Source: a virus | Taxonomy: Duplodnaviria; Caudoviricetes | IMG/VR virus record: IMGVR_UViG_3300031524_000008 | Coordinates: 614-64,613 of that record | DNA: 64,000 bases | Strand: one strand, 5' to 3' | Part shown: positions 1 to 64,000 of the stretch, one piece after another | Layout: each line of letters begins with the position of its first letter | How positions within the stretch are numbered: position 1 is the first letter of the stretch | The notes under the pieces: model-generated | Seen by the model: only the letters and a program-made list of their open reading frames with translations | Databases searched by the model: none | What the model was told of the DNA's origin: nothing | Program-made: the position numbers and the translations under genes

Positions 1-111
1 GGTCTAAATCGAGCAAACTTTTGATGATTGGTTCCATGACGTTTACTTTATTGTTTTTTTATTCAATGTCAAGAGGTTTTTAAATTCCCCGTTTTCAAAC
101 CGAGACGAGAT

Positions 112-309
112 TTACAAGTCAAGCACTCGTTCCGTTTTTCTTATCAGTGTCTCTTTCTGAACGTAGCACTTCTTTATATCTGCCTCAGCACGAAGCATTT
201 TTGCAGTGGCTCGCGCTTGCTTTAAGGTCGGCTGGACACACGCATAATCAGGGCCATGTTTGCGAGTAGCGATGACTCGAAAATCGACGCGAAGGATTTT
301 CTTTTTCAT
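112..309 (-). CDS. hypothetical protein
   Basis: ORF in tightly packed minus-strand run. Confidence 0.6.
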   Translation of the reverse strand: MKKKILRVDFRVIATRKHGPDYACVQPTLKQARATAKMLRAEADIKKCYVQKETLIRKTERVLDL

Positions 310-704
310 TACTTAGTAATGTTATATTCGTGTAGGAAGGGAGGCACAACAAGGTCGGTTTCCTCTTGCCCAAAGTAATTCTTACTTATCGTTACTTGGC
401 TATCTTGCCAATTCGGTGTAGGAGTGCCGCTAACTTCAAAAATGCGAGGGGTCACACCCTTCATCTTTAGAACTTCCAAATGTTCCTCAGAAGTTTCTAG
501 GTGATACCACTGATAACCTGACTGCAAGGGCTCTGTACATATTGGCGTTTCCCAACAGAATGCAAACAACCAAATTACTAATGCGCCAATCATAAGAAGC
601 ATAACGGACTTCCCTTTAGTGCGGGTGTTAAATTTTCCCCAGCGAATTAAATTAATCAGTACGCCTAGCCAAACGAATATTGCGATAGTGATAGTGGTGT
701 GCAT
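309..704 (-). CDS. hypothetical membrane protein
   Basis: two N-terminal hydrophobic segments; abuts neighbours. Confidence 0.65.
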   Translation of the reverse strand: MHTTITIAIFVWLGVLINLIRWGKFNTRTKGKSVMLLMIGALVIWLFAFCWETPICTEPLQSGYQWYHLETSEEHLEVLKMKGVTPRIFEVSGTPTPNWQDSQVTISKNYFGQEETDLVVPPFLHEYNITK

Positions 705-710
705 ATTATT

Positions 711-1598
711 TTACTTGTTGATTTTTTCGATACGCTTGCTCTCTTCACCCCACTCGATAAGCGGGCATTCACGAGTGTAGAGCATTCCAACGGTTTCCTT
801 AATAAATCCGAACACATTACCGACGCACTCAAGGATTTTGTTCGCTACACAATCCTCCGATATGTCTTCCTCATACTTGCTAGGCTTTTCAGGGATAGAG
901 GACCACTTTAGTTTTACTTTACCAAACAGGGTACTCAACAAGGAGACTACGATAGCAGCAGCCAACGATAAACCTAATAGTTCTCCACATCCTATTACAA
1001 CACCCCACGTAATCTGTCGGATAAATAACCACGAAACCCTTAATACTACATATCCCACAGCGAGCGCAAGCAAGAATAGGATAGGCTTAACGATAAATCC
1101 GCTAAGATAGGCGAACTTCTTGATAGAGGCTTGGAGTTTAGCCTGACGCTGGAGCTTCTTCTCTTCACGCTCGATAGCTCGGTCGCGCTTTACGATTAAA
1201 GATTTGGCGATGTCTTCCCAATTAGGAGTTACTGCTATCCACGCTCTAACATCATCGGCCATATATGAATTGAAGTTAATAAGCTCACTTTCAGAGGGTT
1301 TCGGATTGCTGTTCAATTTTTCGTAGTAGGCTATAATATACCTGTCCCTAGGACGCTCCACCTTTTTTGCTTTCTGCGGGGACGAAACGGGCCAGCACGA
1401 TACGACGAGATTTGTAAGGAATTCAAAAAACTTCCCAACCAAAACCAACGGTGAGATAAAAATGCACAACCATGTAAACCAGAAAAACGGACAGTAGCCG
1501 ACGAACGTTGGAGTCCTCTTGCCAAAGCTCCATTTTTGGACATTGCACATCCAGCCATTTTTGTTGATTTGCTTGCGGTATTTTCTTTCTGTATTCAT
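711..1598 (-). CDS. hypothetical membrane protein
   Basis: 295 aa, hydrophobic segments and coiled coil; sigma70-like TTGACA upstream. Confidence 0.75.
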   Translation of the reverse strand: MNTERKYRKQINKNGWMCNVQKWSFGKRTPTFVGYCPFFWFTWLCIFISPLVLVGKFFEFLTNLVVSCWPVSSPQKAKKVERPRDRYIIAYYEKLNSNPKPSESELINFNSYMADDVRAWIAVTPNWEDIAKSLIVKRDRAIEREEKKLQRQAKLQASIKKFAYLSGFIVKPILFLLALAVGYVVLRVSWLFIRQITWGVVIGCGELLGLSLAAAIVVSLLSTLFGKVKLKWSSIPEKPSKYEEDISEDCVANKILECVGNVFGFIKETVGMLYTRECPLIEWGEESKRIEKINK

Positions 1599-1638
1599 AG
1601 GTATGGGTTTATTCTGAGGTTGTTTTTTGAAATGTCAA

Positions 1639-2247
1639 TTACTTTTGTTGAAAATAGCTGCTCTGTTTGCCACGAATACCTCGATAAGACATATTTGCGT
1701 CACTGTACGCACTCCATACGTCGTTATCGTAAAATTCGCTAATAGCTTTTACAAAGAACGGTATGTCTCTTTCTGCTGAAAGCGGACGAAAATGATTCAC
1801 GTCAACGCCGACATTGATGGAGTTCAATTGGAACTTCCATGCTCCATGAATATGTCCTACTAAATTAAAATAATCCCTACGAGCCAAGCTTGGATAATGA
1901 ACCAAATAGAAAGGATTAATAGACACACCGGGGCACGGATTCAAACCTTCACCATCGGGTACGATTGTTTCAAAGTAAGGCGCTAAGTCGTTATCTGAAA
2001 ATACCCTATCGTGATTACCACGAATAAGAATCTTGCGTCCGTTAAACTCCTTCACGAACGGCAACCAATGCGGAGCCTTTTGATAACAAACATCGCCTAC
2101 AACATAAACTAGGTCATCAGGCGATACTAAAGCGTTATGGTTTGTTTTGAGTACGTCGCCCATTTCCTCGGGCGTCCCAAAAGGGCGTTGCATAATCTCG
2201 AAGCGGTCTTCCCCCAAATGCCAGTCAGCAGTAATCCATGTTTGCAT
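1639..2247 (-). CDS. calcineurin-like metallophosphoesterase
   Basis: DWH, GD, GNHD, GHIH motifs. Confidence 0.9.
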   Translation of the reverse strand: MQTWITADWHLGEDRFEIMQRPFGTPEEMGDVLKTNHNALVSPDDLVYVVGDVCYQKAPHWLPFVKEFNGRKILIRGNHDRVFSDNDLAPYFETIVPDGEGLNPCPGVSINPFYLVHYPSLARRDYFNLVGHIHGAWKFQLNSINVGVDVNHFRPLSAERDIPFFVKAISEFYDNDVWSAYSDANMSYRGIRGKQSSYFQQK

Positions 2248-2287
2248 ATGACGTATATTTTGAGGTTATTTTTCGGAAAGTCAACGA

Positions 2288-3982
2288 TTATTTCATACTC
2301 AGGTTGTAAACAGAGTCGCCGTTGACAACATAAATTTTGTTTCCCCACGAGTAAAGGGACTGGTTGCTGGTAAGAGGGGACTCTAAAATCGTCTTTACTG
2401 CCGAGTTGTCGTAGAAAAGTTCAATCGAATCGCCATTAGCGGCGACACAAAGCCCTTTGTCCAGCACTGTAAAATTAACATCCTGCACAACAACATTTGA
2501 TTCTACCCGAATCGCGTACGTCGAAACAGATTTATCAAAAATGAGAGTCTGCCGCTCATAAACGCCCTTATCTTCTGCGATTACGATAGCAACCCCATTC
2601 ATGTATTTCGCGTCAACAATACGCTTTCCATCCAATTCAGGAACGTGGATAGTTTTAGAGGCTCCGACCTTATAAGGAATCGCTATGCGGCATGTGCCGA
2701 GCATATCTTGAACGACCATTCCATCGAATATCTTATGGGTATCAATGATGTTTGCGACGATTTGTTTTGAGACTACAACTTTAGCACCGAGATTAGAAAA
2801 CGTCATTTCAACCAAGCTACCATGAATAACAACATAAAGTCTTCGGTTAGCTATAAAGTATCCATTTGTACTTATTACAGCGGATTCGGTGCCTTTAAAG
2901 TTAATATACGATAGCTTACCAGTCAAACTATTAAAGGACAAAGAGTATGGCAAATCCCCTTGAACGGGAATAAAATCGTGTTGAATACGCTTCTCTGTAT
3001 AACCTGTCGCTGGCGTTAATGAGGCTATTTTCTTAGAACCAATATGGATTCCTGTTGCGCAATAAGCGCAGATAGAACCATCTATATCACGAATCGCGCC
3101 AATAATCCCGCCATATTGGCGGAATAAGGTTAATTCAAATTTTGCATTCGACGCAATAATTTTTGTTTGTACTGGTCCAGTAGTAATAACAACTTGGTCG
3201 GGGTCAGGTGGAGCAATACGTTCGCCATACTCAAATACCTTCTCGAACCATTTTAAATGTCCCTTTGGGATTACGGACCAGTCCTGACAGTTAGGAGGCA
3301 GCGAGGACTTCTTATTAAACACGCTTACGCCCGCATCCATCATTGCTTGCCAATCACGACCGAAATCAGGATGGCGACCTTTATAAGGGTGTGTACCCAT
3401 GTATAGCTCGAACATTACAATCGCCCAACTATACCAGTCGCTTGATTCTGTAAACTTATTACCAGATACTTTAGGGTCGCGAATCGAATCCATTATAGCT
3501 GTAGCTTTGTAAGATGGCGTTTGCCAAGAATCCGTATCAATATGATAATATTCATCAAAGGTTGCGTTGGTCAAAAAATTGAAGGGGTTATAATCTACCA
3601 CTAAAAACTTCTGAGAGTGAATAGTTTTCAATGTATCTTGCGCCCGTTTAACTAGGTCGGCAATATTTTGCGAAGATATACCGTTCTTATCTCTAAACCC
3701 TTTCGTAAAAAGTCTACAAAGGTATTCTGTTTTCGAAACGAAGGGCATAGAGAACCCTATTGGTTGCCCTTTTATGTCATAAATTACATCTGAGGGCGTA
3801 AGAACATTAGGTAATTTTAGTTGGCTTAATTCCTGAATTTTACCCACAGGAATCATTTTAGATGGGTCGTGGTAAATTTTATAGGCGGTCAAATGCTTCT
3901 TAAAAACCTGAGCTTCACCGCCCTGAGCGAGGTAGTCGTTCTGGTGTAATTCGATTTTTTGATTATTTATCAGTATTTTCAC
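2288..3982 (-). CDS. Ser/Thr protein kinase (TerY-P triad / YegI-like)
   Basis: AQGGEAQV Gly loop, AYKIY Lys, DYNPFN catalytic loop, IDTDSW; beta-rich C-terminus. Confidence 0.8.
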   Translation of the reverse strand: MKILINNQKIELHQNDYLAQGGEAQVFKKHLTAYKIYHDPSKMIPVGKIQELSQLKLPNVLTPSDVIYDIKGQPIGFSMPFVSKTEYLCRLFTKGFRDKNGISSQNIADLVKRAQDTLKTIHSQKFLVVDYNPFNFLTNATFDEYYHIDTDSWQTPSYKATAIMDSIRDPKVSGNKFTESSDWYSWAIVMFELYMGTHPYKGRHPDFGRDWQAMMDAGVSVFNKKSSLPPNCQDWSVIPKGHLKWFEKVFEYGERIAPPDPDQVVITTGPVQTKIIASNAKFELTLFRQYGGIIGAIRDIDGSICAYCATGIHIGSKKIASLTPATGYTEKRIQHDFIPVQGDLPYSLSFNSLTGKLSYINFKGTESAVISTNGYFIANRRLYVVIHGSLVEMTFSNLGAKVVVSKQIVANIIDTHKIFDGMVVQDMLGTCRIAIPYKVGASKTIHVPELDGKRIVDAKYMNGVAIVIAEDKGVYERQTLIFDKSVSTYAIRVESNVVVQDVNFTVLDKGLCVAANGDSIELFYDNSAVKTILESPLTSNQSLYSWGNKIYVVNGDSVYNLSMK

Positions 3983-4031
3983 TCGGTTCGGTGTTCTAAG
4001 AAATAAACTTCGAGTTTTAAATTCTTCGCGC

Positions 4032-4253
4032 TTATAGCGTACAAATTACTCGTGGGTGTTTAACCTCTGGTGCAGATATAACTCCAGCAATAGAGTCGCA
4101 TTTAATACATGCCATAGGTGCTGGCAATGGTGCTGCCATCCTCGCAAGTCTTTTTGCTTTAATCGGAGAGTTGGCAGCTACTAAAAATACAGAGAACATT
4201 TCCCCTCGTCCATATTGTACTCTAACACGATATATAGAAAAGTATTTAGTCAT
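4032..4253 (-). CDS. hypothetical protein
   Basis: ORF in operon. Confidence 0.55.
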   Translation of the reverse strand: MTKYFSIYRVRVQYGRGEMFSVFLVAANSPIKAKRLARMAAPLPAPMACIKCDSIAGVISAPEVKHPRVICTL

Positions 4254-4644
4254 TATATTTTATAAATTCCTTTTCTAATATAGCTCGTTTAATAGCTGTT
4301 TCTAATCCTCCACAACTAAACATAGGAGGACTTACTTTTCCACTAACTATATCTCGGGCTTGAGGCATAAAACTTTCAATCCAGTCTTCCGAGCATAAAT
4401 TATAAGACTCTAAATCAGAAGAAGTAACAACAATATCGGGATTGATTTCCCATTTACGACCGCCGCATACGAAAGGGTTGTTTCTATTTATAAAAGCTTG
4501 ATATACCTCCGAATCATCGACCTTCGACTTAACTAGGTCGCACATTATACGGTCCCGTCCCAAAGTATAATAGACGACACAATGTTTGCAGTGAATACAA
4601 AGTCGTTTCTCTACCTCGGATTTGGATACGTAGGAATTAGGCAT
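4246..4644 (-). CDS. hypothetical Cys-rich protein
   Basis: CxxCxxC motif, translationally coupled. Confidence 0.6.
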   Translation of the reverse strand: MPNSYVSKSEVEKRLCIHCKHCVVYYTLGRDRIMCDLVKSKVDDSEVYQAFINRNNPFVCGGRKWEINPDIVVTSSDLESYNLCSEDWIESFMPQARDIVSGKVSPPMFSCGGLETAIKRAILEKEFIKYND

Positions 4645-5465
4645 TATACAAAAGAGATTGCCGCTGCTGAAATGTCGTCAAAGTGGGTATTGCCTTTAGC
4701 TTTGGTATCTTTGCGGAACCGCATCATACGGCGCTGTACAAAGTCTCCAGTCAAAGATTTAAAACTTGTAAATTCTTTCTCAACGCTCAAAGGAGCATCC
4801 GTGGTTCCAACAGTAAAACTATCTAATCCATCACTAGACACAAGAACAAAATCTATATCAGGGTTCGAATATTCCTGATAGAAGCTCTCCTTCGCATCAA
4901 AAGATTCGCCGCCAGCTATTCCCCCAGCGTCGTTTTCACCAGCAAGGATTTCAGTATAGCTTCTAACGATACCAAGATTTGTTCCGAATTCTTTTATGTA
5001 TTCATCAACGCGTCCGTCTCCTATACGATACGCTAAATAGAACGGTGCGCCACTTGGATAGTTGACGCTGTAGTGGTTAGTCGCGTAACCGCGCTTAACA
5101 AAAATATGTCCATCGCCCCACATATGAAGCCTTAGTATATCTTCTTTTTTTGAATATACAGCAGCAACCAACGTTGCGTTCAAACTCCTAAGCGACAAGC
5201 CTAGCTCACGCCCAACGGTTTTTATTTTACTGATTGTGAATTCTTCAATAAAATCGTTCGTAGGCTTACCCCCAACAGATACTATTGAATCGGTCGCTTT
5301 AACAAAAGCTTCCGCTACGATACGAGCGCCTACATCGCTCTTGGGAGAATCTGAACATCCGTCCGATACTACAGCATACACGATATTGTCCGTCTCGCCA
5401 CTTATACTGTAATCTTGGCAGATTTCGTGCTTGTGACCCTGTTCGAAGTAACAGTCGGTATTCAT
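4644..5465 (-). CDS. PP2C-family protein phosphatase
   Basis: CQD, VSDGCS, GDG, SSDG, DDIS motifs. Confidence 0.88.
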   Translation of the reverse strand: MNTDCYFEQGHKHEICQDYSISGETDNIVYAVVSDGCSDSPKSDVGARIVAEAFVKATDSIVSVGGKPTNDFIEEFTISKIKTVGRELGLSLRSLNATLVAAVYSKKEDILRLHMWGDGHIFVKRGYATNHYSVNYPSGAPFYLAYRIGDGRVDEYIKEFGTNLGIVRSYTEILAGENDAGGIAGGESFDAKESFYQEYSNPDIDFVLVSSDGLDSFTVGTTDAPLSVEKEFTSFKSLTGDFVQRRMMRFRKDTKAKGNTHFDDISAAAISFV

Positions 5466-5797
5466 TTGTTGTAATCGTCGCCCGATTCTTTCTTTTTCTC
5501 GAAAGTCCAGTTCGCTTCGTAACTCTCGTTGTATCCCGGCTTGTTATACTCTACATCCCATCCTGCTGCCCGATAGATAGGCTCAACATCCATCCAATGT
5601 TCATCAAAAATACGACGACGAATATTTTGTTCCACCATTTTTGATTCGATGGCTGCAATAATTTCGTCCTGTCCGAAACGCGATGAATGACCTGTCCAAT
5701 GCTTGGCAATAGTCTCATTGAAAGCCTCGAACACCTGCTCAGGGGTTACTCTTTCTTTTAGAGAGACGACTTCGGAAGGTTTAATTGGTCCGCTCAT
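5462..5797 (-). CDS. hypothetical phage protein
   Basis: ATGA overlap with neighbours. Confidence 0.7.
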   Translation of the reverse strand: MSGPIKPSEVVSLKERVTPEQVFEAFNETIAKHWTGHSSRFGQDEIIAAIESKMVEQNIRRRIFDEHWMDVEPIYRAAGWDVEYNKPGYNESYEANWTFEKKKESGDDYNK

Positions 5798-6186
5798 AGT
5801 TTCCTTAGAGTATCAGAAATTTTCCGACATGCAAGACCCATTTCTTCCCAATGAGTATTGCGAGGCAATGAAGCGTTCCAGTCGAAGCCGCCCTTACGAA
5901 TCGTATCTAAAAGAGCGCGAGCGTCTTCCTTAACGGCCTCAAGTTCTGACGTAAGAAACAACGTTTTCTCGTAACTATCACGTACGATAGTACACGCATC
6001 ATCAAACGGATTTGCGCTTTTTTCAAGAAGCTTTTTAGCAGTCTCTAAGTCTTCCAAAATCTCTTCCGGCTTGACCGCAGTATTAATTTTTTTGGCGTAG
6101 TATGCCTTACGGAACTCTTCGAAGGCAAACTCGCTGTGGAAGTGCGTCCCCTTCCACAACTTAAATAAATAAGATTCAGGAATCAT
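5794..6186 (-). CDS. hypothetical protein
   Basis: ATGA overlaps. Confidence 0.65.
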   Translation of the reverse strand: MIPESYLFKLWKGTHFHSEFAFEEFRKAYYAKKINTAVKPEEILEDLETAKKLLEKSANPFDDACTIVRDSYEKTLFLTSELEAVKEDARALLDTIRKGGFDWNASLPRNTHWEEMGLACRKISDTLRKL

Positions 6187-6365
6187 TTTTCTCCTTTCGA
6201 CATCAGGCTATGAACCGCAGAAGTAATATTTCCCCGAATCACGGTCGCGTCTTGTATAGACTTAACGGTAATATAATGTTCATCATCTAACACCTTACAT
6301 CCACTATCCTCGACAAGGACTTCTCCATTGTCGTTATAAAGGGTTGCTTTAACAATGAGTTTCAC
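6183..6365 (-). CDS. hypothetical protein
   Basis: ATGA overlap. Confidence 0.55.
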   Translation of the reverse strand: MKLIVKATLYNDNGEVLVEDSGCKVLDDEHYITVKSIQDATVIRGNITSAVHSLMSKGEK

Positions 6366-6369
6366 AATA

Positions 6370-7107
6370 TTAAAAAGAAAGATTCTTACTCAAACCACCC
6401 GTTCCAAGCGCTTGACTACTGGAAGAGACACTTCGGCTAATGAAACCGCCCATCTTCGCCAGACTATTAGGAGTCGCATCACCAATCCATACGAACTGGT
6501 CAAGAGCAGCTTCATTCTTGAAATTGTCAAGGTATGTCTGCACGCGAGCGTTATCTCCAACCCCGATAAGAATTGTCTTTAAGGACTCAAGCTTTTCGGA
6601 TACCTTTACAGCGGTAATAGCGCTTTTGATTTTAGCGGGCGTACCAGTACGGGAACCTTGGTTGTCTCCGTCTGTAATCCAAATTGCCAACGCGTTAACA
6701 CGGTATTCCATGTTATCTAATTGGGTCGCGTATTGACCAATGGACTCGATACTCTCCAATCCCATATCATAAAGAACAGTACAACCGCCAGTATGAATCT
6801 TGTAATTAGCAATGTCAACGTCAGCCAATGGAATATAACCATGGATTTCAACGATGTCGCTCGCGAAGGTGCTAACACGAAGCAGGATGCGGTCAACATT
6901 AGGACTCTTTTGGAGAGCTTCGACAGCAGTTTTAACCGCTTTTTCAAGGTCATCTTCGAATCCTTGAACAGAAGAAGATGCGTCGATTTTGATGTCAACG
7001 ATTGTATATTCGCTGCCGGTTAGGTCTTCGGGGCGCTTTGCAGAGAATCCGAAGTTAGAGATAGTTTGCTGAACGATTGTGTCCGGTTGATTTAGAAGTT
7101 TAGGCAT
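6370..7107 (-). CDS. von Willebrand factor A domain protein (TerY-like)
   Basis: MIDAS DASSS, GCT, ITDG, IGVG. Confidence 0.85.
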   Translation of the reverse strand: MPKLLNQPDTIVQQTISNFGFSAKRPEDLTGSEYTIVDIKIDASSSVQGFEDDLEKAVKTAVEALQKSPNVDRILLRVSTFASDIVEIHGYIPLADVDIANYKIHTGGCTVLYDMGLESIESIGQYATQLDNMEYRVNALAIWITDGDNQGSRTGTPAKIKSAITAVKVSEKLESLKTILIGVGDNARVQTYLDNFKNEAALDQFVWIGDATPNSLAKMGGFISRSVSSSSQALGTGGLSKNLSF

Positions 7108-7144
7108 AGTATTAGTTTATTAGTTTTTTATATTCCGTCAAGAG

Positions 7145-7351
7145 TTATTCGATGAATCCCCAACTGCGTAGTTCCATTTCTTGTTCTTCTTTAGAAGCTC
7201 GTTGCTTATTTTCTCCAAGGTTATAGTACGTACCAACATAGCCATATCTGTCGCCAGTTTCCTTATTGAAAACTTCTGCCCGCCAATACTCTCCCAATGC
7301 ATCGGTCTTCCACTCGATAGTACCGAGCGTACATTCATTTTTGTTAGCCAT
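7145..7351 (-). CDS. hypothetical protein
   Basis: ORF in operon. Confidence 0.55.
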   Translation of the reverse strand: MANKNECTLGTIEWKTDALGEYWRAEVFNKETGDRYGYVGTYYNLGENKQRASKEEQEMELRSWGFIE

Positions 7352-7357
7352 ATGTTT

Positions 7358-7537
7358 TTAGTTTATTGGTTGGAAGTTTTCGTTAGTTAGTATTTCGGGT
7401 TTCGGGTTTCGGAAACACCATGGCAGACGTTCCTTTGTCCTGATAACTACGTAAGGAGTTATGATAAAATGTGGGGCACGCATTGACTTACGGCGATATG
7501 GAACACCAAATTTATTGTATCCGTATTCGTAATTCAT
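7358..7537 (-). CDS. hypothetical protein (start at ATG 7537)
   Basis: ATG follows the duplicated pncA stop. Confidence 0.5.
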   Translation of the reverse strand: MNYEYGYNKFGVPYRRKSMRAPHFIITPYVVIRTKERLPWCFRNPKPEILTNENFQPIN

Positions 7538-7832
7538 ATTAAAAGTCCGTGGTTTTTGCAATACGCATTCCCTTTGGCATCGAAAAGATTTCGTATAGTG
7601 TCATTTTAATTTTAGGTGAATTGATTGAATCATATGAGACGCAAAGGAATCGGGTTCAACCGAAAATTCTGTAGGGTTCATTCCAAACGGTATAGAATAT
7701 TTTTCAAGTTCGTCTGCTAGAACTTTCAATTGACAATATTCTGCTTGGCTATCGCCTTCAATTATTAATCCTTTATCACCGGGCCAGAATCTCATATTAA
7801 AAATCCGTGGTTTTTGCAATGCGCATGCCCTT
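7534..7832. repeat. 41-bp direct repeat (7534-7574 and 7792-7832) duplicating the pncA 3' end
   Basis: tcatattaaaa(g/a)tccgtggtttttgcaat(a/g)cgcat(t/g)ccctt, 3 mismatches. Confidence 0.9.
7601..7795 (-). CDS. hypothetical protein (start at ATG 7795)
   Basis: lies between the two repeat copies. Confidence 0.55.
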   Translation of the reverse strand: MRFWPGDKGLIIEGDSQAEYCQLKVLADELEKYSIPFGMNPTEFSVEPDSFASHMIQSIHLKLK

Positions 7833-8609
7833 GGCGACAAGCTCTTTAACGAACGAGTCGGCCATATCAGCAAACATAGTGCTCCCCGGAAGGTCGCCTA
7901 CGGGACTCGAAGCGTCCTCAAGAAGAACGAACTTCTTAACGTGCTCGTCACCAAACTCTGCGGCGATGTCGCGAACAGAATTAGCAACGCAGTGACTCAA
8001 CGCCTCACCAGCAATCCAAATTTCATCAGCGGTTTGAAGACGATTAATAAAGCTCGTGTTCAAATCGGTGCTGGGGTCTTCGGGGTCGATGACATCAGCC
8101 TTGACGACCGAATAGTGCTCTGTAAAAGGATTACTGCCTTTAGTAACATAATCCACCATCGCGAACTGGTCCTGCCACTCACGAAGCGCGGGCTGGAGAA
8201 TTGGGTGGATACGATGACCGTCCGTACCAATAAGGCAATGCGGGGGCCAAATAACGAGAACATAACGCTGCCCTGCCGCGAGAGCGTTAACGTATGCGAC
8301 TTGGCGAGTCTGCCAAGCGGGATTGAATGCACGCCACTTAGGAGCGGTGCCCGTAACGTCCGCTACGGTAATCATGGTGAAAGGGTCAGGGTGCTTACCT
8401 GCTGCGTCCACCCAACAAATAGGGTGCGCGATGTGGACAGGTTGGTGAGAATCGAGAGTGACGCGAATATCGTCAATACGGTCCTTGTTACGGCTGATTA
8501 GCTTCGCAAGACGTTCGAGGTCTTTCTCGGCTCCTCCTACGTAGAGAGCACCTTTAGGGTCGCAGAAGTCGAACTGCGGGTCAATAATGAGCAACTGAAT
8601 ATTTTTCAT
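7797..8609 (-). CDS. pncA: nicotinamidase / isochorismatase-family cysteine hydrolase
   Basis: IIDPQFDF, LDSH, WPPHC, KG, ALSHCV catalytic Cys. Confidence 0.85.
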   Translation of the reverse strand: MKNIQLLIIDPQFDFCDPKGALYVGGAEKDLERLAKLISRNKDRIDDIRVTLDSHQPVHIAHPICWVDAAGKHPDPFTMITVADVTGTAPKWRAFNPAWQTRQVAYVNALAAGQRYVLVIWPPHCLIGTDGHRIHPILQPALREWQDQFAMVDYVTKGSNPFTEHYSVVKADVIDPEDPSTDLNTSFINRLQTADEIWIAGEALSHCVANSVRDIAAEFGDEHVKKFVLLEDASSPVGDLPGSTMFADMADSFVKELVAKGMRIAKTTDF

Positions 8610-8678
8610 ATACGCTTATTTTTAGTGGTTTTTTGAACTTTGTCCAGACAAAAATCGTTTTGCGGTGTAAAATTGTTT

Positions 8679-9497
8679 ATGCAACGCAAATACTATCAAT
8701 GGACGGACGACGAACTAAGTTTACTAACGCGGCTGTATCCGACAGCCGATAAACGGTTTCTAATTGCAAACCTACGAAATCGCAAATGGTCCGCAATACA
8801 GAAAAAGGCACAAAAGCTTGAACTCGCTCGTGAGATTGAGAAGTATAATGATATGTCTGAACTTTTGAAAGAAACTGTAGAGGCATATTATTGGTTGGGA
8901 TTTTTGATGGCAGACGGAAGTTTTACGAAGAACAGGATTTCTTTAGCTATATCAGGCGATGATTTAGACCATCTTAAACGCTTTAGAGAATTTGTCAAGT
9001 CCACAAATACGCTTTCCAAAGTCGGCAACAATTACTACCGCCTCAAATGTACTGACGGCTCAATCGTTAGAGCGCTTCGAGAAAAATTTAATATACATAA
9101 TAATAAAACGCACAACCCCTGTACGCTTTCAGGAATATCAAATCCAGATTTAATGTTTGCTCTATTCATTGGGTTCTTCGACGGGGATGGAAGTCTTTAT
9201 AAGAATAAAAAATGGAATAGTTTTTCTTTATATATAGTAGGCCATCCTGCGTGGCTCGAAAACTTTCAAAGCTTCGGAGAGTTTCTACAACAATACCTAT
9301 CAAAATCTCTTAAATGTCGTCACTGCTGGATAGCTAATAAAACCACATCTGTTCCTCAGAACCCCGAAAAGAAAACTTATAGGCTAGCCCATTTTTCGAT
9401 TACAAATCGCCAGTTCATCGAGGCAATCAAGCGGCGTGCTGACGAATTGGGACTTCCTTATCTCCAGAGAAAATTAGGGGTTCTACAAGAGCGCTAA
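8679..9497 (+). CDS. LAGLIDADG homing endonuclease, free-standing and inverted
   Basis: YWLGFLMADGS and FIGFFDGDGS; GTGTAA-N8-ATG start at 8679. Confidence 0.88.
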   Translation: MQRKYYQWTDDELSLLTRLYPTADKRFLIANLRNRKWSAIQKKAQKLELAREIEKYNDMSELLKETVEAYYWLGFLMADGSFTKNRISLAISGDDLDHLKRFREFVKSTNTLSKVGNNYYRLKCTDGSIVRALREKFNIHNNKTHNPCTLSGISNPDLMFALFIGFFDGDGSLYKNKKWNSFSLYIVGHPAWLENFQSFGEFLQQYLSKSLKCRHCWIANKTTSVPQNPEKKTYRLAHFSITNRQFIEAIKRRADELGLPYLQRKLGVLQER

Positions 9498-9507
9498 AAA
9501 AGATTCC

Positions 9508-10419
9508 TTAAAGCATAAATTCTGTCCCGAATCTCCGTAACAACGGTAAATGTTCAGGAGCTATATCTTCAATAGTTAGTTCATGTGGCTTAAACCATTT
9601 AGCTTCCGCTATATCGTCTTGAGCTATCACGGTGCCGCTTTTGTATTTAGCGTGAAAGAATAGAGTCTTGATTTTATCTGTATCATCCCTATATCTCCAA
9701 TCATCAATAAGAAAACTTCCTAGATATTTCGGTTCATAAATTTCTATTCCTAGTTCTTCTTTAACCTCACGGATTGCATCTTCTTCGAAACAGATAGATT
9801 CTGGTTCTGAAAACCCTCCACAGAATCTCCATACCTTTGAATCCGGTTTGCGGACCATCAGCATATCGAAATTATCGTTCGTAATTGCAGTATCAACAGT
9901 CGCCCATGTCTTAGGGTATTGGTCATAAGCACCAGAGATACGTCCAGCACGGAAGTCATCGCTAAAATTCTTTCGATTCAGAACGCGCTCACGCATTTCG
10001 GTGCCTGTTTCAGTAATGCGTGACTCCAAAGCCTCCGCATGAAATGCCCCTTTATAAGACTTTACAAAAGAATCCCGCGAGCCATATAGGATTGTGTTAT
10101 TCTGATACGCATCAGGAATAGCTTCTTGAATAGCTTTGTCCAGATTGCGGTTCCAAGTTTCATCGTTGCCAACGTCCATCAGCGGCACAACCCTCAAATC
10201 TGCATGAGGATATTCCTCCTGAATCATTTGTCGCCGCATTTCAAATGTCAATGCATTCTTACGAGCGAGACGCTTAGGAGAACATCCAAGCACGACGAGT
10301 ACCATCTGATGTTTATCGAATACCCTATTGAACAAATCTAAGTGCCCCGCTGTCATGCGATGTACCTGAAATCTTCCGACTATAACTCCGTATGTATTTA
10401 GGTTTGTCATTGAGTGCAT
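9508..10419 (-). CDS. bifunctional NMN adenylyltransferase / ADP-ribose pyrophosphatase (NadM-Nudix)
   Basis: VGRFQVH...GH nucleotidyltransferase motif; Nudix box GG...AIREVKEELG. Confidence 0.88.
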   Translation of the reverse strand: MHSMTNLNTYGVIVGRFQVHRMTAGHLDLFNRVFDKHQMVLVVLGCSPKRLARKNALTFEMRRQMIQEEYPHADLRVVPLMDVGNDETWNRNLDKAIQEAIPDAYQNNTILYGSRDSFVKSYKGAFHAEALESRITETGTEMRERVLNRKNFSDDFRAGRISGAYDQYPKTWATVDTAITNDNFDMLMVRKPDSKVWRFCGGFSEPESICFEEDAIREVKEELGIEIYEPKYLGSFLIDDWRYRDDTDKIKTLFFHAKYKSGTVIAQDDIAEAKWFKPHELTIEDIAPEHLPLLRRFGTEFML

Positions 10420-11219
10420 ATTAATTCGACCGAATCTACTAAAAATCCCTCTGGTAAAAATTCAGGATTCAACTTTAAGAACGCTACACGATAAATTTCC
10501 TTAATGCCTTGAACGCCACCGTTCTCTATAATATACCTTGCGCCCCATTCAGCTTTTGCCGCCTTAACGGATTTCTTTTGCGCTGCACGCAATTCCATAA
10601 TTAATTCCTTGAGTCTCTTAAAGGAATCTGGAGGCGTTGATAAAGATTGAAGAAAAGCTCCGTATAATCCCAACTCTTCTGATGTCAACGACTCTATAAC
10701 TGCTTGAGTAATAAGGTTTTGAGCGTTTAAAACATTAGCTAATTTAAAAAGTAGTTTATTTTTATCGTGGTGCCTGACTTGGGCCTCACGTACTGCTGCT
10801 TGAAGACCTTTCTCATAAAATGGGCGGCAGGTTTTCTCGGCTTCTAAGTGATGCTTCTCGCACAATAGGACACACCATTGGCGTGTATGGTCTTTATCTT
10901 CCTTCGGGAAGAATCGCTTAACCGCAACAGGTATTACGTGATGAACGGTAAGATTCTCCTTCGTCGCACACATTACACATTGCGTAGGAAGAACTGTTTG
11001 AAGAAACTTATTCGAGGAATTTTTCTTCGGCTCGAATGTCAATTGGATACGCTCATTGTAAACTCCATCGGGACCAAGCGAATTAGCCAAACCCCTATCC
11101 AAATACCATTTCGCCCTTCTGGACGAAATGGTAGTTAGAGGATTTAGATTCGGGTCGAGGAGAAGTATGTTTGCATAGTATTCTCCAACGAAGGACTGCA
11201 ATGAAGTTTTTGCGGCCAT
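10407..11219 (-). CDS. HNH-like nuclease resembling the EXD2 C-terminal domain
   Basis: RRAKWYLDRG, FEP, CVMC, HHVIP...FP...KDH, LLCEKHH. Confidence 0.7.
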   Translation of the reverse strand: MAAKTSLQSFVGEYYANILLLDPNLNPLTTISSRRAKWYLDRGLANSLGPDGVYNERIQLTFEPKKNSSNKFLQTVLPTQCVMCATKENLTVHHVIPVAVKRFFPKEDKDHTRQWCVLLCEKHHLEAEKTCRPFYEKGLQAAVREAQVRHHDKNKLLFKLANVLNAQNLITQAVIESLTSEELGLYGAFLQSLSTPPDSFKRLKELIMELRAAQKKSVKAAKAEWGARYIIENGGVQGIKEIYRVAFLKLNPEFLPEGFLVDSVELICTQ

Positions 11220-11845
11220 TACCGACTTACGGTGGACCGAGAAAAGACATCGCTATTAACAGCGACCTTATATAATGCGGTAGGAAGGATGTCAGCAATT
11301 TCCTTACAGGTGATGCTGTATCCCTTGAGACGGCTCTGAATCTGCTTTAGAGTCGGACAGATACCGTCAGCAAGCTTATTGTTAACGTAGCTTATTACCT
11401 TGCTGGCAATTTCGGTGCAAAACGGAGGAGCGCTGACCTGTGCGGTATAGGTTGTAGGAACAGGAGTCGCAACGGGAGTCGCAACGGGAGTCGCAACGGG
11501 AGTCGCAACGGGAGTCGCAACGGGAGTCGCAACGGGAGTCGCGGAGTAGGAAGAATCAGCGGTTTTCGGGCGATACAGAGCGTAGCCACGAGAATTGTCA
11601 CGCTCGTAATTCGGAACGCTGCCGAAAGAAGCTCGCACGTATCCCCGGACAGTATTGTGGTCGATACGATAAGTATTCGGAATACCATCAACATCCACTC
11701 TGGAAAGGTCAATAATTCCCAATTCCCCTGAATTTACGAGGGTACGAAGTTCCCGCGTAACATCATGTGCGGAAAATTCTTTTTGTGCGGTGGTGAAAGC
11801 CTGTACGGTGACGGCTACGGCGGCTGCTAATGGTAGTTGTTTCAT
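11219..11845 (-). CDS. hypothetical protein with (ATPV)n linker
   Basis: two small domains joined by a tandem-repeat linker. Confidence 0.75.
   Translation of the reverse strand: MKQLPLAAAVAVTVQAFTTAQKEFSAHDVTRELRTLVNSGELGIIDLSRVDVDGIPNTYRIDHNTVRGYVRASFGSVPNYERDNSRGYALYRPKTADSSYSATPVATPVATPVATPVATPVATPVATPVPTTYTAQVSAPPFCTEIASKVISYVNNKLADGICPTLKQIQSRLKGYSITCKEIADILPTALYKVAVNSDVFSRSTVSR
11463..11542. repeat. perfect 12-bp tandem repeat GGAGTCGCAACG, 6 copies plus a partial copy
   Basis: read directly. Confidence 0.95.
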
Positions 11846-11889
11846 ATGTAGTTTCAGTTTAAGTTTATTTTTCGGAGAGTCAAGAGTTT

Positions 11890-13152
11890 TTATTCAAACT
11901 CCACAAGATATTTAAGGTCGAAGCGGTCGTTGTTATAAACAATAATCTCATCATTACGAACCCCCGACTTACCAGACTTCGCCCATGTCGAATCGAAGCC
12001 ACTCTTCGGAAGGTGCTCATAAGAACCTGCTGGCACGTAATATTTACCAAGCGAAACAGGGCATAAGAACATAAAACAATTCTTTTCAGTTTTGCCGTCC
12101 CAATAGCCATAACTATAGTTAAGGCTCTTGGTGCTATCAATCGCAAAGTAAACGCCATTTCCAAACATTTTACCAGCAATTCGCGCTGTGCTAGGAGGAG
12201 AAACTTTCAAACCTGACTTGAGAATACTCAAAAGGTTCGCTTGTTTAGTTCCGTGCCATAGCTCCATTTCAGTACCAACCTTGCGACCGATTTCGTAGGC
12301 TTTCTGTTGGCTTTCAATCTGCACCAAATAGATTTCCTTTACGCGCAAATGACTGCAAACGTGTTGGTCTTTACGAGTGTCACGATACTTCTTCTCAATA
12401 CGCGCCCGCTCACGAGGGTCTTCCAGCAAGCCAAGCTTGACCGAGAAAACTTTTTCGGCCACGCTCTTAGGAGCGGCAGCATTGGCGGCTGGAGTTTGCA
12501 TTGCTTGATACGACGCTTCCAAAGAGTCTAAAATATCATTTTGCTTCTGAATAGATTGAATATCAGGAATGAACGTACGAACTTCCAAACGTTTCATACC
12601 AATATTCTGAGGAACGATACTAAGAAATTTACTTACCTTCGTAATGCAGTCAGCGCCATAGTCGTGCTTCTGGACATAGCCAGTAAGGTCAGCGAGAATA
12701 TCACGAGCCTCAGTGATACCATCCAAAGTAACAACACCTAACGGAGTCGTAAACAAACCAGACGAACTATTGAAAGAAATCTGCGTAGCTTTAGTAATTT
12801 GATGGACGTTCGCTTCGACCAGACGCTTAATAAGCTTCGTCAAAAGCGGGGACGAGGTTTGGATTTGTTCCAAGGCTAGTTGGTGCAAATCTTGCTTGCC
12901 GGGAGTGACGACTTGTACTCCGCTCGTTGCAACGGTACGAAGGTCTGTGTAGCCCTTTTTACGCTTTGAAGCCACGAGCTTGTCGAAGTCATGTTTGCCA
13001 CTTCCCCTACAAGTGTTGGAAACGGTTGTGACGCCGACCCTGCCATTCTCGCTCGTAATGGAACCATCATCATGCAAGAACCCCGTCCAATGTTTATTGT
13101 GATTGGAGCTAATATCTGCCATGATTAGGCGCACTGTTTCAATGATAGGCAT
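11890..13152 (-). CDS. poly(ADP-ribose) polymerase with WGR-like, regulatory and catalytic domains
   Basis: LWHGT, GKMFGNGVYFA, DEIIVY (H-Y-E triad); NHNKHW...NGRVG; ATG 13152 follows a TTGACA promoter. Confidence 0.9.
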   Translation of the reverse strand: MPIIETVRLIMADISSNHNKHWTGFLHDDGSITSENGRVGVTTVSNTCRGSGKHDFDKLVASKRKKGYTDLRTVATSGVQVVTPGKQDLHQLALEQIQTSSPLLTKLIKRLVEANVHQITKATQISFNSSSGLFTTPLGVVTLDGITEARDILADLTGYVQKHDYGADCITKVSKFLSIVPQNIGMKRLEVRTFIPDIQSIQKQNDILDSLEASYQAMQTPAANAAAPKSVAEKVFSVKLGLLEDPRERARIEKKYRDTRKDQHVCSHLRVKEIYLVQIESQQKAYEIGRKVGTEMELWHGTKQANLLSILKSGLKVSPPSTARIAGKMFGNGVYFAIDSTKSLNYSYGYWDGKTEKNCFMFLCPVSLGKYYVPAGSYEHLPKSGFDSTWAKSGKSGVRNDEIIVYNNDRFDLKYLVEFE

Positions 13153-13371
13153 GAGAGTAGTTTTAGCAGAATTTTGAGTTGTGTCAACAAATATTATGCC
13201 GGATATGAAATCGCGTGCATCGCCTTCCACTGAGTAATCATAGCGAATGCGAACTCTTCCAACGATACGCTGCCATCAAGTATGTGACTGCGGAGTTGAG
13301 GATTACGCCTCATATTGCCATCAATGATTTGTTTAATATCTTGTTCGAGCGATTGTGTTTTATTCATATTT

Positions 13372-13797
13372 TTAGAAGTTGTGTTCGCAATTAGGATTCA
13401 AACACGTATATCCTTTTTCCTCCGTCCATGAAATACGATGTAAACACTTAGCGCACACAATGTCAGGATGATACATCAACTCAGTCTTCATTTTACCATG
13501 CCATAGCGAACGATATTCTTCGGCAGCGATTCTCAAGCGCTCTACTTCTGCTTGTACACTTTCCCAAGCTTGGCGACTTACAGAGTTTTTTGCTATAACG
13601 CGCTCTTGTTCTAATTCTTCCAGTAGTTTAAAATATTCGTCGCGGTAGAAGTTCTTATTGCTGAGTAACGTGATTATTTCACCAGTAAGACGCGTACCGT
13701 CATCCTTTACTTCTCCCTCTAGTAACCCCTTATAAAGGGCTTGGCTGAGTTGGCGTATACGTGCCAATTCTTTTTCAGGATTAATTTCCATTTTCAA
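13372..13797 (-). CDS. hypothetical protein, C-terminal zinc ribbon
   Basis: CxxC...CxNxxC. Confidence 0.65.
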   Translation of the reverse strand: MKMEINPEKELARIRQLSQALYKGLLEGEVKDDGTRLTGEIITLLSNKNFYRDEYFKLLEELEQERVIAKNSVSRQAWESVQAEVERLRIAAEEYRSLWHGKMKTELMYHPDIVCAKCLHRISWTEEKGYTCLNPNCEHNF

Positions 13798-14143
13798 TTT
13801 TCTTTAACACTTGACACGATTCAACTTCATAACCTTTAAAGAAGTCTTCGTCCAAACGAACACCATTACTCTCAATCTTTTTATAAATTGCTGTAGGAAT
13901 CATAATTTCAGAAGGTATTCCTGCTGGTCGTGAATATTCGTGAGGGACACCTTTACCACGATTACGTTTTAATACAACGGTCCAATAGTGCTTGATGTAA
14001 GCTTGGCAATCTTCTAAAGATTTATGCAGCGTTGCACCATCAGGGCGCATACCCCACCCTTCTTCTGACTCTTCCCAATACTGTATGATTGCTTTTTGCA
14101 TGTTACTTTTCATTAAAGTGCTTCTTTGCGTATAAACGGTCAC
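13781..14143 (-). CDS. hypothetical phage protein
   Basis: WEESEEGWGMRPDG motif; coupled ORF. Confidence 0.7.
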   Translation of the reverse strand: MTVYTQRSTLMKSNMQKAIIQYWEESEEGWGMRPDGATLHKSLEDCQAYIKHYWTVVLKRNRGKGVPHEYSRPAGIPSEIMIPTAIYKKIESNGVRLDEDFFKGYEVESCQVLKKIENGN

Positions 14144-14538
14144 GGTATGAAGAAGATTTTTTTAACTCCGTACCAATATTCAGCGGCATCCATACGAATC
14201 GCATTTGGCGCAGCGCCTTTGTGACAAATAATTGCGGCTAAATGGTCAACAGAAAGATTACGAAAAGGAACCCATTTTAACGGCTTATTACCACTTTTAC
14301 CGTACGTTCCCCACAAAAGCTTTTCGCGAATTTCTTTTAGTGTATTTGAGGATGTTAAGGAATAATCAACGATTTTATTATACGGCAAAAGAAATGAAGC
14401 GCGTAAATAATCAGTTCCCCCGTCGATAAAATGTTCCTCGCTTCCTACAGTGAATGCAACAAAATCGTGACGATTTGCAGAAACGTAATAGGTGCGTTGC
14501 GATGGTACGTAAACGGCATTTTGAATGATGTCTGACAT
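14140..14538 (-). CDS. hypothetical phage protein
   Basis: SxxRHDF, IDGGTDYLR, WGTYGKSG; ATG follows a promoter. Confidence 0.7.
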   Translation of the reverse strand: MSDIIQNAVYVPSQRTYYVSANRHDFVAFTVGSEEHFIDGGTDYLRASFLLPYNKIVDYSLTSSNTLKEIREKLLWGTYGKSGNKPLKWVPFRNLSVDHLAAIICHKGAAPNAIRMDAAEYWYGVKKIFFIP

Positions 14539-14614
14539 GATTATGAGTGTATATACTTTTATAAATCTGTCAACAAAAAAAGGCGTCCCCAAAGAGGACA
14601 CCTTTTTCTGCGTG

Positions 14615-15274
14615 CTAGCCGATAAACCAACGCCAATCTTGCTGACGAATCTCGGTAATGAGCGCGGAGATTGGAACGGGCATCGGAGCCTTGGGTTGAC
14701 GAATTAACTTCAATCCAACTTCCTCATTGAGGCGGTTGCCTTTATCGTGGTTGATTCCTGCTTCGCACGTAACCATGTTCGTCCAAACGTCAGGCGAACC
14801 AGCGCGACCTTCGCGCTTCCATACGTCTCTAGGAATAATATGGTCAACGGTAGCGGTATCGCGTGTTAACTTCTTTCCTGAGTATTGACACACAAGACCG
14901 TCTCGCTCGTGAATTGCTGAATTTGAAAGACGCTTCTGCTTCTTAGGCATACGCGTACAGTTTACAGCGACTACAACAGTAGGAGCGCGAATCACCTTTC
15001 CGTGGGCACACTTGATAACATTATCAAAGGGACGAATAGGAAGTTCCATCCACTCCTTTAGAGAAACCGCACGCATATTCTGCGGGCGCTCAAAAGTGTA
15101 AACATCATCTTCTAGCTGAGGATATTCGATGTCAACAGCTTGTGCGGCCATATCAGCGCCGTTTTCGGTGCTATGCATAGCGCAGATAGCCTGCTTAACA
15201 GACTTGTATCCAATCACTTGCCACGCTTTGTTCAAGCAGAGGACGATAGGTTTATCGAGAACGGATTCTTGCAT
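14615..15274 (-). CDS. HNH endonuclease (McrA-like)
   Basis: ERDGLVCQYSG, TVDHIIP, WTNMVTC...NHDKGN. Confidence 0.88.
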   Translation of the reverse strand: MQESVLDKPIVLCLNKAWQVIGYKSVKQAICAMHSTENGADMAAQAVDIEYPQLEDDVYTFERPQNMRAVSLKEWMELPIRPFDNVIKCAHGKVIRAPTVVVAVNCTRMPKKQKRLSNSAIHERDGLVCQYSGKKLTRDTATVDHIIPRDVWKREGRAGSPDVWTNMVTCEAGINHDKGNRLNEEVGLKLIRQPKAPMPVPISALITEIRQQDWRWFIG

Positions 15275-15331
15275 ATTTTTGTGTTTCTATGTGTCCATAT
15301 TAGCGGCCTTTCTTTCTGTGTCAATGGTTTT

Positions 15332-15724
15332 TTATCTAAATCTCCATGCCGCATAACAATACGGACGCCAGAATTCATTTTCAACCATATCAAAACGTCC
15401 TGAAAAACGCTCTACCCATTTATCGGATTCGTTTAGAATCTGAATCAATCCGTATTTTTTACAAAAATCCCTTACCTGTTTTTCAACGCGATACTCTCGA
15501 AGGATGCTTAACGAAAAATAGGGTTTTCGAGTTTCAATCATTACGTGAAAACATTCGTGCAGCAAAGAATGAAGCATCGCCGCTTTTTTATTTCTTTTAA
15601 TAAGGATAGGCAAGATATTATCACCTACCATTCCTCCCCATTGAGAAGCGCTAATGTCCCTTTTTATGTAAATAGGACATTGATTTTTCCACCCTATTAG
15701 GCTTAAAAGTTCTTTAGCGTTCAT
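15332..15724 (-). CDS. putative zinc metallopeptidase (HExxH)
   Basis: LLHECFH plus downstream Glu. Confidence 0.55.
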   Translation of the reverse strand: MNAKELLSLIGWKNQCPIYIKRDISASQWGGMVGDNILPILIKRNKKAAMLHSLLHECFHVMIETRKPYFSLSILREYRVEKQVRDFCKKYGLIQILNESDKWVERFSGRFDMVENEFWRPYCYAAWRFR

Positions 15725-15761
15725 TATTTATCTTCACTTATACAAGCATACTAATGGGTTT

Positions 15762-16328
15762 TTATTTTTGTCTGAACTTGGGCGCGAATGTCGGCAGATG
15801 TTCACCTACCAAAATTGCATCCGCTTTAGGGAATACGTCGATTTTGTTTTTTATGTTGCTTGCTTGGCAGGTCCATAAGCCTAAAGCCTTCATAATGTCA
15901 AATCGAAACTCGTAATTTCCGAAATCCATCATCATACCATTCCATAGTTGCCTACGGTTACAAACACATTTTAACGAATCGTCAAGACCTATAAACTCTT
16001 CGAAACAGTCCTCTTCGTTCAACTCTATTAAACATTTGGAAGCGTATTCCTTCGGAGGTATTCTATTAACAACTAAACAATAATCTGCGCCCGCATCAAA
16101 GCTAGATTTTAATTTTGTATCCGTAAGATGATAGCCCTTCGCAAGGATTGGCTTCGTAGTAAGTTTACGAGCTTGCTTTAAAAGATGCGTACTTCCACCC
16201 CACCGACTATCGACATGAATAGAAATCCAGTCGCCATATTCATTAGCGATTTCAAATAGTTCGTCCCAAGACTTCTTAGACTCGAAACCGTAGGGAGATA
16301 GAGTTTTTACTTCTGCAATAAATATCAT
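15762..16328 (-). CDS. indole-3-glycerol-phosphate synthase (TrpC)-like TIM barrel
   Basis: IAEVKTLSP, ISIH, PILAK, AGAD, NRR, ADAILVGE. Confidence 0.7.
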   Translation of the reverse strand: MIFIAEVKTLSPYGFESKKSWDELFEIANEYGDWISIHVDSRWGGSTHLLKQARKLTTKPILAKGYHLTDTKLKSSFDAGADYCLVVNRIPPKEYASKCLIELNEEDCFEEFIGLDDSLKCVCNRRQLWNGMMMDFGNYEFRFDIMKALGLWTCQASNIKNKIDVFPKADAILVGEHLPTFAPKFRQK

Positions 16329-16330
16329 AC

Positions 16331-16945
16331 TTAGATGTAGGGGTTAGCCATGATAGATTCCATTGTCCCCGTTGGCATGTCATCAAGAGTCTTTACAAAG
16401 CCACGTAACAATCTAAATGAATTAGGTATATACTCGTCTGGAATATCGTCGGTGTTTGCAATAAGGACTTTCGCTATTTTAGCTGCATCAGCAGCGACCT
16501 TATGCGTTCGCTTCATATGAATATCGTGGCTCTTTGGCGTCCACGGTTTACCTAACCAGTCGTTGACAAGAATCTTTGAAAATAATTGAAACGTCATTAT
16601 AAATTCTTCTTCATCGTCCGACCCAAACCATGTATCATCACCGTTATTAACACTATATGTTAATAAAGAAAACCTTTTGTCTGCGGGCGTCCGCGCACCA
16701 AATAATGGATGAAGAGAAGTTACATTAACAGAGTGCTTCAAAAGAATATCCGTGCTTGGTTTCTGAACGCTGCAAACATTAACTAGATGCTTACCAGAGT
16801 TTTTCTGCCCCACTTCATCATAAGCTGAAATAGGCACCGCTAAGATAACAGAACCAGCATCATCTACAACATTGAATCCATAGTTAGGAAGCTCCCGCTT
16901 TAAGAAGCTGCCAAATGAACCGTCGCCTACTATCTGGATTTTCAT
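16331..16945 (-). CDS. prephenate/arogenate dehydrogenase (TyrA)-like
   Basis: IVGDGSFG, ILAVP, VCSVQ, HPLFG, HD..M. Confidence 0.75.
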   Translation of the reverse strand: MKIQIVGDGSFGSFLKRELPNYGFNVVDDAGSVILAVPISAYDEVGQKNSGKHLVNVCSVQKPSTDILLKHSVNVTSLHPLFGARTPADKRFSLLTYSVNNGDDTWFGSDDEEEFIMTFQLFSKILVNDWLGKPWTPKSHDIHMKRTHKVAADAAKIAKVLIANTDDIPDEYIPNSFRLLRGFVKTLDDMPTGTMESIMANPYI

Positions 16946-16947
16946 AA

Positions 16948-17265
16948 TTATTTCTTGGCGCGGAAGATTACTTTTTGTGCAATCTCGTACGCAAACACCA
17001 TATCCTGATTATAATGAGTAATCGTGAAGTCCACGATTCTATTAATCTGAGCCTCGGTACATGCAATTCTTACTGGAATCATACGTTCAGCGACCAATTC
17101 TTTATTCTCTGGATTTATCCACTGGCCGCGAGCGACTCCCATAAGCGTGAGGCCACCGGAAATTTTTCGCACCACTTTGTCCCATTCTTGATGGTGCCTT
17201 TTCCTGACAGGCTTTCCGTTTCTTACGCAGGGGACGAGTATTTCCCACAGAGTTGTCTTTTTCAT
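16948..17265 (-). CDS. hypothetical protein
   Basis: GGLT...GQW motif; likely start MKKTT. Confidence 0.65.
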   Translation of the reverse strand: MKKTTLWEILVPCVRNGKPVRKRHHQEWDKVVRKISGGLTLMGVARGQWINPENKELVAERMIPVRIACTEAQINRIVDFTITHYNQDMVFAYEIAQKVIFRAKK

Positions 17266-17527
17266 ATCTCTTATTAACGCGAGCGTGTTCTTCTGGTGTA
17301 AACTGTTCCTCGAAAACACGATATACTTCTTTCATCGCGTTGTCTATTTTAGTTTGATAGCGTGCTATATTTATGATTGTTTCGATTGCATTAGCTCCGG
17401 GTTTATAATCGGCGGGAGGAAGAAAACCAATAGTATCCCAATGAAGACGCGTTAGCCTAGCTTTCTCGTTATCAACGCAATAACGAATCAGCATTAAGGA
17501 ATCAGATGAAAGAGTTTTAATGCCCAT
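17102..17527 (-). CDS. hypothetical protein (3' part overlaps next gene)
   Basis: start coupled to the upstream stop. Confidence 0.55.
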   Translation of the reverse strand: MGIKTLSSDSLMLIRYCVDNEKARLTRLHWDTIGFLPPADYKPGANAIETIINIARYQTKIDNAMKEVYRVFEEQFTPEEHARVNKRYEKDNSVGNTRPLRKKRKACQEKAPSRMGQSGAKNFRWPHAYGSRSRPVDKSRE

Positions 17528-17988
17528 TATTTATCTTCTACTTGTACAAGCATTTCAATAAAATTTTGCATGATTTCTTCGGCGGTTTCGGCATAACAAT
17601 GCTGATTCAACCTAAGCCTGCATACTCCCCCTCGGCTGCTGTAAGTATATTCATAAACATCAAAAAGCATACCTTTAGAAAAAGTATATTCAAGTTTTGA
17701 GCCAAATGATATTTTAAATTCTGCATGTCCGTACGAATAGCATGGGGATTTACCTGCCACGGAGCCTCTATAAATAGATTGAAATTCCCTTAATAATTTA
17801 TGAAGAGGCTCGAATTCAGTTTCTTTTTTTCTATTGTGTTTCTCTATTAAAATTTGTTGTTTTAGCCTTTTCGATTCAAGCTTATTACGCATCGTTTCCA
17901 AGGATTCCGGTATGGAAACAAAAGGAATACGAATCTCTTCGGGTTCAGGTTTTGAAAATAGGAATTTAAACATAATTTGAAAATACAA
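17527..17988 (-). CDS. hypothetical protein
   Basis: ORF follows a TTGAC promoter. Confidence 0.6.
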   Translation of the reverse strand: MYFQIMFKFLFSKPEPEEIRIPFVSIPESLETMRNKLESKRLKQQILIEKHNRKKETEFEPLHKLLREFQSIYRGSVAGKSPCYSYGHAEFKISFGSKLEYTFSKGMLFDVYEYTYSSRGGVCRLRLNQHCYAETAEEIMQNFIEMLVQVEDK

Positions 17989-18011
17989 TGTTTTCCTCGG
18001 GAGTCAAGCTT

Positions 18012-18470
18012 TTATTGCTCCCAAGGGAAGACCTTGAAGGGTACGGGTTTAGTTTTGATTGGCGAAACGTTCTTGAGATTTCCAATAGTAATATGGAATG
18101 GGCAACGAGGACGAGGAGGCAAGCCAAGCTCTACGCGAATTTCTTCAAGACGAGGGCATTTCACCACAAGCCAAAAATAAATATCGCTGCTACGAATCTC
18201 CGGGTCATACTCAAAAGGAATCACTTCCCCTTGATATTTTCGCCAAACAGATTCGTTCTTAGGGCGCTCGTATTTGCATACGGTGACGTGAGCTTGCCAG
18301 ATTGGGGTGTTCAAATTAACACGCAATTCACGCCGCACCCAAGCTTGATAATATTGAATTATCGAGTCGGGCGCGGTCAGCTTGCACGCCCACGAAACTT
18401 CCTTGCGAGCCTTGAAATTAGCCCGCATAGGAGTTGGGTTGTAGATGAGTTTTCCGGTTGCGTTGAACAT
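18012..18470 (-). CDS. 2H phosphoesterase (two HxT motifs)
   Basis: AHVTV and FHITI about 65 aa apart in 152 aa. Confidence 0.75.
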   Translation of the reverse strand: MFNATGKLIYNPTPMRANFKARKEVSWACKLTAPDSIIQYYQAWVRRELRVNLNTPIWQAHVTVCKYERPKNESVWRKYQGEVIPFEYDPEIRSSDIYFWLVVKCPRLEEIRVELGLPPRPRCPFHITIGNLKNVSPIKTKPVPFKVFPWEQ

Positions 18471-18772
18471 CCCTCGACTGTAGAGGTTTTTATAGGGAAG
18501 TCAAGGGATTTTCTTATGGTATACTCGTCCATGTTCGTCTGCTCGACCCACCCCTTATCCTCAAGCTCCATTAGACCCTCTTGCACACCGTACAAGCGGT
18601 CGGGTTGGTCTTCACGCTCTGCTGCCAATCCAGTATTTTCCATACAGCGGCCAACGAATTTGAAAGCGTCCGAAATATCAATATACTGTCCGTCGTCATT
18701 AGAGTACATAGCTAGTACCATCTTAGCATTCTCGGAAAGGGTATCGTACTCTTCTTGGGTCGCTTTAATCAT
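18377..18772 (-). CDS. hypothetical protein
   Basis: ORF in operon. Confidence 0.6.
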   Translation of the reverse strand: MIKATQEEYDTLSENAKMVLAMYSNDDGQYIDISDAFKFVGRCMENTGLAAEREDQPDRLYGVQEGLMELEDKGWVEQTNMDEYTIRKSLDFPIKTSTVEGCSTQPENSSTTQLLCGLISRLARKFRGRAS

Positions 18773-18783
18773 AAGACGTAGAT

Positions 18784-19071
18784 TTATTTTTCCTGATAGT
18801 AAATATCACAATAGAATACCAAGTCGCAGTAATCTATCTTTGCAGGCGGAACTTCGGGAATATTTAGGTCATATATTTCGCCCTTATACTTTTCATAGCT
18901 CTCATAAGAATGACGCAGTACATGACGATAAACAGTCACGTTCTTGTCTCGCGACCACTCTACGATAGCATTTAAAACATCATTACAACCATCTGTTGGC
19001 GCACCACTTAAAAGCCAATATCCGTGCGGTATTTTCTCGGCACGTTTAATTTCGATTGTGTCTTTATTCAT
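18784..19071 (-). CDS. hypothetical protein
   Basis: ATGA overlap. Confidence 0.6.
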   Translation of the reverse strand: MNKDTIEIKRAEKIPHGYWLLSGAPTDGCNDVLNAIVEWSRDKNVTVYRHVLRHSYESYEKYKGEIYDLNIPEVPPAKIDYCDLVFYCDIYYQEK

Positions 19072-19457
19072 TTCTTGCTCCTGAATTCAGCATAATTCTT
19101 CAACAACCCATTAATATTGTCTGCTCCGCATGGGTTCTTCGTGTGGCATTGCCACTTAGGAGGGTCTAAATCATGGTCTATACAATACTCTATAAGCCAC
19201 TTCGCGCAACACATTCCTGTTTTTTCAGTAATGTTGTCATAATTGAATTGTGTATAGTTTGACTTTGCGCCTTCTTGATAATGCTCGTCAGCAAGGTCAT
19301 GGTCAAACGAAATAAACTCAGGAAGGCCCATCGCTTCAATGGTACTTACGAAATCTTCGAAATTGCGTGCGACCACCCACATACCCTCGGGGAATGTTAC
19401 CCAAGTAGTTTTGTCCATGGGACGTTCATCATCTAAGAAAATATTGTATGATAACAT
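19068..19457 (-). CDS. cyclic-phosphate-processing receiver-like domain protein
   Basis: FLDDER, ISFDHDL, TG..CAKWL, HTKNPCG. Confidence 0.8.
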   Translation of the reverse strand: MLSYNIFLDDERPMDKTTWVTFPEGMWVVARNFEDFVSTIEAMGLPEFISFDHDLADEHYQEGAKSNYTQFNYDNITEKTGMCCAKWLIEYCIDHDLDPPKWQCHTKNPCGADNINGLLKNYAEFRSKK

Positions 19458-19458
19458 A

Positions 19459-20130
19459 TTATTGAATTTTACTCCTAAGTAAAGCAACCTTCGAAGGGTC
19501 CAGATTAAAACAATCGGAACTTATACCTGTCGCAACTAAGAAATCATCAACCCATGGTAGGTACTGCTCAATATTGTCAGGCGTAATACCACTTGCGATT
19601 CCAATATGAGCGCGTAAGAATGCACCTTCGTAAATTTTTTTAATCTTATCTAACTCCGCAGCAATGCCTGTTCCATCGCCACTAGTCGTAACGACATCCA
19701 TGAAATGCGCAGCTATATTTGCGCCCTGTAATAGATTTTTAACAGGCTTTTGGTACTTGAATGCGAAGCCTCCAAAATATTCTCCGCGCCATCCTGAGTT
19801 GATACGAACACGGTCATATAATTCCGCTCGTAGAGAATCGAATGTTCCGTCTTCGTTCTCTTCAATTCCGCCATCGTCGCACCATAAACCCTGTACCCAT
19901 GCAGGAACTTTAGTGAAAGCTTTTCCTGTCGGCAGGTCGAGCATATTGATACCTATCCAAAGGTCGGGATATTTCTGGTGTACCGCTTCCGCAATTTCTA
20001 AAAGCGTCGTAAACTTACGAGTATGATGAATAAGAAAAACACCATCAGCTTTCGCATCAACGGAAATTTGTATATTCTTCATAACTTGAAGAACGTCTTG
20101 AATATGAATTACTACGAAGAATCTTTTCAT
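19459..20130 (-). CDS. BtpA/SgcQ-like TIM-barrel protein
   Basis: VVIH, ADGVFLI, IGIN, FKYQ, TSGDGTG, ASGITPDN, FLVATG. Confidence 0.75.
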   Translation of the reverse strand: MKRFFVVIHIQDVLQVMKNIQISVDAKADGVFLIHHTRKFTTLLEIAEAVHQKYPDLWIGINMLDLPTGKAFTKVPAWVQGLWCDDGGIEENEDGTFDSLRAELYDRVRINSGWRGEYFGGFAFKYQKPVKNLLQGANIAAHFMDVVTTSGDGTGIAAELDKIKKIYEGAFLRAHIGIASGITPDNIEQYLPWVDDFLVATGISSDCFNLDPSKVALLRSKIQ

Positions 20131-20819
20131 GGGTTATATATGTATCCCCTATCTTCTCCATCCTCAATCAGACGGATGCTGCAATTCTTGGGATTTGGTT
20201 CTTTTTCAAACCATTCAGGAGATAGGTGCAACCATTGCATTACAAATGCCCTAATACTCAAACCATGGGCGACCACCACGATTGTATTAATATCATGCTT
20301 CTTAGCGTCACGGTGAAACGTGCCGAAACACTGATGGACTCGTAATGCTACATCGAAGCGACTCTCACCCAATGGCATACGCGCCCAAAACCTACCCTCG
20401 AAGTCTTCCTGCTTTTTGTAATGAGCGTACTCATTTGGGTATTTATGTTGGATTTCACTAAGCTGACCTTCGTGAGACATACCATCGAACAATCCAAACT
20501 GTTGCTCAACCAGATGAATGTTCTCGCGGACATCATTAATACGGCTACATTTTGAACGTATTAGCTCGGCGGTTTGACGGGCTCGCTTATATGGGCTAAC
20601 CCACATACGAATATGGTCATAGCTATTTATAAAATCTCTTGGATGGTACGGGTCATAGTTACCCCTAATCATAAAGAAGTCACGAAGAAACCGACCCGCT
20701 TCAAACGCTTGGTCTTCTCCCTTACAAGATAGACCGATAGCATGGTCCGCAGTTGTAGTGTGAACCAGTTTGTTCTGGTTAGCTTCGGACTCGCCGTGAC
20801 GTACTAATAGGATTTTCAT
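20127..20819 (-). CDS. histidine phosphatase (phosphoglycerate mutase family)
   Basis: LVRHGES, SPYKRARQT, GES, VAHG. Confidence 0.92.
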   Translation of the reverse strand: MKILLVRHGESEANQNKLVHTTTADHAIGLSCKGEDQAFEAGRFLRDFFMIRGNYDPYHPRDFINSYDHIRMWVSPYKRARQTAELIRSKCSRINDVRENIHLVEQQFGLFDGMSHEGQLSEIQHKYPNEYAHYKKQEDFEGRFWARMPLGESRFDVALRVHQCFGTFHRDAKKHDINTIVVVAHGLSIRAFVMQWLHLSPEWFEKEPNPKNCSIRLIEDGEDRGYIYNP

Positions 20820-22060
20820 ATGAGGTTGTATCCTCCGGTCTTCTTTTCCAACTCGAAGTTACGGTCGATGAAATTGATAACCTCCTGCGGGTCTATATCG
20901 CGATTGAACACGATGTTAGGACCGTGCCTATCAAGATAGACAGCTTTCAAGTTACCAAACTGCGCCAAGCCGCTTGAGGTATTCTTACCGCACTCGTGGC
21001 TACCGCACTCCACTTCGCGCTGTGAGCGAATAGGAATTGCATCAGGAGCGTCAGACTTGAGCGGAGAATGGAAGTGTACGATACAATCCATACCTTCATG
21101 CTCTCTAAATACTCTGCGTTGCGACTGCCCACCAACAGAAGGCTTCGCGCCATAAGCAATAACAGTATCGGGACCATCGGTTACGACCTTTACAAGGCCA
21201 ACCTTATCCAAATCATTAAAGTTACTCTTACGGATACTGGTAAGGAATGTATTATCGTTTACCTTGACAGCGAAGTGTCCGACCGTAGAGTTATTGAATG
21301 GCTTGTAAGCCCTTCGTGAGATACAATAATCGACTACGTTACGAAGTGACGAAGGTACTTCTGGAGAATTCCAAGGCACTGCTTCGCCAGCGACAACGGT
21401 TGACTGTGTAAACGTCAAGTGGCTACGGAGCCACGCCATTTCAACAAGGCCAGCCAAAACTTCATCTCTGTCTTGAGTTTCATGGTATGCTGCTTCCTCG
21501 GGGGTAATGACCATGTTCCAGCATGTTTTTACGTCGTTGACCAACACAAGGTTAGAGCTAGAAGTTTTAAGAAGCTTCAACCCTTTTAGGTACATTTCTT
21601 CCCTACTAGCACCACTGGTGGTCTTGAAAGATACGAGGAAAATATCTTTGCGGGTCTTACGGATACTATTTACGACCTTCGCGGTGGGGCGCAAATCCAT
21701 AAGATAATTGCTATCAGAACCCAATCGAGGTTCATATTTACCGCTGTTACTTATCCCAAGAGTTCCTTCGAAATCCACCATAGCTACGTTAAAGAAAACA
21801 ATCTTCGTGAGAGGATTGGCGATAACTTCTTTCACACGTTCCGCAACGTTATCATTTGTCACGAGCTTGGAACTGGCATCTGCCATTTTGGTTAAATGCA
21901 AAACAGCGGTCAAATTTCTGTATTTGACCTCTGACTCAAAAAGGTTGACAATACTCCTTGCCGTGCTTCCGAACGCTGGTGCGGCCAGAGCAAGGTGCGT
22001 ACGAACATATGAGAATGTACCGCCTCCGAAAATGTGGACCTGTTTGTTGAGCTTATTCAT
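20816..22060 (-). CDS. CoaB-like (PPC synthetase) domain fused to a class II aldolase/adducin domain
   Basis: GGGT, AMVDF, PTAKV, LVSFK, LVND; C-terminal FLTS, KPS, IVHFH, HG. Confidence 0.65.
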   Translation of the reverse strand: MNKLNKQVHIFGGGTFSYVRTHLALAAPAFGSTARSIVNLFESEVKYRNLTAVLHLTKMADASSKLVTNDNVAERVKEVIANPLTKIVFFNVAMVDFEGTLGISNSGKYEPRLGSDSNYLMDLRPTAKVVNSIRKTRKDIFLVSFKTTSGASREEMYLKGLKLLKTSSSNLVLVNDVKTCWNMVITPEEAAYHETQDRDEVLAGLVEMAWLRSHLTFTQSTVVAGEAVPWNSPEVPSSLRNVVDYCISRRAYKPFNNSTVGHFAVKVNDNTFLTSIRKSNFNDLDKVGLVKVVTDGPDTVIAYGAKPSVGGQSQRRVFREHEGMDCIVHFHSPLKSDAPDAIPIRSQREVECGSHECGKNTSSGLAQFGNLKAVYLDRHGPNIVFNRDIDPQEVINFIDRNFELEKKTGGYNLI

Positions 22061-22554
22061 CTGTGATATATTGTGAATTCCACTTTAGGACACTTTTTTA
22101 ATTCTGCAAGCAAAAACGGTTGCAAAAGTTCTTTGTATCCAGCTTCCGAATCAGCGGGCCAGTAATCACCCCACTGCGTAAACTCCGCTCCTCTCCCTCC
22201 ATTCTTAGAGCCGATACGTGGAAGTGCCACGCTATGAACAGGTAGCCGACCATCCGTTATAGAATTTATCAGATTCCGTATGGAAATCTTAGCCCACGGC
22301 AAACGAATCCGATGGCGAAAATTGTTTTTTACAGCTAAATTTGCTAGGTAATATTCGCCCTCTTTGTAAATCCAACAGTCACCAACCGCTATTTCTCCTT
22401 CGTTACAAAGCCTTTTGTACTCTTTGTACATTTGTGGATGCCTGTTCTTAAATTCTAAAGCAATACCCGCGCCCATCGCGCCAACACAATTAATTGTATT
22501 AACATAGCAATCATGTTGGTGTTCGAACATATCTCCGTTAACAAATCTGACCAT
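22057..22554 (-). CDS. macro domain ADP-ribosylhydrolase (Poa1p/DarG-like)
   Basis: GDMF, NTINCVGAMGAGIA, ALPRIG. Confidence 0.88.
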   Translation of the reverse strand: MVRFVNGDMFEHQHDCYVNTINCVGAMGAGIALEFKNRHPQMYKEYKRLCNEGEIAVGDCWIYKEGEYYLANLAVKNNFRHRIRLPWAKISIRNLINSITDGRLPVHSVALPRIGSKNGGRGAEFTQWGDYWPADSEAGYKELLQPFLLAELKKCPKVEFTIYHR

Positions 22555-23032
22555 GTTTCCTCCCGTATGATGCTTTCAGAGCGGCGACGATATGAGGCTT
22601 CGGCAGACCTGTTTCGTAAAAGTCTTTAGGCAGCTTCGCTCCGTATATTTCGTGCAAAGCTAAAGCGATAGAGGGGCTGCGAGAAACGCCTGCGCTACAG
22701 TGAACGACAAACCTATCAACGCCAATCGCTATACAATTATCAACGAAACTGATAATTTCATCAGCGTCCGCATCACTAATTGCTTTCACAGTCTTTCCGC
22801 GTACCGCTCCATAGAGTTCCTCATCTGGATATGTAAAACTCTTCTCTTCCTCCATAAACATACAACGTAGAAAAGGAATTTTACGATATTCAATATTGAG
22901 ATGTTCGAGCTTCAAAGGAAGCCCATCGAACCAAGCATAACAAGAAATAATTGCAGACGTATCTGAAATAACGCTGCTGAACGCAGGGTCTTCAAGTACG
23001 TATCTAGGTAATGCGATGGTTTTTAAACTCAT
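22538..23032 (-). CDS. protein tyrosine / dual-specificity phosphatase
   Basis: VHCSAGVSRS (CX5R). Confidence 0.88.
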   Translation of the reverse strand: MSLKTIALPRYVLEDPAFSSVISDTSAIISCYAWFDGLPLKLEHLNIEYRKIPFLRCMFMEEEKSFTYPDEELYGAVRGKTVKAISDADADEIISFVDNCIAIGVDRFVVHCSAGVSRSPSIALALHEIYGAKLPKDFYETGLPKPHIVAALKASYGRKHGQIC

Positions 23033-23035
23033 AAG

Positions 23036-23415
23036 GTGTTAGTTCTTTTAAATCAGCAGCCGTAGCCGCGTTCCTGCTTTATCCCTACATTTGACTGAAC
23101 TTCTTTCGAAGCCCGCAGTTTGCCAACACTGCCGCCTCAACCCGATTCGCATTTAGGACGATTACTATTGAATCTGTTTGAGTTGAACCTAACTTGTAGT
23201 ATTAGCGAGCATCCCGGTTTATCCACTGTAACGTATTACAGCAACCTCTACGTCAGCTTTGTTAATGACTGATTTCGGCCCGTTTGCATTTATGCTCTCC
23301 TATCGTCTCGTCTGGTTACGCGAACTTTCTCACCTTACAGGGCTCTCAGTTTCGTACGGACAACTGGTAACTGCAATGCGCGTAGAGTCGCTTACTGATT
23401 TAAAAGAACTATCAC
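23036..23415 (-). ncRNA. rnpB: RNase P RNA (bacterial type, divergent)
   Basis: long P1 terminal stem; P2 CUCUACG/UGUAGGG; P3; GAGAAAGUUCGCGU pairs with GAACGCGGCUA (P4 with bulged U); P18 GGGCUUC-GAAA-GAAGUUC followed by AGUCAAAUG. Confidence 0.82.
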
Positions 23416-23708
23416 TACTTTACAATGGTTTCTAAATTTGTCAACAGATTTTTTAATTCATCCATCGTCATAGGCTTTTCGAACGCTGGCTCACCATCTT
23501 CAATCCTCTGCACCGTTCTGTCCAATTCGCTATTGAGAAATTTCAGCATCCACTTGCGGTCAAACGTTTTATCGACCATTCCTTTTACCAGAAAACCTAG
23601 CAATTCAGGCTCGACGCCACAATTTTCTATGGTCAGTTTGCGTTTCTTCATCGCTCCCTTAAAATCGTTCAAGAGGATGTTGGAGATTGGTTTAGCGTAG
23701 CTATTCAT
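23415..23708 (-). CDS. small protein resembling the GatB/YqeY helical domain
   Basis: ISNILLNDF...LTIENCGVEPELLGFLV matches my recollection of GatB ANW..GEL...IEE..ITPE.LAELI. Confidence 0.5.
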   Translation of the reverse strand: MNSYAKPISNILLNDFKGAMKKRKLTIENCGVEPELLGFLVKGMVDKTFDRKWMLKFLNSELDRTVQRIEDGEPAFEKPMTMDELKNLLTNLETIVK

Positions 23709-24033
23709 CAAGTTCTTTTCTAGCCGCTTCCTCAGCTTTGGCACGAGTAGAACCTATTAAAGCATACAGGTCATTAGGGTAAAATCCTTCATCTACCGGC
23801 TTGTTACGATGAAAATCCTCAGCTTTATCATGGTGTTTTGGACAAAGTGTTATCCCGTTTTCCTTAACGTAACCTCCTCCAAATATTTCATTTCGGTCTG
23901 TAATATGGTGAACTTCCAAATTTTGGCATTCAGTAATAGGCACCATACAAATTTTACATTTGTGTCCATCACGTTCGTAAACGTGTTTACGAAATCTTTC
24001 TCTGATTTGTCGCTTTGATAATTTCCACGCCAT
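23701..24033 (-). CDS. HNH endonuclease
   Basis: ERDGHKCKIC, LEVHHI, NGITLCPKHH. Confidence 0.88.
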   Translation of the reverse strand: MAWKLSKRQIRERFRKHVYERDGHKCKICMVPITECQNLEVHHITDRNEIFGGGYVKENGITLCPKHHDKAEDFHRNKPVDEGFYPNDLYALIGSTRAKAEEAARKELDE

Positions 24034-24035
24034 AT

Positions 24036-24110
24036 TGGTGCTTCGTTAGGAATTCGAATCCTAATTCTGAGTTTTAGAGACTCGTGTATTACCGATTATA
24101 CGAACGAAGC
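24036..24110 (-). tRNA. amber suppressor tRNA (CUA)
   Basis: cloverleaf, loop CU-CUA-AA, GG D-loop, UUCGA T-loop, encoded CCA. Confidence 0.85.
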
Positions 24111-24111
24111 A

Positions 24112-24552
24112 TTAACTTCTGCAAGTTTTACAGGTATTTTTATTTTTGTCAAGGTAAACTTTTTCGACAAAAGCGTACGTACCTTCAATCAACTGTAACC
24201 CCTTAATCATCCCAAACGGAAACCAGCGCCACGAATTATGTTTGTGCTTTTCAATCCACTGAGGCTCCTCGCCGGGATGTAATTCTAAATGAAACAAAAC
24301 ACAACTCTCGCAATCCGTATCGTAGATGTTATTGCCAAGTTCATTAAGGCGAGCGGGATGCGGCGTAAGACCAGTCTCTTCTTTCAATTCTCGCAAAGCA
24401 ATTTGCAGATGCGTTTCCTCTGGAGAATCCTCGCGACCACCGGGATACTGCCAATAACCACTAAACATTTCAGTATTCGTGCGCTGAGACAAACAAAATA
24501 GACCTCCTCGGGTGAGGATTACAGCGGCAGTTTTTCCTAGGCGGCGTTTCAT
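24112..24552 (-). CDS. Nudix hydrolase
   Basis: PGG...ALRELKEETGL. Confidence 0.9.
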   Translation of the reverse strand: MKRRLGKTAAVILTRGGLFCLSQRTNTEMFSGYWQYPGGREDSPEETHLQIALRELKEETGLTPHPARLNELGNNIYDTDCESCVLFHLELHPGEEPQWIEKHKHNSWRWFPFGMIKGLQLIEGTYAFVEKVYLDKNKNTCKTCRS

Positions 24553-24590
24553 TTTCTCGACTGTACTATTTTTTATCCGAACGTCAAGCG

Positions 24591-25025
24591 TTAATATTTT
24601 AGATTTAAATTAATATTGTCAAAACGTAATTTGAAATACAGCCACGCATTCGCAAGCATATCCATAAAATACGATATAGCGGCGATTGTCCATACTCCGT
24701 GCGATAAAGCGTCAACAGACAGCATACTAAATATCATTAGGTTGCCAAGAGCGAAAGCTAAACCTGCCATATACTTCTTGAATAAGATATTCAACACACC
24801 TAATACTGTCATACTTAGTGCTATTAGGCCAAAAGATATTCTATAGTTGCCATTAAGCATCAAAGCTATTGGGTTGTCCCCATAGAATCTAAGATGAAAA
24901 AATAAAATACCAATGCTCAAAAGCAACATTTTAATCGTATAAAAAGCTCTTAGAGAGTAATACGGACTTTTTACAAAGATATTATACAGTTTTGTGCTCA
25001 TTAGCTTTTTGGGAATAGACTTCAT
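24591..25025 (-). CDS. 4-TM membrane protein
   Basis: four hydrophobic helices. Confidence 0.7.
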   Translation of the reverse strand: MKSIPKKLMSTKLYNIFVKSPYYSLRAFYTIKMLLLSIGILFFHLRFYGDNPIALMLNGNYRISFGLIALSMTVLGVLNILFKKYMAGLAFALGNLMIFSMLSVDALSHGVWTIAAISYFMDMLANAWLYFKLRFDNINLNLKY

Positions 25026-25695
25026 TAATGTCTGTTGAAGTACCTATCCATTGTACTATTCTACCTTGACTATCGAATCTTGGCAATACTCTTATTAAAA
25101 ACCAACGATATTCTCCATCTGAAACTTTTTTAAACCTCGTAACAGTATCAAAAGGAAGACCTTTACTGATTGAGTTTCTCCATTCCGAAGTAATCTTAGG
25201 AACATCATCAGGATAAACAGCTTTAACCCATCCGTCGCCGCGAGCTTGGTCAACATTAATACCAGTATAGTCAAACCATCTTTGATTACAGTAATCAATA
25301 TCTCCAGAGGGGCTAGCTGTCCAAACAATTTGGGGCATATAATCAGCTAAAAACTTGTAATGAACGAGATACTCCTCGTTCTCTTTACGAAGACGCTCTA
25401 GCATCTTTTCTTTTTCAGCAATGAGTGTACGATGTTTTTCAATCTCATTTTTATATTCATCTTCTTTACGCTCAAGTTCATGCCTTATTTCCTCACGATA
25501 GTCAGAACTTTCTTTCATAAACGCAGAGAAATCATCGACGCGTTGTTTCTTACGGCTAACTAATAAACTACCAATTACAGTAACAATAGCTGTTACGGCT
25601 GAATATGCAAATGTATGCCAATCCTCGGGATTTGATTGCCGCGCCGATTCCGAAAGGCTAGAAGCTGCTTCTGCTAAAATATTAATATGCAACAT
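24982..25695 (-). CDS. TM + coiled coil + PAS/PAC domain protein
   Basis: LADYMPQIVW...YCNQRWFDYTG...GW..AVYPDD...DGEYRWF...WIGTSTDI. Confidence 0.85.
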   Translation of the reverse strand: MLHINILAEAASSLSESARQSNPEDWHTFAYSAVTAIVTVIGSLLVSRKKQRVDDFSAFMKESSDYREEIRHELERKEDEYKNEIEKHRTLIAEKEKMLERLRKENEEYLVHYKFLADYMPQIVWTASPSGDIDYCNQRWFDYTGINVDQARGDGWVKAVYPDDVPKITSEWRNSISKGLPFDTVTRFKKVSDGEYRWFLIRVLPRFDSQGRIVQWIGTSTDINEVYSQKANEHKTV

Positions 25696-25696
25696 A

Positions 25697-26089
25697 TTAT
25701 CTTAAAAGCATCTTATCGTATGGTATTCGAAATGTTAACCAACAAACTACGAACATTTCAAATAAGAAGTTTGTAGCGTCCATGTATTGACCTGACGCGA
25801 CATGAGTAAAACCTAGATACCCATAAAGAAAAACATTTAAAGCAGCAAAATAAAAGCTTGCCCAAAAGCTCTCAATAAGAACAGAGATTAGACCAAGAAA
25901 CCCTAAAATTAAAAAGCAAAAAGGCCAAACTCCTTGAGATAAGAAATTTAATGTAGGGTTGGGTACGAGGACTCCGAATAGGAGTTGTATCCCCCACATA
26001 ATCGTACGTAGCGCGTAAATTAATTGTACGCACGCTGGGCCACTTTCAAGAAGAGTGTGGCGTAGGGATTTCAAAATGGTCAAGCGCAT
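25697..26089 (-). CDS. 4-TM membrane protein
   Basis: four hydrophobic helices; GTGTAA-N8-ATG. Confidence 0.7.
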   Translation of the reverse strand: MRLTILKSLRHTLLESGPACVQLIYALRTIMWGIQLLFGVLVPNPTLNFLSQGVWPFCFLILGFLGLISVLIESFWASFYFAALNVFLYGYLGFTHVASGQYMDATNFLFEMFVVCWLTFRIPYDKMLLR

Positions 26090-26130
26090 ACCAACTTTTA
26101 CACTTATACCACTAAGAAATTTGAATTTTA

Positions 26131-26514
26131 TTACTTTTCTATAAATGAGCTATCGTCAAACACCGAAGATTTTTCGTCTTCGTTTTTTGTAGCTACGTCT
26201 TCTGATTCAGGTTTATAAATGTCGAAACCCATAAGTTGACGCTGACCTTCTTCATTAGGTTCAGAAGTCATAATACAAATACGATGGCCTAAAGCCGCCT
26301 CTATGACACCATTAATTAATCCAATTAAACCCAATGTATATTCTTCCTTACCATCGACATCTTGGGTTATTACTTGAATAGTGGGGTGATTAGCAAGGTC
26401 TTCATTGCAGGTGGTATAGACATTAAATAATGTCCAAATTGCTTTGGGGTCCGCTTTGAATGCAGCGTTAAGGGATTCTATGGCGTTACGTACTTGTTCT
26501 TCGGGATTATTCAT
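26131..26514 (-). CDS. hypothetical phage protein
   Basis: CNEDLANHPTIQV, GLIGLING. Confidence 0.7.
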   Translation of the reverse strand: MNNPEEQVRNAIESLNAAFKADPKAIWTLFNVYTTCNEDLANHPTIQVITQDVDGKEEYTLGLIGLINGVIEAALGHRICIMTSEPNEEGQRQLMGFDIYKPESEDVATKNEDEKSSVFDDSSFIEK

Positions 26515-26526
26515 AAATTAAAAATA

Positions 26527-26659
26527 GAACTTAGAGTGAAAGGACAGCTTTACGTTGCCATCGCACTGTTTCGGCTCGTTCAGTTAAATCAATAACCTAC
26601 TTATCTCACCGAATAAGCGTCATATCTATAGGACGCTGTATCTGTTGCACTCTAAGTTC
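26527..26659 (-). ncRNA. putative structured ncRNA, unknown class
   Basis: 12-bp terminal inverted repeat GAACTTAGAGTG plus internal hairpins. Confidence 0.55.
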
Positions 26660-26684
26660 ATGGGCGGCTATAGCCGCAAATTGT

Positions 26685-27098
26685 TTACCCGTTGTTTACA
26701 CCGCTAGGTATAGAAACGGGAGCTACTCCTGATGGCTGATTAATTGTTTCCGCTGTCTGCTTATTACGCGCTTCTACTAAAGCAATTACTTCGGGTGGCG
26801 AAGTAGCTTCTGCACCATTAAGGGACAATAAAGCTTGTTCTTGAAGGATGTTTGGTGCTGCTCCAATTTTAGTTGCTGCGGGCAACGAGGCTTGTTTCTT
26901 TAGTTTCTCGAACTCAGCTTCCAATTCTTGAATAAACGTTTCTTTGGGAGCGGTAGGCTCATTCTTAACAGCTTCATACCGAGTACGCTGGTGAATGACT
27001 TCTTGTTCGAGCTTTTCGAGTTCTAGCGCTAACGAGTGTGCTGCGCTCTTGACTTCACTTAGGAAGCCTTGTACTTTTTGTGTTAGAGGTAGTGACAT
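26685..27098 (-). CDS. hypothetical coiled-coil protein
   Basis: 137-aa ORF. Confidence 0.65.
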   Translation of the reverse strand: MSLPLTQKVQGFLSEVKSAAHSLALELEKLEQEVIHQRTRYEAVKNEPTAPKETFIQELEAEFEKLKKQASLPAATKIGAAPNILQEQALLSLNGAEATSPPEVIALVEARNKQTAETINQPSGVAPVSIPSGVNNG

Positions 27099-27139
27099 AT
27101 GATTGGGTATTCAATGCATTCTACGCTCTATTTTCAGTA

Positions 27140-27322
27140 TTATCCATTTTTTATGCCAACACTGCTATATGAATTTAAAAAAGAATCTTCCTGAATAGGA
27201 AAGATATTTTGAACGCGACGTAACAGAGAGTGCCACTCTTTGCGTTCTTTCTCAATATAAGTAGTATAAGATTGGGGCTCTATTTCCCGTTTTCTTATAA
27301 AAGCCTTCATTATGGTACTCAT
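27140..27322 (-). CDS. hypothetical protein
   Basis: short ORF. Confidence 0.45.
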   Translation of the reverse strand: MSTIMKAFIRKREIEPQSYTTYIEKERKEWHSLLRRVQNIFPIQEDSFLNSYSSVGIKNG

Positions 27323-27398
27323 ATGTGTAGATAGGCATTATTACACTACGCTAAAAAACATGAGAACATGATTCTACTTCAAGGTGTTAGTTTTAAAA

Positions 27399-27475
27399 TG
27401 GAGCCGATATGGGAACTTGCATCCAACATTATCTCGTTTACGAAACGAGCGCATCACTATTTATGCTTTATCGGC
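27399..27475 (-). tRNA. tRNA-Thr(CGU)
   Basis: cloverleaf, loop UUCGUAA. Confidence 0.85.
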
Positions 27476-27508
27476 AAGTGCGCCCCATTGCCATACGCAC
27501 GGTTAAAA

Positions 27509-27673
27509 TTAAATTCTTGGTCCTCTACCTACTACCAATGATACTAGGAACAATACCAAAAACACTACGAACAACAGTTTTGCAATTGATGCTGCGGCTC
27601 CAGCGATTCCTACGAGTCCTAGAAGTCCAGCTAACAAAGCTATAATCAAGAATGTGAGTGCCCAACTTAACAT
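27509..27673 (-). CDS. DUF1328/YtjA-like small membrane protein (54 aa, not in ORF track)
   Basis: [46 protein letters not shown]; SD AAAGGTGG. Confidence 0.85.
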
Positions 27674-27700
27674 AATAATCACCACCTTTCTTACTAACTT

Positions 27701-27886
27701 TTACACTAGTTTGGGAAGGCTATCAAGTTCTTTTCTCCACTCATCTATCTTGCGATAACACGCAGATACATCTAGTTCTGCATCACCGTTCGATTTAGAA
27801 GACAATTTATCCTGAATAGCTTTCTCAAACCTTGCGATATTGTCCTCAAGGTATTTGCGCTGTTTTTCAAGTTTCTTTAATTTCAT
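27701..27886 (-). CDS. hypothetical coiled-coil protein
   Basis: ATG directly follows tRNA CCA. Confidence 0.55.
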   Translation of the reverse strand: MKLKKLEKQRKYLEDNIARFEKAIQDKLSSKSNGDAELDVSACYRKIDEWRKELDSLPKLV

Positions 27887-27887
27887 A

Positions 27888-27962
27888 TGGTAGGCACGGA
27901 GGGATTCGCGCCCTCGACTCACGAGTTAGAAGCTCGGTATGATTTCTGCTTCACCACGCGCC
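27888..27962 (-). tRNA. tRNA-Arg(UCU)
   Basis: loop CUUCUAA. Confidence 0.88.
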
Positions 27963-28025
27963 TAAATTCGATATTTTACCACGCCTCGATTTACACTGCG
28001 TTTCAGCATTGTGAGGGCGCGTTTT

Positions 28026-28099
28026 TGGATGCGGATATTGGTTTCGCGCCAATTCTACTTCTTTCAGAGAGAAGGTTGCTACTATTACAACAATCCGCA
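28026..28099 (-). tRNA. tRNA-Gln(CUG)
   Basis: loop CUCUGAA, U1-A72. Confidence 0.88.
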
Positions 28100-28104
28100 G
28101 TATT

Positions 28105-28179
28105 TGGTATCCATACGGGGAATCGCGCCCCGACTAAAAGTTTAGGAAACTTTTGTGCTATCTGTTACACTATACGGAT
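28105..28179 (-). tRNA. tRNA-Arg(CCU)
   Basis: loop UUCCUAA. Confidence 0.88.
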
Positions 28180-28180
28180 A

Positions 28181-28340
28181 AAATTTACGGAGAATCGCGC
28201 TTTCTTGATATTCGAATTCGGCTCCATACCCGAGGGATGCTGCCCTCTTCCCGCCTCTATGGTTTCTTGACCTATGTGCAGTAAGTCTCAGCGATTCGGA
28301 AACCGGCATCGACGGCCTAGACCTTTTCCGTAAAATTTTT
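28181..28340 (-). ncRNA. putative structured ncRNA, unknown class
   Basis: terminal inverted repeat aaatttacggagaa / ttttccgtaaaattt. Confidence 0.45.
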
Positions 28341-28649
28341 TAATGCTTTAATAGCACTTTCACCTTCGTAAAATCTAGCGTAAGTAAAGTAAGATAGTTC
28401 TTTTACCATCCCAATTACTCCATCGCCTTCTTCTCTAGTATCGACTCTAACAAAGTAAATAACTACTGCTTCTCGGTCGGTATATGGAGAGTTAGTATGT
28501 TTGAACCAAAAGAAATGAAGACCTTCTAATTCTTCGATGGCTTTATCGAAGTCGTACCACTTTGTAACTAATACAGCGGTATTATCAAATTCAAACTCTC
28601 GAACTTTAGTATCGACAAAATTTCCAATCAGAGACTTGTGCCATTTCAT
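28317..28649 (-). CDS. hypothetical protein
   Basis: ORF follows a TTGAC promoter. Confidence 0.65.
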   Translation of the reverse strand: MKWHKSLIGNFVDTKVREFEFDNTAVLVTKWYDFDKAIEELEGLHFFWFKHTNSPYTDREAVVIYFVRVDTREEGDGVIGMVKELSYFTYARFYEGESAIKALKNFTEKV

Positions 28650-28689
28650 ATGTAGATTCTACATTGATTAATGGTCGCGTCAACTAAAT

Positions 28690-28764
28690 TGGTAGCCCGT
28701 TAGGGTTACGCTCCCTATTCAACAGGTTGAAAGCCTGTGGTCCTAACTATTAGACGAACGAGCC
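28690..28764 (-). tRNA. tRNA-Glu(UUC)
   Basis: loop CUUUCAA. Confidence 0.88.
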
Positions 28765-29180
28765 GTCTCATGCTTATCTCTATAATAATTTGGGTCGAAG
28801 TCCTTTAATTCATCAAACAAACTATACGCGCTACCGCAAAGTTTGCCGGTTTCGTGAAGGTATTGCCAGTTGATTTCAGAAAATCCAGCCGCCAGAGAAG
28901 CTTGAATGTATCTTTTTAAGAATCGTACTTTAGATACAGCCTTGTTTTCCTCAGTGGTAAGATACGATTCGTAATGGTGTTTGGTTTCAGACCATTCAGG
29001 ATAATCCTTCATACATTCATCGCATCCGCCGCCGTTGCAGGAAACGTTCTTACATGCTGGACACTTTATACAAACTGTCTCGCACAATTCACAGTACGAC
29101 AAAGGATATTTACCCTTCCACATTTGACGGACGCCAAAAATATTGTCCATAGTTTGGTTAAGGGTGTCAGGATTTAACAT
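28743..29180 (-). CDS. hypothetical Cys-rich zinc-binding protein
   Basis: several CxxC. Confidence 0.7.
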   Translation of the reverse strand: MLNPDTLNQTMDNIFGVRQMWKGKYPLSYCELCETVCIKCPACKNVSCNGGGCDECMKDYPEWSETKHHYESYLTTEENKAVSKVRFLKRYIQASLAAGFSEINWQYLHETGKLCGSAYSLFDELKDFDPNYYRDKHETARSSNS

Positions 29181-29452
29181 TATTTTAATTCAAAATGGTT
29201 AGGCTCGTCGGTATGAAGTATTCTTAAACAAATATTATCTAAGAAAAAGACATCATACCTTATCAGTTTTTGAAATCTTGTTAAGCTATCTTCATACCAG
29301 TTCGGACGTTTTTCTTTTATTGGAGAAGGACTCCAACAAACATTGGTTAATCTAGCGTAGTTTTCTGGACCTAATACCATTGCTACAGGGTCGCACTTAA
29401 AGGCTTTGCGATAACCTACCATAGCCTGATTTAGAGTATCGAGGTCGAACAT
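29180..29452 (-). CDS. hypothetical protein
   Basis: coupled ORF. Confidence 0.6.
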   Translation of the reverse strand: MFDLDTLNQAMVGYRKAFKCDPVAMVLGPENYARLTNVCWSPSPIKEKRPNWYEDSLTRFQKLIRYDVFFLDNICLRILHTDEPNHFELK

Positions 29453-29976
29453 TATGACTTCTTACTGAAATTTGCAATTCCTGTAGCCACCGACATGCCG
29501 CTACAATACATTTGACTCGTGGACAAAAACTCGTTCTTCCATGACCAGTCGTTCATAACGAACTTCGAAAAATCGTCTTCCGATAATTCAAATAGGTCGT
29601 TTGCGCTTAATTTAACCATTTGAATTGCGCGGTTGTAGTCGTCTTCGTGGCTTTCTGGAAATGGAATGTTAAAATTAAACAAAGCGTACTGTTGTTTGGA
29701 ACTAAAGACTACGGGTTTAACGCTCTCTTCTAAGTTTGTTACACTTTCGAGGGTAGTTTGTAGCTCTTCCTTAACAAGAGGTAATACTGTCTTGATACGC
29801 TCTGAAAGAGTCTTCTTTACGCTCTTATAGTATCCTTTAAGGGCATTTGCAAGTAAGTCGTCGTGCGCTTTCTTATTATCAAGAAGAGCTTTTAAAAGGT
29901 CTTCGCGCTTGACCTTTACACGTTGAAAGGTTGAAAATGTTTTAAGGGCTTCGATGTCAGATAATGATGTAGGCAT
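29452..29976 (-). CDS. hypothetical phage protein
   Basis: P.SH..DY.RAI.M...F..FVMNDWSWK. Confidence 0.75.
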   Translation of the reverse strand: MPTSLSDIEALKTFSTFQRVKVKREDLLKALLDNKKAHDDLLANALKGYYKSVKKTLSERIKTVLPLVKEELQTTLESVTNLEESVKPVVFSSKQQYALFNFNIPFPESHEDDYNRAIQMVKLSANDLFELSEDDFSKFVMNDWSWKNEFLSTSQMYCSGMSVATGIANFSKKS

Positions 29977-30022
29977 ATCCTGATATTAGGAAGACTTGAA
30001 TCATTCGTCAACTAAAAAGAAA

Positions 30023-30113
30023 TGGCGGTTCGAGAAGGTAACGCTCCCTATACCGTATTTCAGGTATCAACTGTTTAGCAAACAGTGTTCAACACTTGTT
30101 GAAGACACGAACC
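30023..30113 (-). tRNA. tRNA-Ser(GCU)
   Basis: loop UUGCUAA, long V arm, G73. Confidence 0.85.
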
Positions 30114-30116
30114 AAA

Positions 30117-30207
30117 TGGCGGTGAGCAGAGAACTCGCATCCCAAGCCTGTTTTAGAGGCTCCAGCTAGTTTCCAGCTAGCGTCCATACTTAATGGATTT
30201 ACTCACC
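30117..30207 (-). tRNA. tRNA-Ser(GGA)
   Basis: loop CUGGAAA, long V arm. Confidence 0.85.
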
Positions 30208-30210
30208 AAA

Positions 30211-30302
30211 TGGAGGATAGCTGACGATTTGCACGCCAAACCTGTTTTAGAGGTTCGTTTGGTTTTCGAAACCAACCTCGCGCCTTGACGAGTTAACTAT
30301 CC
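30211..30302 (-). tRNA. tRNA-Ser(CGA)
   Basis: loop UUCGAAA, long V arm. Confidence 0.85.
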
Positions 30303-30305
30303 AAT

Positions 30306-30394
30306 TGGCGGATAACGTAGGTGTCGCTCCCAAAGCCATTGCTGGCTCCCATCGCTTTCAAGGCGAGTCCGAAGGCTGCTTCGGTTCATCATCC
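30306..30394 (-). tRNA. tRNA-Ser(UGA)
   Basis: loop CUUGAAA, long V arm. Confidence 0.85.
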
Positions 30395-30399
30395 AAAAA

Positions 30400-30527
30400 T
30401 GGGAAAACGAACGCAACTAATGCTACCTACTTAAACGTCGGTCTCTTCTGCGCAATCTTCACGCTCATGGACACTGGTTTGTTTTCGGTTTGGACTAGCG
30501 ATACCTTTACGGCTGCGTTCGTTCCCT
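30400..30527 (-). ncRNA. putative structured ncRNA ending in CCA
   Basis: terminal stem GGGAACGAACGCA / UGCGUUCGUUUUCCCA. Confidence 0.55.
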
Positions 30528-30532
30528 AAAAA

Positions 30533-30847
30533 TTATTCGGTAAATGTGATACCGTACTTCCGACCCGCCTTCTTGATACGAGACTTAACCTTCCCTAGGT
30601 CAGATGAAGAGTATTCGCTAGCATTCTTATCTTTGTTAATATAACTCCATGCTGCTCGCACTCGTTCAGCGTTATCAATCGGATACTTGAAATTTGCGGG
30701 GTCTGCGTATTGAGACTTGTTCTTTGGGTATCCTTCTGGAGGAGAGTCGTGTCCAAAGGCGCTCTTACGAGGAAGTTGACCGTTAGAAATCTGATGTTCA
30801 ACGATTAAATCGGAAAGGTCGATTATTTGGTCAGTGTTTGGTCGCAT
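30533..30847 (-). CDS. DUF6582-like protein
   Basis: YADPANFKYPID...VRAAWSYIN; GTGTAA-N9-ATG. Confidence 0.75.
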   Translation of the reverse strand: MRPNTDQIIDLSDLIVEHQISNGQLPRKSAFGHDSPPEGYPKNKSQYADPANFKYPIDNAERVRAAWSYINKDKNASEYSSSDLGKVKSRIKKAGRKYGITFTE

Positions 30848-30890
30848 ATATCTTCTTTACACTAAAAGGTTGCCTAGTTACTGAATTCTT

Positions 30891-31181
30891 TTACTTCGGA
30901 ACCCCTATCATGCCAAGGGCGTTCTTGTTTAGTGCGGAATCGTTTTCCGCACCGTAAACAATTTTCCATGACCAGTCGTTCATAACGTACTTCGAAAGGT
31001 CGTTTGCACTCAATTCCGTTCCCTCTACAATTTCACACGAATCAAATGAACCGTCAACAAAACTAATCTCGGCACGATTTTTGTCGTGAATAAAAATTGA
31101 AGACATCCCCATTTCTTCTTTAGTTATAAAATCTACAATTTGTTGTCTAGTAAATCTAATCATGGATTCATTTTGCACCAC
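30891..31181 (-). CDS. hypothetical protein
   Basis: shares SK.VMNDWSWK with 29452..29976. Confidence 0.55.
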   Translation of the reverse strand: MVQNESMIRFTRQQIVDFITKEEMGMSSIFIHDKNRAEISFVDGSFDSCEIVEGTELSANDLSKYVMNDWSWKIVYGAENDSALNKNALGMIGVPK

Positions 31182-31193
31182 TTGACGTATGAA

Positions 31194-31364
31194 TCAAGCT
31201 ATTTTTTTGTAGATTTGACGGACTTTTTCGATGTCTTTTCGCGTCATTTCAACAGGATTAACAACAGAACTAATAGCAAACAATGCTGCTTCGGCGGTTA
31301 GTTCTTTTTCGTTCCATGATTTAATAGCATTACGAACGAATTCCACCACTTCTTTATTTTTCAT
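31194..31364 (-). CDS. hypothetical protein
   Basis: ATG follows tRNA-Leu CCA. Confidence 0.55.
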   Translation of the reverse strand: MKNKEVVEFVRNAIKSWNEKELTAEAALFAISSVVNPVEMTRKDIEKVRQIYKKIA

Positions 31365-31365
31365 A

Positions 31366-31456
31366 TGGTCCGGTAGGTGAGATTCGCACTCACGTTGTTT
31401 ACCATAAAGGTAAGGCGTTTTGAGTGCCTCGCGTCTCGCTGCTGCGCCACAACCGG
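31366..31456 (-). tRNA. tRNA-Leu(CAA)
   Basis: loop CUCAAAA, long V arm. Confidence 0.87.
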
Positions 31457-31460
31457 AAAA

Positions 31461-31551
31461 TGGTCCTGAAAGTGGGGATTGCACCCACGATGTTTACCGC
31501 TAGGGTAATGCGTTTTAAGTGCATCGCGTCTCGCTACTGCGCCATTTCAGG
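31461..31551 (-). tRNA. tRNA-Leu(UAA)
   Basis: loop CUUAAAA, long V arm. Confidence 0.87.
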
Positions 31552-31553
31552 AT

Positions 31554-31627
31554 TGGTGCCCATGCCGAGCATCGCACTCGGTCCCACAAGTTCTAAGCTT
31601 GTGCGCTCTCTCTTGGCGTACATGGGC
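31554..31627 (-). tRNA. tRNA with UAG (Leu) anticodon and short variable loop
   Basis: loop CUUAGAA, 74 nt. Confidence 0.75.
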
Positions 31628-31632
31628 TAAAG

Positions 31633-31732
31633 TAGAAATCGTAGGAGTCGAACCTACATTACCGAATCTTGTCCACCACGCTAAGTAATATTTCAAATCG
31701 GAACATCCTTTCGGAGCCTTAGCGAAGACTTC
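31633..31732 (-). ncRNA. tRNA-like RNA (T-arm GUAGG-UUCGACU-CCUAC, no CCA)
   Basis: T-arm plus acceptor-like stem; noncanonical body. Confidence 0.5.
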
Positions 31733-31733
31733 A

Positions 31734-31804
31734 TGGAGCCGCTGTCGGGTATTGCGCCCGCTAGACAAGTTTACAAAACTCGGCTTCCTCTTAGGAACAA
31801 CGGC
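31734..31804 (-). tRNA. tRNA-Thr(UGU), short D arm
   Basis: loop UUUGUAA. Confidence 0.8.
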
Positions 31805-31810
31805 ATTAAA

Positions 31811-32026
31811 TTAAGTAATAGGACCAGCTAATCCTGCTGGCGCTGCTGGCATTCCAGTCGAGGGACCGGGGCAATTACCAGCGGAAGGAGAAATAGCGGG
31901 TGTAGGTAACGCTGAAAGTGTGACGGGCGTTCCAATAATCATTGGGTTGCCGCAATACTGGCACTTATCTTCGTGCTTTTTATGTTTTCCTTTGTGTCCG
32001 CAGGTTGGGCAATATTGATGTGTCAT
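31811..32026 (-). CDS. small zinc-ribbon protein with Pro/Ala-rich tail
   Basis: CPTCG...CQYCG; GTGTAA-N8-ATG. Confidence 0.65.
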   Translation of the reverse strand: MTHQYCPTCGHKGKHKKHEDKCQYCGNPMIIGTPVTLSALPTPAISPSAGNCPGPSTGMPAAPAGLAGPIT

Positions 32027-32045
32027 ATTCTCTATTACACAAAAA

Positions 32046-32119
32046 TGGTAGGCACATCGGGATTCGCGCCCGAGATTTCACTTTCGTAGAGTGATGTGAT
32101 GTCTGCTTCACTATGCGCC
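32046..32119 (-). tRNA. tRNA-Arg(ACG)
   Basis: loop CUACGAA. Confidence 0.88.
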
Positions 32120-32339
32120 TAAATTACCTCTCCGTAGGACTCAGCAAGCTATAATTGCCCGCAGCAAACAGATTAGTAAAAAAATTTGAAAGCTTGCTTT
32201 TACGCCAAAGAGAAACCAAGCCTTACCAGTTACGGGGTGCCGGTTAGTTTCGGTGTTGTTCCGCTCAAGTATGGACGAGAAACGGCACCTAGTCTCACTT
32301 TTTAAGGAATTGCTGCCTCTAAGCCAACCCACTTTCAAA

Positions 32340-32422
32340 TGGAGGACGAAGCTGGGAGTCGCACCCATTACGTTATACATCGTTGCGACCAAGTATAACG
32401 GGACACTAGTACCAACCCGCCC
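32340..32422 (-). ncRNA. tRNA-like RNA with extended anticodon-position hairpin
   Basis: CCA end, T-arm, CGUUAUAC/GUAUAACG stem. Confidence 0.5.
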
Positions 32423-32496
32423 ATTAAATGCTGCCACAGCTTGTATAGCTAAGACTACAAGCATAACTTCCCCTTAGTTAGGGCGTGTGGACTGCA

Positions 32497-32571
32497 TGGT
32501 ATCCCATGTCGGTATTGCTCCGACTACTCAGCTTTGGAAGAGCCGCGTGTATCTGTCAACACTTATGAGAC
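32497..32571 (-). tRNA. tRNA-Gly(UCC)
   Basis: loop CUUCCAA. Confidence 0.82.
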
Positions 32572-32575
32572 AAAA

Positions 32576-32651
32576 AGGAGCAGCGCGTAGGGAGTTGCAC
32601 CCTAACATACAGGTTGGAACCCGTCATGCTATCTATTACATCACACACTGC
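32576..32651 (-). tRNA. Gly-like tRNA with 6-nt anticodon loop, CCU end
   Basis: loop UUCCAA, U73. Confidence 0.6.
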
Positions 32652-32654
32652 AAA

Positions 32655-32728
32655 TGGAGCGGCATGTCGGTACTGGCCCGACTTTTTCTGCTTGGAAGGC
32701 AGAGACATTACCTTTATGTTAATGCCGC
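32655..32728 (-). tRNA. tRNA-Gly(UCC)
   Basis: loop CUUCCAA, U73. Confidence 0.82.
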
Positions 32729-32873
32729 AAATGCGGTGCATCCAAATCTATCATGAACAATCGACTCACTAATCTTCTTTTTCTAACCGTTTTGAATGCA
32801 CCGCGTAAAAGAGCTAGGTTGTAAGTTGCAGTACGTCAAGCGCACTTTACATTGCTTACACTACCATCGCTCT

Positions 32874-32950
32874 TGGCTCCTACCCTACGTAACGCTCGTA
32901 GCTGGTCCCGTTTAACAGACGGTCGGTTCGCACTTGCCACCCCGATAGGA
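32874..32950 (-). tRNA. tRNA-Asn(GUU)
   Basis: loop CUGUUAA, G73. Confidence 0.82.
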
Positions 32951-33111
32951 ATATTCAAATTAGGTCCATTCAACCCCTATAGCATCACACTCCTTAGTAA
33001 GGGGAGTAGCGCTTTCGCTGACGGCAGGTTGAACATAGGTGTACATCCTCACGCCCGTTACAAGCGGGCGCTAGTTCCACAGTGTTGCCTTCTATTTATC
33101 CTAACTTGAAA

Positions 33112-33185
33112 TGGTCGAAGCTGGTGGTTACGCTCCACCGTTTGAAGAGTGTCATTCTTCCGTCCTACTATTGGACGAAGCCTCG
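33112..33185 (-). tRNA. tRNA-Val(GAC)
   Basis: loop AUGACAC. Confidence 0.85.
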
Positions 33186-33290
33186 ATTTGCTATCAGCTA
33201 AACCGCCTCCCCTTACAATCGGGTATTTAAGTTCCCCTTTAGCTAGGGATATTTATCGGAAGTAACGCCGCTTTTTTATAACGTGATAAC

Positions 33291-33367
33291 TGGAGCCATT
33301 GATGGGGTTTACTACCCAATTTTCACCGCTACGTGGCGGCGTGCTTTATGAATTAAACTACAATGGC
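33291..33367 (-). tRNA. Thr-like tRNA with 6-nt loop (CA-CGU-A)
   Basis: GCC acceptor and U73 as in the other Thr tRNAs here. Confidence 0.6.
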
Positions 33368-33371
33368 AAAA

Positions 33372-33456
33372 TGGTCGCCGTCACCGCTTTCACGGTATCT
33401 CCGTTCTCCCACGAACGGTGTTTTTATGCGTGTACAAACGCTTAAACTATCAGGCG
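33372..33456 (-). tRNA. Pro-like tRNA with aberrant loop (GU-GGG-A) and D-loop hairpin
   Basis: C1-G72, A73, CCA. Confidence 0.55.
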
Positions 33457-33460
33457 AAAA

Positions 33461-33533
33461 TGGTCGTCATGCACGGAGTTATACCGTGACAGCTACTAGC
33501 TTTGTAGCCTAGTTTCTCTGACGAAACCAGATG
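33461..33533 (-). ncRNA. degenerate tRNA-like element
   Basis: CCA, T-like arm, GCUAC/GUAGC hairpin. Confidence 0.4.
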
Positions 33534-33537
33534 AAAT

Positions 33538-33612
33538 TGGCCGCTAGTCAGGCGTTTGCATCCTGTTCGTCCCGTCTTCAGCGGGCGGCTTTACGATATA
33601 AGCAAACTAGCG
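33538..33612 (-). tRNA. tRNA-Phe(GAA)
   Basis: loop CUGAAGA. Confidence 0.8.
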
Positions 33613-33621
33613 TTATGTTTT

Positions 33622-33696
33622 TGGTGGACCGTTCCGGTACTGCACCGAGTTCTCAAGGCTAAGAGCCTAGAGCATCACTTTTTATGCTTACAGTCC
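33622..33696 (-). tRNA. tRNA-Lys(CUU)
   Basis: loop CUCUUAG. Confidence 0.82.
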
Positions 33697-33786
33697 ATCA
33701 GTGAAATAATATGCCGTGACGGGAATTTATCCTTGTCGTCCATATTACGACCGTAATCGTGCCAGACACGCAATCCTTCACTAAAT

Positions 33787-33861
33787 TGGAGCCACATAAC
33801 GGTACTGCCCCGTTTTCACAGTCTTACCAAGACCGTATAATAGCTTTTATACGAATGCGGC
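33787..33861 (-). tRNA. tRNA-Thr(GGU)
   Basis: loop UUGGUAA. Confidence 0.85.
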
Positions 33862-33877
33862 TAATTAACTAACTTTT

Positions 33878-33970
33878 TGGTACTTCCGCTCGGACTTGCA
33901 CCGAGACCGGGCACTCATCTAGTGCGACTCAGTTTATAAAACTGACTGTGCTGCTTTACACCACGGAAGC
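33878..33970 (-). tRNA. tRNA with UAU (Ile) anticodon and long variable arm
   Basis: loop UUUAUAA; V arm GCACU/AGUGC. Confidence 0.78.
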
Positions 33971-33981
33971 GTTTTTGAAAT

Positions 33982-34071
33982 TGGTGCATCGTGCAGGCTT
34001 CGCTCCTGCGGTGGCTGTTAGGCGTCGGTTTAAAAGACCGCTTCATTCGGCTGGGCTATGAGAAACGATGC
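33982..34071 (-). tRNA. tRNA with UUU (Lys) anticodon and long variable region
   Basis: loop CUUUUAA; ~15-nt V region. Confidence 0.75.
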
Positions 34072-34074
34072 AAA

Positions 34075-34161
34075 TGGTGTATTCGGTGGGACTCGCACCC
34101 ACGGTGGATTTTACTCGTCAGGTTAAGAGCCTGTTCCAATCGCTACTCTGGACACGAATAC
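34075..34161 (-). tRNA. tRNA with CUU (Lys) anticodon and long variable region
   Basis: loop CUCUUAA; ~15-nt V region. Confidence 0.75.
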
Positions 34162-34251
34162 AAATCAAAGATAGGTTTTAACTATGCCGTTTATCCCTAC
34201 ATAAGCGTTACGCCAATAGGCAAATCTTGTCGTAATCGGATTACTTTGAAA

Positions 34252-34326
34252 TGGTGCAACCGTAGGGTATCGCGCCCTCTTCACGAAGTTAAAAGCCTCG
34301 CGCTCATCTACTAAAGCTTCGGATGC
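34252..34326 (-). tRNA. tRNA-Lys(UUU)
   Basis: loop CUUUUAA. Confidence 0.85.
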
Positions 34327-34333
34327 ATAAAAA

Positions 34334-34408
34334 TGGTACTTCGGATAGGATTTGCACCTATATATCACGGACATCAACCGTGCGCCCTGCTAGTTAGACG
34401 ACCGAAGC
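34334..34408 (-). tRNA. tRNA-Ile(GAU)
   Basis: loop UUGAUGU. Confidence 0.8.
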
Positions 34409-34459
34409 ATATCGTAGAAGACTCAGCTAGTTGTAATTACCAGCAGTATCTACGAAAAA

Positions 34460-34533
34460 TGGTGGGCTTACGGAGAGTTGCGCTCCGATTAAACGTTTCA
34501 CAAACGCTTTCCTTACTCTTAGGATATAAGCCC
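34460..34533 (-). tRNA. tRNA-His(GUG)
   Basis: loop UUGUGAA, encoded G-1. Confidence 0.82.
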
Positions 34534-34749
34534 CATATGTTTATCGCAACCAACGCATAATTCCGATTTATGCGTTAGAGCGAATAAAACTGCGGACAGA
34601 CTCAATTTTTCTTTTGTCTCCGTTAGCGTATTCAATTAAAGCTTTCGCGGTATTTGAATTCGTGCCAAAGGAAGTAATAGGAACGGCATTTGGTCTGTCG
34701 GCAATTAATGCGTCCCAAAGTTGTGCGAATCTTGTGTATTTCATAAAAT

Positions 34750-34906
34750 TTAAATCGTCGCGACCCGATTCTCTCCAACTGACGAAGGTTAGAGAAATTC
34801 GTTCTATTTTTCAGCCTCGTTCCTTTCGGACGTATCTTGTTAGATACACCATTCGGTTCCGCTGACCTTTCGAACTCGGCTTGTGCCGTTGCTTCTCGCG
34901 TTTAAA
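34750..34906 (-). ncRNA. putative structured ncRNA, unknown class
   Basis: terminal stem UUUAAA-CGCGA / UCGCG..UUUAAA, internal GAAA hairpins. Confidence 0.45.
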
Positions 34907-35010
34907 GCAATATTCTTAGTAGTTAAGGAAGTTGTTTAAGCGAGGATTTTACTCCATCGTAAACACCTTGATTATATTTTACACTTACTGTTTAGTAAGT
35001 CAATAATTAA

Positions 35011-35087
35011 TGGCCTGTACGGTCGGATTCGAACCGACAATCTCCAAGGCGTAATCGCTAGGTGTTTTACCGTTCAACCACGTACAT
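35011..35087 (-). tRNA. tRNA-like RNA with ~9-nt anticodon loop
   Basis: canonical D and T arms; loop CGAUUACGC. Confidence 0.6.
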
Positions 35088-35094
35088 GACAAAT

Positions 35095-35169
35095 TGGAGG
35101 CGGGTATCGGAATTGCACCGATGTATAATGGGTTTGCAAGCCACGGCCTTACTACTTGGCTAACCCGCC
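35095..35169 (-). tRNA. tRNA-Cys(GCA)
   Basis: loop UUGCAAA, U73. Confidence 0.85.
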
Positions 35170-35247
35170 ATTAAGCAGCCAACTTCACGGAGTTGGTGGC
35201 GTCCGTACAATCGGGCGCTGGTCGCATTGCGTCCTCTGCTCTAACGA

Positions 35248-35321
35248 TGGTATCGCATGAGGGTTACGCTCCCTCTTATGCAAGTTGAGAACCTGCTGTC
35301 CTACTATTAGACGAATGCGAC
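35248..35321 (-). tRNA. tRNA-Glu(CUC)
   Basis: loop UUCUCAA. Confidence 0.87.
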
Positions 35322-35326
35322 ATAAA

Positions 35327-35402
35327 TGGCACCGATGACAGGACTCGCACCTGCTTTTGTACAGCTTGAAAGGCTGTTGAGTTGCTCTTACTCATCACCG
35401 GC
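35327..35402 (-). tRNA. tRNA-Glu(UUC)
   Basis: loop CUUUCAA. Confidence 0.82.
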
Positions 35403-35410
35403 ATTGAATT

Positions 35411-35492
35411 TGGTAGGCGTGACAGGATTCGCACCCGCATGTCTTTCGACGGCTGCTTCTAAGGCAACTGTGTATACATTCCACCACACACC
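35411..35492 (-). tRNA. tRNA-Leu(UAG)
   Basis: loop CUUAGAA, V arm. Confidence 0.87.
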
Positions 35493-35496
35493 TAAA

Positions 35497-35575
35497 TGGC
35501 TCCTGCTCGTGGTAACGCTCCACGCTAAATCTTGGTTAACAGCCAAGCGGTTGTCACTATGACGCCTCAACAGGA
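35497..35575 (-). tRNA. tRNA-Asn(GUU)
   Basis: loop CUGUUAA. Confidence 0.82.
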
Positions 35576-35581
35576 ATAAAA

Positions 35582-35654
35582 TGGCTCGCACTGCTGCATC
35601 CGTAGTGCAGCTACTTCCCCTAACGCGGGGATGTTTTAGATAAACTAAGTGCGA
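35582..35654 (-). tRNA. Asn-like tRNA with 6-nt loop (GC-GUU-A)
   Basis: U1-A72, G73, perfect stems. Confidence 0.6.
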
Positions 35655-35659
35655 ATAAA

Positions 35660-35733
35660 TGGTCGGAAATGAAGGTTACGCTCCCTCGTTTTGTCGGTGT
35701 AAACGACCCGTTCTACTATTGAACTAATCTCCG
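35660..35733 (-). tRNA. tRNA-Val(UAC)
   Basis: loop UUUACAC. Confidence 0.85.
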
Positions 35734-35774
35734 TAATTGCGTTGGGCCATCCAGCCAACGCTGCCGTCCCTAAC

Positions 35775-35849
35775 TGGTTGTCCCACAAGGTAACGCTCCC
35801 TGTTCTCTCGGTTCAAAGCCGAGGGTAATAACTTCTATACGATAGGACA
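35775..35849 (-). tRNA. tRNA-Gln(UUG)
   Basis: loop CUUUGAA. Confidence 0.87.
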
Positions 35850-35857
35850 GTAAATAA

Positions 35858-35933
35858 TGGTGTCTCGACAGGGAATTGCACCCCGAATTCTAGTTTCGAA
35901 GACTAGCGTGATGGTCTGTTTCACTACCAAGAC
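35858..35933 (-). tRNA. tRNA-Arg(UCG)
   Basis: loop CUUCGAA. Confidence 0.87.
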
Positions 35934-36264
35934 ATTTGCGCGTTTACGGGCGCACCCGATTCTGACAACCTAGAATATCAGACGATTTTTAGGAGGCGGA
36001 TACAAGGTGACTTGTACCCTCGACCAAGGATTTATCTAGTAAAAATGTGTTCGAATATAAGGAGTTGCACCCATGTATCTGCGTCTTCTGGACTTATCAC
36101 TGGATAATAGAGAGACGCACGTAACTTTATCAACGTCCGATTTTCACTATTGACTAACCCATAGTTGATTATGAGTTTTCGCTCTTAGCGGCATTCATCA
36201 AATTACCAATGGTAAATGCGGTCGGCACAGAATTGTATTGTCTTACTCTATGATACTATCAAAC

Positions 36265-36382
36265 TGGTCACGACGATTGGATTTGCACCAATAGTGTTCT
36301 GCTACTCCATATTACCGCAGCTTTATGCATCTTGGATGGCTTCGAAGGCCAACGCCTTTCTCTATCTTTTGGCTACATCGTG
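36265..36382 (-). tRNA. tRNA with UCG anticodon and ~43-nt variable region
   Basis: 118 nt, all four arms intact. Confidence 0.65.
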
Positions 36383-36384
36383 AT

Positions 36385-36460
36385 TGGATGTCTCACTAGG
36401 ATTCGCACCTAGACTGAATGGTTCAAGGCCACTAGTGCTGAACTGTTACACTATGAGACA
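36385..36460 (-). tRNA. tRNA-Gln(UUG)
   Basis: loop CCUUGAA (C33). Confidence 0.82.
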
Positions 36461-36466
36461 ATCAAA

Positions 36467-36544
36467 TGGTCGAGCGTGTCGGATTCGCACCGCGACTCAA
36501 GCTTTTTTCGAAAGCCCGTATGTTACTGTTACAACACACGCTCG
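36467..36544 (-). tRNA. tRNA-like RNA with extended anticodon stem
   Basis: CGGGCUU-UCGAAAA-AAGCUUG. Confidence 0.6.
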
Positions 36545-36550
36545 ATTAAA

Positions 36551-36635
36551 TGGTGCGCCGAGAAAGAATTTGCACTTTCACAGCTAATAGCGGGAGTTTT
36601 ACAGACTCTTGGGTTCACTCGTACCCAGCCGACGC
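36551..36635 (-). tRNA. tRNA-Tyr(GUA)
   Basis: loop CUGUAAA, V arm. Confidence 0.82.
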
Positions 36636-36703
36636 AACTAACCCTGACTGGTGCGCGGCGAGAATCAACTCGACAGAGACGCGTTCAGGGTTTTGGTTAA
36701 TTA

Positions 36704-37132
36704 TTAATAAATGATGACGTTCATATACTCAGGCTCAACCTTAGCAAGTCGGTGTGCCATGCTCGTTGTAGTATAAACATCGAAGACGTAAGCTTTTCCG
36801 TGACTTGCTTTCTTTGCTGTCACTGCTCGTCCCCTGTCCTGAATTAAGAAATGCTCACTTGGCAACACATACTTCAAAGAAGGTATGTCAATGTGAGTCT
36901 CAAATGGAAAATCGGGATGGCCCGCAACTGTCACGCCCATATGAGCGCGGCGAACTTGAGGGTCAGCTACTCGTGAACCCCACTTGTCTTCACCTACATG
37001 GTAGTAGGTAATTCGAGCTACGATTGTTCTCGGCTTATTGTATCCGAACTTGTGACGAGAAAACCAACTGGATGCTGGACTACTACAAGTTAGGAATAAC
37101 ATAGTTAATACGATTGCTATTACTTTTTTCAT
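36704..37132 (-). CDS. secreted 3D-domain (lytic transglycosylase-like) protein
   Basis: signal peptide; ITYY, GVTVA, QDRG.AV, FDVY. Confidence 0.7.
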   Translation of the reverse strand: MKKVIAIVLTMLFLTCSSPASSWFSRHKFGYNKPRTIVARITYYHVGEDKWGSRVADPQVRRAHMGVTVAGHPDFPFETHIDIPSLKYVLPSEHFLIQDRGRAVTAKKASHGKAYVFDVYTTTSMAHRLAKVEPEYMNVIIY

Positions 37133-37191
37133 TGCTTTCCTTTCATTTTTTGGGTGATTGGAGAGCAGTCCGACATACTAACTCTCTGAGA

Positions 37192-37323
37192 TGGTGAGTT
37201 TGATAGGATTTGCACCTATAAGGCAACTCTCGACGCTTCAATTCGTCCGTTTGCCACCAGTCTAGGGAAGCTTGAAGGACTTCCTTTGTAACCAGCGCGT
37301 CTGCTAATTTCGCCACAACGCTC
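37192..37323 (-). tRNA. Leu-like tRNA with 22-nt anticodon-loop insertion and enlarged V arm
   Basis: Leu-type D arm; UA-CAA-[22 nt hairpin]-AG. Confidence 0.6.
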
Positions 37324-37327
37324 AACA

Positions 37328-37403
37328 TGGCGGATAGGACGGGTATCGCGCCCGCTTAAACTTGATTGACAATCAAGTATTGATACTTTTCAAACTCCTA
37401 TCC
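37328..37403 (-). tRNA. tRNA-Asp(GUC)
   Basis: loop UUGUCAA, G73. Confidence 0.82.
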
Positions 37404-37408
37404 AAAAT

Positions 37409-37565
37409 TGGTGGGCAAGGAAGGATTTTAACCCCCGGTGTTCGATTAGCTGTTGATAGCGCCAGCAGGAGGTTTATTCATGCTTATTTCTCCTGTCGCC
37501 ACCACATACTAATTTCTATTCCAGCTTAGATGCTGGTGTCTTTCGTCTCTCTTGACTACTCACCC
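37409..37565 (-). ncRNA. 157-nt tRNA-like RNA with ~80-nt variable domain
   Basis: acceptor, D arm, CCAGC-AUCUAA-GCUGG, T-like arm, CCA. Confidence 0.65.
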
Positions 37566-37665
37566 AAAAGCTATATCGGGCTAACCCGTTACATGGTCAC
37601 TAGGAGTAAAGCCGCTATTGAAAGACGGACAATGTACCCTTGCGGGCCGTTTCTCTTTGATGTAA

Positions 37666-37739
37666 TGGCGGGAGTAAGGGGTTACGCTCCCCTGCTAAAT
37701 GCTCGACAGGCACTCGTGCTACTATTACACCACACTCCC
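37666..37739 (-). tRNA. tRNA-Asp(GUC)
   Basis: loop CUGUCGA. Confidence 0.87.
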
Positions 37740-37763
37740 ATTTTCATAAACAGTTCTTTTTTA

Positions 37764-37838
37764 TGGTTGCAGCATGACGAGTCTCACGTCAGCCTCTCCC
37801 ATGAACGCGGGAGTGTACTAATTTTATACTATACTGCG
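37764..37838 (-). tRNA. initiator-like (C1.A72) tRNA with 6/8-nt anticodon loop
   Basis: CUCCC-GCGUUCAU-GGGAG. Confidence 0.55.
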
Positions 37839-37914
37839 TGGTTTCAGAAGTTGGAGTCGAACCAACTATCTCAACGGTTATGAGCCGCGAATGAATTCCG
37901 TTTCACTCTTCTGA
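37839..37914 (-). tRNA. tRNA-Met(CAU), probably initiator
   Basis: loop CUCAUAA, GG D-loop and UUCGA T-loop. Confidence 0.8.
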
Positions 37915-37989
37915 TGGTCAGATACCCGAAGGTTGCATTCGGTATTTCCTACACCCCAAGTAGGCGGATTACTGTCTTCCTCGTATCTG
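37915..37989 (-). tRNA. tRNA-Pro(GGG)
   Basis: loop UUGGGGU. Confidence 0.85.
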
Positions 37990-37993
37990 ATTT

Positions 37994-38090
37994 TGGTTAC
38001 AGGGGCCGGTAACGCTCCGACTACCTCTTGGTTATCTCGTTGGCCTGAAAAAGCCATGAGCCAAGCAAGCTACTTTTGCTCCACCCTGCG
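37994..38090 (-). tRNA. tRNA-fMet(CAU) with 22-nt intron-like insertion
   Basis: C1.A72; CU-CAU-[GGCUUUUUCAGGCCAACGAGAU]-AA. Confidence 0.75.
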
Positions 38091-38095
38091 ATAAA

Positions 38096-38169
38096 TGGTC
38101 GGGAATGATGGTAACGCTCCATCGCCACACCGCCCCAAACGGCGCGTCCTACTATTAGACTAATTCCCG
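38096..38169 (-). tRNA. tRNA-Pro(UGG)
   Basis: loop UUUGGGG. Confidence 0.87.
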
Positions 38170-38174
38170 AAAAA

Positions 38175-38249
38175 TGGTCGCTACAGAGGCGTTTGCATCC
38201 TCTTTCTAGGCTTATGAAACCTGAGTCCTACTACATGAACGATGCAGCG
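38175..38249 (-). tRNA. tRNA-Met or Ile2 (CAU)
   Basis: loop UUCAUAA. Confidence 0.8.
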
Positions 38250-38302
38250 ATAAAAAACACTCACCAAATTACGCTTTACTAAGAGGCGTGGCGAGTTTGA
38301 TA

Positions 38303-38377
38303 TGGTGCTCGTAGGGAGATTCGCACTCCCACTGTCAACGTTCTCAACGTTGCTTCTCTGCGTTGGAATATACGAGC
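38303..38377 (-). tRNA. tRNA with GAG (Leu) anticodon and short variable loop
   Basis: loop UUGAGAA, 75 nt. Confidence 0.78.
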
Positions 38378-38381
38378 AAAA

Positions 38382-38455
38382 TGGTGGCACCGACTGGAAT
38401 CGTCCAGTATTTCCCGCAATTCTAGGCGGGACGTTCTACATTGAACTACGGTGCA
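38382..38455 (-). tRNA. tRNA-like RNA with 8-nt loop and shortened T-loop
   Basis: CCCGC-CUAGAAUU-GCGGG. Confidence 0.55.
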
Positions 38456-38501
38456 TCTTTCCAAGCGTGGGGCATAGTATAGTCGCTCAAAACACACGCT
38501 A

Positions 38502-38885
38502 TTAACACAAAATTCTGTCATCTAACCTCTTATACCTAAATAAGTGCGTTAGAGTATAAGCTATAAAGAAAACGTCAGTTATTCTTCCCGCCCAATCCGC
38601 TGATTGATTATCTTTTAAATACAGTCCAATAATCAAAAAATTCGAAATTAACAATATTGCAATTGATACAGCAATGCTAACTTTGTAGGATTTGTACCTA
38701 CAATTAATAAGGCCCGCCGCTCCTACGACAAGGAGGAAAAGCTGCCAGCCTATTGTATTTCTCAAATCTGGAAAATACATAATGGACCGATGATGAAGAT
38801 GCAATGCCAACGTAAATAGCGCAATAACAAACATTTTAGTAGATAGGAAGGCGTATACCGTCCTCGCTGATAGATTCATTTTCAT
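38502..38885 (-). CDS. 4-TM membrane protein
   Basis: same architecture as 24591 and 25697; GTGTAA-N9-ATG. Confidence 0.7.
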   Translation of the reverse strand: MKMNLSARTVYAFLSTKMFVIALFTLALHLHHRSIMYFPDLRNTIGWQLFLLVVGAAGLINCRYKSYKVSIAVSIAILLISNFLIIGLYLKDNQSADWAGRITDVFFIAYTLTHLFRYKRLDDRILC

Positions 38886-38907
38886 ATATCTACTTTACAC
38901 GTTATTT

Positions 38908-38964
38908 TGGTGGACCGTGAGGCGCTTGCAAGGATTCGTCGCCCCCTATGGTACATGACGGCCC
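38908..38964 (-). ncRNA. 57-nt mini tRNA-Ala-like RNA
   Basis: GGGCCGU/ACGGUCC acceptor with G3.U70, A73, CCA. Confidence 0.55.
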
Positions 38965-39023
38965 ACGTAAATTTTAATTTAGCAAACATAATCTGCCAAG
39001 CTGATTTTAAACAGGAAGTAAAA

Positions 39024-39098
39024 TGGTTGGCATAGAGAATTTTGCAATCTCGACCTATCGCTTATCAAGCGAGTGCTCTGCTTCTGAGCTACATGCCA
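39024..39098 (-). tRNA. tRNA-Ile(GAU)
   Basis: loop UUGAUAA. Confidence 0.87.
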
Positions 39099-39553
39099 AT
39101 CTTGAATTGCTTGAGTAGGTCTATTACTTGTTGCTTCGAAAAGCCATTCTTGCCTAAGTTAACAAAGACGCATACGAATTCAACATTCCCCTTAATATAT
39201 CCTTTTGAAGAGTCGATACGGTCAAGTGATGCGGTATTTGGTTGTGCTCTCTTATTAGGATGCGGCAAAACTAGCTCTACGTCAGTATAAGCACATTTAC
39301 CATTTTGGATTTGCCAAATAGATTCCAAATATTCTTTAGTTATAGAGCATTCTTTAGGTCTGGAACGAGCGTTTTTTCGGGCAAAAAGAAGTATTGATTT
39401 GAATGGGTCAAATGATAACGCTCTATCTGCACCCGCGCATTTTTCATCACAGAACATTGATGCTTTCCCTAGACGGAGACGGCGGTTATACTCTTTGATT
39501 TCCTTATCAAAGGGCTTACCGCATGTTGCGCAAACTAAAGTAATCGTTCTCAT
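39089..39553 (-). CDS. His-Me finger (HNH-like) endonuclease within the tRNA array
   Basis: CATC, FCDEKC, QNGKCAYT, SLDRIDSSKGYIKGNV. Confidence 0.8.
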   Translation of the reverse strand: MRTITLVCATCGKPFDKEIKEYNRRLRLGKASMFCDEKCAGADRALSFDPFKSILLFARKNARSRPKECSITKEYLESIWQIQNGKCAYTDVELVLPHPNKRAQPNTASLDRIDSSKGYIKGNVEFVCVFVNLGKNGFSKQQVIDLLKQFKIGM

Positions 39554-39593
39554 GCTCGCTTTTACACGCAGCGGTGGAGAACGGGAACAAAAT

Positions 39594-39669
39594 TGGTGGA
39601 CCTACTCGGTAACGCTCCGAGTCTTTCGCATTGCAAGTGCGATGTGCTATCTTTTATCACTATAAGCCC
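39594..39669 (-). tRNA. tRNA-Ala(UGC)
   Basis: loop CUUGCAA, G3.U70. Confidence 0.88.
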
Positions 39670-39775
39670 AATTAAACTACTAACATAATCTCTACGGCTG
39701 GCTGCGACGATTGTAGTCACCAAAAGCCTACACTATGTTGTAGTTCGAGTTGCCGAAGTATCTAATCGCGGCAAA

Positions 39776-39964
39776 TTACCAATGATGCCATAGCGGGGCA
39801 GAGCCGCCACTAATAACATCGAGAGCAAAACTGAGCAATTCAAAAAGTGCCAACAGGAAGAAAATCCCGCCGACAAGATACTTTGCCCATTGAATTGTTA
39901 TGTATGTCCACGCAACCCATGCAATGAGTGCGAACAACGCTGTATAGAATAGTAATATAATCAT
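39776..39964 (-). CDS. small 2-TM membrane protein
   Basis: GTGTAA-N8-ATG at 39964; hydrophobic. Confidence 0.65.
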   Translation of the reverse strand: MIILLFYTALFALIAWVAWTYITIQWAKYLVGGIFFLLALFELLSFALDVISGGSAPLWHHW

Positions 39965-39983
39965 ACTACTCTTTACACCCAAA

Positions 39984-40052
39984 TGGCTCGATAGTTCAGA
40001 ATACCGCACTGCTTCGGATATTATCGCCTTCTCAGGCCATCTGTCCCATCGA
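39984..40052 (-). ncRNA. degenerate tRNA-like element
   Basis: acceptor-like stem, T-like arm, CCA. Confidence 0.35.
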
Positions 40053-40070
40053 GAGGGCAGACGAATTAAA

Positions 40071-40144
40071 TGGCACGCATCCAAGGACTTGCACCCTGAC
40101 GAATGGTTTTGGAGACCATCATGCTTCTGTTACACCAGACGCGT
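40071..40144 (-). tRNA. tRNA-Trp(CCA)
   Basis: loop CUCCAAA, G73. Confidence 0.88.
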
Positions 40145-40146
40145 AT

Positions 40147-40225
40147 TGGCTCAATGTCGAGGGTTCGAACCTCGTTCCCCCCGCTTTTTACAGCCGGGAA
40201 TTTTAACCAGTTAAACTAACAAAGA
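40147..40225 (-). tRNA. tRNA-like RNA with enlarged anticodon loop
   Basis: canonical GG and UUCGA; loop ~GCUGUAAAAAG; weak acceptor. Confidence 0.55.
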
Positions 40226-40302
40226 TGGTCGCCACCGGACGTTATTCTCGTCTTTCTTCGGCCTTCATGTGGCCGCTGTTCTAATATGTTGAACTAATGG
40301 CG
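40226..40302 (-). tRNA. tRNA-like RNA, loop ACAUGAA (no U33)
   Basis: cloverleaf with atypical T-loop, CCA. Confidence 0.55.
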
Positions 40303-40304
40303 AT

Positions 40305-40378
40305 TGGGGCAAAGGGTGGGATTTTAACCCACGTTTCCGCTTTTAAGGGCGACGTTCTGAACGCTAAACTACCTTCGC
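40305..40378 (-). tRNA. tRNA-like RNA with 8-nt loop CCUUAAAA
   Basis: cloverleaf, C73, CCA. Confidence 0.55.
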
Positions 40379-40390
40379 ATGGTACTAAAA

Positions 40391-40465
40391 TGGAGCGGGT
40401 AGGGGAATTCGCATCCCCACGCAAGCGTTGGCAACGCCCGATGCTAGCTATTACATCATACCCGC
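40391..40465 (-). tRNA. tRNA-Gly(GCC)
   Basis: loop UUGCCAA, U73. Confidence 0.88.
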
Positions 40466-40466
40466 A

Positions 40467-40531
40467 TGGCGCTTCGGTTTACCGAATTCTCTCTCATACA
40501 GTTGAGAGCGTTTTAGTTATTAAACTAGCGC
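40467..40531 (-). ncRNA. miniature tRNA-like RNA
   Basis: short acceptor, D arm, CUCUCA-ACUGUA-UGAGAG, 4-nt T-loop, CCA. Confidence 0.5.
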
Positions 40532-40779
40532 AAAAATTGGGGATAGCACACGTTTGACGGCGTGCTATCCTTTCCAAAAACTAACACCTATTCAGAGTTC
40601 CGCGCCACTCTAGGTGGTTTGGTAAGCCGGATTGCTCTTTTCGAGGGTGTTGACCGGACATTTGTTCCATTCAGGCTGGAACTCTAAAAGCGCCTTCTGA
40701 GTTTCTTTCGACGGCCTCCCTCTTCGGGTCGGTGTTCCATCGTTTCCACTATATGTTCTAAAAAATCTGTTTTGCGACT

Positions 40780-40815
40780 AAAAAACCCGCTGTCTTTTTC
40801 TGAGAGCAAGCGGGT
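40780..40815 (-). terminator. intrinsic terminator of the putative attenuator upstream of the tRNA array
   Basis: ACCCGCU...AGCGGGU followed by a U run. Confidence 0.8.
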
Positions 40816-40845
40816 CGTCGTCTTTCCTATCTGGCTTGCTACTCT

Positions 40846-40971
40846 CTAATCTGCTGTATCTCCCGGCTTTTCCTCAGAGGTCAGATAGGCAGACCATCTT
40901 TGGGCGTCACACCCGCCTATTTCGAGGCTCGGCTGACTATATGTAAAGTTTCTATTTAAAATCGGTTTCAT
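40846..40971 (-). CDS. putative 41-aa attenuation leader peptide
   Basis: MKPILNRNFTYSQPSLEIGGCDAQRWSAYLTSEEKPGDTAD*, starts just after the promoter; stop abuts the antiterminator strand. Confidence 0.6.
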   Translation of the reverse strand: MKPILNRNFTYSQPSLEIGGCDAQRWSAYLTSEEKPGDTAD

Positions 40972-40982
40972 CGTTATACTAT

Positions 40983-41069
40983 ATCTTACACTCTGTTTCG
41001 TCTTTTGTCAACTTTTTCTGTAAGATTTTCTTTGTTTCTTCACTCTACCTCAGTTTTTTTCGTTGTCAA
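40983..41069 (-). promoter_or_regulatory. tandem sigma70-type promoters for the tRNA operon
   Basis: TTGACA(41011)-N17-TAAGAT and a second TTGACA(41069)...TAGAGT. Confidence 0.75.
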
Positions 41070-41126
41070 CAGAGTTTTTCGTTTTCTTTTTGGTTTCGAT
41101 TCACTCTGTTTGTTTCTAAGGTTCCT

Positions 41127-41675
41127 CTATCCTACTGCATTTTGGTCTTTCGTCAACAGCTTTTTCAAAAATTCTTCAAGTCTTGCGGAATCTTCTCGGT
41201 TGTGGGGGTTAAAAGTTGCTAAATCGAAGCGAGGAATTGCTTTTGTGCCAGCGATTCTCCATCCGTGACCTGTTCCCCCAAAGCCTTGTTTTGAATGATT
41301 CAGAAAAGCAATACACGCATTAGCCCTAGAGAGAATTCCGGCATTTCTGTTCATCATCTGCTTTGCGCCTTTTGAAAGCTGGTCGTAAACAGGATGATGG
41401 GCACGAGCTATGAACTCCCACTCGGGATTGTCCTGCCACGTAACCAAATTCTTTTCGACAATCAGTTCTTCGTTATATGTCTTCCAAGGAAGATAAAGAA
41501 TCACATGGGATGGACTAACACGATTTCCGCCACGGGCAAAGGCGGCGTCAGAACCTAAAGCGTTTCCCGTCGCAATATAACCTCCTGATAAAACGATGAC
41601 CTCGCCTATTTTTTCCATAATAGCAGCAGTCCATAAGGAAATATCACGAGAACCTATACATGCAATTCTTACCAT
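41127..41675 (-). CDS. DprA/SLOG-family protein
   Basis: ACIGSR, TGNALGSDAAF, RN, GGTG. Confidence 0.75.
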   Translation of the reverse strand: MVRIACIGSRDISLWTAAIMEKIGEVIVLSGGYIATGNALGSDAAFARGGNRVSPSHVILYLPWKTYNEELIVEKNLVTWQDNPEWEFIARAHHPVYDQLSKGAKQMMNRNAGILSRANACIAFLNHSKQGFGGTGHGWRIAGTKAIPRFDLATFNPHNREDSARLEEFLKKLLTKDQNAVG

Positions 41676-41677
41676 AA

Positions 41678-42343
41678 TTAATGCCCTGATAAAGTATTCT
41701 TATCGTGATGGTCTATTACAACAGTTTGCTTTCCCCTCATAATCTCCATTACATCCTGAAATGACACGGGGCCACCAAAGTTGTCGATGCCGCAATCGAG
41801 AGCTTTATCATCAAGAGCTTTTGGATTACGCCCTTCATCGTTACCGTGACTATGGCCGCTCAACGCAATAGAGCCGTGCTGCATTTCATCCCAAATACGA
41901 AATGGAAAGTGCGAAGCAACATAAGGCACACCATCAATGCGTCCAAGTACATAGTCGCCCAAAAACATTACTTTATTACCATACGCTAAAGGATATACCT
42001 CAACTAACGCGCTTCCATACTGTCGAAGGACTTCACTCTTATATACGGCTTTCACGCCGCTATTATGGTTTCCCCATAGTAAATAGATGTACCCATTTAG
42101 CTCTGAAAGTAATTGCTTAAAGCGCGAACCATCAGGGTCGTTGAATACAAAATCACCAAGACAAAGAACGTTATCGTCCTTTCCTACAAGGTTATTCCAA
42201 TTCTTTTTTACACCCTCGTCATGCGATTGAATATCTGAGTAGCCCCGAGGCTTCCACAAGAATTCGCGGTCATGGTGAAAGTGTGTGTCTGACACAATCC
42301 ATAATGGGGTTTTTTTAGTATTAAAATTTACGTGTTGTGACAT
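41678..42343 (-). CDS. calcineurin-like metallophosphoesterase
   Basis: SDTHF, LGD, GNHN, GHSHG. Confidence 0.9.
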   Translation of the reverse strand: MSQHVNFNTKKTPLWIVSDTHFHHDREFLWKPRGYSDIQSHDEGVKKNWNNLVGKDDNVLCLGDFVFNDPDGSRFKQLLSELNGYIYLLWGNHNSGVKAVYKSEVLRQYGSALVEVYPLAYGNKVMFLGDYVLGRIDGVPYVASHFPFRIWDEMQHGSIALSGHSHGNDEGRNPKALDDKALDCGIDNFGGPVSFQDVMEIMRGKQTVVIDHHDKNTLSGH

Positions 42344-42344
42344 A

Positions 42345-42794
42345 TTATTCTACATTGCATACGAATCCAAACTCACCAACGGTAGGAATTACGAAATTGT
42401 TAAATTGCTTTTCAATTACATCTTCGGGTACTTGACGCACTCGACCCTTATTTCTCAATTTAAGAACGTCTAATGGCACTCGAAAAACATACGCTGCTGT
42501 TTCTGCGTCACATCGTTTTGCTATGTCTAGGAAATCTTTTCGCGCTTTCAAATGATAATTGCAAGCGTCTATTAAAACAGATTTACCCTGTTTCAACAGA
42601 TGCTCGGTAACTGCATATACTGTTTGAAAAACCTTTCCGCTAACGGTTTGGTCGCCTTCACCATTACCAACGATTGCGCGAAACTCATCAGTGGAAAGAC
42701 GTACGACCGAAGGGTTAAGTGAGACATAATCTTTCGAAAAGCGAGTCTTGCCAGATGCAACGCATCCGACCATAAGTATTAATGTTGGTTTCAT
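42345..42794 (-). CDS. polynucleotide kinase-like P-loop kinase (AAA_33)
   Basis: GCVASGKT, STDEFR, IDA, RN..R...VPEDVI. Confidence 0.85.
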   Translation of the reverse strand: MKPTLILMVGCVASGKTRFSKDYVSLNPSVVRLSTDEFRAIVGNGEGDQTVSGKVFQTVYAVTEHLLKQGKSVLIDACNYHLKARKDFLDIAKRCDAETAAYVFRVPLDVLKLRNKGRVRQVPEDVIEKQFNNFVIPTVGEFGFVCNVE

Positions 42795-42825
42795 TTCGTT
42801 TATATTATGCGATTTTCAAATAATG

Positions 42826-44013
42826 TCAATCACTTTCATCTTTATCCGCAGCGCCACCGAATGAGCGATTGCAGTCGAACTGAGCATAATTTGGTCGGCC
42901 AGTCGCGAACGTTTTCTCAATTCCATCCACGGTTTCCGTCAACTTTCCAGTGTATCCGTAAAAGAAAATCGTGGCAGTCTTACCAACATAATTTTCAGGA
43001 TGTACCCAAATATCCTTCGCCTGTTCAAACGTTCCCTTGATATTAGCCTTGAAAGTACGCCCGTCTTTCATCAAACACACAACTTTGCCAGCGGTGCCAG
43101 CGCGATTTCCGATACCTTCTTCAACCCCGACGATTTTAAATTCTTCGTCGTCAGTAGGCTTTACCTTCAAAAGATTCGATGAGCGTTTGTTCTCATAGGG
43201 AGCGCCCAAAATACGAACGATAGAACCTTCTTCCCCAGCGTTAATATCATCAGCGAACATCCTCATTACATCCTCGTGAGTATTCGCAACACGCGTAAAG
43301 ACCTGACAGTAATATGGGTTGGAAGAGAAATTCTTTTTGATTGCAGCGGAACGTGCGCGATAGTTAGTTTCCTTCTCAACACCATCATACCCATATCCAT
43401 CATAAATATAAAACCGTACCAGCTTCTCGCTTTTATCAAGGTCAGCTTGCGTGATATGAACGGTCTTACGAATTAGCTTCATTACTTCATTAAGCTTCTG
43501 ACCAAAATTAGGAGCGTATAGTTCTCCATCAATCACCGCATCGGGCCATAAAGCAAAAAACGATTTCATAGACTCAAAAATATGAGGCACAGAAATATAA
43601 CGTTCACCCTTACGGGAAAACAAACCATGGCGCGTAGCAACACAACGGCCACCGTTGAATTTTAGTTGGACGCCAACCGGATATACCACTTTATCCAAGC
43701 GTTCGAGATACTTTTTTGCAAGCATCGGCTGTACGAACTGAACATTGTCAATATCCGCGATGTTTTCGAAGTAGCCACCTGATTTGAGTTGTTTATCATA
43801 TCGTGCTTGAGCCTCTTTCATTGCTTGGTCTTCGGGAGACGTTTCGTTGCCGCGACCGATGTTCTTTCCTGCACAAACTGTGGGTTTTGCACGAACAGAT
43901 TGACCGTTTTGTTGCCCCGAAACGGTAAAAAAACTATTTCCATCTACAAAAATTTGCCATTCTTGTACCGCGTTTGTTGATGTCCGAGAATAAAGTTTAG
44001 GAAATGTGTGCAT
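42826..44013 (-). CDS. ATP-dependent DNA ligase
   Basis: PMLA, KFNGGR, IDGELY, YIYD, EGSIVR, KRSSNLLKVK, OB fold. Confidence 0.9.
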   Translation of the reverse strand: MHTFPKLYSRTSTNAVQEWQIFVDGNSFFTVSGQQNGQSVRAKPTVCAGKNIGRGNETSPEDQAMKEAQARYDKQLKSGGYFENIADIDNVQFVQPMLAKKYLERLDKVVYPVGVQLKFNGGRCVATRHGLFSRKGERYISVPHIFESMKSFFALWPDAVIDGELYAPNFGQKLNEVMKLIRKTVHITQADLDKSEKLVRFYIYDGYGYDGVEKETNYRARSAAIKKNFSSNPYYCQVFTRVANTHEDVMRMFADDINAGEEGSIVRILGAPYENKRSSNLLKVKPTDDEEFKIVGVEEGIGNRAGTAGKVVCLMKDGRTFKANIKGTFEQAKDIWVHPENYVGKTATIFFYGYTGKLTETVDGIEKTFATGRPNYAQFDCNRSFGGAADKDESD

Positions 44014-44043
44014 GAGACTACTTTAAGGAGTATTTTACAAAAG

Positions 44044-44265
44044 TCAAGTATTTTTTAAGGATGCAAGTCCTGTAGTCCACCATGCGCCGTCTTTGAATCT
44101 TAGGTACGTAAACATACCGTTTTTAGCTTCCAAGTAAGCTAATGTCAAATCGTCTGGCTCAATTCTTTTAACTGTAAAAGATGTAAGCGAAAGTTCTCCG
44201 TTATCTTTAACGGCTATATCTATTTCTTCTCCTAGCGTTATTGTATCTTGTATTTTCGAACTCAT
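44044..44265 (-). CDS. hypothetical protein
   Basis: ATGA overlap. Confidence 0.55.
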   Translation of the reverse strand: MSSKIQDTITLGEEIDIAVKDNGELSLTSFTVKRIEPDDLTLAYLEAKNGMFTYLRFKDGAWWTTGLASLKNT

Positions 44266-44783
44266 AAAATTTGATGTTTTATAAATAAATCTCTAACATT
44301 CATTGTTATTTTACCAAGATAATTAGTACCTATTCCGTCACATATACCCCATGTAGTATCCCTCCAAGAGTTCGTCTCTTCTAGGTAACGCGCTCCGGTT
44401 TCAAGCAGCTTTGCGCGTAAGTCGCGATGTCGAAAAAATTTGTCGAACACAACCGCTAGCATTACATCCTTACGTACTCCTTTAATTTCCCAATCGTCGC
44501 GCATTTTAACGCTCTTTCCCCATTTTTTTACTTCTCTTGCTGGCATCGCAGCTACAATCTCATACTGTTTTTCATACCATTCTTTATAATCGTCTTCATC
44601 ATCAGGAATCACAGGAATCAACTTTGCAAATTGAAATGCGTTCTCGGTACGTCTAAACCATCTACCACCATAATAAACAGAAGCATCATAAAAATTAGAC
44701 AAAAAACGATACGGCCCGAAGAACCCACAAACTTCGTGCTCAGTGTGTCTGGCATATGAAGGTATTTCGGTATCGTAGTTCAT
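44262..44783 (-). CDS. NADAR (YbiA-like) protein
   Basis: FLSNFY, ENAFQFAK, KF, LLETG, DTTWG, NYLGK. Confidence 0.9.
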   Translation of the reverse strand: MNYDTEIPSYARHTEHEVCGFFGPYRFLSNFYDASVYYGGRWFRRTENAFQFAKLIPVIPDDEDDYKEWYEKQYEIVAAMPAREVKKWGKSVKMRDDWEIKGVRKDVMLAVVFDKFFRHRDLRAKLLETGARYLEETNSWRDTTWGICDGIGTNYLGKITMNVRDLFIKHQIL

Positions 44784-44784
44784 A

Positions 44785-45429
44785 TTATTTTTTATGGAAT
44801 GCCAATATTCTATCTAACCACTCATTCCATTGTTCTATAGATAGGTTGCTTTTAGCTTTATTGCATAATCCACACGCTGGTACACAATTTTCGCGGATGT
44901 ATCCAACCTCGTTATTTATTCTATCTATTCCATTATAGATATATGGACCGTTCGCATCACAAGAATTCATACTTTGGTAGGGTTTAACTCCACAATAACA
45001 GCATCGGGAACTTGTAATAGTTCTAACGTCTTCATCTATGAGAGTAAACAATAGATTTCTCCTTTTTGCGGCGGCTTTATATTGTCTGACTAATCTTGCG
45101 AAAGAAGCTTCTCCAAATGGCTTTCGCAAACTCGCACCAAAATCAAAATGGTCCGGGTACATTTTATTGAATGTTCCGCATCCAGAAATTTCGGGGTGCT
45201 TTCTTTTATTCCTGTTTATTGTTTCTTTGTTTAATTCGTAGTATTTTAAGTTTTTTGCATCGCGGGCTTCTTTGTGTGATATATAGTATTCATTCACCCG
45301 CTGTTTATTACAAGCTTTACAAACCGAACACAACCCGTCTTTCTTCTGTTTGTCTTTATGAAACCTTTTTATAGACTGTTTTTTATCACACTTACTACAT
45401 TTTTTTGATTGCTGATTTCGGGATTTCAT
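44785..45429 (-). CDS. HNH-like homing endonuclease
   Basis: CSKC..CKAC; NGIDRINNEVGY..NCVPACGLCN.AK. Confidence 0.82.
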   Translation of the reverse strand: MKSRNQQSKKCSKCDKKQSIKRFHKDKQKKDGLCSVCKACNKQRVNEYYISHKEARDAKNLKYYELNKETINRNKRKHPEISGCGTFNKMYPDHFDFGASLRKPFGEASFARLVRQYKAAAKRRNLLFTLIDEDVRTITSSRCCYCGVKPYQSMNSCDANGPYIYNGIDRINNEVGYIRENCVPACGLCNKAKSNLSIEQWNEWLDRILAFHKK

Positions 45430-46072
45430 CGTGTTCTATAGTTTTTTTGAAGGAAAGGTTTCCTGCTGTATGATACACAATTATACCTTCTGCGGGGAAA
45501 TTATTTTCTACCACGCCACCATTATGAATTGCCACGCTACCAAAACAAACGAGTGCGTCTAAAACTCTTTTGATTTGTACCGTATCGAACATGCCTTCGT
45601 AAAGGATGGGGACAACCCTACAGCACGCAGGCGCATATTCTTGCTTTTCCTTTAGAGGAGAGACTACGCCGTTGACGACAAATAGTGGACTTTCCGCTCC
45701 ACCGAGCATGACGGGAGACCAATCAAAATAAGCGTGCGGGCGCGTATCTACCCAACGACCCACGTTGAATAGCGAGAAATGCTTTTCCTTTTGACCGTAT
45801 CCACGTTGAATACCTGCGCCCCACCACTCACCATAATGACGACCGACTCCTAGGGCCATAAGTTCATCCTTATTAGCGTAGGCCCAGCGAGCAAAGCCAT
45901 AGTTGTCTTGCTCGGGCGTAATCCAACGAGTACGACTACCAACCAAAAACTCTCCTTCGTCTGTGATTACAATAGACGCGTTCGTACCGTCGATTTTTTC
46001 AGTCAACGACATTTTCCTCGACAGACGAGGCATCTTTGGGAATTCGACGAATTCATTATTTGCAATATTCAT
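45395..46072 (-). CDS. RNA ligase (Rnl2-like adenylyltransferase domain)
   Basis: FPKMPR, TEKIDGTNA, SRTR, GEWWG, VPILY, EGIIV. Confidence 0.8.
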   Translation of the reverse strand: MNIANNEFVEFPKMPRLSRKMSLTEKIDGTNASIVITDEGEFLVGSRTRWITPEQDNYGFARWAYANKDELMALGVGRHYGEWWGAGIQRGYGQKEKHFSLFNVGRWVDTRPHAYFDWSPVMLGGAESPLFVVNGVVSPLKEKQEYAPACCRVVPILYEGMFDTVQIKRVLDALVCFGSVAIHNGGVVENNFPAEGIIVYHTAGNLSFKKTIEHDEIPKSAIKKM

Positions 46073-46095
46073 GGTTCCCATTCTAGGCGGATTTT

Positions 46096-47241
46096 CTATT
46101 CCGTCAAGAACTTCCTCTCGCCCTTTAATCGAAGCCTCGACTTCTTCGTATCCAGTTCCTCCCAAAAGAGTTGCGCGTCCGTAGCAGAACTCATGCCACC
46201 CACGTACTCAAATGAATAGCAGAAGCGGTTTGACACAAGCCATTTTTTGTCACGAGTATCCAGCTTTCTAACTTTTCGGCTATGAGAGGTTTCTACCCAT
46301 TTCTCACTTTTGAGACGATACGCTATCATCGCAGGATGAATAGTCTTTGAGTAATACGTTCCTCCTCCAGCCCTAACCATGGAGCCAATATAATCAGAAA
46401 CTTTCACTCCAATCCCTAATCCTTGAAAGTCTGGCAATACAACAGTACGAGATTCGCGCCAGCAATCCTTTTTATAAGCATTAGGATGAGCGAGGGCGGC
46501 AGAGAAAGCTACGGGATTATCATTCCACGTAACTAAAAAACATCGCGCCCCTTTATTTATGTCAGCACTTAGATAGTGATAGTGTTTAAAAAGTTCCCAC
46601 GCTTCATATTTGCTTCGGAATACTTTAAGTGAAATTTCAGGTCGTCGAAGACTCCCACGCGGTAAAACGTGAGTCAGTCCCTCTGTAGGATTGTAAACCC
46701 AATCCGGTTGTAAAAATTCAATAATATCAGCGTGACAAGAAGCGACGACAACTTTCTTGTTAGTATTACGCACGTACTTTTGTAAAGCGTTCGAAGCGGA
46801 CTTAGCAACATTCCTATCTACTACCGAGGTAAATTCATCAATTAAAATAATCTCGCTCTCCTCTGACATCGCTCTAGCTACATTACATCGAAACTGCTCC
46901 CCATTACTTAATGCCTTGAAAGGACGAAGCCAAGCGGGTACATTCCCAAATCCTACAGCACAAAATAACTCTGTTGCCTTTTCTGGAGTTATGTAATCGA
47001 AGTTACTTATTACTGCTAATTCATCCCACACATACTCAGGAATTTTACCAAAAGTTTTCAGCAAGGTACTCTTACCGCTACCGCTTGGACCGTATATAAG
47101 TCCTATGTTCCAATTTTCAGGAGGAGTAATGTTATTAGTTATAATTGAAACACTTTCCTCGACATGGGGAACGTCAAACATCTGTTCTGCGACGGCTGTA
47201 TAATCGTCGTGAACAATAGGATATTTTAAAACAATATCCAT
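46096..47241 (-). CDS. ABC-type ATPase fused to a GNAT acetyltransferase
   Basis: GPSGSGKS, LSNGEQFR, IDEF; HYL, RTVVLPDFQGLGIG. Confidence 0.85.
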   Translation of the reverse strand: MDIVLKYPIVHDDYTAVAEQMFDVPHVEESVSIITNNITPPENWNIGLIYGPSGSGKSTLLKTFGKIPEYVWDELAVISNFDYITPEKATELFCAVGFGNVPAWLRPFKALSNGEQFRCNVARAMSEESEIILIDEFTSVVDRNVAKSASNALQKYVRNTNKKVVVASCHADIIEFLQPDWVYNPTEGLTHVLPRGSLRRPEISLKVFRSKYEAWELFKHYHYLSADINKGARCFLVTWNDNPVAFSAALAHPNAYKKDCWRESRTVVLPDFQGLGIGVKVSDYIGSMVRAGGGTYYSKTIHPAMIAYRLKSEKWVETSHSRKVRKLDTRDKKWLVSNRFCYSFEYVGGMSSATDAQLFWEELDTKKSRLRLKGERKFLTE

Positions 47242-47675
47242 TAGGAATACATTCCAAAAAACTCTAGCTCATTATTACACCGAATGCACCCTCTAGCCTC
47301 CCCACGCCTGCCACATAAAGGACCAATTGTATCTTCTCGGCGGTAAGACATTTGCCCCTCAATCCACCCCTCACAATAACGGCAATAGTAGTATCTTTCT
47401 CCGTCAGAAATTATGTTCCTATCAGAAAATTCGTGAGAGGTTCGTGAATCCTTACCAATAGGCTTTTCTTTTAAGAATTTAATACGCGGGTCGATAAATC
47501 GCCCTTCGACTAATCGGGGACCGGGATAAAGTATATCCTGTTCAGCTTCTAACCAAATTTCTTCATCAATACCAGAAGGGCGTCCTTTTTCAAGCCAGAT
47601 TTCTTCTGCTCTCCGACGAATGGCTAATGTCGTTAGAACGTCCACAATCATTTCATTACAAACTTTCATTTTCAT
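47241..47675 (-). CDS. DUF2934-like domain plus zinc ribbon
   Basis: IRRRAEEIW...GRPSG...WLEAE; two CxxC. Confidence 0.65.
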   Translation of the reverse strand: MKMKVCNEMIVDVLTTLAIRRRAEEIWLEKGRPSGIDEEIWLEAEQDILYPGPRLVEGRFIDPRIKFLKEKPIGKDSRTSHEFSDRNIISDGERYYYCRYCEGWIEGQMSYRREDTIGPLCGRRGEARGCIRCNNELEFFGMYS

Positions 47676-48187
47676 TATTTTAAAGGTTTAAAAGGGTCTT
47701 CTAACAGTAAATCTACAAACTCTTTAATCTTTTTGCAAGTTTTACCGTTCGGAGGTATTTTGTATTTATCTAAAGCGTGGTCTTTAATCCACTCTCGTAA
47801 ATTGCTTCCAAATTCAATGGAACGCGCACGCCAATCACAAACCATTTCCGCCAGAAACAATTCGGGTACATTCTCTATACCATGCCAATACTCCGGGTGG
47901 TGAGCGTTTACTTGCTGGTGATGGGCGATAGCGAACTTTAGAAGTTCAGAGTCTTTATCTTGAGTTAGCCCCAAGAATTCAACTCCACGGAGCTTCGAGT
48001 TATCATGCTCGCGCCCGTTACGTATCAAGTCAACCCCCAATTCAATCTCTCCTTCCTTAATTAACCTTCGGCCTAATAGCTCGCATCCCTCCCTTACGTT
48101 ATCTTGATGACGCAACACTGTTTCTACCCTTTCCAGAACTTCTTCTGGAGAGAGCGACGTTAATTCGAGTATGGCTGATTTAGGCAT
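47675..48187 (-). CDS. HD-like (DUF5662) protein
   Basis: HDNSK, HH..NAHHPEY, EMVCDW. Confidence 0.78.
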   Translation of the reverse strand: MPKSAILELTSLSPEEVLERVETVLRHQDNVREGCELLGRRLIKEGEIELGVDLIRNGREHDNSKLRGVEFLGLTQDKDSELLKFAIAHHQQVNAHHPEYWHGIENVPELFLAEMVCDWRARSIEFGSNLREWIKDHALDKYKIPPNGKTCKKIKEFVDLLLEDPFKPLK

Positions 48188-48265
48188 TTGATTTTGGAAG
48201 TGTATGTAATACCTGCGGTACTTTCATACGCATTATACGACCGGGTTGTGTGCGGCAGTCGTCAA

Positions 48266-49468
48266 TCATTTTTTTAGAACTTGGTAATATAGTTTTTTAA
48301 CAGCATCACGACTCAACTGCTTTCCATCCAAAATAGAGAAGACATAAGAAGCGCGGTTAGTTTGTCCATATGCTTCAAATATCTTCTTAGCTTGTGCGGC
48401 ACGTCCTTTTTGGAAACCGTACTGTATAGCGAGATGTTTGATGCTTTCAGCAAATGCTTGCATACCCGCGATGATACGCTCAACTTCTTTGGTAGCGTCA
48501 GCCACCTTAGAAGCGTCATTACGCGACTGCTCGGCAATTTCGTAGTCGATATTTTCGAGAACGTAATCGTAGAATTCTGAGAAAGACTTACAATCAAGGG
48601 TTATCCACAAATCAAGAACCTTGTCGAAAGACGACAATTCAGACTTTAACTTGTGAAGTGCAAGATACCATGCGGACTTGACCTTACGAATATGCTGTCC
48701 ACGACCGAAGTACACGCAGAATCCTTCGAATCCACGAGCTAACTCTGGAACAGCTTGTGCGCCAGTAGTAGATTGATACTCTTGTGGAGCGTTGAATTCG
48801 CGAGTCTTCGCGTAGTCTAGCGCTTGGATTGCAGCAAACATTTCATCAAAAGTATTGAACTTGAAACGACGTGGACGCTTAACTCCAAGGTTAACCGCAC
48901 GAGAGTCTAGCTCGTCTTGAGAACGTAAACTATAATCGTTGTGGTCGATAACCGCAGTCAAATATAACTCGGGTTCGTCACCATAGCTGATGACAATTTT
49001 GTTAGTAGGAGAAACCCATTCGAAAACCAAAGATTCTCGTGAAGTTTCTATTTCGCCGGGAAGAGAAGTAAAAACGCGAGGATACTTTTGCTTCAAGATT
49101 TCGATTTCGAAACCGTTTTCAAGCTTGGATGCGTCCACAGTTCCACGAGTACGTATGATATACTCACCCTTATATTTGGAAACGATAAGGGTTGAACCAT
49201 CGACTTTTTCCATAAGTTCGACGCCCTTCATGGATGACGGGGTTGGAACAATATCGCTCCTCTCATCAAAGTTAAAAAATTTCTTAAACGACAATGATAT
49301 AGGCGACCAATCTGAGAGACGCCATATTGAAGACCTATATATTAGGGTTTCTTTTGTCCATTTAGCTCCTATATTTTTAGGATGAATTAGAACACATGCG
49401 TCACCCGCGAACACACAGGGCTTAAAATCAAATTCCTCAGTATTAATTTTGGATATATCGGCTGTCAT
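48266..49468 (-). CDS. RNA ligase (T4 Rnl1-like)
   Basis: KFFN, EKVDGS, TRG, FEWVSP.NKIV..Y, EGF, KVKS.WY. Confidence 0.85.
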   Translation of the reverse strand: MTADISKINTEEFDFKPCVFAGDACVLIHPKNIGAKWTKETLIYRSSIWRLSDWSPISLSFKKFFNFDERSDIVPTPSSMKGVELMEKVDGSTLIVSKYKGEYIIRTRGTVDASKLENGFEIEILKQKYPRVFTSLPGEIETSRESLVFEWVSPTNKIVISYGDEPELYLTAVIDHNDYSLRSQDELDSRAVNLGVKRPRRFKFNTFDEMFAAIQALDYAKTREFNAPQEYQSTTGAQAVPELARGFEGFCVYFGRGQHIRKVKSAWYLALHKLKSELSSFDKVLDLWITLDCKSFSEFYDYVLENIDYEIAEQSRNDASKVADATKEVERIIAGMQAFAESIKHLAIQYGFQKGRAAQAKKIFEAYGQTNRASYVFSILDGKQLSRDAVKKLYYQVLKK

Positions 49469-50030
49469 GGATAATAAACCTTGCTCGGTTTCCGTTTGGT
49501 AATTTATCGCTTTTTGAAATGTTTACTGATTTTGGTAATGGTTGCAGGTTAGAATAATGGTAGCATTTTTTGATTTGTTCGTCGTCAGAAAAATTAAATG
49601 CTTTACAAGGAATTATGTGGTCAACCTGCCAATAGGTTCCATAGTTTTCCCAATTCATTTCTTTTGTAAATTGTTTTTCTAAATAAATTTTAATCTCATC
49701 TAAGGTACATCCTAGATAATCTTTGGTTTTTGATTTTTTTATTTGACCTTTTAAACATCTTCGCAGTAATGAACGAAAACTCATAATTAAACGGTTTTGG
49801 GGAGTTCTCGTTCTATGATAGTAATTATTACAATATCCGCTATCGACTTGTTTTTTGTTATATTCTGCTTCTTTTACTTGGCAATGAGTTATATTTCGTG
49901 CTCTTCGTGCTCTTCGTATTGAGTTAACACATTTTCGACATTGGCCCATTTTGCCATCGACGTTGCGCTTCTCATTTTTGAATTCTTTTAAGTTTTTAGC
50001 TTGTCCACAAGAACTACATTTTTTTGTCAT
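49443..50030 (-). CDS. HNH homing endonuclease
   Basis: LGC, MNWENYG, VDHIIP, HYSNLQPL; GTGTAA-N8-ATG. Confidence 0.85.
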   Translation of the reverse strand: MTKKCSSCGQAKNLKEFKNEKRNVDGKMGQCRKCVNSIRRARRARNITHCQVKEAEYNKKQVDSGYCNNYYHRTRTPQNRLIMSFRSLLRRCLKGQIKKSKTKDYLGCTLDEIKIYLEKQFTKEMNWENYGTYWQVDHIIPCKAFNFSDDEQIKKCYHYSNLQPLPKSVNISKSDKLPNGNRARFIIHDSRYIQN

Positions 50031-50166
50031 ACTAAAATTTACACCGTCTGTTTACAATTGGGACGAATAAAGATGATTAATATATTTAAAGTCGAACTCT
50101 TCGGCAGACGGTATTTGTACCTTAATCATGTATCGACGTTAATGCTTTTTAACGTTTTGTCAATAA

Positions 50167-50457
50167 TTATTCGCAGGCGCATCCAGAAGTCTCGATGACG
50201 GTCTCACCGTGATTCAAAATTTGCAAAATCGAACGAATACTTGAAAGCGAGACAATATTATACACAAAAATCGCAAGCATTCCCTGCCAATACTCAAGCG
50301 GCGAGATTCGATAGTGTGATATTTGTGGTACGATTTGGTTCCATGAAAACGTCAAAAGAACTCCAATAAACGCTGAAATTACTATCGTAGCCAGCACGAT
50401 TCTGAAAATTATGGAAAGTGAAGAAGGCTCCGTGGGGTATTCTGATTCTTGTGTCAT
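50167..50457 (-). CDS. 2-TM membrane protein
   Basis: hydrophobic helices. Confidence 0.6.
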   Translation of the reverse strand: MTQESEYPTEPSSLSIIFRIVLATIVISAFIGVLLTFSWNQIVPQISHYRISPLEYWQGMLAIFVYNIVSLSSIRSILQILNHGETVIETSGCACE

Positions 50458-50499
50458 ATTTTGGTACTTTACACTGATATTGTAAGGGTGTCAATGCTT

Positions 50500-50790
50500 A
50501 AAATTTGTCTTGCTTTAGAGAACCAAAGTATGATATTAAACGTAGTATTTAATGAATTTTAGTTCATTGTCTTTACCTCGCTACGCTCGGTAAGTATATA
50601 ACGTTTATCTACGCTTCGCTCCGATAACCGTTATATACTTTAAATTCTTTTATTCTTTTGCGAAGCTATATAATAACATCGTACGTTATATAACGTTCTA
50701 TGGTATAGAGAGTATTACGTATTTTTAGCCTTGTCAAGCTAAATTTTAAAAAACAATGTGTTAAAAAACTCGTTGACATAGGTATAAGAA
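50500..50790. other. divergent strand-switch region with palindromes (candidate origin)
   Basis: AAGTATATAACG/CGTTATATACTT inverted repeat, CGCT(A/T)CGCTC loops, divergent TTGAC promoters. Confidence 0.45.
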
Positions 50791-51138
50791 ATGCTAGAAT
50801 GCTGGAATATGAATACATCAAATACCTCAACTCGTCGTCCCGGTCGTCCTGTAAAGCCTGTGACTTGGCCCTCTGGGACTTTCACCATCAATACCCTCAA
50901 GGAAAAGCAGGGTGTGCAGCTTTCACGCGTCAGTCTCCAATTGAAAATTAAGAAGGCTATCGACGAAAAACAACTCGAAGTCGTAGGGACTGAAAAGGGC
51001 GACACAAAGATGGGACGCCCCTCAGTGGTCTATCAGGTCGTTAATATCAAGCCTTCCACGCTGGTACAAGCCGTTGCGGACATTGCTAACAACAATGTTG
51101 ACATTGTTGACGACACCGATGATACAGACGGATTCTAA
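50791..51138 (+). CDS. putative winged-helix DNA-binding protein
   Basis: GRP motifs, wHTH-like pattern, acidic tail; TTGACA-N17-TAGAAT upstream. Confidence 0.6.
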   Translation: MLECWNMNTSNTSTRRPGRPVKPVTWPSGTFTINTLKEKQGVQLSRVSLQLKIKKAIDEKQLEVVGTEKGDTKMGRPSVVYQVVNIKPSTLVQAVADIANNNVDIVDDTDDTDGF

Positions 51139-51674
51139 TGGGAATTCTCAATAAATGTAAAGTCTATACTGTCGGTGGTATGCAATATACCGATGGTAGA
51201 GACTGGAGAAACAAAGTCAAGGCCGAATTATGCCCTAGAGGTATAACGGTCTTTGACCCATATCATAAACCATTTTTAAATGAAGTTAAAGAGGATGAAG
51301 AAGCTCGTGCCGCCTTAAAGGAATGGATGGATAATGAGGAGTACGATAGAGTGGCAGATAGAATGAAAGCAGTTCGTAACGACGATTTACGTATTTGCGA
51401 CCTTAGTGATTTTATCATTATGTACATTGACCCGCGATTAGCATCATGGGGAAGTGCAGAGGAATTTTTTACCGTTAATCGTATGAAAAAGCCTATTTTT
51501 CTAGCTATAGAAGGAGGTAAGACTAAATGCCCGCTTTGGATTATGGGTACTATTCCCCATAAATACATCTACTCAAGCGTAGAAGAAATTATAGAATGTG
51601 TGAAAAGAATAGACGATGGCACGCAAGTCATGGACAATTATCGGTGGAGGCTATTAAAGCTTCAATACCGATAA
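51138..51674 (+). CDS. nucleoside 2-deoxyribosyltransferase-like protein
   Basis: VYTVGGM, WR, FDP, DL..SD, GSAEE. Confidence 0.75.
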   Translation: MGILNKCKVYTVGGMQYTDGRDWRNKVKAELCPRGITVFDPYHKPFLNEVKEDEEARAALKEWMDNEEYDRVADRMKAVRNDDLRICDLSDFIIMYIDPRLASWGSAEEFFTVNRMKKPIFLAIEGGKTKCPLWIMGTIPHKYIYSSVEEIIECVKRIDDGTQVMDNYRWRLLKLQYR

Positions 51675-51676
51675 TT

Positions 51677-51913
51677 ATGCAAAACATCAAACTAACAATA
51701 AACTACAACGCCGATTCTAATGTGGAAATCCAGCAGTGGCCGCTGGTTAAATGTAATACTGAGGAGAGCGATAGGGTAAGCGTCGAGCTTAATGGTATTA
51801 GCTACAGCCTCGTACTAGATAAAGAAAATCCTAGAGTAGAGGTTTGGGATATAGATAATAATGGTGAAATAGAGAAAATTAAGGCTCATTTTAAGCTCCC
51901 CGCTAAGTCTTAA
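51677..51913 (+). CDS. hypothetical protein
   Basis: ATG follows the upstream stop. Confidence 0.55.
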   Translation: MQNIKLTINYNADSNVEIQQWPLVKCNTEESDRVSVELNGISYSLVLDKENPRVEVWDIDNNGEIEKIKAHFKLPAKS

Positions 51914-51956
51914 ATTTTTACTTGATTTAGATACCAATACTAACTACAGTTAGTAG

Positions 51957-52643
51957 ATGTCACCTTTAAACAAAACTTTAGTAGCAATATCAGGCGTGGC
52001 TCGCGCGGGTAAAGACGCTTTTTGTAATATCTTATGCAATGAGTTAAACGCTCAGGGGATTCCTTCGAAGAGGTATGCTTTAGCTGATGAATTAAAGCGC
52101 AAAATCCGACAGCCTCTTTTAGAGTTATCAGGTGTTGATATTTTAAACTGCACACCTAAAGATAAAGAACTCGTTAGAGATTACTTAGTAGCTGTAGGAA
52201 AGATTAAAAGGTATCAAACCGAAGGGACTTACTGGACATCCCTACTAGAGCAGGATATTAAGAGCGACAGACATATCGTTGTGCCTGTCGTAACCGATAT
52301 AAGGTACGATGTTTTTCCAAATGATGAAATTTGGTGGGCTCAAACTAAGATGAACGGCGTTTTAGTTCATTTAAGTCGTTACGAAATTTTGTCAGAAGAT
52401 GATATGTGGGACTGGGACCATCATCACAATACGGGCATAAACCAAGACCCCGTAACAAAAGAATGGCGTAACTGGATTCAAGCGCCTAACGAAGACGAGA
52501 AAAACAATAATCCTAAATTAAAAAATAAAGCCGATTACGTCCTAGAATGGAGCACAACTAAAAATCCTGAGCGTTTGCATGAGCATTGCCTGCCGTATGT
52601 ATTAAAGTTCATTTCCTATTTGAAAGAAAATAGACTAACATAA
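51957..52643 (+). CDS. deoxynucleoside monophosphate kinase-like
   Basis: ISGVARAGKD, ALADELK, TDIRY..NE. Confidence 0.75.
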   Translation: MSPLNKTLVAISGVARAGKDAFCNILCNELNAQGIPSKRYALADELKRKIRQPLLELSGVDILNCTPKDKELVRDYLVAVGKIKRYQTEGTYWTSLLEQDIKSDRHIVVPVVTDIRYDVFPNDEIWWAQTKMNGVLVHLSRYEILSEDDMWDWDHHHNTGINQDPVTKEWRNWIQAPNEDEKNNNPKLKNKADYVLEWSTTKNPERLHEHCLPYVLKFISYLKENRLT

Positions 52644-53245
52644 TGGAAGACCTACCCGATGATGTACTAATTCGGAATGTGCAGGAAAATAATTGTTCTG
52701 CGAGTTTAGAGATTTTAGTTAAGCGCCATGCTGGTATGTTTAACGTGATGGCTAAGAGGTACGGTAACATGAATATTGGAAGTTCCGGTATCTCGGTCGA
52801 AGATTTTAAAGATAACCAACACTTTATCGTTTATAAGGCTGCTAAGAATTTTGACCCGACAAGACAAACAAAATTTGTTACTTGGCTAGGAAATCAAGTT
52901 CGTTACTATTGTTTGAATACAATAAATAAAGAATCTAAGTATTATGGCAGCGAACCCGAAAAAATAGAATACTTAATGGACGCCGCCTCACAAGATGGGC
53001 TCGATAATGAAAAAATTTTATCTGAGGCTCAGTACGTATTGGATATTCTTGAACAAATCAAGGACAAGCGTATTAAGAAAATATTTCAGCTTAGATACTT
53101 CTCCGAGGATAAAAAGAAAAGAAGTTACAATTTTATAGCGAAAAAGCTTGGAATGTCCACTCAAGGTATTATAGACTTGCATGATAACTTCATTAAGTTC
53201 ATGCGCCGAAAGATAGAATCAACGGCTAACATGGACGAAATTTAA
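52643..53245 (+). CDS. phage sigma70-family RNA polymerase sigma factor
   Basis: KAAKNFDPTRQTKFVTW (region 2); LRYF...IAKKLGMS (region 4 HTH). Confidence 0.85.
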   Translation: MEDLPDDVLIRNVQENNCSASLEILVKRHAGMFNVMAKRYGNMNIGSSGISVEDFKDNQHFIVYKAAKNFDPTRQTKFVTWLGNQVRYYCLNTINKESKYYGSEPEKIEYLMDAASQDGLDNEKILSEAQYVLDILEQIKDKRIKKIFQLRYFSEDKKKRSYNFIAKKLGMSTQGIIDLHDNFIKFMRRKIESTANMDEI

Positions 53246-53289
53246 TTGACAAAACAGAATACAACCCAAACAATCAACACACACTAAAT

Positions 53290-53628
53290 ATGGCTGAAAA
53301 AACATACGTAAAGGGCATCGTCCTAAAAAACAAAGACACTTCATTCGGTAGCGTTTTGAAGGTATCACTCAAACTTGATGATTTCGGAGCATTCGTCAAG
53401 GCTAACAAGAAAGCTAATGGATGGATTAACTTCGACATTCTTCCCCGTAAGGAAACCTCAGAAAAGGGAGAAACGCATTATGCGGTGCTCGATACTTGGG
53501 AGCCTACTAACGGTGGGGTAGACAGTAAGCCCGCTTCCAAACCTCAAAGCAAACCTCAAAGCAAGCCTGTTGCAAAGAAGAAGCTGGAAGCAGACGAATT
53601 TCCTTCCGAAGACGACATTCCTTTTTAA
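53290..53628 (+). CDS. putative single-stranded DNA-binding protein
   Basis: C-terminal EDDIPF tail after a low-complexity linker. Confidence 0.6.
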   Translation: MAEKTYVKGIVLKNKDTSFGSVLKVSLKLDDFGAFVKANKKANGWINFDILPRKETSEKGETHYAVLDTWEPTNGGVDSKPASKPQSKPQSKPVAKKKLEADEFPSEDDIPF

Positions 53629-53631
53629 AAA

Positions 53632-53874
53632 ATGGAAACCTTAATACCATCAACTATTATTGGCGACGGAGGCCATCCTGAAAACCGTGTTAAGAGTTAT
53701 TTTTCTACGAAGTTCGTAGACACGGAAAAGCTATCACCTGATACAAGTAAGATGGTAAAACAATTTCTAGCAAAAAGAAATGGCGCTGTGAATGCCCCGC
53801 GTTACATTAGTCGTAATACCTCGTGCCCCTGTGGAAGCGGCAAACGTTTCAAGCGATGCTGTCAATTTAAATAA
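53632..53874 (+). CDS. SEC-C motif protein
   Basis: RNTSCPCGSGKRFKRCC. Confidence 0.8.
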   Translation: METLIPSTIIGDGGHPENRVKSYFSTKFVDTEKLSPDTSKMVKQFLAKRNGAVNAPRYISRNTSCPCGSGKRFKRCCQFK

Positions 53875-54962
53875 TGAATATCAACGCCGACCTACAATTT
53901 AATTCACTGTCGTTTGGTTTTTGCTCTTACAATATCCTTCAAGAGTTGTATAAGAGGAATATCAATCCAAACTTATTTAGCGCCCAAGTCGATTTATCAG
54001 CATATGATAAAGCTGAGGAAGACTTTAAGTTTTATCTTACCAGTTGCGCAAATAAGTCACGTCGTTACTTTTCACGTAAAAACCATTGTTTCAAACTTTG
54101 GCATATTAGTGGTTCCGAAGCTTCTGTCAGCGACAAAACAAGTTTAATGACTTTCTATGAGTTGGACTCTCCCACCGAGACAGAAATCAATATCCTTAAT
54201 AATCAGTATAAGGTATTAGTTACTTCTAAAGAAACAAAAACTGTTTTTGAAGATTATGGAACCAATGTGCCAGTTGTCTATTGTCCGCTCGGCTTTGACA
54301 ATCAAAACTTTTATAAGACTAACAAATCTTACTATCCACCGGATGTAACTGTCTTTGGTATTTTTGGTAAATTCGAGAAGCGTAAACACCACGAAAAAGC
54401 TATAAAAGCATGGTTAAAAAGATTCGCTGGCGATAAAAGATATGTACTTCATACCCATATCTATAATCCCTTTTTTAAGCCAGAAGATAACCAACAAATT
54501 ATTGGTAAAATATTAGAAGGTCGTCCAAAGCCTTTTAATGTTAATATTCTTCCGTTTATGAATACGCTAAACGAGTTGAATGATTGCTTTAACGCTATTA
54601 ATATCGTTATAGATATGTCTGGTGGAGAAGGGTTCTCGCTGCCGTCTTTCCATTGTCTAGGGCTAGGGAAGCATGCTATTATCCATAATTGTTCTGCGAT
54701 GAAGGATTGGGCTACATCTAAAAATGCAGTTCTTATTAATCCTACCGGCAAGGAAGAGATTTATGATGGATTATTCTTTAATAAAGGTCAGCCTTTCAAT
54801 CAGGGGAATATCTATACATGGGATGAGGATGCCTTCATAGCTGGATGCGAAGAAGCTATATATAGAAAAACAGCAAACCCCGTTAATGAAGAGGGCTTGA
54901 AGATACAGGAAGATTTTACTTGGAAAAAGACAGTCGATACAATTCTGGAGACGGTAAAATAA
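53874..54962 (+). CDS. glycosyltransferase family 4
   Basis: GKFEKRK, EGFSLP, FTW. Confidence 0.85.
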   Translation: MNINADLQFNSLSFGFCSYNILQELYKRNINPNLFSAQVDLSAYDKAEEDFKFYLTSCANKSRRYFSRKNHCFKLWHISGSEASVSDKTSLMTFYELDSPTETEINILNNQYKVLVTSKETKTVFEDYGTNVPVVYCPLGFDNQNFYKTNKSYYPPDVTVFGIFGKFEKRKHHEKAIKAWLKRFAGDKRYVLHTHIYNPFFKPEDNQQIIGKILEGRPKPFNVNILPFMNTLNELNDCFNAINIVIDMSGGEGFSLPSFHCLGLGKHAIIHNCSAMKDWATSKNAVLINPTGKEEIYDGLFFNKGQPFNQGNIYTWDEDAFIAGCEEAIYRKTANPVNEEGLKIQEDFTWKKTVDTILETVK

Positions 54963-54989
54963 TAATGTTACCTTATCAAACGTAGAATA

Positions 54990-55217
54990 ATGCAGTTAAT
55001 TTATACCTTAGTTTTAAACGATAGCAAAGATACTCTAGTCGTATCAGAAGACGGTTCCATCAAACGAGAGGGGGAACCCAATTCCAGAATGATATGTCAT
55101 TTATTTAATATCGAAGGTACAGAGCAGGATATTAGGCGCAAGCTTACCAGAACTATAGACCAATTATTTGAGGCGGCGGCAATAAAACGTAAGGAACAAA
55201 AAAATGAAAAATCCTAA
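54990..55217 (+). CDS. hypothetical protein
   Basis: ORF in operon. Confidence 0.55.
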   Translation: MQLIYTLVLNDSKDTLVVSEDGSIKREGEPNSRMICHLFNIEGTEQDIRRKLTRTIDQLFEAAAIKRKEQKNEKS

Positions 55218-55512
55218 TATAACATCTAAGACTAGTATCACTGAACTAACATGCGCAGCTAAAAATAGCGGTCTTGGAGACGCTATTCAAAACTACAAAA
55301 TCAATAACGAAAAGATGAAAGCAATCATCGAGGAACTTAGGAGTAGGCTTTCTAACGTGTTGAGATTTGGTGAGAAAGGTGATAGCTTAAAAGCTGCCTC
55401 ATCAAAAATTTCCTCTTCTTCTACATTCGTGCGCGACCTTGATGAAGCTAATGAAGAGCTAGCTGGTCACATTAATGATATTTCTGGAATCATTGATGGA
55501 CTAGATATGTAA
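55204..55512 (+). CDS. hypothetical coiled-coil protein
   Basis: ORF in operon. Confidence 0.6.
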   Translation: MKNPNITSKTSITELTCAAKNSGLGDAIQNYKINNEKMKAIIEELRSRLSNVLRFGEKGDSLKAASSKISSSSTFVRDLDEANEELAGHINDISGIIDGLDM

Positions 55513-55573
55513 TGGCGTTTCGAATCAGATAAAGTAAAGAAAATATTTCCCGCGATGGGATGCTCGTGTAAAT

Positions 55574-56341
55574 ATGAACATGGAAGGAATCCTACAAGAA
55601 TATAATAACGGTTCAAAAATAATTGATTTAGCTCGCAAATATCATAAGAGGCAGAGCTTTGTAAGCTCCCTTCTTAAATCTAAAGGCGTAAAAATACGAA
55701 CAAGCCGTCACGTAGACTGGCTAAATTATGAACTGGACCATGAATTCTTTTCTAAAATTAATACTCCACAGAAAGCTTATTTGCTCGGTATTATGTGGAG
55801 CGACGGTTGTGTGGCGTCTATATCTAATACCATATCTTTAATATGTAACGATTTAGATTTAATTAACTTTTTCAGAAAACAGATAAGATGCACAAAGAAA
55901 ATATATCGAAACCCCAACCATTCGAAAGCGAAGACATTCTCTTTTTGCAGTCCTAGAATGAAAGAAGATTTGTTAAGATTAGGATGTGTCCCGAGAAAGT
56001 CTCTCATCTTGAAATACCCCGTCTTGCCTAAAGCATTAGAAAAATATTTTTTGTTAGGACTGTTCGACGGCGATGGATGCGTCACCCAAAGCCGCCAACA
56101 GTTGCAAGCTTACTTTTTGGGAACTATAGATGTTTGCAAAAACATACAACGTTTTTTAACTAAAAATAAAATCCAAACCAACAGGCTACAAAAAAATGGA
56201 AAGATTTGGAGACTAAGAATAACAGGAGACGAAAACCTAAAAAGTTTATATTCTATGTTTTATACGTCTCCCCCGTTTTTCTTACAAAGAAAAAAGAAGG
56301 CATTCGAAAATTATGGGAATTTACATTTATCAACATCCTAA
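55574..56341 (+). CDS. LAGLIDADG homing endonuclease
   Basis: YLLGIMWSDGC and FLLGLFDGDGC. Confidence 0.88.
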   Translation: MNMEGILQEYNNGSKIIDLARKYHKRQSFVSSLLKSKGVKIRTSRHVDWLNYELDHEFFSKINTPQKAYLLGIMWSDGCVASISNTISLICNDLDLINFFRKQIRCTKKIYRNPNHSKAKTFSFCSPRMKEDLLRLGCVPRKSLILKYPVLPKALEKYFLLGLFDGDGCVTQSRQQLQAYFLGTIDVCKNIQRFLTKNKIQTNRLQKNGKIWRLRITGDENLKSLYSMFYTSPPFFLQRKKKAFENYGNLHLSTS

Positions 56342-56681
56342 TACGAAAGAAACTAAAGAGGTCATTCAAAGAATGTCAGAAGACCACGTTTATGTGGATG
56401 CGAAAGGCGTAAAGTGGAACCGTATATTCACCGTACCTCAAGCTGTTGTTGATGGACGTATAAATCCTTTTAGCGAAGCGGATTTTATAAAGAAAACATC
56501 GAACGGTAAAAATCAAAAAGTCGGAGACTTATGGGATAGGTCAAAGGAACTTTCAGAAAAGCGTGCTGCAAAAAATGGGGGCGTTGACCCAGTGAAAGAA
56601 AAGTATCTCAAAGACTACTCTAAAAAAAGAAAAGGTAAGCCTCACCCGTCTCAAATAACGGACAAGACCTACACGATTTAA
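56313..56681 (+). CDS. FmdB-like small protein
   Basis: MGIYIYQ N-terminus. Confidence 0.55.
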   Translation: MGIYIYQHPNTKETKEVIQRMSEDHVYVDAKGVKWNRIFTVPQAVVDGRINPFSEADFIKKTSNGKNQKVGDLWDRSKELSEKRAAKNGGVDPVKEKYLKDYSKKRKGKPHPSQITDKTYTI

Positions 56682-56755
56682 TTTTGAGTAATTCCAAAAT
56701 TCTTTTTACAGCGAATTTTCTTGTGCGCTGCACTTAAAAGTTGTAAATTAGACGC

Positions 56756-57247
56756 ATGGAAATCAAAGTCAAAAAACTCAACCCTTTAGCTATTCTGCCG
56801 ACAAAAAATGATGGTGACGCAGGATACGATTTGTACGCCACCGAAGACTACATTCTTCAACCTTTAGAAAGAAAACTTTTTAAAACTGGCCTAGCTATCT
56901 CTATACCAGAAGGTTACTACGGACGCATCGCTCCGCGTTCAGGCATGGCTTACAAAAGTGGTATTGACGTTCTTGCGGGAGTTATTGATTCAACCTATCG
57001 GAACGATGTTGGGATTATTCTTATTAATCTCAATGCATATAACTCACAAAGCCGCGACCAGTCAATATTCGAGCGTCTTTCAGCGCAAATGACTGAGCAA
57101 GTTTTTGCCTCACCTTATACGGTAAAATATGGAGATAGAATCGCTCAACTTATCATTGAAAAATATCACGACGCCGAGTTCATAGAAGTTACTAATTTAG
57201 ATACGACAGTACGTAATTTGAATGGTTTCGGTTCAACGGGCCAATAA
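56756..57247 (+). CDS. dut: dUTPase
   Basis: AGYDL, PRSG, GVIDSTYR, DRIAQL, GFGSTG. Confidence 0.95.
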   Translation: MEIKVKKLNPLAILPTKNDGDAGYDLYATEDYILQPLERKLFKTGLAISIPEGYYGRIAPRSGMAYKSGIDVLAGVIDSTYRNDVGIILINLNAYNSQSRDQSIFERLSAQMTEQVFASPYTVKYGDRIAQLIIEKYHDAEFIEVTNLDTTVRNLNGFGSTGQ

Positions 57248-57249
57248 AT

Positions 57250-59211
57250 ATGTCAAAATTCAAACTCACTGATTCCTTTTTGGAGAAATACAAAAAGGTC
57301 AAGCCCCCTTTCGGTTTTAACGGTTTAGGAGAACTGGTATATATGCGTACCTATTCTCGTGTCAAAGAAGACGGACAGAATGAAGTTTGGTGGGAAACTG
57401 TAGCTCGTGTTGTTGAAGGTACTTTTAACATGCAAAAGCGATGGATTGAGAGCCGTAATTTAGGTTGGAGTCCTCGTAAAGCTCAAATTTCAGCCCATGA
57501 AATGTACGATAGAATCTTCAATATGAAGTTCTTACCTCCGGGTCGTGGATTATGGGCAATGGGGAGTCCGTTAACAGAAGAACGAGGATTGTATGCAGCA
57601 TTAAATAATTGCGCATATGTAAGTACGGAAACTATTAAAGAAGACCTTTCTAAGCCATTTTGTTTTTTAATGGATGCCTCAATGGTTGGAGTGGGTGTAG
57701 GATTTGACGTAAGGGGTGAAGGACAAATATTAATTAAAGGTCCAAATCTTTCTGTAAGCGAAACATATGTTATTCCTGATACCCGAGAGGGGTGGGTAGA
57801 AGCTACGCGCAAGTTGCTCGATTCTTATTTTACTGGAAGCGCTGATGTTCTACTGGATTATAGTCAAATTCGTGGACCCGGATTACCTATCAAAGGATTT
57901 GGGGGACTTTCAAGTGGTCCTGAGCCATTAATAGAATGTCATTTAGCCCTCCGCTCAACACTAGATAAAATCATAGGCAACACCATAACTATTACAGCTA
58001 TTGTTGATATTATGAATCTTATTGGTAAGTGCGTCGTAGCTGGCAATGTGCGCCGTACCGCTGAAATTGTTTTTGGTAGTTATTTGAAAGCTGAATATCT
58101 TGATTTGAAGAATTATGGCGTTAATCCTCATCGCGCGGAGTACGGATGGACCTCAAATAATAGTATCTTTGCTGACATCGGAATGGATTATACGGAATCC
58201 GCAAAGCGTACAGCAATTAACGGTGAACCGGGATATGCATGGTTGGAGAATATGAAGAAGTATTCTCGCATGAATAACGGCCCTGATAACAAAGACCATC
58301 GTGTACGTGGCGGAAATCCCTGTCTTGAGCAATCCCTTGAATCTTATGAGCTATGCTGCTTAGTTGAAACTTTCCCAAACAACCACGAAAGCATTGAGGA
58401 TTACCTAATTACCTTGAAGTACGCTTATTTGTACGCAAAAACAGTGACATTAGGAGAAACGCACTGGCCTGATACCAACAGGGTTATGTTACGTAATCGA
58501 CGCATCGGTTGCTCCATGAGCGGTGTTGCTCAATTTATTACATATAAAGGTCTCGACACACTAAAAGAATGGTGTACAAAAGGCTACAGCGCTTTGGAGC
58601 GTTATGACGAAGTTTATTCGGATTGGCTTGCTATCCCTAAAAGCATTAAGAAAACCTCCATTAAACCCAGCGGCACAGTTTCATTACTTGCTGGTGCCAC
58701 ACCCGGATGTCATTATCCTGAGAGCGAGTGGTATATTCGTAGAATGCGTTTGTCTATCCATAGCGACCTCCTTGAACCTTTCAGAAAGGCTGGATATAAG
58801 ATTGAGCCTTGTGTAGGGTCTGAGTCCACAACGGTCGTTGTCGAGATTCCTGTCCATGTAGGAAATATCCGTACCATCGACCAAGTTAGTATGTGGGAAC
58901 AGTTGTCTCTTGCTGCATTCTTACAAAAGTATTGGGCTGATAATCAGGTATCTTGTACAGTCACCTTTCAACCGGAAGAAGCTTCTCAAATCAAACCCGC
59001 TTTGGAATATTTCCAGTATCAGTTAAAGGGTATCTCTTTTCTACCAAAAACCGATAAGGGAGCGTATCCTCAAATGCCTTACGAAGAAATTACGCAACAA
59101 GAGTTCGATTTGATGTCTCAAAATATCAAACCTTTAAATATCAAACGTATTAAAAACGAGGAAGCGGAAGTCGAAAAGTTTTGTAATAATGATTCGTGCG
59201 TTTTAAAGTAG
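57250..59211 (+). CDS. nrdJ: class II (B12-dependent) ribonucleoside-triphosphate reductase
   Basis: RTYSR, PPGRGLW, NNCA, GNVRR, NPCLEQ, KPSGT, C-terminal C....C. Confidence 0.93.
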   Translation: MSKFKLTDSFLEKYKKVKPPFGFNGLGELVYMRTYSRVKEDGQNEVWWETVARVVEGTFNMQKRWIESRNLGWSPRKAQISAHEMYDRIFNMKFLPPGRGLWAMGSPLTEERGLYAALNNCAYVSTETIKEDLSKPFCFLMDASMVGVGVGFDVRGEGQILIKGPNLSVSETYVIPDTREGWVEATRKLLDSYFTGSADVLLDYSQIRGPGLPIKGFGGLSSGPEPLIECHLALRSTLDKIIGNTITITAIVDIMNLIGKCVVAGNVRRTAEIVFGSYLKAEYLDLKNYGVNPHRAEYGWTSNNSIFADIGMDYTESAKRTAINGEPGYAWLENMKKYSRMNNGPDNKDHRVRGGNPCLEQSLESYELCCLVETFPNNHESIEDYLITLKYAYLYAKTVTLGETHWPDTNRVMLRNRRIGCSMSGVAQFITYKGLDTLKEWCTKGYSALERYDEVYSDWLAIPKSIKKTSIKPSGTVSLLAGATPGCHYPESEWYIRRMRLSIHSDLLEPFRKAGYKIEPCVGSESTTVVVEIPVHVGNIRTIDQVSMWEQLSLAAFLQKYWADNQVSCTVTFQPEEASQIKPALEYFQYQLKGISFLPKTDKGAYPQMPYEEITQQEFDLMSQNIKPLNIKRIKNEEAEVEKFCNNDSCVLK

Positions 59212-59246
59212 TTGACATTTCTTTAAAGGTTTAAGAATATCCTTGT

Positions 59247-59633
59247 ATGACACCAACATACGAAGGATTAAAATTAGATATTATTTCGGGCACAGCTTAT
59301 CTCGCCATGAGATATGACGGATGTAACCATGGCAGATTTATCTTCTTAAATACCGCAGGACAGCTAGACGATTTTGTGGACGCAGTGTTTCAAGAAGCCT
59401 CACAAGAACATCTTGCATTCAACAAAACTTCTAAATTGAACCCTATAACTGATGGAAGTGTATTTGCTTTTAATACACCTAAGCTCATGCACGCCCTAGA
59501 AACTGATGATAGAAGTGAGCGATTGGCATACGCTTTGATTATTAGAAGTTTCCCTTGCGGTAAAATTGTTTTTGAAAAAGTCCCCGTTGACCACTATCAG
59601 TTAAGATATCTATCAGCATATAAGTCCGTTTAA
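59247..59633 (+). CDS. hypothetical protein
   Basis: ORF follows a TTGACA promoter. Confidence 0.65.
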   Translation: MTPTYEGLKLDIISGTAYLAMRYDGCNHGRFIFLNTAGQLDDFVDAVFQEASQEHLAFNKTSKLNPITDGSVFAFNTPKLMHALETDDRSERLAYALIIRSFPCGKIVFEKVPVDHYQLRYLSAYKSV

Positions 59634-59638
59634 TAATT

Positions 59639-60121
59639 ATGAAACCTTACATTCATGCAGTTAGTTCAGCCACAAAATTCGGTGGTAAACTTGAAGATTA
59701 TTTAAAAATCCATGATTGGTTTGACCAGACAAAAAGCCATCTTGGAGATAACCGACATAGGGCCATACTGCATAGCTCATTCGGAATCTTTCTAGCTGAA
59801 CAGGTATTCGGTCACAATATCGTTAACTCGGACTGTAAGCAAGTTTCAGTACGCGATATTGGAGAGCAACACGTAATCGAAGATATGGGTGCCATTCCCA
59901 CCGTTTCAGATTATCTTTCTGAACTACCTTACCAAGACTGGATGCACGGTAAAGGATTACCTCCCTCGTATAGAAAAGTCGAAGAGTACGAGAAGGCTAC
60001 AAAAGCGAAAGAAAACATAATCTCAAAACCAAAGGTCTATCACGCTACCCCTGCTAAAGATGATGGTTCTAATATTCTTAGAATTCCTCCTATTCCTAAA
60101 AGTCCTACGTTATATGACTAA
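59639..60121 (+). CDS. DUF6915-like protein
   Basis: HA.SS..KFGG..EDY..IHDWFD...RHRA..H...EQHV.ED. Confidence 0.75.
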   Translation: MKPYIHAVSSATKFGGKLEDYLKIHDWFDQTKSHLGDNRHRAILHSSFGIFLAEQVFGHNIVNSDCKQVSVRDIGEQHVIEDMGAIPTVSDYLSELPYQDWMHGKGLPPSYRKVEEYEKATKAKENIISKPKVYHATPAKDDGSNILRIPPIPKSPTLYD

Positions 60122-61004
60122 AGTTCTAATAATTGGTGGGCACGGATTAGGAGATTGCCTTCTAGCTTTACAATGTGCTAAGGTAGTAGAAAGTAGGGGA
60201 ATAAAACCCACGGTGTATATATCTGCACGAAAAGAAATATTCGATGCCCTATATGATGTCTTCTATAAGACTCCTATGACACGAATTGATGAATCTTATT
60301 CAGAAAATAATCTAGTTCTTCGTAGTGTCTCAAAGATGAAAGAGCTATCAGAGGGATTTGACGAGGTATATTACGTAATTCCCGACTTACTTTTTAACAA
60401 TAAGTACGCTTTTAATTTTGATAAATATTGTACGAATCCTCAGTCGATTCGTAGTCTGCGTTTGTTAGATTCATATGTACCTAAAAAGAATATAGTATAT
60501 CTTGGATTAATGACAACTACTAGGGGGTATATGTATTATAATCCTGTTGGACTCGCTATTAATCTAGCGAAGGAGTTAGCGAATTACGAGATATATTTTC
60601 CCGTAGTGGATAAGTGGGCGTCGCAAGATATTGAAAAAGTCGAAATACCTAAAGATATTCCTTCGAATCTAATCATCGACAAAAACCCTATTTTTTCAGA
60701 ATCGTTGTTGATGTTAATGCAGTCAACATATTTTATAGGAACCGATAACGGTCCAAGTCATATTGCTTATCACGCTGGTATTAATCGTATTCTTCTTGAC
60801 CCTCAATATGGACGCTTACCATGGATTGCAAGATGGCGCGAGGATTATTCGGAGTCCGTGCCAATTAATACTTCTATAGGTATCATAACACATATTGCTA
60901 AATGTAACCTAAAAGTTATCCAATCCACTCTCATTCCCCGAATGGAATGCGCAAATATAAGCCTGTACGATTGGGAACGGCAACTTTTACTAAAGGAGCG
61001 GTAA
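60114..61004 (+). CDS. glycosyltransferase family 9-like
   Basis: GLGD; FIGTDNGPSHIA. Confidence 0.8.
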   Translation: MTKVLIIGGHGLGDCLLALQCAKVVESRGIKPTVYISARKEIFDALYDVFYKTPMTRIDESYSENNLVLRSVSKMKELSEGFDEVYYVIPDLLFNNKYAFNFDKYCTNPQSIRSLRLLDSYVPKKNIVYLGLMTTTRGYMYYNPVGLAINLAKELANYEIYFPVVDKWASQDIEKVEIPKDIPSNLIIDKNPIFSESLLMLMQSTYFIGTDNGPSHIAYHAGINRILLDPQYGRLPWIARWREDYSESVPINTSIGIITHIAKCNLKVIQSTLIPRMECANISLYDWERQLLLKER

Positions 61005-62041
61005 TGATTCATTTTTTTGATACCGACCCACGTAAGGATTCGCCCGATTATAGAGAGTCTCATGGTAGTTTTGGAGAGTTAATCTTAAACTATAACGATG
61101 AACTTAAAAAGTTGGGGTACTACAGCGAATTAGACAAATGCGAGTATGTAGGGCGCTGTGGAAGCTTGGACCCAAATTTTGTATTTGATGGAAAAAAGAC
61201 TTTTTATATTAACGTATGGGAAACAGCGAATGCTTTACCTTGGTATTTAGTTAATAACGCTAAATCCGTAAACCAACGTATTTTCGGGCTTAGTGACCAG
61301 ATTACGAAACTTTGGAGAAAATACGGATTCGAATGTGAAACAATTTACGGAGGATGTAATACAGACTTTTGGAAGCCAACGATTCCGAAAAGCAAAGATA
61401 AATTTGTTTTTCTTCATGTCAACCACGCTAACGTCCGAAGTGGATTAGACCTGACATTACAAGCTTTTTCAAGAGCGTTCCGTGGTAATGATGATGTAGT
61501 ATTAATAGTTAAAGACTCTTCCTACGATGCAAAGCTAGGTTCAGTAATCAGTAAATTAAATGACACAGGTTTAAATATTGAGTACGTTCCCAAAATGATG
61601 TCGTCGCCCGAGTTAAGAGATTTGTATAGTAGCTCTCACGTTTGCTTGAATGTTATACGTTGTACGAGTTTTGGATTACCGCTTTTAGAGTCTTCCGCTT
61701 GCGGTTGTCTATGCGTAACCGGAGACGTTGAGCCTACTAATGAGATTATTACTCCTGATTTTGGCGTACTCATACCATCGAACGGCCTGCTTTCTATTCC
61801 TGTTACCGCTCCACAGCTTGAAAAGAACTATGGGCTTAAAAACTATTATGGTAACTTCGATTATTCAGAGGAGCCGATGTTCTATGATTTCGATATTGAT
61901 GTTTATGCCAAAAAATTACAGGATATTTATTTGAGTTATTCGAGTGTTTATGCTAAAATTGATACCAGAACGCCAATCATCGAAAGATGGGGCTGGGACA
62001 AACCTATAAAGAAACTAGTAAATATTTTAAGTAATGAATAA
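61004..62041 (+). CDS. glycosyltransferase family 4
   Basis: WET, FLHV, SFGLPLLES.ACG. Confidence 0.82.
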   Translation: MIHFFDTDPRKDSPDYRESHGSFGELILNYNDELKKLGYYSELDKCEYVGRCGSLDPNFVFDGKKTFYINVWETANALPWYLVNNAKSVNQRIFGLSDQITKLWRKYGFECETIYGGCNTDFWKPTIPKSKDKFVFLHVNHANVRSGLDLTLQAFSRAFRGNDDVVLIVKDSSYDAKLGSVISKLNDTGLNIEYVPKMMSSPELRDLYSSSHVCLNVIRCTSFGLPLLESSACGCLCVTGDVEPTNEIITPDFGVLIPSNGLLSIPVTAPQLEKNYGLKNYYGNFDYSEEPMFYDFDIDVYAKKLQDIYLSYSSVYAKIDTRTPIIERWGWDKPIKKLVNILSNE

Positions 62042-63215
62042 CTTTGACTGGCCCTTAAATCAAAACAACTTCACTCCCGCCGATAGGGTGAGGATTTCAG
62101 AGTTTTTTCTAAACGAAAACAAACGCTGGACGCAAGATGAAGAAGTAAAGAATTTCGAGCGTAAAATGGGCGATAAGGTTGAGTCAAATGCTATATTTGT
62201 TTCTAGTGGTTCCGCAGCGAATACTTTATTAGCTTATTATGCTAAAGATAAAATATTATCCAAAAATAGCGCTCGAAATATTGTAGTGCTGCCTAGTGTT
62301 ACATGGCAAACTTCTTGTTCGCCATGGATTCGCGAAGGATTCGAGCCGAAGTTCATAGACGTTACTTTAAGTGATTTTTCTATGGACCTTACTAGTTTAG
62401 AATGTTTTCTTGGACAAGAACACCAGCGAGTAGCAGTAGTATTTATTACGTCTCTTCTTGGATTCGTGCCGTCCATTGAAAGGATTCTTTATTTAAAATC
62501 TGCCTATCCTGAAGTTAGATTTATGTTAGATAATTGTGAAAATACTTTTGGTTCTTATAACAATAAGAACATTTCTTCTTATCTAACATCTACAACGAGC
62601 ACATATTTTGGGCACCAGCTTCAAAGTATTGAAGGGGGGTTTATATTTACCCGCTCTCAAGAAGAGTATGACTACTTCATTATGGCTCGTAACCACGGAA
62701 TGACACGCGGCCTAAGAGACCCTTCAAAATACGAAAATAAGTCCGTAAGTCCATTATTCGATTTTGCGTTGCTAGGAAATAATTTTAGGAATAGTGACGT
62801 TAATGCTTTTATAGGACAGATAGACTTGGAAAGATGGGAAGAATACAGAAATCAACGCATTGATATTTACAATTACTTTCGTAATTCTTTGAAGTCTGAT
62901 TATTTATTTCCTTTAGAGACTAGTTTTAAAGAACATGTGGCGTTCGCATTACCTATAATCGCTCATCGTACGCTCGGTTCAAACTCAGGTCTGCGTATCC
63001 ATAAAGTCGCTGAGTTTTGCAAAGAAAACAAAATCGAAACACGGCCTATCGTTTCAGGGAACCTTTTAAGACAAACACCTTATAAAAAGTATGGCTTATT
63101 TTCTGACTTTGCGAACGCTGAATGGTTACATAAGAATGGTTTGTATGTAGGACTATATCCAAACTTGGATGTAAATAAGGTAGCGGACCTAGTTGAATTT
63201 TTAAACAAGCTTTAA
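62034..63215 (+). CDS. DegT/DnrJ-family PLP enzyme, ColD-like dehydratase
   Basis: SSGSAAN, DNCE, STYFGHQLQSIEGG (His in place of Lys), RNHG, ETRP..GN. Confidence 0.82.
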   Translation: MNNFDWPLNQNNFTPADRVRISEFFLNENKRWTQDEEVKNFERKMGDKVESNAIFVSSGSAANTLLAYYAKDKILSKNSARNIVVLPSVTWQTSCSPWIREGFEPKFIDVTLSDFSMDLTSLECFLGQEHQRVAVVFITSLLGFVPSIERILYLKSAYPEVRFMLDNCENTFGSYNNKNISSYLTSTTSTYFGHQLQSIEGGFIFTRSQEEYDYFIMARNHGMTRGLRDPSKYENKSVSPLFDFALLGNNFRNSDVNAFIGQIDLERWEEYRNQRIDIYNYFRNSLKSDYLFPLETSFKEHVAFALPIIAHRTLGSNSGLRIHKVAEFCKENKIETRPIVSGNLLRQTPYKKYGLFSDFANAEWLHKNGLYVGLYPNLDVNKVADLVEFLNKL

Positions 63216-63216
63216 T

Positions 63217-63924
63217 ATGGAAAATCCCAAAATAACACTCACAATGACAACATGCCGAAGACTCCATCTGTTCGAAAGGACAGTTAGAAGTTTCGCGCAA
63301 CATTGTTTAGATTTAGATTTAATAACAGATATTGTCTGTGTCGATGATAACTCTCCGTTAGAGGAGTGTAAAATTATGTATAAGTTACTTGTTTTACTTT
63401 TCCCAAATAGAAAGATTTCTTTGATTTCTAAAAATTACAAAGATAGAGGATTGGGCCGCAGTTTAAATATGATTTTCGAAAATGTTAAAACAAAATACGC
63501 GTTTCATTTAGAAGACGATTGGGAATTCATAAAAGACGGTCATTTTATTAAAGATGCATTAAATATTATTCAAGATAGTGATAACATTAAAAGCGTTCTT
63601 GTAAATAGCGTACATGACCTTCCCGTAGGCTGTACAAAAAACGGTTTCAAATATAATATGTTAGAATTGGGAGCTAAAGTAAATAACGGTGACGTAATAT
63701 GGGCATGGGGATATAGTTTCAGACCGGCGTTATTAGATTTAGAACATATTAGAAGTGAAATAAAAGGATTCAAAATGAGTGACATCGAAATGCTATTTGG
63801 TCAAGAATACTATTATAAAGGAATGAGGCAAGTAACTCTCACTGATGGTGAGTACGCTAGACATATCGGAGTCCCCGAAAATAATGAGCGTTCTGCATTT
63901 GATTTAAACTGGACACCAAGATAA
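63217..63924 (+). CDS. glycosyltransferase family 2
   Basis: TTCRR, VDDNS, HLEDDW, HIG. Confidence 0.82.
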   Translation: MENPKITLTMTTCRRLHLFERTVRSFAQHCLDLDLITDIVCVDDNSPLEECKIMYKLLVLLFPNRKISLISKNYKDRGLGRSLNMIFENVKTKYAFHLEDDWEFIKDGHFIKDALNIIQDSDNIKSVLVNSVHDLPVGCTKNGFKYNMLELGAKVNNGDVIWAWGYSFRPALLDLEHIRSEIKGFKMSDIEMLFGQEYYYKGMRQVTLTDGEYARHIGVPENNERSAFDLNWTPR

Positions 63925-64000
63925 TGAAAATAGGATTAATTATTTGCGCATATAACTGTCAGGATACCATCGAAGAATGTCTACGCCCTTGGGTGGAATT
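63924..64000 (+). CDS. glycosyltransferase family 2 (truncated by window end)
   Basis: MKIGLIICAYNCQDTIEECL. Confidence 0.65.
   Translation, partial: MKIGLIICAYNCQDTIEECLRPWVE

What the first reader, a model, noticed from the sequence alone, without database searches (positions are those of the whole stretch)
23036..23415. Phage-encoded RNase P RNA at the distal end of the tRNA operon
Seen: this ORF-free 380 nt folds by eye into P1, P2, P3, the catalytic P4 pseudoknot (GUUCGCGU/ACGCGGC with bulged U, compensatory changes relative to E. coli GUCCGGG/CCCGGC) and a GNRA-capped P18. The specificity-domain region looks divergent. Known: RNase P RNA matures tRNA 5' ends and reads the T/D elbow. 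No rnpA is in the window. Inference: the phage brings its own tRNA-processing ribozyme, possibly tuned to its elbow-variant tRNAs.
Basis: partly seen in the sequence, partly recalled or inferred. Interest (0 to 1): 0.85.

Follow-up and report, generated by a model that had tools for sequence, protein, structure and literature searches.

The report
Phage-encoded miniature RNase P RNA
This huge-phage fragment carries its own, expressed copy of the RNA enzyme RNase P, which trims transfer RNAs; it belongs to a large family of shrunken phage versions that I could not find described in the papers I searched.

Summary
Minus strand 23415-23036 is a 380-nt unit with no ORF of 60 aa or more, closed by a 21-nt inverted repeat. 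It has P1, P2, P3, a P4 pseudoknot (GUUCGCGU/ACGCGGC, bulged U), P5, a P15 loop carrying GGU, and a GAAA-capped P18.

Rfam RNase P models do not detect it (none at E<=10). Homology is shown through intermediates. A relative in a related huge-phage contig hits RF00373 (44 bits, E about 1e-9 to 1e-12), and 4 of 7 others hit RF00010 (41-53 bits). A model built from 34 relatives, window excluded, finds only this locus in the window (40.5 bits, E=3e-9). With the 3' module removed it still scores 40.1 bits.

At least 76 IMG/VR loci carry the family. None of 48 records reaches Rfam's threshold. Covariation is strong: 94% of cells paired against 59% in shuffles, including P4, which the model does not encode. 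The RNAs lie co-oriented in tRNA arrays. Contigs from four peat RNA libraries cover only this RNA within the 1.8 kb laid, apart from one at the neighbouring tRNA.

Most likely it is a working ribozyme for phage tRNA 5' ends, probably using host RnpA. Tuning to this phage's odd-elbow tRNAs is not supported by comparison. Catalysis is untested.

The parts
23036..23415 (-). Whole unit (380 nt), from the outer arm of the terminal inverted repeat to its partner. It fills the gap between two ORFs.
23047..23404 (-). Stretch covered by RNA-library contigs. This is the probable mature RNA of about 346-358 nt (RNA positions about 12-24 to 366-369).
   Evidence: Contigs: 23049-23394, 23047-23392 (ending in adapter), 23085-23392, and a permuted one spanning 23050-23404. 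All have 0 differing letters.
23402..23415 (-). 5' arm of the outer extension of P1 (RNA 1-14). Probably a precursor or processing stem that is absent from the mature RNA.
23036..23049 (-). 3' arm of the outer extension of P1 (RNA 367-380).
23389..23401 (-). P1 5' strand (RNA 15-27), including the family-conserved UAAGCG.
23050..23062 (-). P1 3' strand (RNA 354-366), CGGCUGCUGAUUU.
23382..23387 (-). P2 5' strand, CUCUAC (RNA 29-34).
23083..23088 (-). P2 3' strand, GUAGGG (RNA 328-333).
23331..23380 (-). P3 arm (RNA 36-85). It is extended, with an internal loop and a second helix, about 50 nt against 15-20 nt in relatives.
23318..23331 (-). CR-I / J3-4 and the P4 5' strand, GAGAAAGUUCGCGU (RNA 85-98). 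U92 (window 23324) is bulged.
23060..23071 (-). P4 3' strand and CR-V, AACGCGGCUACG (RNA 345-356).
23314..23317 (-). P5 5' strand, AACC (RNA 99-102).
23186..23189 (-). P5 3' strand, GGUU (RNA 227-230).
23190..23313 (-). Reduced specificity-domain region (RNA 103-226). It comprises helix Sa (UAG/CUA), the GGAG motif, helix Sb (GAGCAU/AUGCUC) and the conserved CGCUAAUAC.
   Evidence: (helix 7)
23213..23291 (-). 79-nt insertion in the Sb hairpin (RNA 125-203), including a CUGUAA-UACG-UUACAG hairpin. No counterpart of this size was found in the relatives examined.
23136..23185 (-). J5/15 (CAA), P15 (CUC/GAG), the internal loop AAACA/GGGUU, and P16 (GAUUC/GAAUC). RNA 231-280.
23139..23143 (-). GGGUU (RNA 273-277). 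This is the GGU-containing loop that in class A RNase P RNA pairs with the tRNA 3'-CCA.
   Evidence: All 24 tRNA genes of the window encode CCA. The role of the loop comes from established knowledge of class A RNase P.
23115..23132 (-). Extra hairpin A (GCAGU/ACUGC), RNA 284-301.
   Evidence: similar hairpins in some relatives
23098..23113 (-). P18-like hairpin with a GAAA tetraloop (RNA 303-318).
23072..23096 (-). J18/2 (AGUCAAAUG), P2 3' strand and J2/4 (AUAAAGCAGGA), RNA 320-344. This is the CR-IV region.
   Evidence: The same pattern retrieves cellular rnpB genes.
23417..23444 (-). Sigma-70-like promoter match (TTGACA, 16 nt, TAAAGT) ending 2 nt before the unit. A lead only.
   Evidence: 2 sites found in the region against 2.8 expected from shuffles.
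24036..40465 (-). Co-oriented tRNA array (24 by ARAGORN, 27 by Rfam) upstream of the RNA. These are the presumed substrates.

Best explanation
The minus strand of 23036-23415 encodes an RNase P RNA. It belongs to a large family of huge-phage RNase P RNAs.

What the family keeps and loses:
- It keeps the catalytic domain of bacterial class A RNase P: P1-P5, the P4 pseudoknot with its bulged U, CR-I, CR-IV, CR-V, J5/15, the P15 loop with GGU, and often P18.
- It replaces the roughly 140-nt specificity domain with a small conserved module: helix Sa, GGAG, hairpin Sb, CGUUAAUAC.

Shown here:
- Homology and covariation.
- Placement in and beside co-oriented tRNA arrays.
- Presence in contigs from RNA libraries that cover only this RNA and not the flanking ORFs.

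Inferred:
- The RNA is cut out of a longer transcript, or made from its own promoter. The outer 11-14 bp of the terminal helix are trimmed, leaving about 355 nt with a P1 of 7+5 bp like its relatives.
- It then cleaves the 5' leaders of the phage's pre-tRNAs, whose encoded 3'-CCA can pair with the GGU loop.
- It probably works together with the host's RnpA protein, because no rnpA lies in this record and only 2 of 30 relatives carry one.
- The benefit would be tRNA maturation capacity that does not depend on the host's own RNase P RNA while a large tRNA array is being expressed.
For: (1) Anatomy. All helices form with standard pairs, and the conserved motifs lie in the canonical order.

(2) Transitive homology.
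- A 229-nt RNA in a related huge-phage contig hits RF00373 at 44.3 bits (E 1.1e-9, 2e-11, 1.1e-12).
- 4 of 7 further relatives hit RF00010 at 41-53 bits.
- 7 of 48 records hit RF00010 at 49-72 bits.
- Model R1, built from that one relative, has its best window hit here (20.8 bits, E 5e-4).
- Model R2, built from 34 relatives without the window, gives one hit in 64 kb, here (40.5 bits, E 3.1e-9).
- With the 3' module cut away, R2 still gives 40.1 bits, E 2.6e-9. That alignment covers CR-I, P5, the S-module, P15/P16 and the GGGUU loop.

(3) Link back to cells.
- R2 hits 11 of 12 cellular rnpB loci.
- A 3'-module pattern written from the phage RNAs retrieved at least 120 bacterial contigs. Of 18 sampled, 12 are full rnpB genes above Rfam's threshold at that spot.

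(4) Covariation in 67 family members.
- 94.1% of cells are paired, against 59.1% in shuffles (0 of 500 shuffles reach it) and 35-45% with partners slid.
- 998 cells show changes on both sides, against 280.
- P4 is not part of the model's structure. It is 95.6% paired, and 5 of its 7 pairs show changes on both sides.
- Helix Sa is 85.8% paired against 68.8%.

(5) Context. Of 84 hits, 61 have a same-strand tRNA in the held locus, 21 of them within 20 nt. There are 533 same-strand tRNAs and 1 opposite-strand tRNA.

(6) RNA libraries. Six peat metatranscriptome runs hold 0.30-0.37 of the sampled words of a 901-nt stretch. Contigs from 4 runs of 4 studies, with no differing letter and depth 23-55, cover only 23047-23404 within the 1801 bases laid. 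The one exception is a low-depth contig over the neighbouring tRNA.

(7) Substrate fit. All 24 of 24 tRNA genes encode CCA.
Against: No Rfam RNase P model detects the window itself at E<=10.

No cleavage assay exists, so catalysis is inferred from conservation.

J3/4 reads GAGAAA rather than the family's commoner GAGGAA, and J2/4 has two A-to-G changes. Both variants also occur in other members.

E-values of R1 and R2 are rough because calibration was shortened.

Most family members used for R2 were collected with a pattern that the window was known to match. controls for this.

Contigs cannot prove transcription, ends or abundance. DNA carry-over in RNA libraries is not formally excluded, although it would not explain cover limited to this RNA.

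The partner protein is unknown. The record is about 27% of a genome, so a phage rnpA may lie elsewhere.

The benefit to the phage is conjecture.
Confidence: 0.75

Rival explanations
1. A non-catalytic mimic. The RNA keeps the RnpA-binding and tRNA-binding surfaces of RNase P RNA. It acts as a sponge for host RnpA or for pre-tRNAs, shutting down or redirecting host tRNA maturation rather than cleaving.
For: The specificity domain is largely lost. Only 2 of 30 relatives encode their own rnpA, so the RNA must meet the host protein. The RNA appears at depth 23-55 in contigs from RNA libraries.
Against: The parts under the strongest conservation and covariation are the catalytic ones: P4 with its bulged U, J3/4, J2/4, J5/15 and the GGU loop. 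A sponge would not need these so exactly. The RNA sits inside the phage's own tRNA arrays, often 2-10 nt from a tRNA. That placement fits processing of those tRNAs.
Confidence: 0.1
2. A structural or processing element of the tRNA operon transcript. It would be derived from RNase P RNA but would now serve only in cis, for example as a spacer, a stabiliser, or an entry site for host nucleases.
For: It is embedded in polycistronic tRNA arrays. Members without an adjacent tRNA tend to have an extended terminal stem, median 5 against 3 bp, Mann-Whitney p 0.002 on related and therefore non-independent sequences. The window's stem is the longest seen.
Against: A cis spacer would not preserve a 190-nt catalytic core with a long-range pseudoknot across at least 76 loci. 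The RNA accumulates as a discrete species while its flanks do not.
Confidence: 0.07
3. A decaying fragment of a captured host rnpB gene with no present function, or a chance look-alike.
For: There is no hit to Rfam RNase P models. The single-sequence folding z-score is modest.
Against: Compensatory changes across the family show selection on the structure. No phage copy is a full-length host-type gene: 0 of 48 reach the Rfam threshold. R2 finds this locus alone in the window. RNA-library contigs match it exactly.
Confidence: 0.03

Closest known systems
Bacterial RNase P RNA, class A (Rfam RF00010)
   Same: The catalytic domain has the same architecture and motif order: P1-P2-P3, CR-I with the P4 5' strand and a bulged U, P5, J5/15 CAA, a P15 internal loop with GGU, a P18 GNRA hairpin, J18/2, J2/4, and CR-V with the P4 3' strand. 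The family model R2 hits cellular class A genes best in the sampled Bacteroidales/Bacteroidota contigs, at 69-81 bits.
   Different: The P7-P14 specificity domain, about 140 model positions, is replaced by about 50-70 nt in relatives and by 124 nt in the window, including a 79-nt insertion. Scores are far below the 100-bit threshold: 0 of 48 phage records reach it, and the window is not detected at all. It is encoded by a virus, inside tRNA arrays.
Archaeal RNase P RNA (RF00373) and the specificity-domain-less type T RNAs of Thermoproteaceae (type T is recalled, not tested separately)
   Same: One phage relative scores best against RF00373 (44.3 bits). Like type T, the phage RNAs keep the catalytic domain while the specificity domain is drastically reduced.
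   Different: The window has no hit to RF00373, nor to any family in the all-Rfam scan. The phage RNAs keep a conserved small S-module and the bacterial-type GGU loop. The likeness in reduction is probably convergent.
Reduced organellar RNase P RNAs of plastids and mitochondria (recalled)
   Same: They are fast-evolving and recognisable mainly by CR-I and CR-V with a complementary P4. They are missed by general models.
   Different: The genomic setting differs (virus against organelle). The phage family retains more of the catalytic domain, namely P15 with GGU and P18.
Translation-related RNA genes of huge phages: tRNA arrays and tmRNA (Al-Shayeb et al. 2020, PMC7162821)
   Same: The setting is the same. 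The RNase P-like RNA lies in the tRNA arrays, and in 6 of the 60 loci scanned a tmRNA gene lies in the same held locus. The window's 414-aa neighbour protein is 57.5% identical to one in an uncultured 595-kb phage record.
   Different: That paper's main text has no occurrence of 'RNase P', 'ribonuclease P', 'rnpB' or 'ribozyme'. Its supplements were not seen.

Membership tests
Bacterial RNase P RNA class A (RF00010) | Covariance-model score at or above the curated threshold (100 bits) | tested here: not met
   There is no match at the gathering threshold. There is none at E<=10 on 701 nt, nor on the whole record. The control rang in 11 of 14 known genomes.
Bacterial RNase P RNA class A (RF00010) | P4 pseudoknot formed by CR-I and CR-V strands with a bulged U | tested here: met
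   GAGAAAGUUCGCGU pairs with AACGCGGCU, 8 pairs, U92 bulged. Across the family P4 is 95.6% paired, with changes on both sides in 5 of 7 pairs.
Bacterial RNase P RNA class A (RF00010) | Nested P1, P2 and P3 enclosing the core | tested here: met
   All pairs are standard. Family covariation: helices 1-4 are 88-99% paired.
Bacterial RNase P RNA class A (RF00010) | J5/15 and a P15 internal loop with GGU for the tRNA 3'-CCA | tested here: met
   CAA, then CUC-AAACA-GAUUC ... GAAUC-GGGUU-GAG, aligned by R2. The loop is conserved in the family. All 24 of 24 tRNA genes encode CCA. Binding itself was not tested.
Bacterial RNase P RNA class A (RF00010) | P18 hairpin with a GNRA loop | tested here: met
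   GGCUUC-GAAA-GAAGUU lies directly before J18/2. It is present in only some relatives.
Bacterial RNase P RNA class A (RF00010) | Full specificity domain (P7-P14 with CR-II and CR-III) | tested here: not met
   In the RF00010 alignment of a relative, about 140 model positions are spanned by about 50 nt. The window has the family's small Sa/Sb module plus an insertion.
Bacterial RNase P RNA class A (RF00010) | Endonucleolytic removal of pre-tRNA 5' leaders | not testable with these tools
   Needs a cleavage assay or complementation.
Archaeal RNase P RNA (RF00373) | Covariance-model score at or above 84 bits | tested here: not met
   The window has no match at E<=10. The relative in G032 scores 44.3 bits.
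Bacterial RNase P RNA class B (RF00011) | Covariance-model score at or above 97 bits | tested here: not met
   No match at E<=10 on the record.
Huge-phage reduced RNase P RNA family (model R2, defined here) | Significant match to a model built from other members | tested here: met
   40.5 bits, E 3.1e-9, the only hit in the window. Without the 3' module: 40.1 bits, E 2.6e-9.
Huge-phage reduced RNase P RNA family (model R2, defined here) | Conserved small S-module (helix Sa, GGAG, hairpin Sb, CGYUAAUAC) | tested here: met
   The window reads UAGGAG-AGCAU...AUGCU-CGCUAAUACUAC. Covariation of Sb is (helix 7) and of Sa.
Huge-phage reduced RNase P RNA family (model R2, defined here) | Lies co-oriented in or beside a phage tRNA array | tested here: met
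   The window RNA lies 620 nt downstream of the last of 24 minus-strand tRNAs. For the family.
RNase P holoenzyme encoded by the phage (RNA plus RnpA, PF00825) | An rnpA gene in the same genome | tested here: not met
   0 matches at E<=1 in the 64.6-kb record. The record is about 27% complete, so absence from the genome is not shown.

The most novel reading that the evidence does not exclude
Huge phages carry their own lineage of RNase P ribozymes with a miniaturised specificity domain. In this phage the enzyme would be a dedicated, perhaps circularised, processing machine. It would allow the phage to run a tRNA set with a rewired elbow (D-loop AG instead of GG, T-loop N-G-C instead of U-U-C in 21 of 24 tRNAs). 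Host RNase P, host modification enzymes or tRNA-targeting defence nucleases would handle such tRNAs poorly. The phage would then have a partly orthogonal tRNA maturation pathway.
Probability: 0.2. Interest if true: 0.92.

Novelty: new variant of a known kind. Interest (0 to 1): 0.82.

Why it matters
RNase P is regarded as a universal cellular enzyme. Phage tRNAs, such as those of T4, are the classic substrates of the host enzyme (passages seen in PMC11143913).

A virus-encoded RNase P RNA family extends the list of translation-related functions that huge phages carry themselves. This family is found here in at least 76 IMG/VR loci. At least seven of the records have direct terminal repeats and are rated 100% complete.

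The family also offers natural, evolution-tested minimal RNase P RNAs of about 190-250 nt, with a new small specificity module. These could inform how little RNA is needed for substrate recognition.

It also exposes an annotation blind spot. None of 48 phage copies reaches Rfam's threshold. A published Rfam screen of megaphage genomes reported only tRNAs and a tmRNA (PMC8172020, passages seen).

The window's phage combines the RNA with an almost complete set of tRNAs with an unusual elbow. That makes a long-standing question about elbow recognition by RNase P directly testable with natural substrates.

Tried and rejected
Rfam directly on the window:
- Gathering thresholds gave 27 matches, all tRNA.
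- E<=10 on 701 nt gave two chance matches to unstructured eukaryotic lncRNA families.
- RF00010, RF00011 and RF00373 on the whole record gave nothing.

blastn of the region against 50,697 phage records found no match.

The two flanking small proteins have no close relatives in viral contigs.

A CR-I..CR-V pattern with a 227-257 nt gap found 0 stretches. The gap proved too variable in the family.

Relatives by ribonucleotide reductase:
- 596 or more stretches matched and 80 were kept.
- I searched 30 of the 80 records. BLAST gave only chance matches of 20 nt or less, and RF00010 gave 0 of 30.
- This was the wrong set of relatives.

BLAST of the RNA against 50 of the 80 records found through the 414-aa protein gave only weak short hits. 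One 40-nt, 75%-identical hit, not significant by itself (E 0.13), was the lead that opened the family.

The strict pattern AGTCAAATG..GGCTACGG gave 50 loci, of which 49 were chance matches and 1 was the G032 contig.

R1 on the 28 more distant records found through the 414-aa protein gave 0 hits.

Alignments A5 (570 columns) and A6 (428 columns) were too wide for a model. I did not submit them. I dropped L300 and L289, the two rows that added the most insertion columns, to obtain A7. The 34 rows of A7 are therefore the shorter members of the family.

In the R1 and R2 alignments of the whole window RNA, the 5' P1/P2/P3 strands are misplaced because of the long P3. I placed those strands by eye, using the 15-nt identity UAAGCGACUCUACGC shared with locus L332 and pair checks.

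'RNA tuned to elbow-variant tRNAs': comparison gives no support.

The metagenome scan for the window's subgroup found only 3 stretches: the G032 contig, a G032-like copy (L500) and L498. No close relative of the window's large form was found.

In the 1801 bases laid, no RNA-library contig lies on the flanking ORFs.

The T-loop tally for two control groups of loci returned empty. That is probably because those short loci hold no tRNAs or because my parser failed. I draw nothing from those two groups.

Papers:
- Eight searches found no report of a phage- or virus-encoded RNase P RNA.
- I saw only listings and abstracts for most hits.
- I saw passages of PMC8172020, PMC12636597 and PMC11143913. 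For PMC11143913, 12 of 26 places were shown.
- I saw term counts for the main texts of PMC7162821 and PMC13282480.
- Supplements were not seen. They could list RNA genes.
- Papers outside the held library were not searched.
Full report
WHAT IS THERE

The window is a fragment of an IMG/VR virus record of 64.6 kb, rated about 27% complete. Genes and all tRNAs near the finding are on the minus strand. ARAGORN finds 24 tRNAs and Rfam 27, between 24036 and 40465.

The stretch 23036-23415 lies exactly between two minus-strand ORFs. One, at 23415-23744, has a weak GatB_Yqey match. The other, at 22538-23032, has a weak dual-specificity-phosphatase match. The stretch holds only ORFs of 34-58 aa. A 21-nt inverted repeat, 95% complementary, closes it.

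Read on the minus strand with position 1 at 23415, it contains:
- GAGAAAGUUCGCG at 85-97
- AACGCGGCUAC at 344-354
- CUCUAC at 29-34 and GUAGGG at 328-333
- a GAAA-capped hairpin at 303-318

A structure laid out by homology has standard pairs everywhere except one A-A in the outer stem. It comprises an outer P1 extension, P1, P2, P3, P4, P5, two helices Sa and Sb in the specificity region, P15, P16, an extra hairpin and P18.

THE DIRECT TEST FAILS

No Rfam RNase P model detects the window. This holds at gathering thresholds, at E<=10 on 701 nt, and for RF00010, RF00011 and RF00373 on the whole record. The same searches rang in 11-13 of 14 control genomes. The fold energy is only modestly better than shuffles (z -2.56).

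FINDING RELATIVES

These routes led nowhere:
- blastn against phage records
- the two flanking proteins
- a first motif pattern
- relatives by ribonucleotide reductase

The 414-aa protein encoded 1 kb downstream (20816-22060) has more than 3,000 relatives, many on contigs of 200-570 kb. It is 57.5% identical to a stretch of an uncultured 595-kb phage record. An alignment of 27 of these proteins fetched 80 viral loci.

BLAST of the RNA against 50 of those records gave one 40-nt hit at 75% identity, covering J18/2 to P4, in record G032. Rfam on that locus found a 229-nt match to archaeal RNase P (RF00373, 44.3 bits, E 1e-9 to 1e-12, below the 84-bit threshold). It lies in a tRNA array, 2 nt before a tRNA.

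The window RNA and this RNA align colinearly in every conserved block. P4, P2, P5 and P16 differ by compensatory changes. For example, P4 is GUUCGCGU/ACGCGGC in the window and GUUCAGAA/UUCUGGC in G032.

FAMILY AND HOMOLOGY

Model R1, built from the G032 RNA alone, has its best window hit at the finding (20.8 bits, E 5e-4; the next hit is 9.3 bits). It finds seven further RNAs among the 50 records (E 4e-13 to 4e-6). It finds none among 28 more distant records. Four of those seven hit bacterial class A RNase P (RF00010) at 41-53 bits. The alignment of one of them shows the catalytic domain aligned and about 140 specificity-domain positions spanned by about 50 nt.

R1 matched 76 of the 79 new loci at E<0.01.

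Model R2 was built from 34 of the shorter members, without the window. It gives a single hit in the window, at 23051-23362 (40.5 bits, E 3.1e-9). Most members had been collected with a pattern that the window also fits, so I repeated the search with the 3' module cut off. R2 still matches 23134-23342 at 40.1 bits, E 2.6e-9. That alignment covers CR-I, P5, the S-module, J5/15, P15, P16 and the GGGUU loop.

The link to cellular RNase P holds in both directions. R2 hits 11 of 12 cellular rnpB loci, though not that of E. coli. The phage-derived pattern retrieved at least 120 bacterial contigs, and 12 of 18 sampled are full rnpB genes above threshold at that position. None of 48 phage records reaches the RF00010 threshold, and 7 have sub-threshold hits of 49-72 bits. 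These are therefore not host genes in proviral flanks.

STRUCTURE UNDER SELECTION

I counted pairs on 67 members aligned to R1, with P4 added as a pseudoknot that the model does not contain:
- 94.1% of cells are standard pairs, against 59.1% in shuffles (0 of 500 reach it) and 35-45% when partners are slid.
- 998 cells have changes on both sides, against 280.
- P4 is 95.6% paired, with changes on both sides in 5 of 7 pairs.

A further helix, Sa, is also not in the model. It is 85.8% paired against 68.8%. The alignment is fitted to R1's helices, which favours them, but this does not apply to P4 and Sa.

The family consensus keeps GAGGAA(G/A)U(U/C)C, GCAA-CCAAACAG, CGGGUUGG, AGAUAAAUG, AUARAACAGAA and GGCUACGG. 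The window's departures (GAGAAA, AGUCAAAUG, AAAGCAGGAA) each recur in other members.

CONTEXT

Of 84 R1 hits (some from near-identical contigs), 61 have a same-strand tRNA in the held locus. The nearest is within 20 nt in 21 and within 1 kb in 43. There are 533 same-strand tRNAs and 1 opposite-strand tRNA.

Members without an adjacent tRNA tend to have extra complementarity between their flanks. The median is 5 against 3 pairs, and 8 or more pairs occur in 11 of 43 against 0 of 19. The one-sided Mann-Whitney p is 0.002 and the Fisher p is 0.011, on related and therefore non-independent sequences. The window has 13, the joint longest.

This suggests two ways of release from the transcript. One is by the neighbouring tRNAs' own processing. 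The other, as in the window, is by cleavage in an extended terminal stem.

A promoter-like site ends 2 nt before the unit, but such sites are no more frequent here than in shuffles.

RNA LIBRARIES

Eighteen peat-metagenome DNA runs hold 0.64-1.00 of the sampled words of window 22800-23700. Six peat metatranscriptome runs hold 0.30-0.37. The RNA makes up 0.42 of that stretch.

I laid four RNA runs from four studies on 22400-24200. Their contigs show no differing letter and have depth 23-55:
- 23049-23394
- 23047-23392, followed by Illumina adapter
- 23085-23392
- 23050-23404

One low-depth contig covers 23940-24101, over the tRNA with anticodon CUA.

The lower ends (23047-23050) coincide with the end of the family-type P1 (23050). 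The upper ends are at RNA positions 12 and 22-24. By the tool's own caution, contigs cannot prove ends or expression, and coinciding ends in several studies are a weak hint.

I read the evidence as a discrete stable RNA of about 346-358 nt that lacks the outer stem. One contig is circularly permuted, joining 23404 to 23050, which is RNA position 366 to position 12. This could reflect a circular molecule, template switching at the paired ends, or another artefact. It is seen in 1 of 4 runs.

PROTEIN PARTNER

No rnpA (PF00825) lies in the record. Among 30 records that carry the RNA, 2 have an rnpA homologue, and these 2 are among the 14 rated at least 90% complete. In both, the neighbours are proteins without Pfam matches and a ClpP, not the usual bacterial rnpA neighbourhood. 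Most of these phages would therefore depend on the host's RnpA or on the RNA alone.

THE ELBOW IDEA

In the window, 21 of 24 tRNAs have a T-loop that begins N-G-C instead of T-T-C, and a D-loop with AG where GG is usual. The two tRNAs with T-T-C keep GG, and one has T-T-A. All 24 encode CCA.

Beside the same RNA family in other phages, 400 of 437 tRNAs have T-T-C and 11 have N-G-C. Three variant tRNAs occur in G032 and its near copy L500. The subgroup member L498 has 7 of 7 usual tRNAs. In loci around the 414-aa gene, 46 tRNAs have T-T-C and 2 have N-G-C, and in bacterial loci 20 of 20 have T-T-C.

The variant elbow is thus a striking feature of this phage. It does not go with the RNA family, and the window's S-module letters are not unique to it. 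The only peculiarity is the 79-nt insertion in Sb. Tuning therefore remains an open possibility without comparative support.

MECHANISM AND RIVALS

The most likely reading is a working RNase P RNA that removes the 5' leaders of the phage's tRNAs. The steps shown and the steps inferred are listed under Best explanation.

A protein or substrate sponge, a purely cis-acting element, and a decaying capture are each less likely. What is conserved and covaries is the catalytic core. The RNA also appears as a discrete species in RNA-library contigs.

NOVELTY

Eight literature searches found no report of a virus-encoded RNase P RNA.
- The main text of the huge-phage paper has no occurrence of the terms.
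- The main text of a 2026 review of jumbo phages has none either.
- A study that ran all Rfam models on megaphage genomes reported only tRNAs and a tmRNA (passages).
- A 2024 review of RNase P speaks of phage tRNAs as substrates (12 of 26 passages seen).

Supplements and papers outside the held library were not seen.

I rate this a new variant of a known kind. The enzyme is known. The viral carrier, the miniature specificity module and the size of the family appear not to be described.

Noticed in passing
window 24036-40465 (minus strand): 21 of 24 tRNAs have a T-loop beginning N-G-C instead of T-T-C, and a D-loop with AG where GG is usual. The two tRNAs with T-T-C keep GG, so the two loops change together. 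All 24 encode CCA. This is rare elsewhere: 11 of 437 tRNAs beside related RNAs, 2 of 51 near the 414-aa gene, and 0 of 20 in bacterial loci.
   Followed up: partly
window 23050-23404: One metatranscriptome contig (run X19, depth 55) is circularly permuted, joining 23404 to 23050. That links RNA position 366 to position 12 and makes a 355-nt circle. It could be a circular RNA, template switching at the paired ends, or an artefact. The phage encodes an Rnl1-type RNA ligase at 48266-49468.
   Followed up: no
L376:1378-1818 (+) and L377:1498-1797 (-): Two near-complete huge-phage records (about 476 and 508 kb) that carry the reduced RNase P RNA also encode an RnpA homologue (PF00825, about 50 bits). 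The neighbours are proteins without Pfam matches and a ClpP, not the bacterial rnpA neighbourhood. These phages may encode a whole RNase P holoenzyme.
   Followed up: partly
L264, L266, L270, L276, L309, L311: tmRNA genes lie in the same held loci as the RNase P-like RNA, co-oriented with it and with the tRNAs, in several relatives.
   Followed up: no
window 24036-24110 and 40305-40378: There is a tRNA with anticodon CUA (an amber suppressor, which ARAGORN labels Pyl) and a tRNA with an odd two-base anticodon call. CUA tRNAs also occur in relatives L264, L275, L287, L303, L304 and L309. ORFs in the window read open under the standard code.
   Followed up: no
window 11890-13230, 18012-18470, 22057-22554, 22538-23032, 24112-24552, 42826-44013, 48266-49468: A cluster of RNA-repair and ADP-ribose-related genes surrounds the tRNA array: a PARP-like catalytic domain, a 2H phosphoesterase, a macro domain, a phosphatase-like protein, NUDIX, an ATP-dependent DNA ligase and a T4 Rnl1-type RNA ligase.
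   Followed up: no
window 23701-24033: An HNH endonuclease ORF lies between the last tRNA and the small ORF that precedes the RNA.
   Followed up: no
L500:1558-1769 (-): A metagenome copy close to the G032 RNA has a P4 5' strand like that of L288 (GUUCGCGCC) but the P4 3' strand of G032 (UUCUGGC), so P4 would be mispaired. It may be a recombinant, an inactive copy or an assembly chimera.
   Followed up: no
window 23417-23444 (minus strand): A TTGACA, 16 nt, TAAAGT promoter-like site ends 2 nt upstream of the RNA unit. Such sites are not enriched over shuffles.
   Followed up: no

Follow-up and report, generated by a model that had tools for sequence, protein, structure and literature searches.

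The supply or repair of tRNAs as a phage answer to tRNA-cutting defences is an established idea (PMC10264068). In phage T4, Pnkp and Rnl1 counter the anticodon nuclease PrrC (Amitsur et al. 1987, cited in PMC10264068; PMC1484252, PMC3592404), and the bacterial Pnkp of the Clostridium thermocellum type comprises a kinase, a lambda-phosphatase-like phosphoesterase and a ligase (PMC2190708, PMC3902929). The tRNAs of T5-like phages and mycobacteriophages are described in PMC10264068 as evading defences that target tRNAs; that work covers anticodon-loop changes, and its main text does not use the words T-loop or D-loop. The Xanthomonas jumbo phage XacN1 is reported to carry 56 tRNA genes, which together serve all 20 amino acids (PMC5852040). 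The Anabaena trn operon, which reportedly is under the repressor TrcR and is switched on by translational stress, is a precedent for the stress-induced expression of a spare tRNA set (PMC8421152, PMC10272220); the words elbow and T-loop are absent from PMC8421152.

We analyzed a 64 kb stretch of DNA (the window) that makes up roughly one quarter of a large peat-soil phage's genome and in which the known theme of phage tRNA supply with heal-and-seal repair is present. Every family-matched ORF between 19.4 and 50.5 kb lies on the minus strand, as do all 64 tRNA-like matches (inside 24.0-40.6 kb), in agreement with the one-strand block described in an earlier, sequence-only reading. That reading had proposed an inducible tRNA-rescue regulon; its parts are real, co-directional and kept in order in a related phage, but the stall switch, the single regulon and the obligate linkage were not borne out. 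The flagged stretch is probably a co-directional auxiliary region of three modules, namely a repair block, a tRNA array and an RNase P-like RNA, which we expect to cooperate but which can occur apart. The parts exist, are structured and conserved, and are present as RNA; we infer the activities and timing of the modules and their tie to host defence.

The explanation that we consider likely is as follows. The repair block (kinase, phosphoesterase, Rnl1-type ligase, second RNA-ligase-fold protein, DNA ligase and NADAR protein) would heal and seal ends and, by homology, could mend RNA ends produced by ribonucleases, in the way that PrrC-cut tRNA is mended by T4 Pnkp and Rnl1. The array would form a near-complete, phage-owned tRNA pool that could sustain translation if host tRNAs were cut, in short supply or poorly matched, and the separately promoted RNase P-like RNA would trim the 5' leaders of very many pre-tRNAs. 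The gene content is consistent with the idea of defence-evading tRNA supply and repair. The genes in and beside the repair block are as follows.

48266-49468, minus strand: Rnl1-type (T4 gp63-like) RNA ligase, 400 aa, motif KVDG at K88
47675-48187, minus strand: DUF5662 protein (PF18907, 1.2e-19)
46096-47241, minus strand: ABC-type ATPase-GNAT acetyltransferase fusion (phrog_11143, 1.3e-112; ABC_tran and Acetyltransf_1 matches)
45395-46165, minus strand: second RNA-ligase-fold protein, Rnl2/DraRnl-like (PF09414, 6.2e-14; phrog_548, 2.2e-29), KIDG at K57
44262-44783, minus strand: NADAR domain protein (PF08719, 1.3e-18; phrog_1017, 2.8e-34)
42826-44013, minus strand: ATP-dependent DNA ligase (PF01068, 5.2e-15; phrog_114, 1.2e-64), motif KFNG at K118
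42345-42794, minus strand: polynucleotide 5'-kinase, bacterial Pnkp type, P-loop GCVASGKT (Walker A)
41678-42343, minus strand: calcineurin/lambda-phosphatase-type metallophosphoesterase (phrog_547, 3.6e-38)
41127-41675, minus strand: DprA-like/phrog_768 protein (3e-27), the final gene ahead of the array leader

The healing and sealing genes first noticed from the sequence were confirmed by family matches for the two ligase-fold proteins, the kinase and the phosphoesterase, with the KxDG and Walker A motifs in place. The Rnl1-type ligase matched PF09511 (1.9e-14; 54.5 bits, cut-off 28.3) and phrog_562 (4.3e-32), and TIGR02308 at 3.8e-14, under that model's cut-off. The kinase matched AAA_33 (3.7e-21), phrog_505 (2.7e-19) and, across its kinase part, the bacterial Pnkp model TIGR04075 (7.9e-23). 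For the metallophosphoesterase, a candidate 2',3'-cyclic phosphodiesterase/3'-phosphatase, PF00149 is on record for an identical protein, and the metal-binding motifs DxH, GD, GNH and GHxH were invariant across 17 homologues.

Like T4, this phage combines tRNA genes with a 5'-kinase, an enzyme that heals 3' ends and a ligase of the Rnl1 type. Unlike T4, in which the healing phosphatase is a DxDxT domain fused to the kinase, it has a separate metallophosphoesterase, and it has a second ligase-fold gene. T4 reportedly has 8 tRNA genes, whereas the set here numbers about 60. The kinase resembles that of bacterial Pnkp and the next gene encodes a metallophosphoesterase of the same superfamily as the Pnkp phosphoesterase, but the modules here are separate genes, and the ligase adjoining the kinase is a member of the DNA-ligase family. 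No Hen1 partner was found within the window.

Downstream of the repair block lie the array, an endonuclease gene inside it and an outlying suppressor tRNA.

27399-40529, minus strand: tRNA super-array, 13 kb, with 63 of the 64 tRNA or tRNA-like matches and interspersed small ORFs
39089-39553, minus strand: HNH/EndoVII-like endonuclease gene within the array (phrog_3322, 2.7e-25; phrog_3118, 1.1e-13)
24036-24110, minus strand: amber suppressor-type tRNA, anticodon CUA, whose elbow is the canonical GG/TTC (ARAGORN; Rfam, 57.6 bits)

ARAGORN found 24 tRNAs at default and 34 at relaxed settings, and Rfam RF00005 found 34 at or above its 29-bit cut-off. A search model that we made from 21 tRNAs of the array gave 64 matches at E<=1, of which 59 reach E<0.01 (rough E-values); all fall within 27399-40529 or 24036-24110, and the rest of the 64 kb has none. 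The roughly 70 tRNA and tRNA-like genes of the sequence-only reading thus come down to about 60. In alignments fitted to this model, which lean towards its structure, 95.5% of stem cells were paired, compared with 49.4% in shuffles and 38.6-42.3% when the partners were slid. A CCA end is encoded in 60 of the 64 members. The tRNA calls bear out the claim that all 20 amino acids are covered, along with the amber suppressor, although Tyr is provided only by two unusual genes, a long-arm gene (36551-36635) and a gene with a 10-nt anticodon loop (40147-40225). The array resembles XacN1 in gene number and full amino-acid coverage (PMC5852040), but is a single 13-kb co-directional array beside repair genes and an RNase P-like RNA, most of whose genes escape standard finders through a variant elbow. 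It resembles the Anabaena trn array in being long, on one strand and interrupted by a homing-endonuclease gene (PMC8421152), which the HNH/EndoVII-like gene here probably is; the Anabaena array is described as cellular, plasmid-borne and under a repressor (PMC8421152, PMC10272220).

The order of the modules was compared with that in related phages. A related complete phage of 186 kb (G002), whose array gave 51 matches to our model at E<0.01, has the order Rnl1, ATPase-GNAT, NADAR, DNA ligase, kinase, phosphoesterase, DprA-like gene, tRNA array, His-phosphatase and RNase P-like RNA. Its homologues are 53% (Rnl1-type ligase), 46% (DUF5662 protein, in the same order), 62% (ATPase-GNAT fusion), 46% (DNA ligase) and 48% (DprA-like protein, there too upstream of the array) identical to those of the window; a NADAR homologue is also present, and no homologue of the second RNA-ligase-fold protein was found within the fetched parts of G002. 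The order from repair block to array to RNase P-like RNA is kept in this one relative, and elsewhere the modules are apart. A second phage (G001; 159 kb, 92% complete) has repair genes and no array, and many phages that lack tRNA arrays also have the ATPase-GNAT fusion. Rnl1 lay within 10 kb at 39 of 75 phosphoesterase loci, at least 5 tRNAs were present at 8, and only 1 had both. Among 80 tRNA-array loci of other phages, picked by tRNA pattern alone, 16 had a homologue of the kinase, phosphoesterase, DNA ligase or Rnl2-like protein, a figure that has no chance baseline. The parts are separable rather than obligately linked. Because the block occurs without arrays in related phages, its functional link to the array is one that we infer.

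The third module lies at the far end of the region, among several small genes.

24112-24552, minus strand: NUDIX hydrolase (PF00293, 2.3e-14)
23701-24033, minus strand: HNH endonuclease (PF01844, 5e-06)
23415-23744, minus strand: stand-alone protein of 109 aa, homologous to part of the C-terminal domain of GatB/YqeY
23417-23444, minus strand: promoter-like site TTGACA-16-TAAAGT, immediately ahead of the RNase P-like RNA
23050-23404, minus strand: structured RNA, about 355 nt, with an RNase P-like catalytic core (P1, P2, P3, P4)
20127-23032, minus strand: downstream phosphatase and de-modification genes, four in number
22538-23032, minus strand: DSP-like phosphatase (DSPc, below the Pfam cut-off)
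22057-22554, minus strand: macro domain protein (Macro, above the Pfam cut-off)
20816-22060, minus strand: aldolase_II-domain protein (Aldolase_II, above the Pfam cut-off)
20127-20819, minus strand: His-phosphatase (His_Phos_1, above the Pfam cut-off), with a homologue downstream of the G002 array

The Nudix, macro and phosphatase genes thus sit further down from the repair block. Like bacterial type A RNase P RNA (Rfam RF00010; E. coli M1 RNA), the structured RNA is closed by P1, is of similar length and has P2 and P3 in the expected order, with a P4 that contains a bulged U between CR-I-like and CR-V-like strings; we take the P4, CR-I and CR-V strings to be like the E. coli RNase P motifs. 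Unlike type A RNA it is phage-encoded and no specificity domain was identified in it, and it fails that family's covariance model completely, Rfam's RNase P models giving no match at E<=10 to a 551-nt query or to whole records. A homologue occurs in G002 and G003 (71-87% DNA identity). Of 63 pairs in the predicted structure, which is based on two distinct sequences, 16 are compensatory between the two, and the P4 bulged-U helix persists between the window and G002 despite changes on both sides. Discrete RNA contigs of this RNA were present in all four metatranscriptome runs (23049-23394, 23050-23404, 23085-23392 and 23066-23381) at depths of 26-56, and array pieces in the same metatranscriptomes at depths of 2-17, these being assembled contigs rather than reads, for which depth is a poor measure of expression, from RNA libraries that can contain DNA. 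What had been called an RNase P RNA has no Rfam match, but it is conserved and expressed and its core is RNase P-like. G002 has a TTGACC-16-TACAGT site at the equivalent place upstream, and this separate promoter-like site in both phages, together with the discrete RNA contig, argues against a single regulon.

The adjoining GatB/YqeY-like protein was upheld as a homologue of part of that domain. Alone it matched PF02637 at 1.1e-4 (22.5 bits, where the cut-off is 27), GatB NF004014 at 0.0018 and 3h0l_B at 0.0049, while a profile of 20 homologues matched the GatB structures 3h0l_B (1.9e-10), 4wj3_B (2.7e-6) and 3kfu_F (4.4e-6), and all 20 family members matched PF02637 (best 8.3e-12).

It is possible, though we think it unlikely, that the array only tunes translation to phage codon use or widens host range, that odd-loop members are duplicated junk spread by HNH genes, and that the repair genes serve general nucleic-acid metabolism. 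HNH genes occur in and beside the array both here and in G002, where a 36% identical homologue of the 39089-39553 gene is positioned inside the array, and homing endonucleases are known in tRNA arrays (T4 SegB, cited in PMC8421152). Duplicates are many (e.g. Gln-UUG, Glu-UUC and Asp-GUC, twice each), and about 11 members carry insertions or anticodon loops of abnormal size (6, 8-11 or more nt) and may not decode, compared with 7-nt loops in almost all G002 members; the repair block is also found elsewhere without arrays. However, the odd-loop members retain intact stems and CCA ends, which would not be expected of decaying copies, repair block and array stay in order although the proteins have diverged to about 48% identity, and codon supply and defence evasion are not exclusive.

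The tRNAs of the array share an unusual elbow. The T-loop has NGC instead of TTC in 49 of the 64 matches and TTC in 4, which explains why standard tRNA finders undercount the array. The NGC T-loop pairs with a D-loop AG in place of the standard GG, giving an A18/G55 "rewired elbow" versus G18/U55; 43 members combine G55 with a D-loop AG and 4 combine T55 with GG, while 4 have discordant combinations, and G55 and C56 do not vary among the 21 aligned tRNAs. The array-wide change is thus in the elbow and not, as in the phage tRNAs covered by PMC10264068, in the anticodon loop. The same D-loop/T-loop pair is that of the chromosomal tRNA-Val(GAC) in all three Pelagibacter records checked, showing that the rewired elbow is functional in cells. 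In most of 61 phage loci in which the elbow pattern falls within a tRNA, it occurs in 1-3 members of otherwise standard arrays.

Such an elbow could mark phage tRNAs as 'self', letting them escape a host- or phage-made nuclease or modifier that reads the G18/U55-T54 elbow, so that after loss of the host pool the phage tRNAs, RNase P-like RNA and repair enzymes carry translation. The change is array-wide and conserved in G002 (NGC T-loops in 28 of 34 ARAGORN tRNAs), and, with G55 and a variable position 54, the enzymes that modify U54 and U55 lose their substrates. The set also covers all 20 amino acids, and the phage owns an RNase P-like RNA adjoined by a stand-alone piece of the GatB tRNA-binding C-terminal region. 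Nevertheless we judge such orthogonal replacement improbable: the elbow needs no special machinery, since it is found in ordinary Pelagibacter tRNA-Val and in standard phage arrays, five array members and the suppressor tRNA retain a standard or near-standard elbow, and family searches among the window's ORFs found no tRNA nuclease.

Ahead of the array is a leader that had been read as a stall-triggered attenuator.

40983-41069, minus strand: two sigma-70-type promoter-like sites, TTGACA-16-TAGAGT and TTGACA-17-TAAGAT (10/12 matches each)
40846-40971, minus strand: 41-codon ORF ending in TAG, the proposed leader peptide (sequence and translation)
40780-40814, minus strand: intrinsic-terminator-like hairpin (6-bp GC stem, 17-nt loop, six T), in the minimum-energy fold
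40541-40570, minus strand: second terminator-like hairpin, after the first

The ORF and the terminator exist, and AGCAAGC (7 nt), 5 nt past the TAG stop, can pair with GCUUGCU, which shares 3 nt with the terminator's 5' arm and whose pairing could be masked by a ribosome terminating at TAG but not by one stalled upstream. In one stall-inducible regulon, such a switch (40780-41069) would sense stalling at any codon and admit transcription into the array, with the maturation RNA, decoys and repair genes included, and the stress-induced Anabaena operon lends it a parallel (PMC8421152, PMC10272220). The ORF has no Shine-Dalgarno sequence upstream, starts about 11 nt past the -10 box with only about 5 nt of leader, and has no enriched codon. 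Compared with shuffles, the leader has no unusually stable fold (z = -1.0; 33 of 200 are at least as stable), and the antiterminator is in neither its minimum-energy nor its centroid fold. G002 has, in place of a 41-codon counterpart, an HNH gene ending 7 nt before the first tRNA, and no plus-strand terminator-like site within 1.8 kb upstream of that tRNA. With a second terminator-like hairpin following the first, the repair genes upstream of the supposed switch, a promoter-like site belonging to the RNase P-like RNA, and an Anabaena operon under a repressor rather than attenuation (PMC10272220), the stall-inducible regulon is unsupported and very improbable.

The tandem promoters correspond, as consensus matches, to TTGACA-type sites at 41069 and 41011, and the internal promoters proposed near 30010 and 28680 match at 9 and 10 of 12 positions, likewise at the level of consensus. 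Across the region we counted 49 promoter-like sites, compared with 38.5 +/- 6.1 in shuffles.

The stretch at 23036-49468 is, in our reading, supported as three cooperating but separable modules in conserved order:

41.1-49.5 kb, minus strand: repair block of RNA healing and sealing genes
27399-40529, minus strand: tRNA super-array with a rewired elbow (A18/G55 instead of G18/U55)
23050-23404, minus strand: structured RNA of about 355 nt resembling RNase P RNA

The sequence-only reading had joined these into one integrated system. The gene content is indeed striking, the parts are real and their order is conserved, but a single stall-induced regulon is not supported. The job of the modules would most likely be to let phage translation continue whatever the condition of the host tRNA pool.

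ARAGORN called 24 tRNAs, and Rfam RF00005 found 34 elements at or above its 29-bit cut-off. R1, a covariance model made from 21 class-I members of the array and run unfiltered on both strands of the window, returned 64 elements at E<=1 and 59 at E<0.01 (the E-values being rough), about 30 of which were found by R1 alone, beyond the 34 passing RF00005. All lie on the minus strand and within 24.0-40.6 kb, and this purity of strand and place served as an internal control. The earlier estimate of about 70 tRNA and tRNA-like genes was therefore of the right size, though slightly too high. Paired stem cells made up 95.5% across the 64 elements versus 49.4% in shuffles and about 40% with partners slid, in an alignment fitted to R1 that favours its structure, and a CCA end is encoded in 60 of the 64.

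The low Rfam scores follow from the loops, since the Rfam alignments show T-loops of N-G-C-R rather than T-T-C-R and D-loops with AG rather than GG. Most array members thus depart from the canonical elbow (G18 G19, T54 Psi55 C56): the T-loop is NGC in 49 of 64 and TTC in 4, and the D-loop carries AG without GG in 46, with G19-C56 kept. G55 occurred together with a D-loop AG in 43 elements and T55 together with GG in 4, another 4 being discordant; across the 21 class-I members, the D-loop AG is nearly invariant, and G55 and C56 are fully so. With standard finders recovering 24-34 of about 60 tRNA-shaped genes, the tRNA counts of phages with this elbow may be far too low, and arguments derived from such counts could suffer accordingly.

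Anticodons could be read for all 20 amino acids, as had been proposed, plus a CUA suppressor at 24036-24110. This CUA tRNA is well formed, has a standard elbow and lies apart from the array, between the Nudix and HNH genes; the related phage G002 also has a CUA tRNA, but inside its array. Recoding of TAG tied to this tRNA was rejected for the window, in which TAG stops 11 of 65 ORFs and read-through frames are short. About 11 members have an anticodon loop of 6, 8, 9, 10, 11 or 16 nt, or an insertion. Departures from the class-I form include:

30023-30394, minus strand: four Ser genes, long-arm forms that fit the class-I model poorly
36551-36635, minus strand: Tyr gene, likewise a long-arm form with poor fit
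38000-38088, minus strand: array member with a 22-nt insertion after CAU

A long variable region normally marks Leu, Ser and Tyr tRNAs. Long variable regions were also seen on the Arg (UCG), Ile (UAU) and Lys (CUU) members at 36268-36382, 33881-33970 and 34075-34161, respectively, and G002 likewise has a long-arm Ile(UAU). In two elements (37764-37838 and 35582-35654) the anticodon stem is C-rich and the loop is GCGUU(C)A, 8 nt long in the first and 6 nt in the second, and the T-loops are not of the NGC type of the array; these two look like paralogues of a tRNA-like RNA that does not decode. A sub-threshold match to the abiF RNA motif lies between two array members at 38259-38295 (34 bits, the cut-off being 37; E 0.0026 in a smaller search). 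Most small ORFs inside the array had no Pfam or PHROG match, and some may be spurious, such as ORF 32141-32464, which overlaps a tRNA-like match.

RNase P, the ribosome and modification enzymes all recognise the tRNA elbow. The elbow pattern, defined as a D-loop AATAGTAG joined to a T-arm GAGCGTWACC, occurred in at least 118 viral contigs and lay inside a called tRNA in 61 of 80 fetched viral loci; in these 61 it usually marks 1-3 members of an otherwise standard array, and the majority of members in only a few. At least 120 stretches of bacterial genomes also carry it, with Pelagibacterales accounting for 72 of 80 among the matches listed. In all three Pelagibacter chromosomes checked (L274, L305 and L241) the pattern is a tRNA-Val(GAC) that adjoins a standard tRNA-Met, and the SAR11 tRNA-Val(GAC) has a D-loop (AATAGTA) and T-loop (AGCGTAA) identical to those of the phage tRNAs. 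The idea of a phage-only design was rejected on these grounds, and the presence of this chromosomal tRNA indicates that the rewired elbow is compatible with ordinary cellular machinery. What is special to the window and G002 is that almost all of the tRNA set has the rewired elbow. No paper on the A18/G55 change was found in the open-access literature or bioRxiv. The array, its relative and the Pelagibacter tRNA-Val together constitute a natural experiment on the purpose of a near-universal corner of tRNA.

An RNase P RNA had been proposed at 23036-23415. The Rfam searches did not bear out the name, but a conserved RNA with an RNase P-like core is present there and appears in RNA contigs. RNase P family models gave nothing at E<=10 on 22950-23500 (a 551-nt query) and nothing at E<=1 on 22000-50500, and RF00010 gave nothing at E<=10 in the whole records G000 and G002; the control matched in 11 of 14 genomes. 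The 23.0-23.4 kb stretch is 71-87% identical to G002 at the DNA level, and the proteins are about 48% identical. A 16-mer from the RNA matched 11 viral contigs, but the true homologues by blastn were only two records of the G002/G003 phage (G003 being a fragment of the same phage as G002), so that the comparison rests on two sequences. The consensus fold from these two is closed by P1, and 16 of its 63 pairs are changed on both sides, P1 and P4 among them. The long-range P4 helix has a bulged U in both the window and G002, preserved despite compensatory changes between the two, and P2 and P3 are in the expected order, P2 having been paired by eye. The strings flanking P4 resemble CR-I and CR-V of the bacterial (E. 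coli) RNase P RNA; the likeness to the bacterial RNA is in the catalytic core, no specificity domain (P7-P12, CR-II/III) having been recognised.

A TTGACA-16-TAAAGT promoter-like site ends 13 nt upstream of the 5' boundary of the RNA, and G002 has TTGACC-16-TACAGT at the matching place. The deepest contigs of four peat metatranscriptome runs covered 23049-23394 (depth 47.9), 23050-23404 (55.5), 23085-23392 (25.9) and 23066-23381 (27.9), with ends that coincide with the P1 helix, and pieces of the array had depths of 2-17; these runs are assembled contigs, for which depth is a poor measure of expression and DNA in the RNA libraries is possible. No RNA contig covers most of 23464-26119 or, in any of the four runs, the bins between 40064 and 42055; these gaps are uninformative either way. 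We read 23050-23404 as a real RNA, stable and transcribed separately, whose catalytic core is like that of RNase P. Formal family membership fails, and we nevertheless lean towards its being an RNase P ribozyme. If active, this RNA, which stands out as a separate and deep contig in all four of these environmental datasets, would be a ribozyme new to the phage tool kit; among the papers listed by an open-access and bioRxiv search on phage-encoded RNase P RNA, none uses the term "RNase P RNA". One 385-nt contig of run X21 (depth 55.5) returns from 23404 to 23050, a step back of 355, and a single letter is shared where the two ends meet. This contig would fit a circular or head-to-tail RNase P-like RNA whose ends meet in P1 and, as one contig from one run, is possibly an assembly artefact.

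The GatB C-terminal region contacts tRNA. The proposed GatB/YqeY-like protein, of 109 amino acids, scored 22.5 bits against PF02637 when searched alone, below the cut-off of 27, and its sub-threshold matches all fell on one and the same GatB region. A word-based homologue search returned its own cluster only, and an exhaustive HMMER search found 20 small stand-alone homologues (P0024-P0043, 63-109 aa). The assignment was borne out at the profile level: a profile of the 20 matched five GatB chains (best 1.9e-10), and all 20 match PF02637, over about 60 residues of the 148-position domain. These matches show the protein to be a stand-alone piece of the GatB C-terminal region; its AlphaFold single-sequence model was poor (pLDDT 56.6).

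The genes of the repair block, and those on the other side of the array, are as follows:

41.1-49.5 kb, minus strand: Rnl1-type RNA ligase; DUF5662 protein; DUF2934 protein; ABC-ATPase/GNAT fusion; second RNA-ligase-fold protein
41.1-49.5 kb, minus strand, continued: EndoVII/HNH-like protein; NADAR; ATP-dependent DNA ligase; Pnkp-like kinase; metallophosphoesterase; DprA-like protein
downstream of the array: Nudix; HNH; macro; DSP-like phosphatase; His-phosphatase

Pfam, PHROGs and NCBIfam agreed on the healing and sealing genes, and family matches together with intact motifs (the lysine motifs of the ligases, Walker A of the kinase and the metal-binding residues) confirm them. The P-loop polynucleotide 5'-kinase matched AAA_33 at 3.7e-21 (above cut-off) and, over the kinase part, TIGR04075 at 7.9e-23; it has the Walker A sequence GCVASGKT, and of the curated models the kinase part of bacterial Pnkp fits it best. 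The Rnl1-family ligase scored 54.5 bits against PF09511 (cut-off 28.3), with the nucleotidyl-transfer motif KVDG at residue 88, and 52.6 against the NCBIfam equivalog, below its cut-off of 242. The 3'-end healing enzyme is of the metallophosphoesterase type, with metal-binding motifs invariant in 17 homologues. In this it agrees with bacterial Pnkp, which uses a dinuclear metallophosphoesterase, and differs from T4, whose 3' healing is by a DxDxT phosphatase, a domain that was not found. The set can be likened to a split bacterial Pnkp plus a T4-type Rnl1, and all three parts of a T4-/Pnkp-type heal-and-seal pathway (kinase, 3'-healing enzyme and Rnl1-family ligase) are predicted to be present. 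Sixteen of 80 tRNA-array loci of other phages (L091-L170) carry a homologue of the repair genes within the short locus. The raw counts, which have no chance baseline, are kinase 7, phosphoesterase 7, DNA ligase 1 and Rnl2-like gene 1; they hint that end-healing genes may often stand beside phage tRNA arrays.

Conservation of the architecture in relatives is close in one phage but not general. G002, the closest complete relative (186 kb, with terminal repeats), has 51 R1 matches at E<0.01, all in the same orientation and within 126.8-141.7 kb, and NGC T-loops in 28 of its 34 ARAGORN tRNAs. Its gene order is that of the window: Rnl1 (53% identical), DUF5662, ATPase-GNAT (62%), NADAR, DNA ligase (46%), kinase (45%), phosphoesterase (48%), DprA-like (48%), the array, His-phosphatase (33%) and the homologue of the non-coding 23.0-23.4 kb stretch. 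Homologues of the phosphoesterase and kinase occur in G001 (159 kb, 92% complete) and G004, with Rnl1 also in G001 and NADAR also in G004; neither has an R1 match, and Rfam tRNA models matched once in G001 and not in G004. Among 75 viral loci retrieved via an alignment of phosphoesterase homologues, 39 have Rnl1 within 10 kb, 8 have at least five tRNAs and 1 has both, many of the loci being near-duplicates and the G002 array starting just beyond its locus flank. In more distant phages whose arrays adjoin this phosphoesterase, the T-loops are of the standard TTC type (16 of 18 in L008, for instance).

It is tempting to go further and imagine a self-contained, partly orthogonal tRNA system of about 60 A18/G55 tRNAs with its own ribozyme, a GatB-tail fragment and a heal-and-seal backup, which we consider unlikely. 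The A18/G55 elbow would then hide the tRNAs from any factor that recognises or targets a standard elbow, the phage RNase P-like ribozyme would mature them, the stand-alone GatB-tail fragment would assist them, and the heal-and-seal enzymes would back them up. If true, the host tRNA pool would be replaced wholesale by the phage during infection.

Induction of the array by ribosome stalling through an attenuator had also been suggested. The elements concerned are:

41069 and 41011, minus strand: two TTGACA-type promoter-like sites (consensus match)
40971-40846, minus strand: 41-codon ORF (read from the sequence)
40814-40780, minus strand: terminator-like hairpin, which forms in the minimum-energy fold
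40541-40570: second terminator-like hairpin, after the first

A trp/his-type attenuator would have a translated short ORF rich in regulatory codons, a terminator with a mutually exclusive antiterminator, and counterparts in relatives. Here the ORF is preceded by only about 5 nt of leader and lacks both a Shine-Dalgarno sequence and any enriched codon; shuffled sequences fold about as well as the leader does (z = -1.0); a 7-bp alternative (antiterminator) pairing can be drawn by eye but is absent from the predicted folds; and no counterpart was found upstream of the array of G002, the one relative compared. Matches to internal promoters are present at both sites named earlier (about 30010 and 28680), but the total of 49 for the region is not clearly above the 38.5 +/- 6.1 of shuffles. 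Known stress-induced tRNA arrays are under repressor control (PMC10272220). A stall-induced switch is possible on paper and unsupported, and the regulation claim can be set aside; this useful result is negative, though the parts are real and syntenic.

The three separable modules sit in a phage that has no close relative among isolated phages. The 64-kb window is nearly the entire 64.6-kb viral contig (CheckV completeness 27%). A 9.5-kb piece matched none of them by megablast, and protein-level searches found only distant relatives (26-47% identity), so that no annotated close relative was usable. A Flavobacteriia-type host, an idea from the best matches of the ATPase-GNAT protein, was dropped, that gene occurring widely and the promoter-like sites being of sigma-70 type. 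No structural genes were seen within the window; the genes around the flagged stretch are auxiliary (ribonucleotide reductase, dUTPase, a polymerase-like protein, kinase and phosphatase genes, and glycosyltransferases). Sampled words of the array stretch were found in 19 peat metagenome DNA runs at 47-99%. Signalling-type genes were also noted, namely a protein-kinase-like protein (below the Pfam cut-off) at 2288-3982, a PP2C phosphatase at 4644-5465 and a PAS-domain protein at 24982-25695.

Follow-up and report, generated by a model that had tools for sequence, protein, structure and literature searches.

An initiator-type tRNA-Met gene (candidate A) in the tRNA array of a peat phage is best explained, from sequence comparisons, as having acquired a lineage-specific intervening sequence of 22 nt directly 3' of its anticodon. 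With the resulting 29-nt anticodon loop, the tRNA cannot decode as it stands. The initial annotation of the window (the whole stretch of 64,000 nucleotides analyzed here) had pointed to two tRNAs carrying 22-nt hairpin insertions next to the anticodon, A and a Leu-like gene (candidate B). This observation is confirmed for A and in part for B. The question is then whether, and how, such inserts are dealt with after transcription.

The window derives from a 64.6 kb virus record (IMG/VR record IMGVR_UViG_3300031524_000008, positions 614 to 64,613), for which CheckV estimates a completeness of 27%, so that 73% of the genome is unseen by that estimate. In 18 DNA runs from the peat source, 45-99% of the sampled words of positions 33000-41000 are present; in 6 RNA runs, the proportion is 5-13%. 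Up to about 50 kb, all genes are encoded by the minus strand, and the window shows no recoding. A very large tRNA array extends from 24 to 40.5 kb on the minus strand (Table 1). ARAGORN counts 24 genes in this array and Rfam 27. A covariance model of our own, trained on 22 class I tRNAs of the window and run without filters over 18.5 kb, yields 68 matches at E <= 1 (67 on the minus strand); at E <= 1e-3 there remain 56, including the 22 training genes. Many members of the array are odd, combining AGCGTWA-type T-loops with D-loops that lack GG; others have anticodon loops of 8 or 9 nt or are class I tRNAs with long variable arms, and low-scoring or odd tRNA-like matches are frequent among the 56. 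The array is very plastic, with about 56 tRNA-like genes on the minus strand.

Table 1. Positions in the window of the insert-bearing tRNA-like genes and of the predicted RNA healing and sealing enzymes.
Feature	Position	Strand	Evidence and remarks
2H phosphoesterase (2H-SAK)	18012..18470	minus	Pfam 3.3e-07
Candidate B, degenerate chimeric Leu-like tRNA-like gene (CAA), 29-nt loop, ~35-nt variable arm	37192..37323	minus	Sequence, fold
22-nt insert of B	37264..37285	minus	Unique in window; 6-bp hairpin, 7-nt loop
Third insert-bearing tRNA-like RNA, 157 nt	37409..37565	minus	7/7 acceptor, D-arm, T-arm, CCA; between A and B
Candidate A, initiator-type tRNA-Met(CAU), 29-nt anticodon loop, encoded CCA	37994..38090	minus	Own scanner, ARAGORN, own covariance model, alignment
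22-nt insert of A	38034..38055	minus	One of three equivalent placements, shown after U36
Anticodon CAU of A	38056..38058	minus	
Phosphoesterase adjoining kinase	41678..42343	minus	PHROG 547, 3.6e-38
Polynucleotide kinase (AAA_33)	42345..42794	minus	Pfam 3.7e-21; PHROG polynucleotide kinase 2.7e-19
ATP-dependent ligase	42826-44013		
Rnl2-type RNA ligase	45395..46165	minus	Pfam RNA_ligase 6.2e-14; PHROG RNA ligase 2.2e-29
Rnl1-like RNA ligase	48266..49468	minus	Pfam RNA_lig_T4_1, 1.9e-14

Candidate A is flanked on either side by a tRNA-Pro gene, with the spacers of 4-5 nt usual in the array. Its stems are in register. According to our own scanner, the acceptor comprises 7 positions, that is 6 pairs and a C1xA72 end, and is followed by a 4-bp D-stem, a 5-bp anticodon stem, a 5-nt variable loop and a 5-bp T-stem. 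The T-loop, AGCGTTA, is of the array type, and a discriminator A precedes the 3' CCA. The sole structural fault is the anticodon loop, 29 nt long instead of 7. Over the whole window, A is the only single-gene parse with a long loop returned by the scanner, whose other long-loop parses span two adjacent tRNAs, apart from one spurious locus on the plus strand. Such a cloverleaf arose in 3 of 100 near-dinucleotide-preserving shuffles of the window; the real sequence has one on the minus strand, namely A, and none on the plus strand.

Standard tools overlook this gene. A is missed by ARAGORN, both by default and when introns are permitted, and by Rfam down to E 10; likewise, RF00005 matches neither A nor B, both with loops of 29 nt, at the gathering score or at E <= 10. 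When run with -i -ps90, ARAGORN does call A as tRNA-Met(cat) i(34,22). Our own covariance model finds it with 23.5 bits (E 1.7e-5 over 18.5 kb), in a local alignment that leaves out the C1xA72 end, contains zero non-standard pairs and places 27 letters in the loop where the model has 5. The length of the insert was probed by scripted deletions. Removal of exactly 22 nt led ARAGORN to call tRNA-Met(cat) at 7 of 16 offsets and Ile(gat) at 1, while among 12 other deletion lengths (16 to 28) any call was obtained for 18 (2 offsets) and 24 (1 offset) only. A consistent tRNA-Met call is thus produced by the 22-nt deletion alone, in agreement with the initial annotation, according to which an fMet-type tRNA with a CUCAUAA loop reappears once 22 nt are taken out.

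A CAU anticodon, an unpaired C1xA72 end and an A11:U24 pair in the D-stem are defining marks of bacterial initiator tRNA. All three are seen in A (position 11 is A and position 24 is T). Of a further mark of such tRNAs, a run of three G:C pairs at 29-31/39-41, A has two of the three (U29:A41, G30:C40, G31:C39), and the same arm is found in its uninterrupted phage homologues.

These homologues were collected from IMG/VR and from a genome collection with a pattern made of the anticodon arm of A in which a gap of 0-30 nt was allowed. In IMG/VR, 22 loci match, and in 20 of them the arm is uninterrupted (gap 0); in the remaining two the gap measures 11 and 25 nt, and neither is a tRNA. The genome collection holds 41 matching loci, 4 of them with gap 0; among the 37 gapped ones, 4 were inspected and none was tRNA-like. 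ARAGORN calls tRNA-Met(cat) at 17 of the 22 viral loci and at all four gap-0 genome loci. The anticodon-arm exons of A are identical to the conserved arm at 22 of 22 positions, and the insert is present in none of the 20 phage tRNA genes sharing this arm. In an alignment of A with 9 uninterrupted homologues, one block of 22 columns is the only real difference; A otherwise departs from those 9 in the D-loop and T-loop only, where it follows the odd elbow type of the window itself. The C1xA72 end was not counted among the homologues, ARAGORN end calls being variable. Because homologues without the insert exist, the insert can be regarded as an intervening sequence and, with the alignment, A as a standard initiator-type phage tRNA-Met to which 22 nt have been added.

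Relatives closer to the phage itself were sought in IMG/VR, JGI metagenomes and a phage collection by means of protein anchors and DNA patterns, which gave a near-identical fragment of 6 kb (L001) that does not include the array. A second related lineage (G001, L004), with 41% ligase identity, has no homologue of A or B.

The insert of A can be placed after C34, A35 or U36 with the same product each way, since AU is repeated at both borders. It occurs once in the window, and neither a second copy nor an antisense target of the insert of A or of B is found in the window within 3 mismatches. An origin as a tandem or slipped copy of the flanks is not supported for either gene, the alignment with the flanks being equalled by 581 of 2000 shuffles for A and by 1949 of 2000 for B. 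Rfam detects no ribozyme or other family in either insert, and no Intron_gpI match. In the predicted fold of the arm of A, the outer stem is intact and C32-U33-C34 pair with GAG of the insert, so that position 32 pairs with the third-from-last base of the insert, as in a pre-tRNA. A 4-nt bulge on the 3' side (AUAA), a 1x2 internal loop and a 6-bp hairpin using U36 complete the structure. The arm is somewhat more stable than its shuffles (z -1.8; 12 of 200 shuffles fold as well). With a 4-nt 3' bulge, a central helix of 3 bp and no 5' bulge, this fold is distinct from a bulge-helix-bulge, and a very permissive motif scan gave no 22-nt match at the loop of A and none restoring a 7-nt loop. The earlier statement that no strict bulge-helix-bulge is visible is borne out by both fold and scan.

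Two further tRNA-like sequences with inserts lie within 900 nt of A. Concerning B, the initial description of a Leu-like tRNA with a 22-nt hairpin after the anticodon and A33 in the restored loop stands as regards the insert, the hairpin and A33. It does not stand as regards the tRNA itself: by homology with the Leu tRNAs of the window, 4 of 7 acceptor positions are paired, the variable arm reaches about 35 nt and no tool calls a tRNA. With this acceptor, B falls short of the cloverleaf with all stems in register that A forms. ARAGORN makes no call at any threshold, nor after any of 13 deletion lengths at 16 offsets, and our own model recognizes the T-arm only (11.2 bits, E 0.14). For the arm of B, the predicted fold is no more stable than that of shuffles (z 0.0); its two matches in IMG/VR are not tRNAs, which leaves it without an uninterrupted counterpart there. 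B looks like a Leu/Ile chimera because its T-arm is identical at 19 of 19 positions to that of Ile-GAT at 34362..34344 and its 5' part aligns to Leu-CAA at 31456. In the 157-nt RNA, ARAGORN with -ps90 proposes a CUA anticodon and a 58-nt insert at ~37468-37525; our own covariance model does not find this RNA.

Evidence at the RNA level comes from Logan contigs (not reads) of three metatranscriptomes, to which one DNA run was added. A joint across the insert of A or of B is seen in none of the contigs of these four runs, and no listed RNA contig covers A; contigs cannot show the absence of a spliced form, and the bare exon-exon junction of A is identical in many other tRNA-Met genes. B is transcribed: an RNA contig spanning 37057..37298 carries it with its insert, without a gap. 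The 157-nt RNA is unspliced and has the highest contig depth of the region compared with these runs, 20.7 in run X19 and 18.2 in run X21, against 2-8 for its neighbours. In a strain variant of this RNA the stems are kept (one G-C being changed to G-U) and 5 of 8 listed changes fall in loops. It should be noted that contig depth is a poor gauge of RNA level and that mature tRNAs of 75 nt are under-sampled in such libraries.

The same contigs reveal strain variation. One of them shows 12 differences in 173 nt (~93% identical) over the three tRNAs just downstream of A. In this contig, the Met-like tRNA at 37914..37839 carries three double compensatory changes in its T-stem, which indicates that the contig comes from a living relative. 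It departs from the window at 37990, where A begins at its 3' boundary, and A is absent there. Another contig departs one base past the CCA end of B (37191), and in DNA run X2 none of the listed contigs lies between 36791 and 38301. Since contigs of other strains diverge at their 3' boundaries, A and B look like strain-variable cassettes. Two observations had been named at the outset as speaking against splicing, namely that only unspliced RNA is detected and that the insert is not conserved; both were made in part, in tests of low power.

How might A become functional? The reading that we place first, while holding it as possible rather than probable, is that the insert is excised by a nuclease and the tRNA religated by the kinase, the phosphoesterase and the Rnl1-like ligase of the phage. 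A nuclease of phage or host would cut the transcript of A twice within the enlarged loop, leaving 2',3'-cyclic phosphate and 5'-OH ends. Kept together by the tRNA body, the exon halves would have these ends healed by kinase and phosphoesterase and would be joined by the Rnl1-like ligase. The sealing chemistry proposed would be that used by T4 to mend breaks in anticodon loops. In T4 infection, the anticodon loop is cut by the host PrrC and resealed by T4 Pnkp and Rnl1. The present phage resembles T4 in that a kinase, a phosphoesterase and an Rnl1-family ligase are encoded beside a tRNA array. These are family-level matches and the activities are predicted ones. In contrast with A, which would need two cuts, a single break is mended in T4 and nothing is removed.

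Kinase, phosphoesterase and ligases are located just upstream of the array, a few kilobases from A, and the Pfam and PHROG matches substantiate the set of PNK, 2H and two RNA ligases listed by the initial annotation. PARP, Macro, NADAR, NUDIX and cREC genes are also encoded. The nuclease is another matter. Three neighbouring open reading frames, the first two of them flanking the tRNAs, were considered for this role and rejected: 36704-37132 resembles 3D-domain wall hydrolases, 38502-38885 resembles a membrane protein and 39089-39553 is a DNA endonuclease of the HNH/endonuclease VII type. No RtcB or Tpt1 is found in the known 27% of the genome. Moreover, many large phages that carry tRNA arrays also encode RNA ligases, whose presence is thus not specific.

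Other phages provide points of comparison. The odd T-arm of the array is common to 34 IMG/VR contigs. A survey with ARAGORN in intron mode of the arrays of those contigs, L003 and the window (32 sequences, 571 kb, 529 normal calls) gave 35 intron calls at the default threshold, 10 of them without overlap to a normal call and 4 to 6 credible by eye; most were artefacts, caused by two adjacent tRNAs or by long variable arms. Three insert-bearing tRNAs are found in a complete genome of 296 kb (G012). In its tRNA-Lys, 35 nt are inserted after U36; its tRNA-Asn (or His), which scores 52.5 bits in Rfam, carries 51 nt, and both are clean tRNAs with the insert on the same side of the anticodon as in A. 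The third is a Phe-like gene with a 30-nt insert. The last of these inserts is identical letter for letter in another phage (G025), where the exons differ; paralogues share its motif, and its removal restores only a poor loop. G012 encodes an Rnl1-like and G025 an Rnl2-type RNA ligase. A 7-mer common to the inserts of A and of the G012 tRNA-Asn was discarded as evidence, given an estimated chance expectation of ~4%.

In the literature, the tRNAs of Lak megaphages carry "enigmatic introns" which, according to the excerpts available of that report, were found with the eukaryote settings of tRNAscan and are polymorphic among genomes, no mechanism being given there (Devoto et al., 2019; PMC6784885). 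Excerpts of a 2026 survey of 262 genomes of recoded jumbo phages likewise mention intronic sequences in their tRNAs (PMC13037316). A full-text literature search retrieved no paper showing protein-dependent splicing of a phage tRNA. As far as the excerpts describe them, the Lak introns resemble A in that a phage tRNA gene is lengthened by an insert in the anticodon loop, in that removal restores a normal tRNA, and in that the inserts are patchy among relatives and lack the length or the features of a self-splicing intron. For A, too, removal of the insert restores a tRNA and relatives without it exist. A differs from the Lak cases in being an initiator-type tRNA-Met of a peat phage, in a window devoid of recoding, with an insert of 22 nt found in none of its relatives. 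We group it with the short, unexplained inserts in tRNA genes of huge phages, among which it is a particularly clean case.

Bacterial group I introns also interrupt anticodon loops, for instance those of cyanobacterial tRNA-fMet and tRNA-Leu. The tRNA types and the loop concerned are the same as here; nevertheless, such introns need a catalytic core of ~200 nt or more, whereas the insert of A has 22 nt and no Rfam intron match. The protein-spliced introns of archaea and eukaryotes (EndA/Sen with RtcB or Trl1) share with A a short insert that pairs with anticodon-loop bases and a 3' junction lying in a bulge, and the kinase, 2H and Rnl1-like domains of the phage recall the Trl1 tool kit. They differ by their site, 37/38 as compared with 36/37 (or 34/35, 35/36) in A, and here neither paired 3-nt bulges around a 4-bp helix nor, in the known 27% of the genome, an EndA match or Tpt1 is seen.

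Splicing of A is favored, as best explanation, by the intact gene, the exact restoration by 22 nt, the uninterrupted homologues and the pairing of C32-C34 with the insert, as well as by the clean insert-bearing tRNAs of other phages, the adjacent enzymes, the G012 ligase and the Lak precedent. Against it stand the absence of a spliced form in the contigs, the unspliced state of B and of the 157-nt RNA, the lack of an endonuclease candidate in the known 27% of the genome (and of an EndA match in G012), the lack of a bulge-helix-bulge that would restore the loop, the occurrence of the insert in 0 of 20 homologues and the absence of the gene in a close strain. A wider version of the splicing proposal, which we consider doubtful, is that a bacterial virus runs protein-dependent tRNA splicing, in which short inserts just 3' of the anticodon, devoid of a bulge-helix-bulge, would be removed by a new kind of nuclease and the exons rejoined by the kinase, phosphoesterase and Rnl1-like ligase of the phage. 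Its substrates would be A, the Lys and Asn tRNAs of G012 and the Lak introns, and the "RNA repair" genes of large phages would double as a splicing machine. B probably takes no part in a splicing pathway; it is a degenerate chimera, transcribed and observed in unspliced form.

Alternatively, A and B may be recently disrupted genes, dying members of a fast-turnover array that are neither spliced nor used; we rate this as somewhat unlikely. The insertion in A would then be too recent for decay to have set in, and B would be a non-folding recombinant of two array tRNAs. An array in which many of the 56 matches at E <= 1e-3 are low-scoring or odd fits such a turnover, as does the state of B, with its 4/7 acceptor, Leu-CAA-like 5' part and Ile-GAT T-arm and without an uninterrupted counterpart. 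The uniqueness of the A insert among 20 homologues, the breaks of other-strain contigs exactly at 37990 and 37191 and the gap in the listed contigs of X2 point the same way. However, A has no second defect: all its stems pair and its exons still equal the conserved arm. Its insert is not a slipped copy of the flanks, B is transcribed, and up to three insert-bearing genes in 900 nt, plus three in G012, are many for accidents.

It may also be that the RNAs are stable and work unspliced, the tRNA body serving as a scaffold for processing and stability (RNase P, CCA end) and the enlarged arm being the active part, possibly by binding, or acting as a decoy for, a host anticodon nuclease or a factor that recognizes initiator tRNA specifically. 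We consider this unlikely. It would account for the 157-nt neighbour, the most abundant RNA of the region compared and an unspliced one, whose variant keeps its stems, and for the Phe-like family of other phages, in which an insert motif is shared and removal leaves a poor loop. It would also suit the view, found in the excerpts of a report on the subject, that phage tRNA arrays answer tRNA-cutting defences (PMC10264068). On the other hand, neither insert has a complementary site in the window, the hairpin is modest in A and, in B, folds no better than shuffles, A is missing in a close strain, and the abundance argument depends on contig depth, with the weakness noted above. For B, disruption or a scaffold role is clearly more likely than splicing.

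Finally, an archaeal-type intron cut by a splicing endonuclease, from an archaeal host or from an EndA-like phage enzyme, is highly improbable: the pairing of C32 and the 3' junction in a bulge agree with it, but the remainder of the fold does not and no motif restores a 7-nt loop, the C1xA72 end is a bacterial initiator mark, and the EndA family (PF01974) is detected in 0 of 5 phage records, among them that of the window (27% complete) and G012 (100% complete), while the positive control finds it in 4 archaea.

To our knowledge, bacteria and their viruses are considered to lack protein-dependent tRNA splicing, and the short, non-self-splicing inserts in phage tRNA genes reported since 2019 have come without a mechanism. 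With its 22-nt insert, an exon arm as in uninterrupted homologues and an enzyme set nearby, A offers an unusually clean test case. If A is not spliced, it shows either how fast variants are created and discarded in phage tRNA arrays, or that tRNA bodies are reused as scaffolds of small RNAs. If A is spliced, phage RNA ligases would gain a second role and a new endonuclease would await discovery.

Using a covariance model built from 22 of the window's class I tRNAs, 56 tRNA-like matches were obtained at E ≤ 1e-3 on the minus strand of positions 23000-41500, while ARAGORN and Rfam return 24 and 27, respectively, for the same array. By these counts, the tRNA array is far bigger than standard tools show; the additional tRNAs include those listed in the table.

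Unusual tRNA shapes occur within this array. About 12 of the window's tRNAs combine an AGCGTWA T-loop, in which A54 and U58 are swapped and position 55 is G, with a D-loop devoid of GG. T-arms of this type are also found in tandem in 34 IMG/VR contigs (loci L005-L038). An alignment with candidate A, the initiator-type tRNA-Met(CAU) gene carrying a 22-nt insert 3' of its anticodon, shows a normal elbow in the uninterrupted homologues of this gene. The tRNA at 37764-37838 (minus strand) is a second one with a C1xA72 end; its anticodon loop is of 8 nt and three C:G pairs lie at the stem base. A loop of 9 nt is seen in the tRNA at 35011-35087 (minus strand). Moreover, long variable arms are carried by class I tRNAs, both in the window and on another phage contig. 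The class I Ile(TAT) tRNA has a variable arm of 23 nt, kept in a relative at 41% ligase identity (G001). At 33622-34326 lie four Lys-like tRNAs, two of them with a long variable arm.

In three other phage contigs, a family of Phe-like tRNA-like genes shares the insert motif CTATG..GGTAA..CCGTAAAA, and 30 nt of the insert are identical between two of these contigs.

Among contigs from the metatranscriptomes, the deepest coverage of any RNA in the part of the window compared with them is that of a 157-nt tRNA-like RNA (37409-37565, minus strand). In a strain variant of this RNA, five of the eight listed changes are in loops, one stem change retains the pair (G-C to G-U) and a small hairpin loses one closing pair. 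At 36633-36695, another variant skips 61 nt and has 4 different letters instead; since the DNA run shows it as well as an RNA run, it is a DNA-level indel, falling in a weak tRNA-like element (match to our model at 36551-36635). Between two tRNA genes, an abiF RNA motif is matched at 38259-38295 (minus strand) with 34.0 bits, slightly below the Rfam threshold of 37.

An amber-suppressor-type tRNA with anticodon CTA (24036-24110, minus strand) adjoins an HNH gene (23701-24033). Because the ORFs are long when read with table 11, no recoding is visible in the window. The window contains numerous homing-type endonuclease genes that stand alone (LAGLIDADG and HNH/endonuclease VII-like types), and one sits within the tRNA array. 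ADP-ribose and RNA-end genes are densely grouped. Finally, the ORF at 46096-47241 (minus strand), flanked by two RNA ligases, joins a P-loop ATPase to a GNAT acetyltransferase; as a guess, its putative role might be tRNA acetylation.

Features of the window and of other phage contigs (L-numbered loci)
Feature	Detail	Position	Strand
Additional tRNA	Ala(TGC)	39594-39669	-
Additional tRNA	Pro(GGG)	37915-37989	-
Additional tRNA	Thr(GGT)	33787-33861	-
Additional tRNA	Val(GAC)	33112-33185	-
Additional tRNA	Gly(TCC)	32497-32571	-
Additional tRNA	Gln(CTG)	28026-28099	-
Additional tRNAs	Ser, three	30023-30305	-
tRNAs	AGCGTWA T-loop, examples	38096-38169, 37666-37739, 35248-35321	
Class I tRNAs	long variable arm	33878-33970, 33982-34071, 34075-34161	-
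Class I tRNA	long variable arm	L003 5664-5756	
Phe-like tRNA-like genes	insert motif	L049 13395-13497; L061 4463-4568, 5037-5140; L058 1299-1439	
Homing-type endonuclease genes		8640-9497, 55574-56341	+
Homing-type endonuclease genes		39089-39553, 44785-45429, 49443-50030, 14615-15274	-
ADP-ribose/RNA-end set	NUDIX, PARP catalytic and regulatory domains, 2H-SAK, cREC receiver, histidine phosphatase, Macro, dual-specificity phosphatase, NADAR	9508-23032, 44262-44783	-
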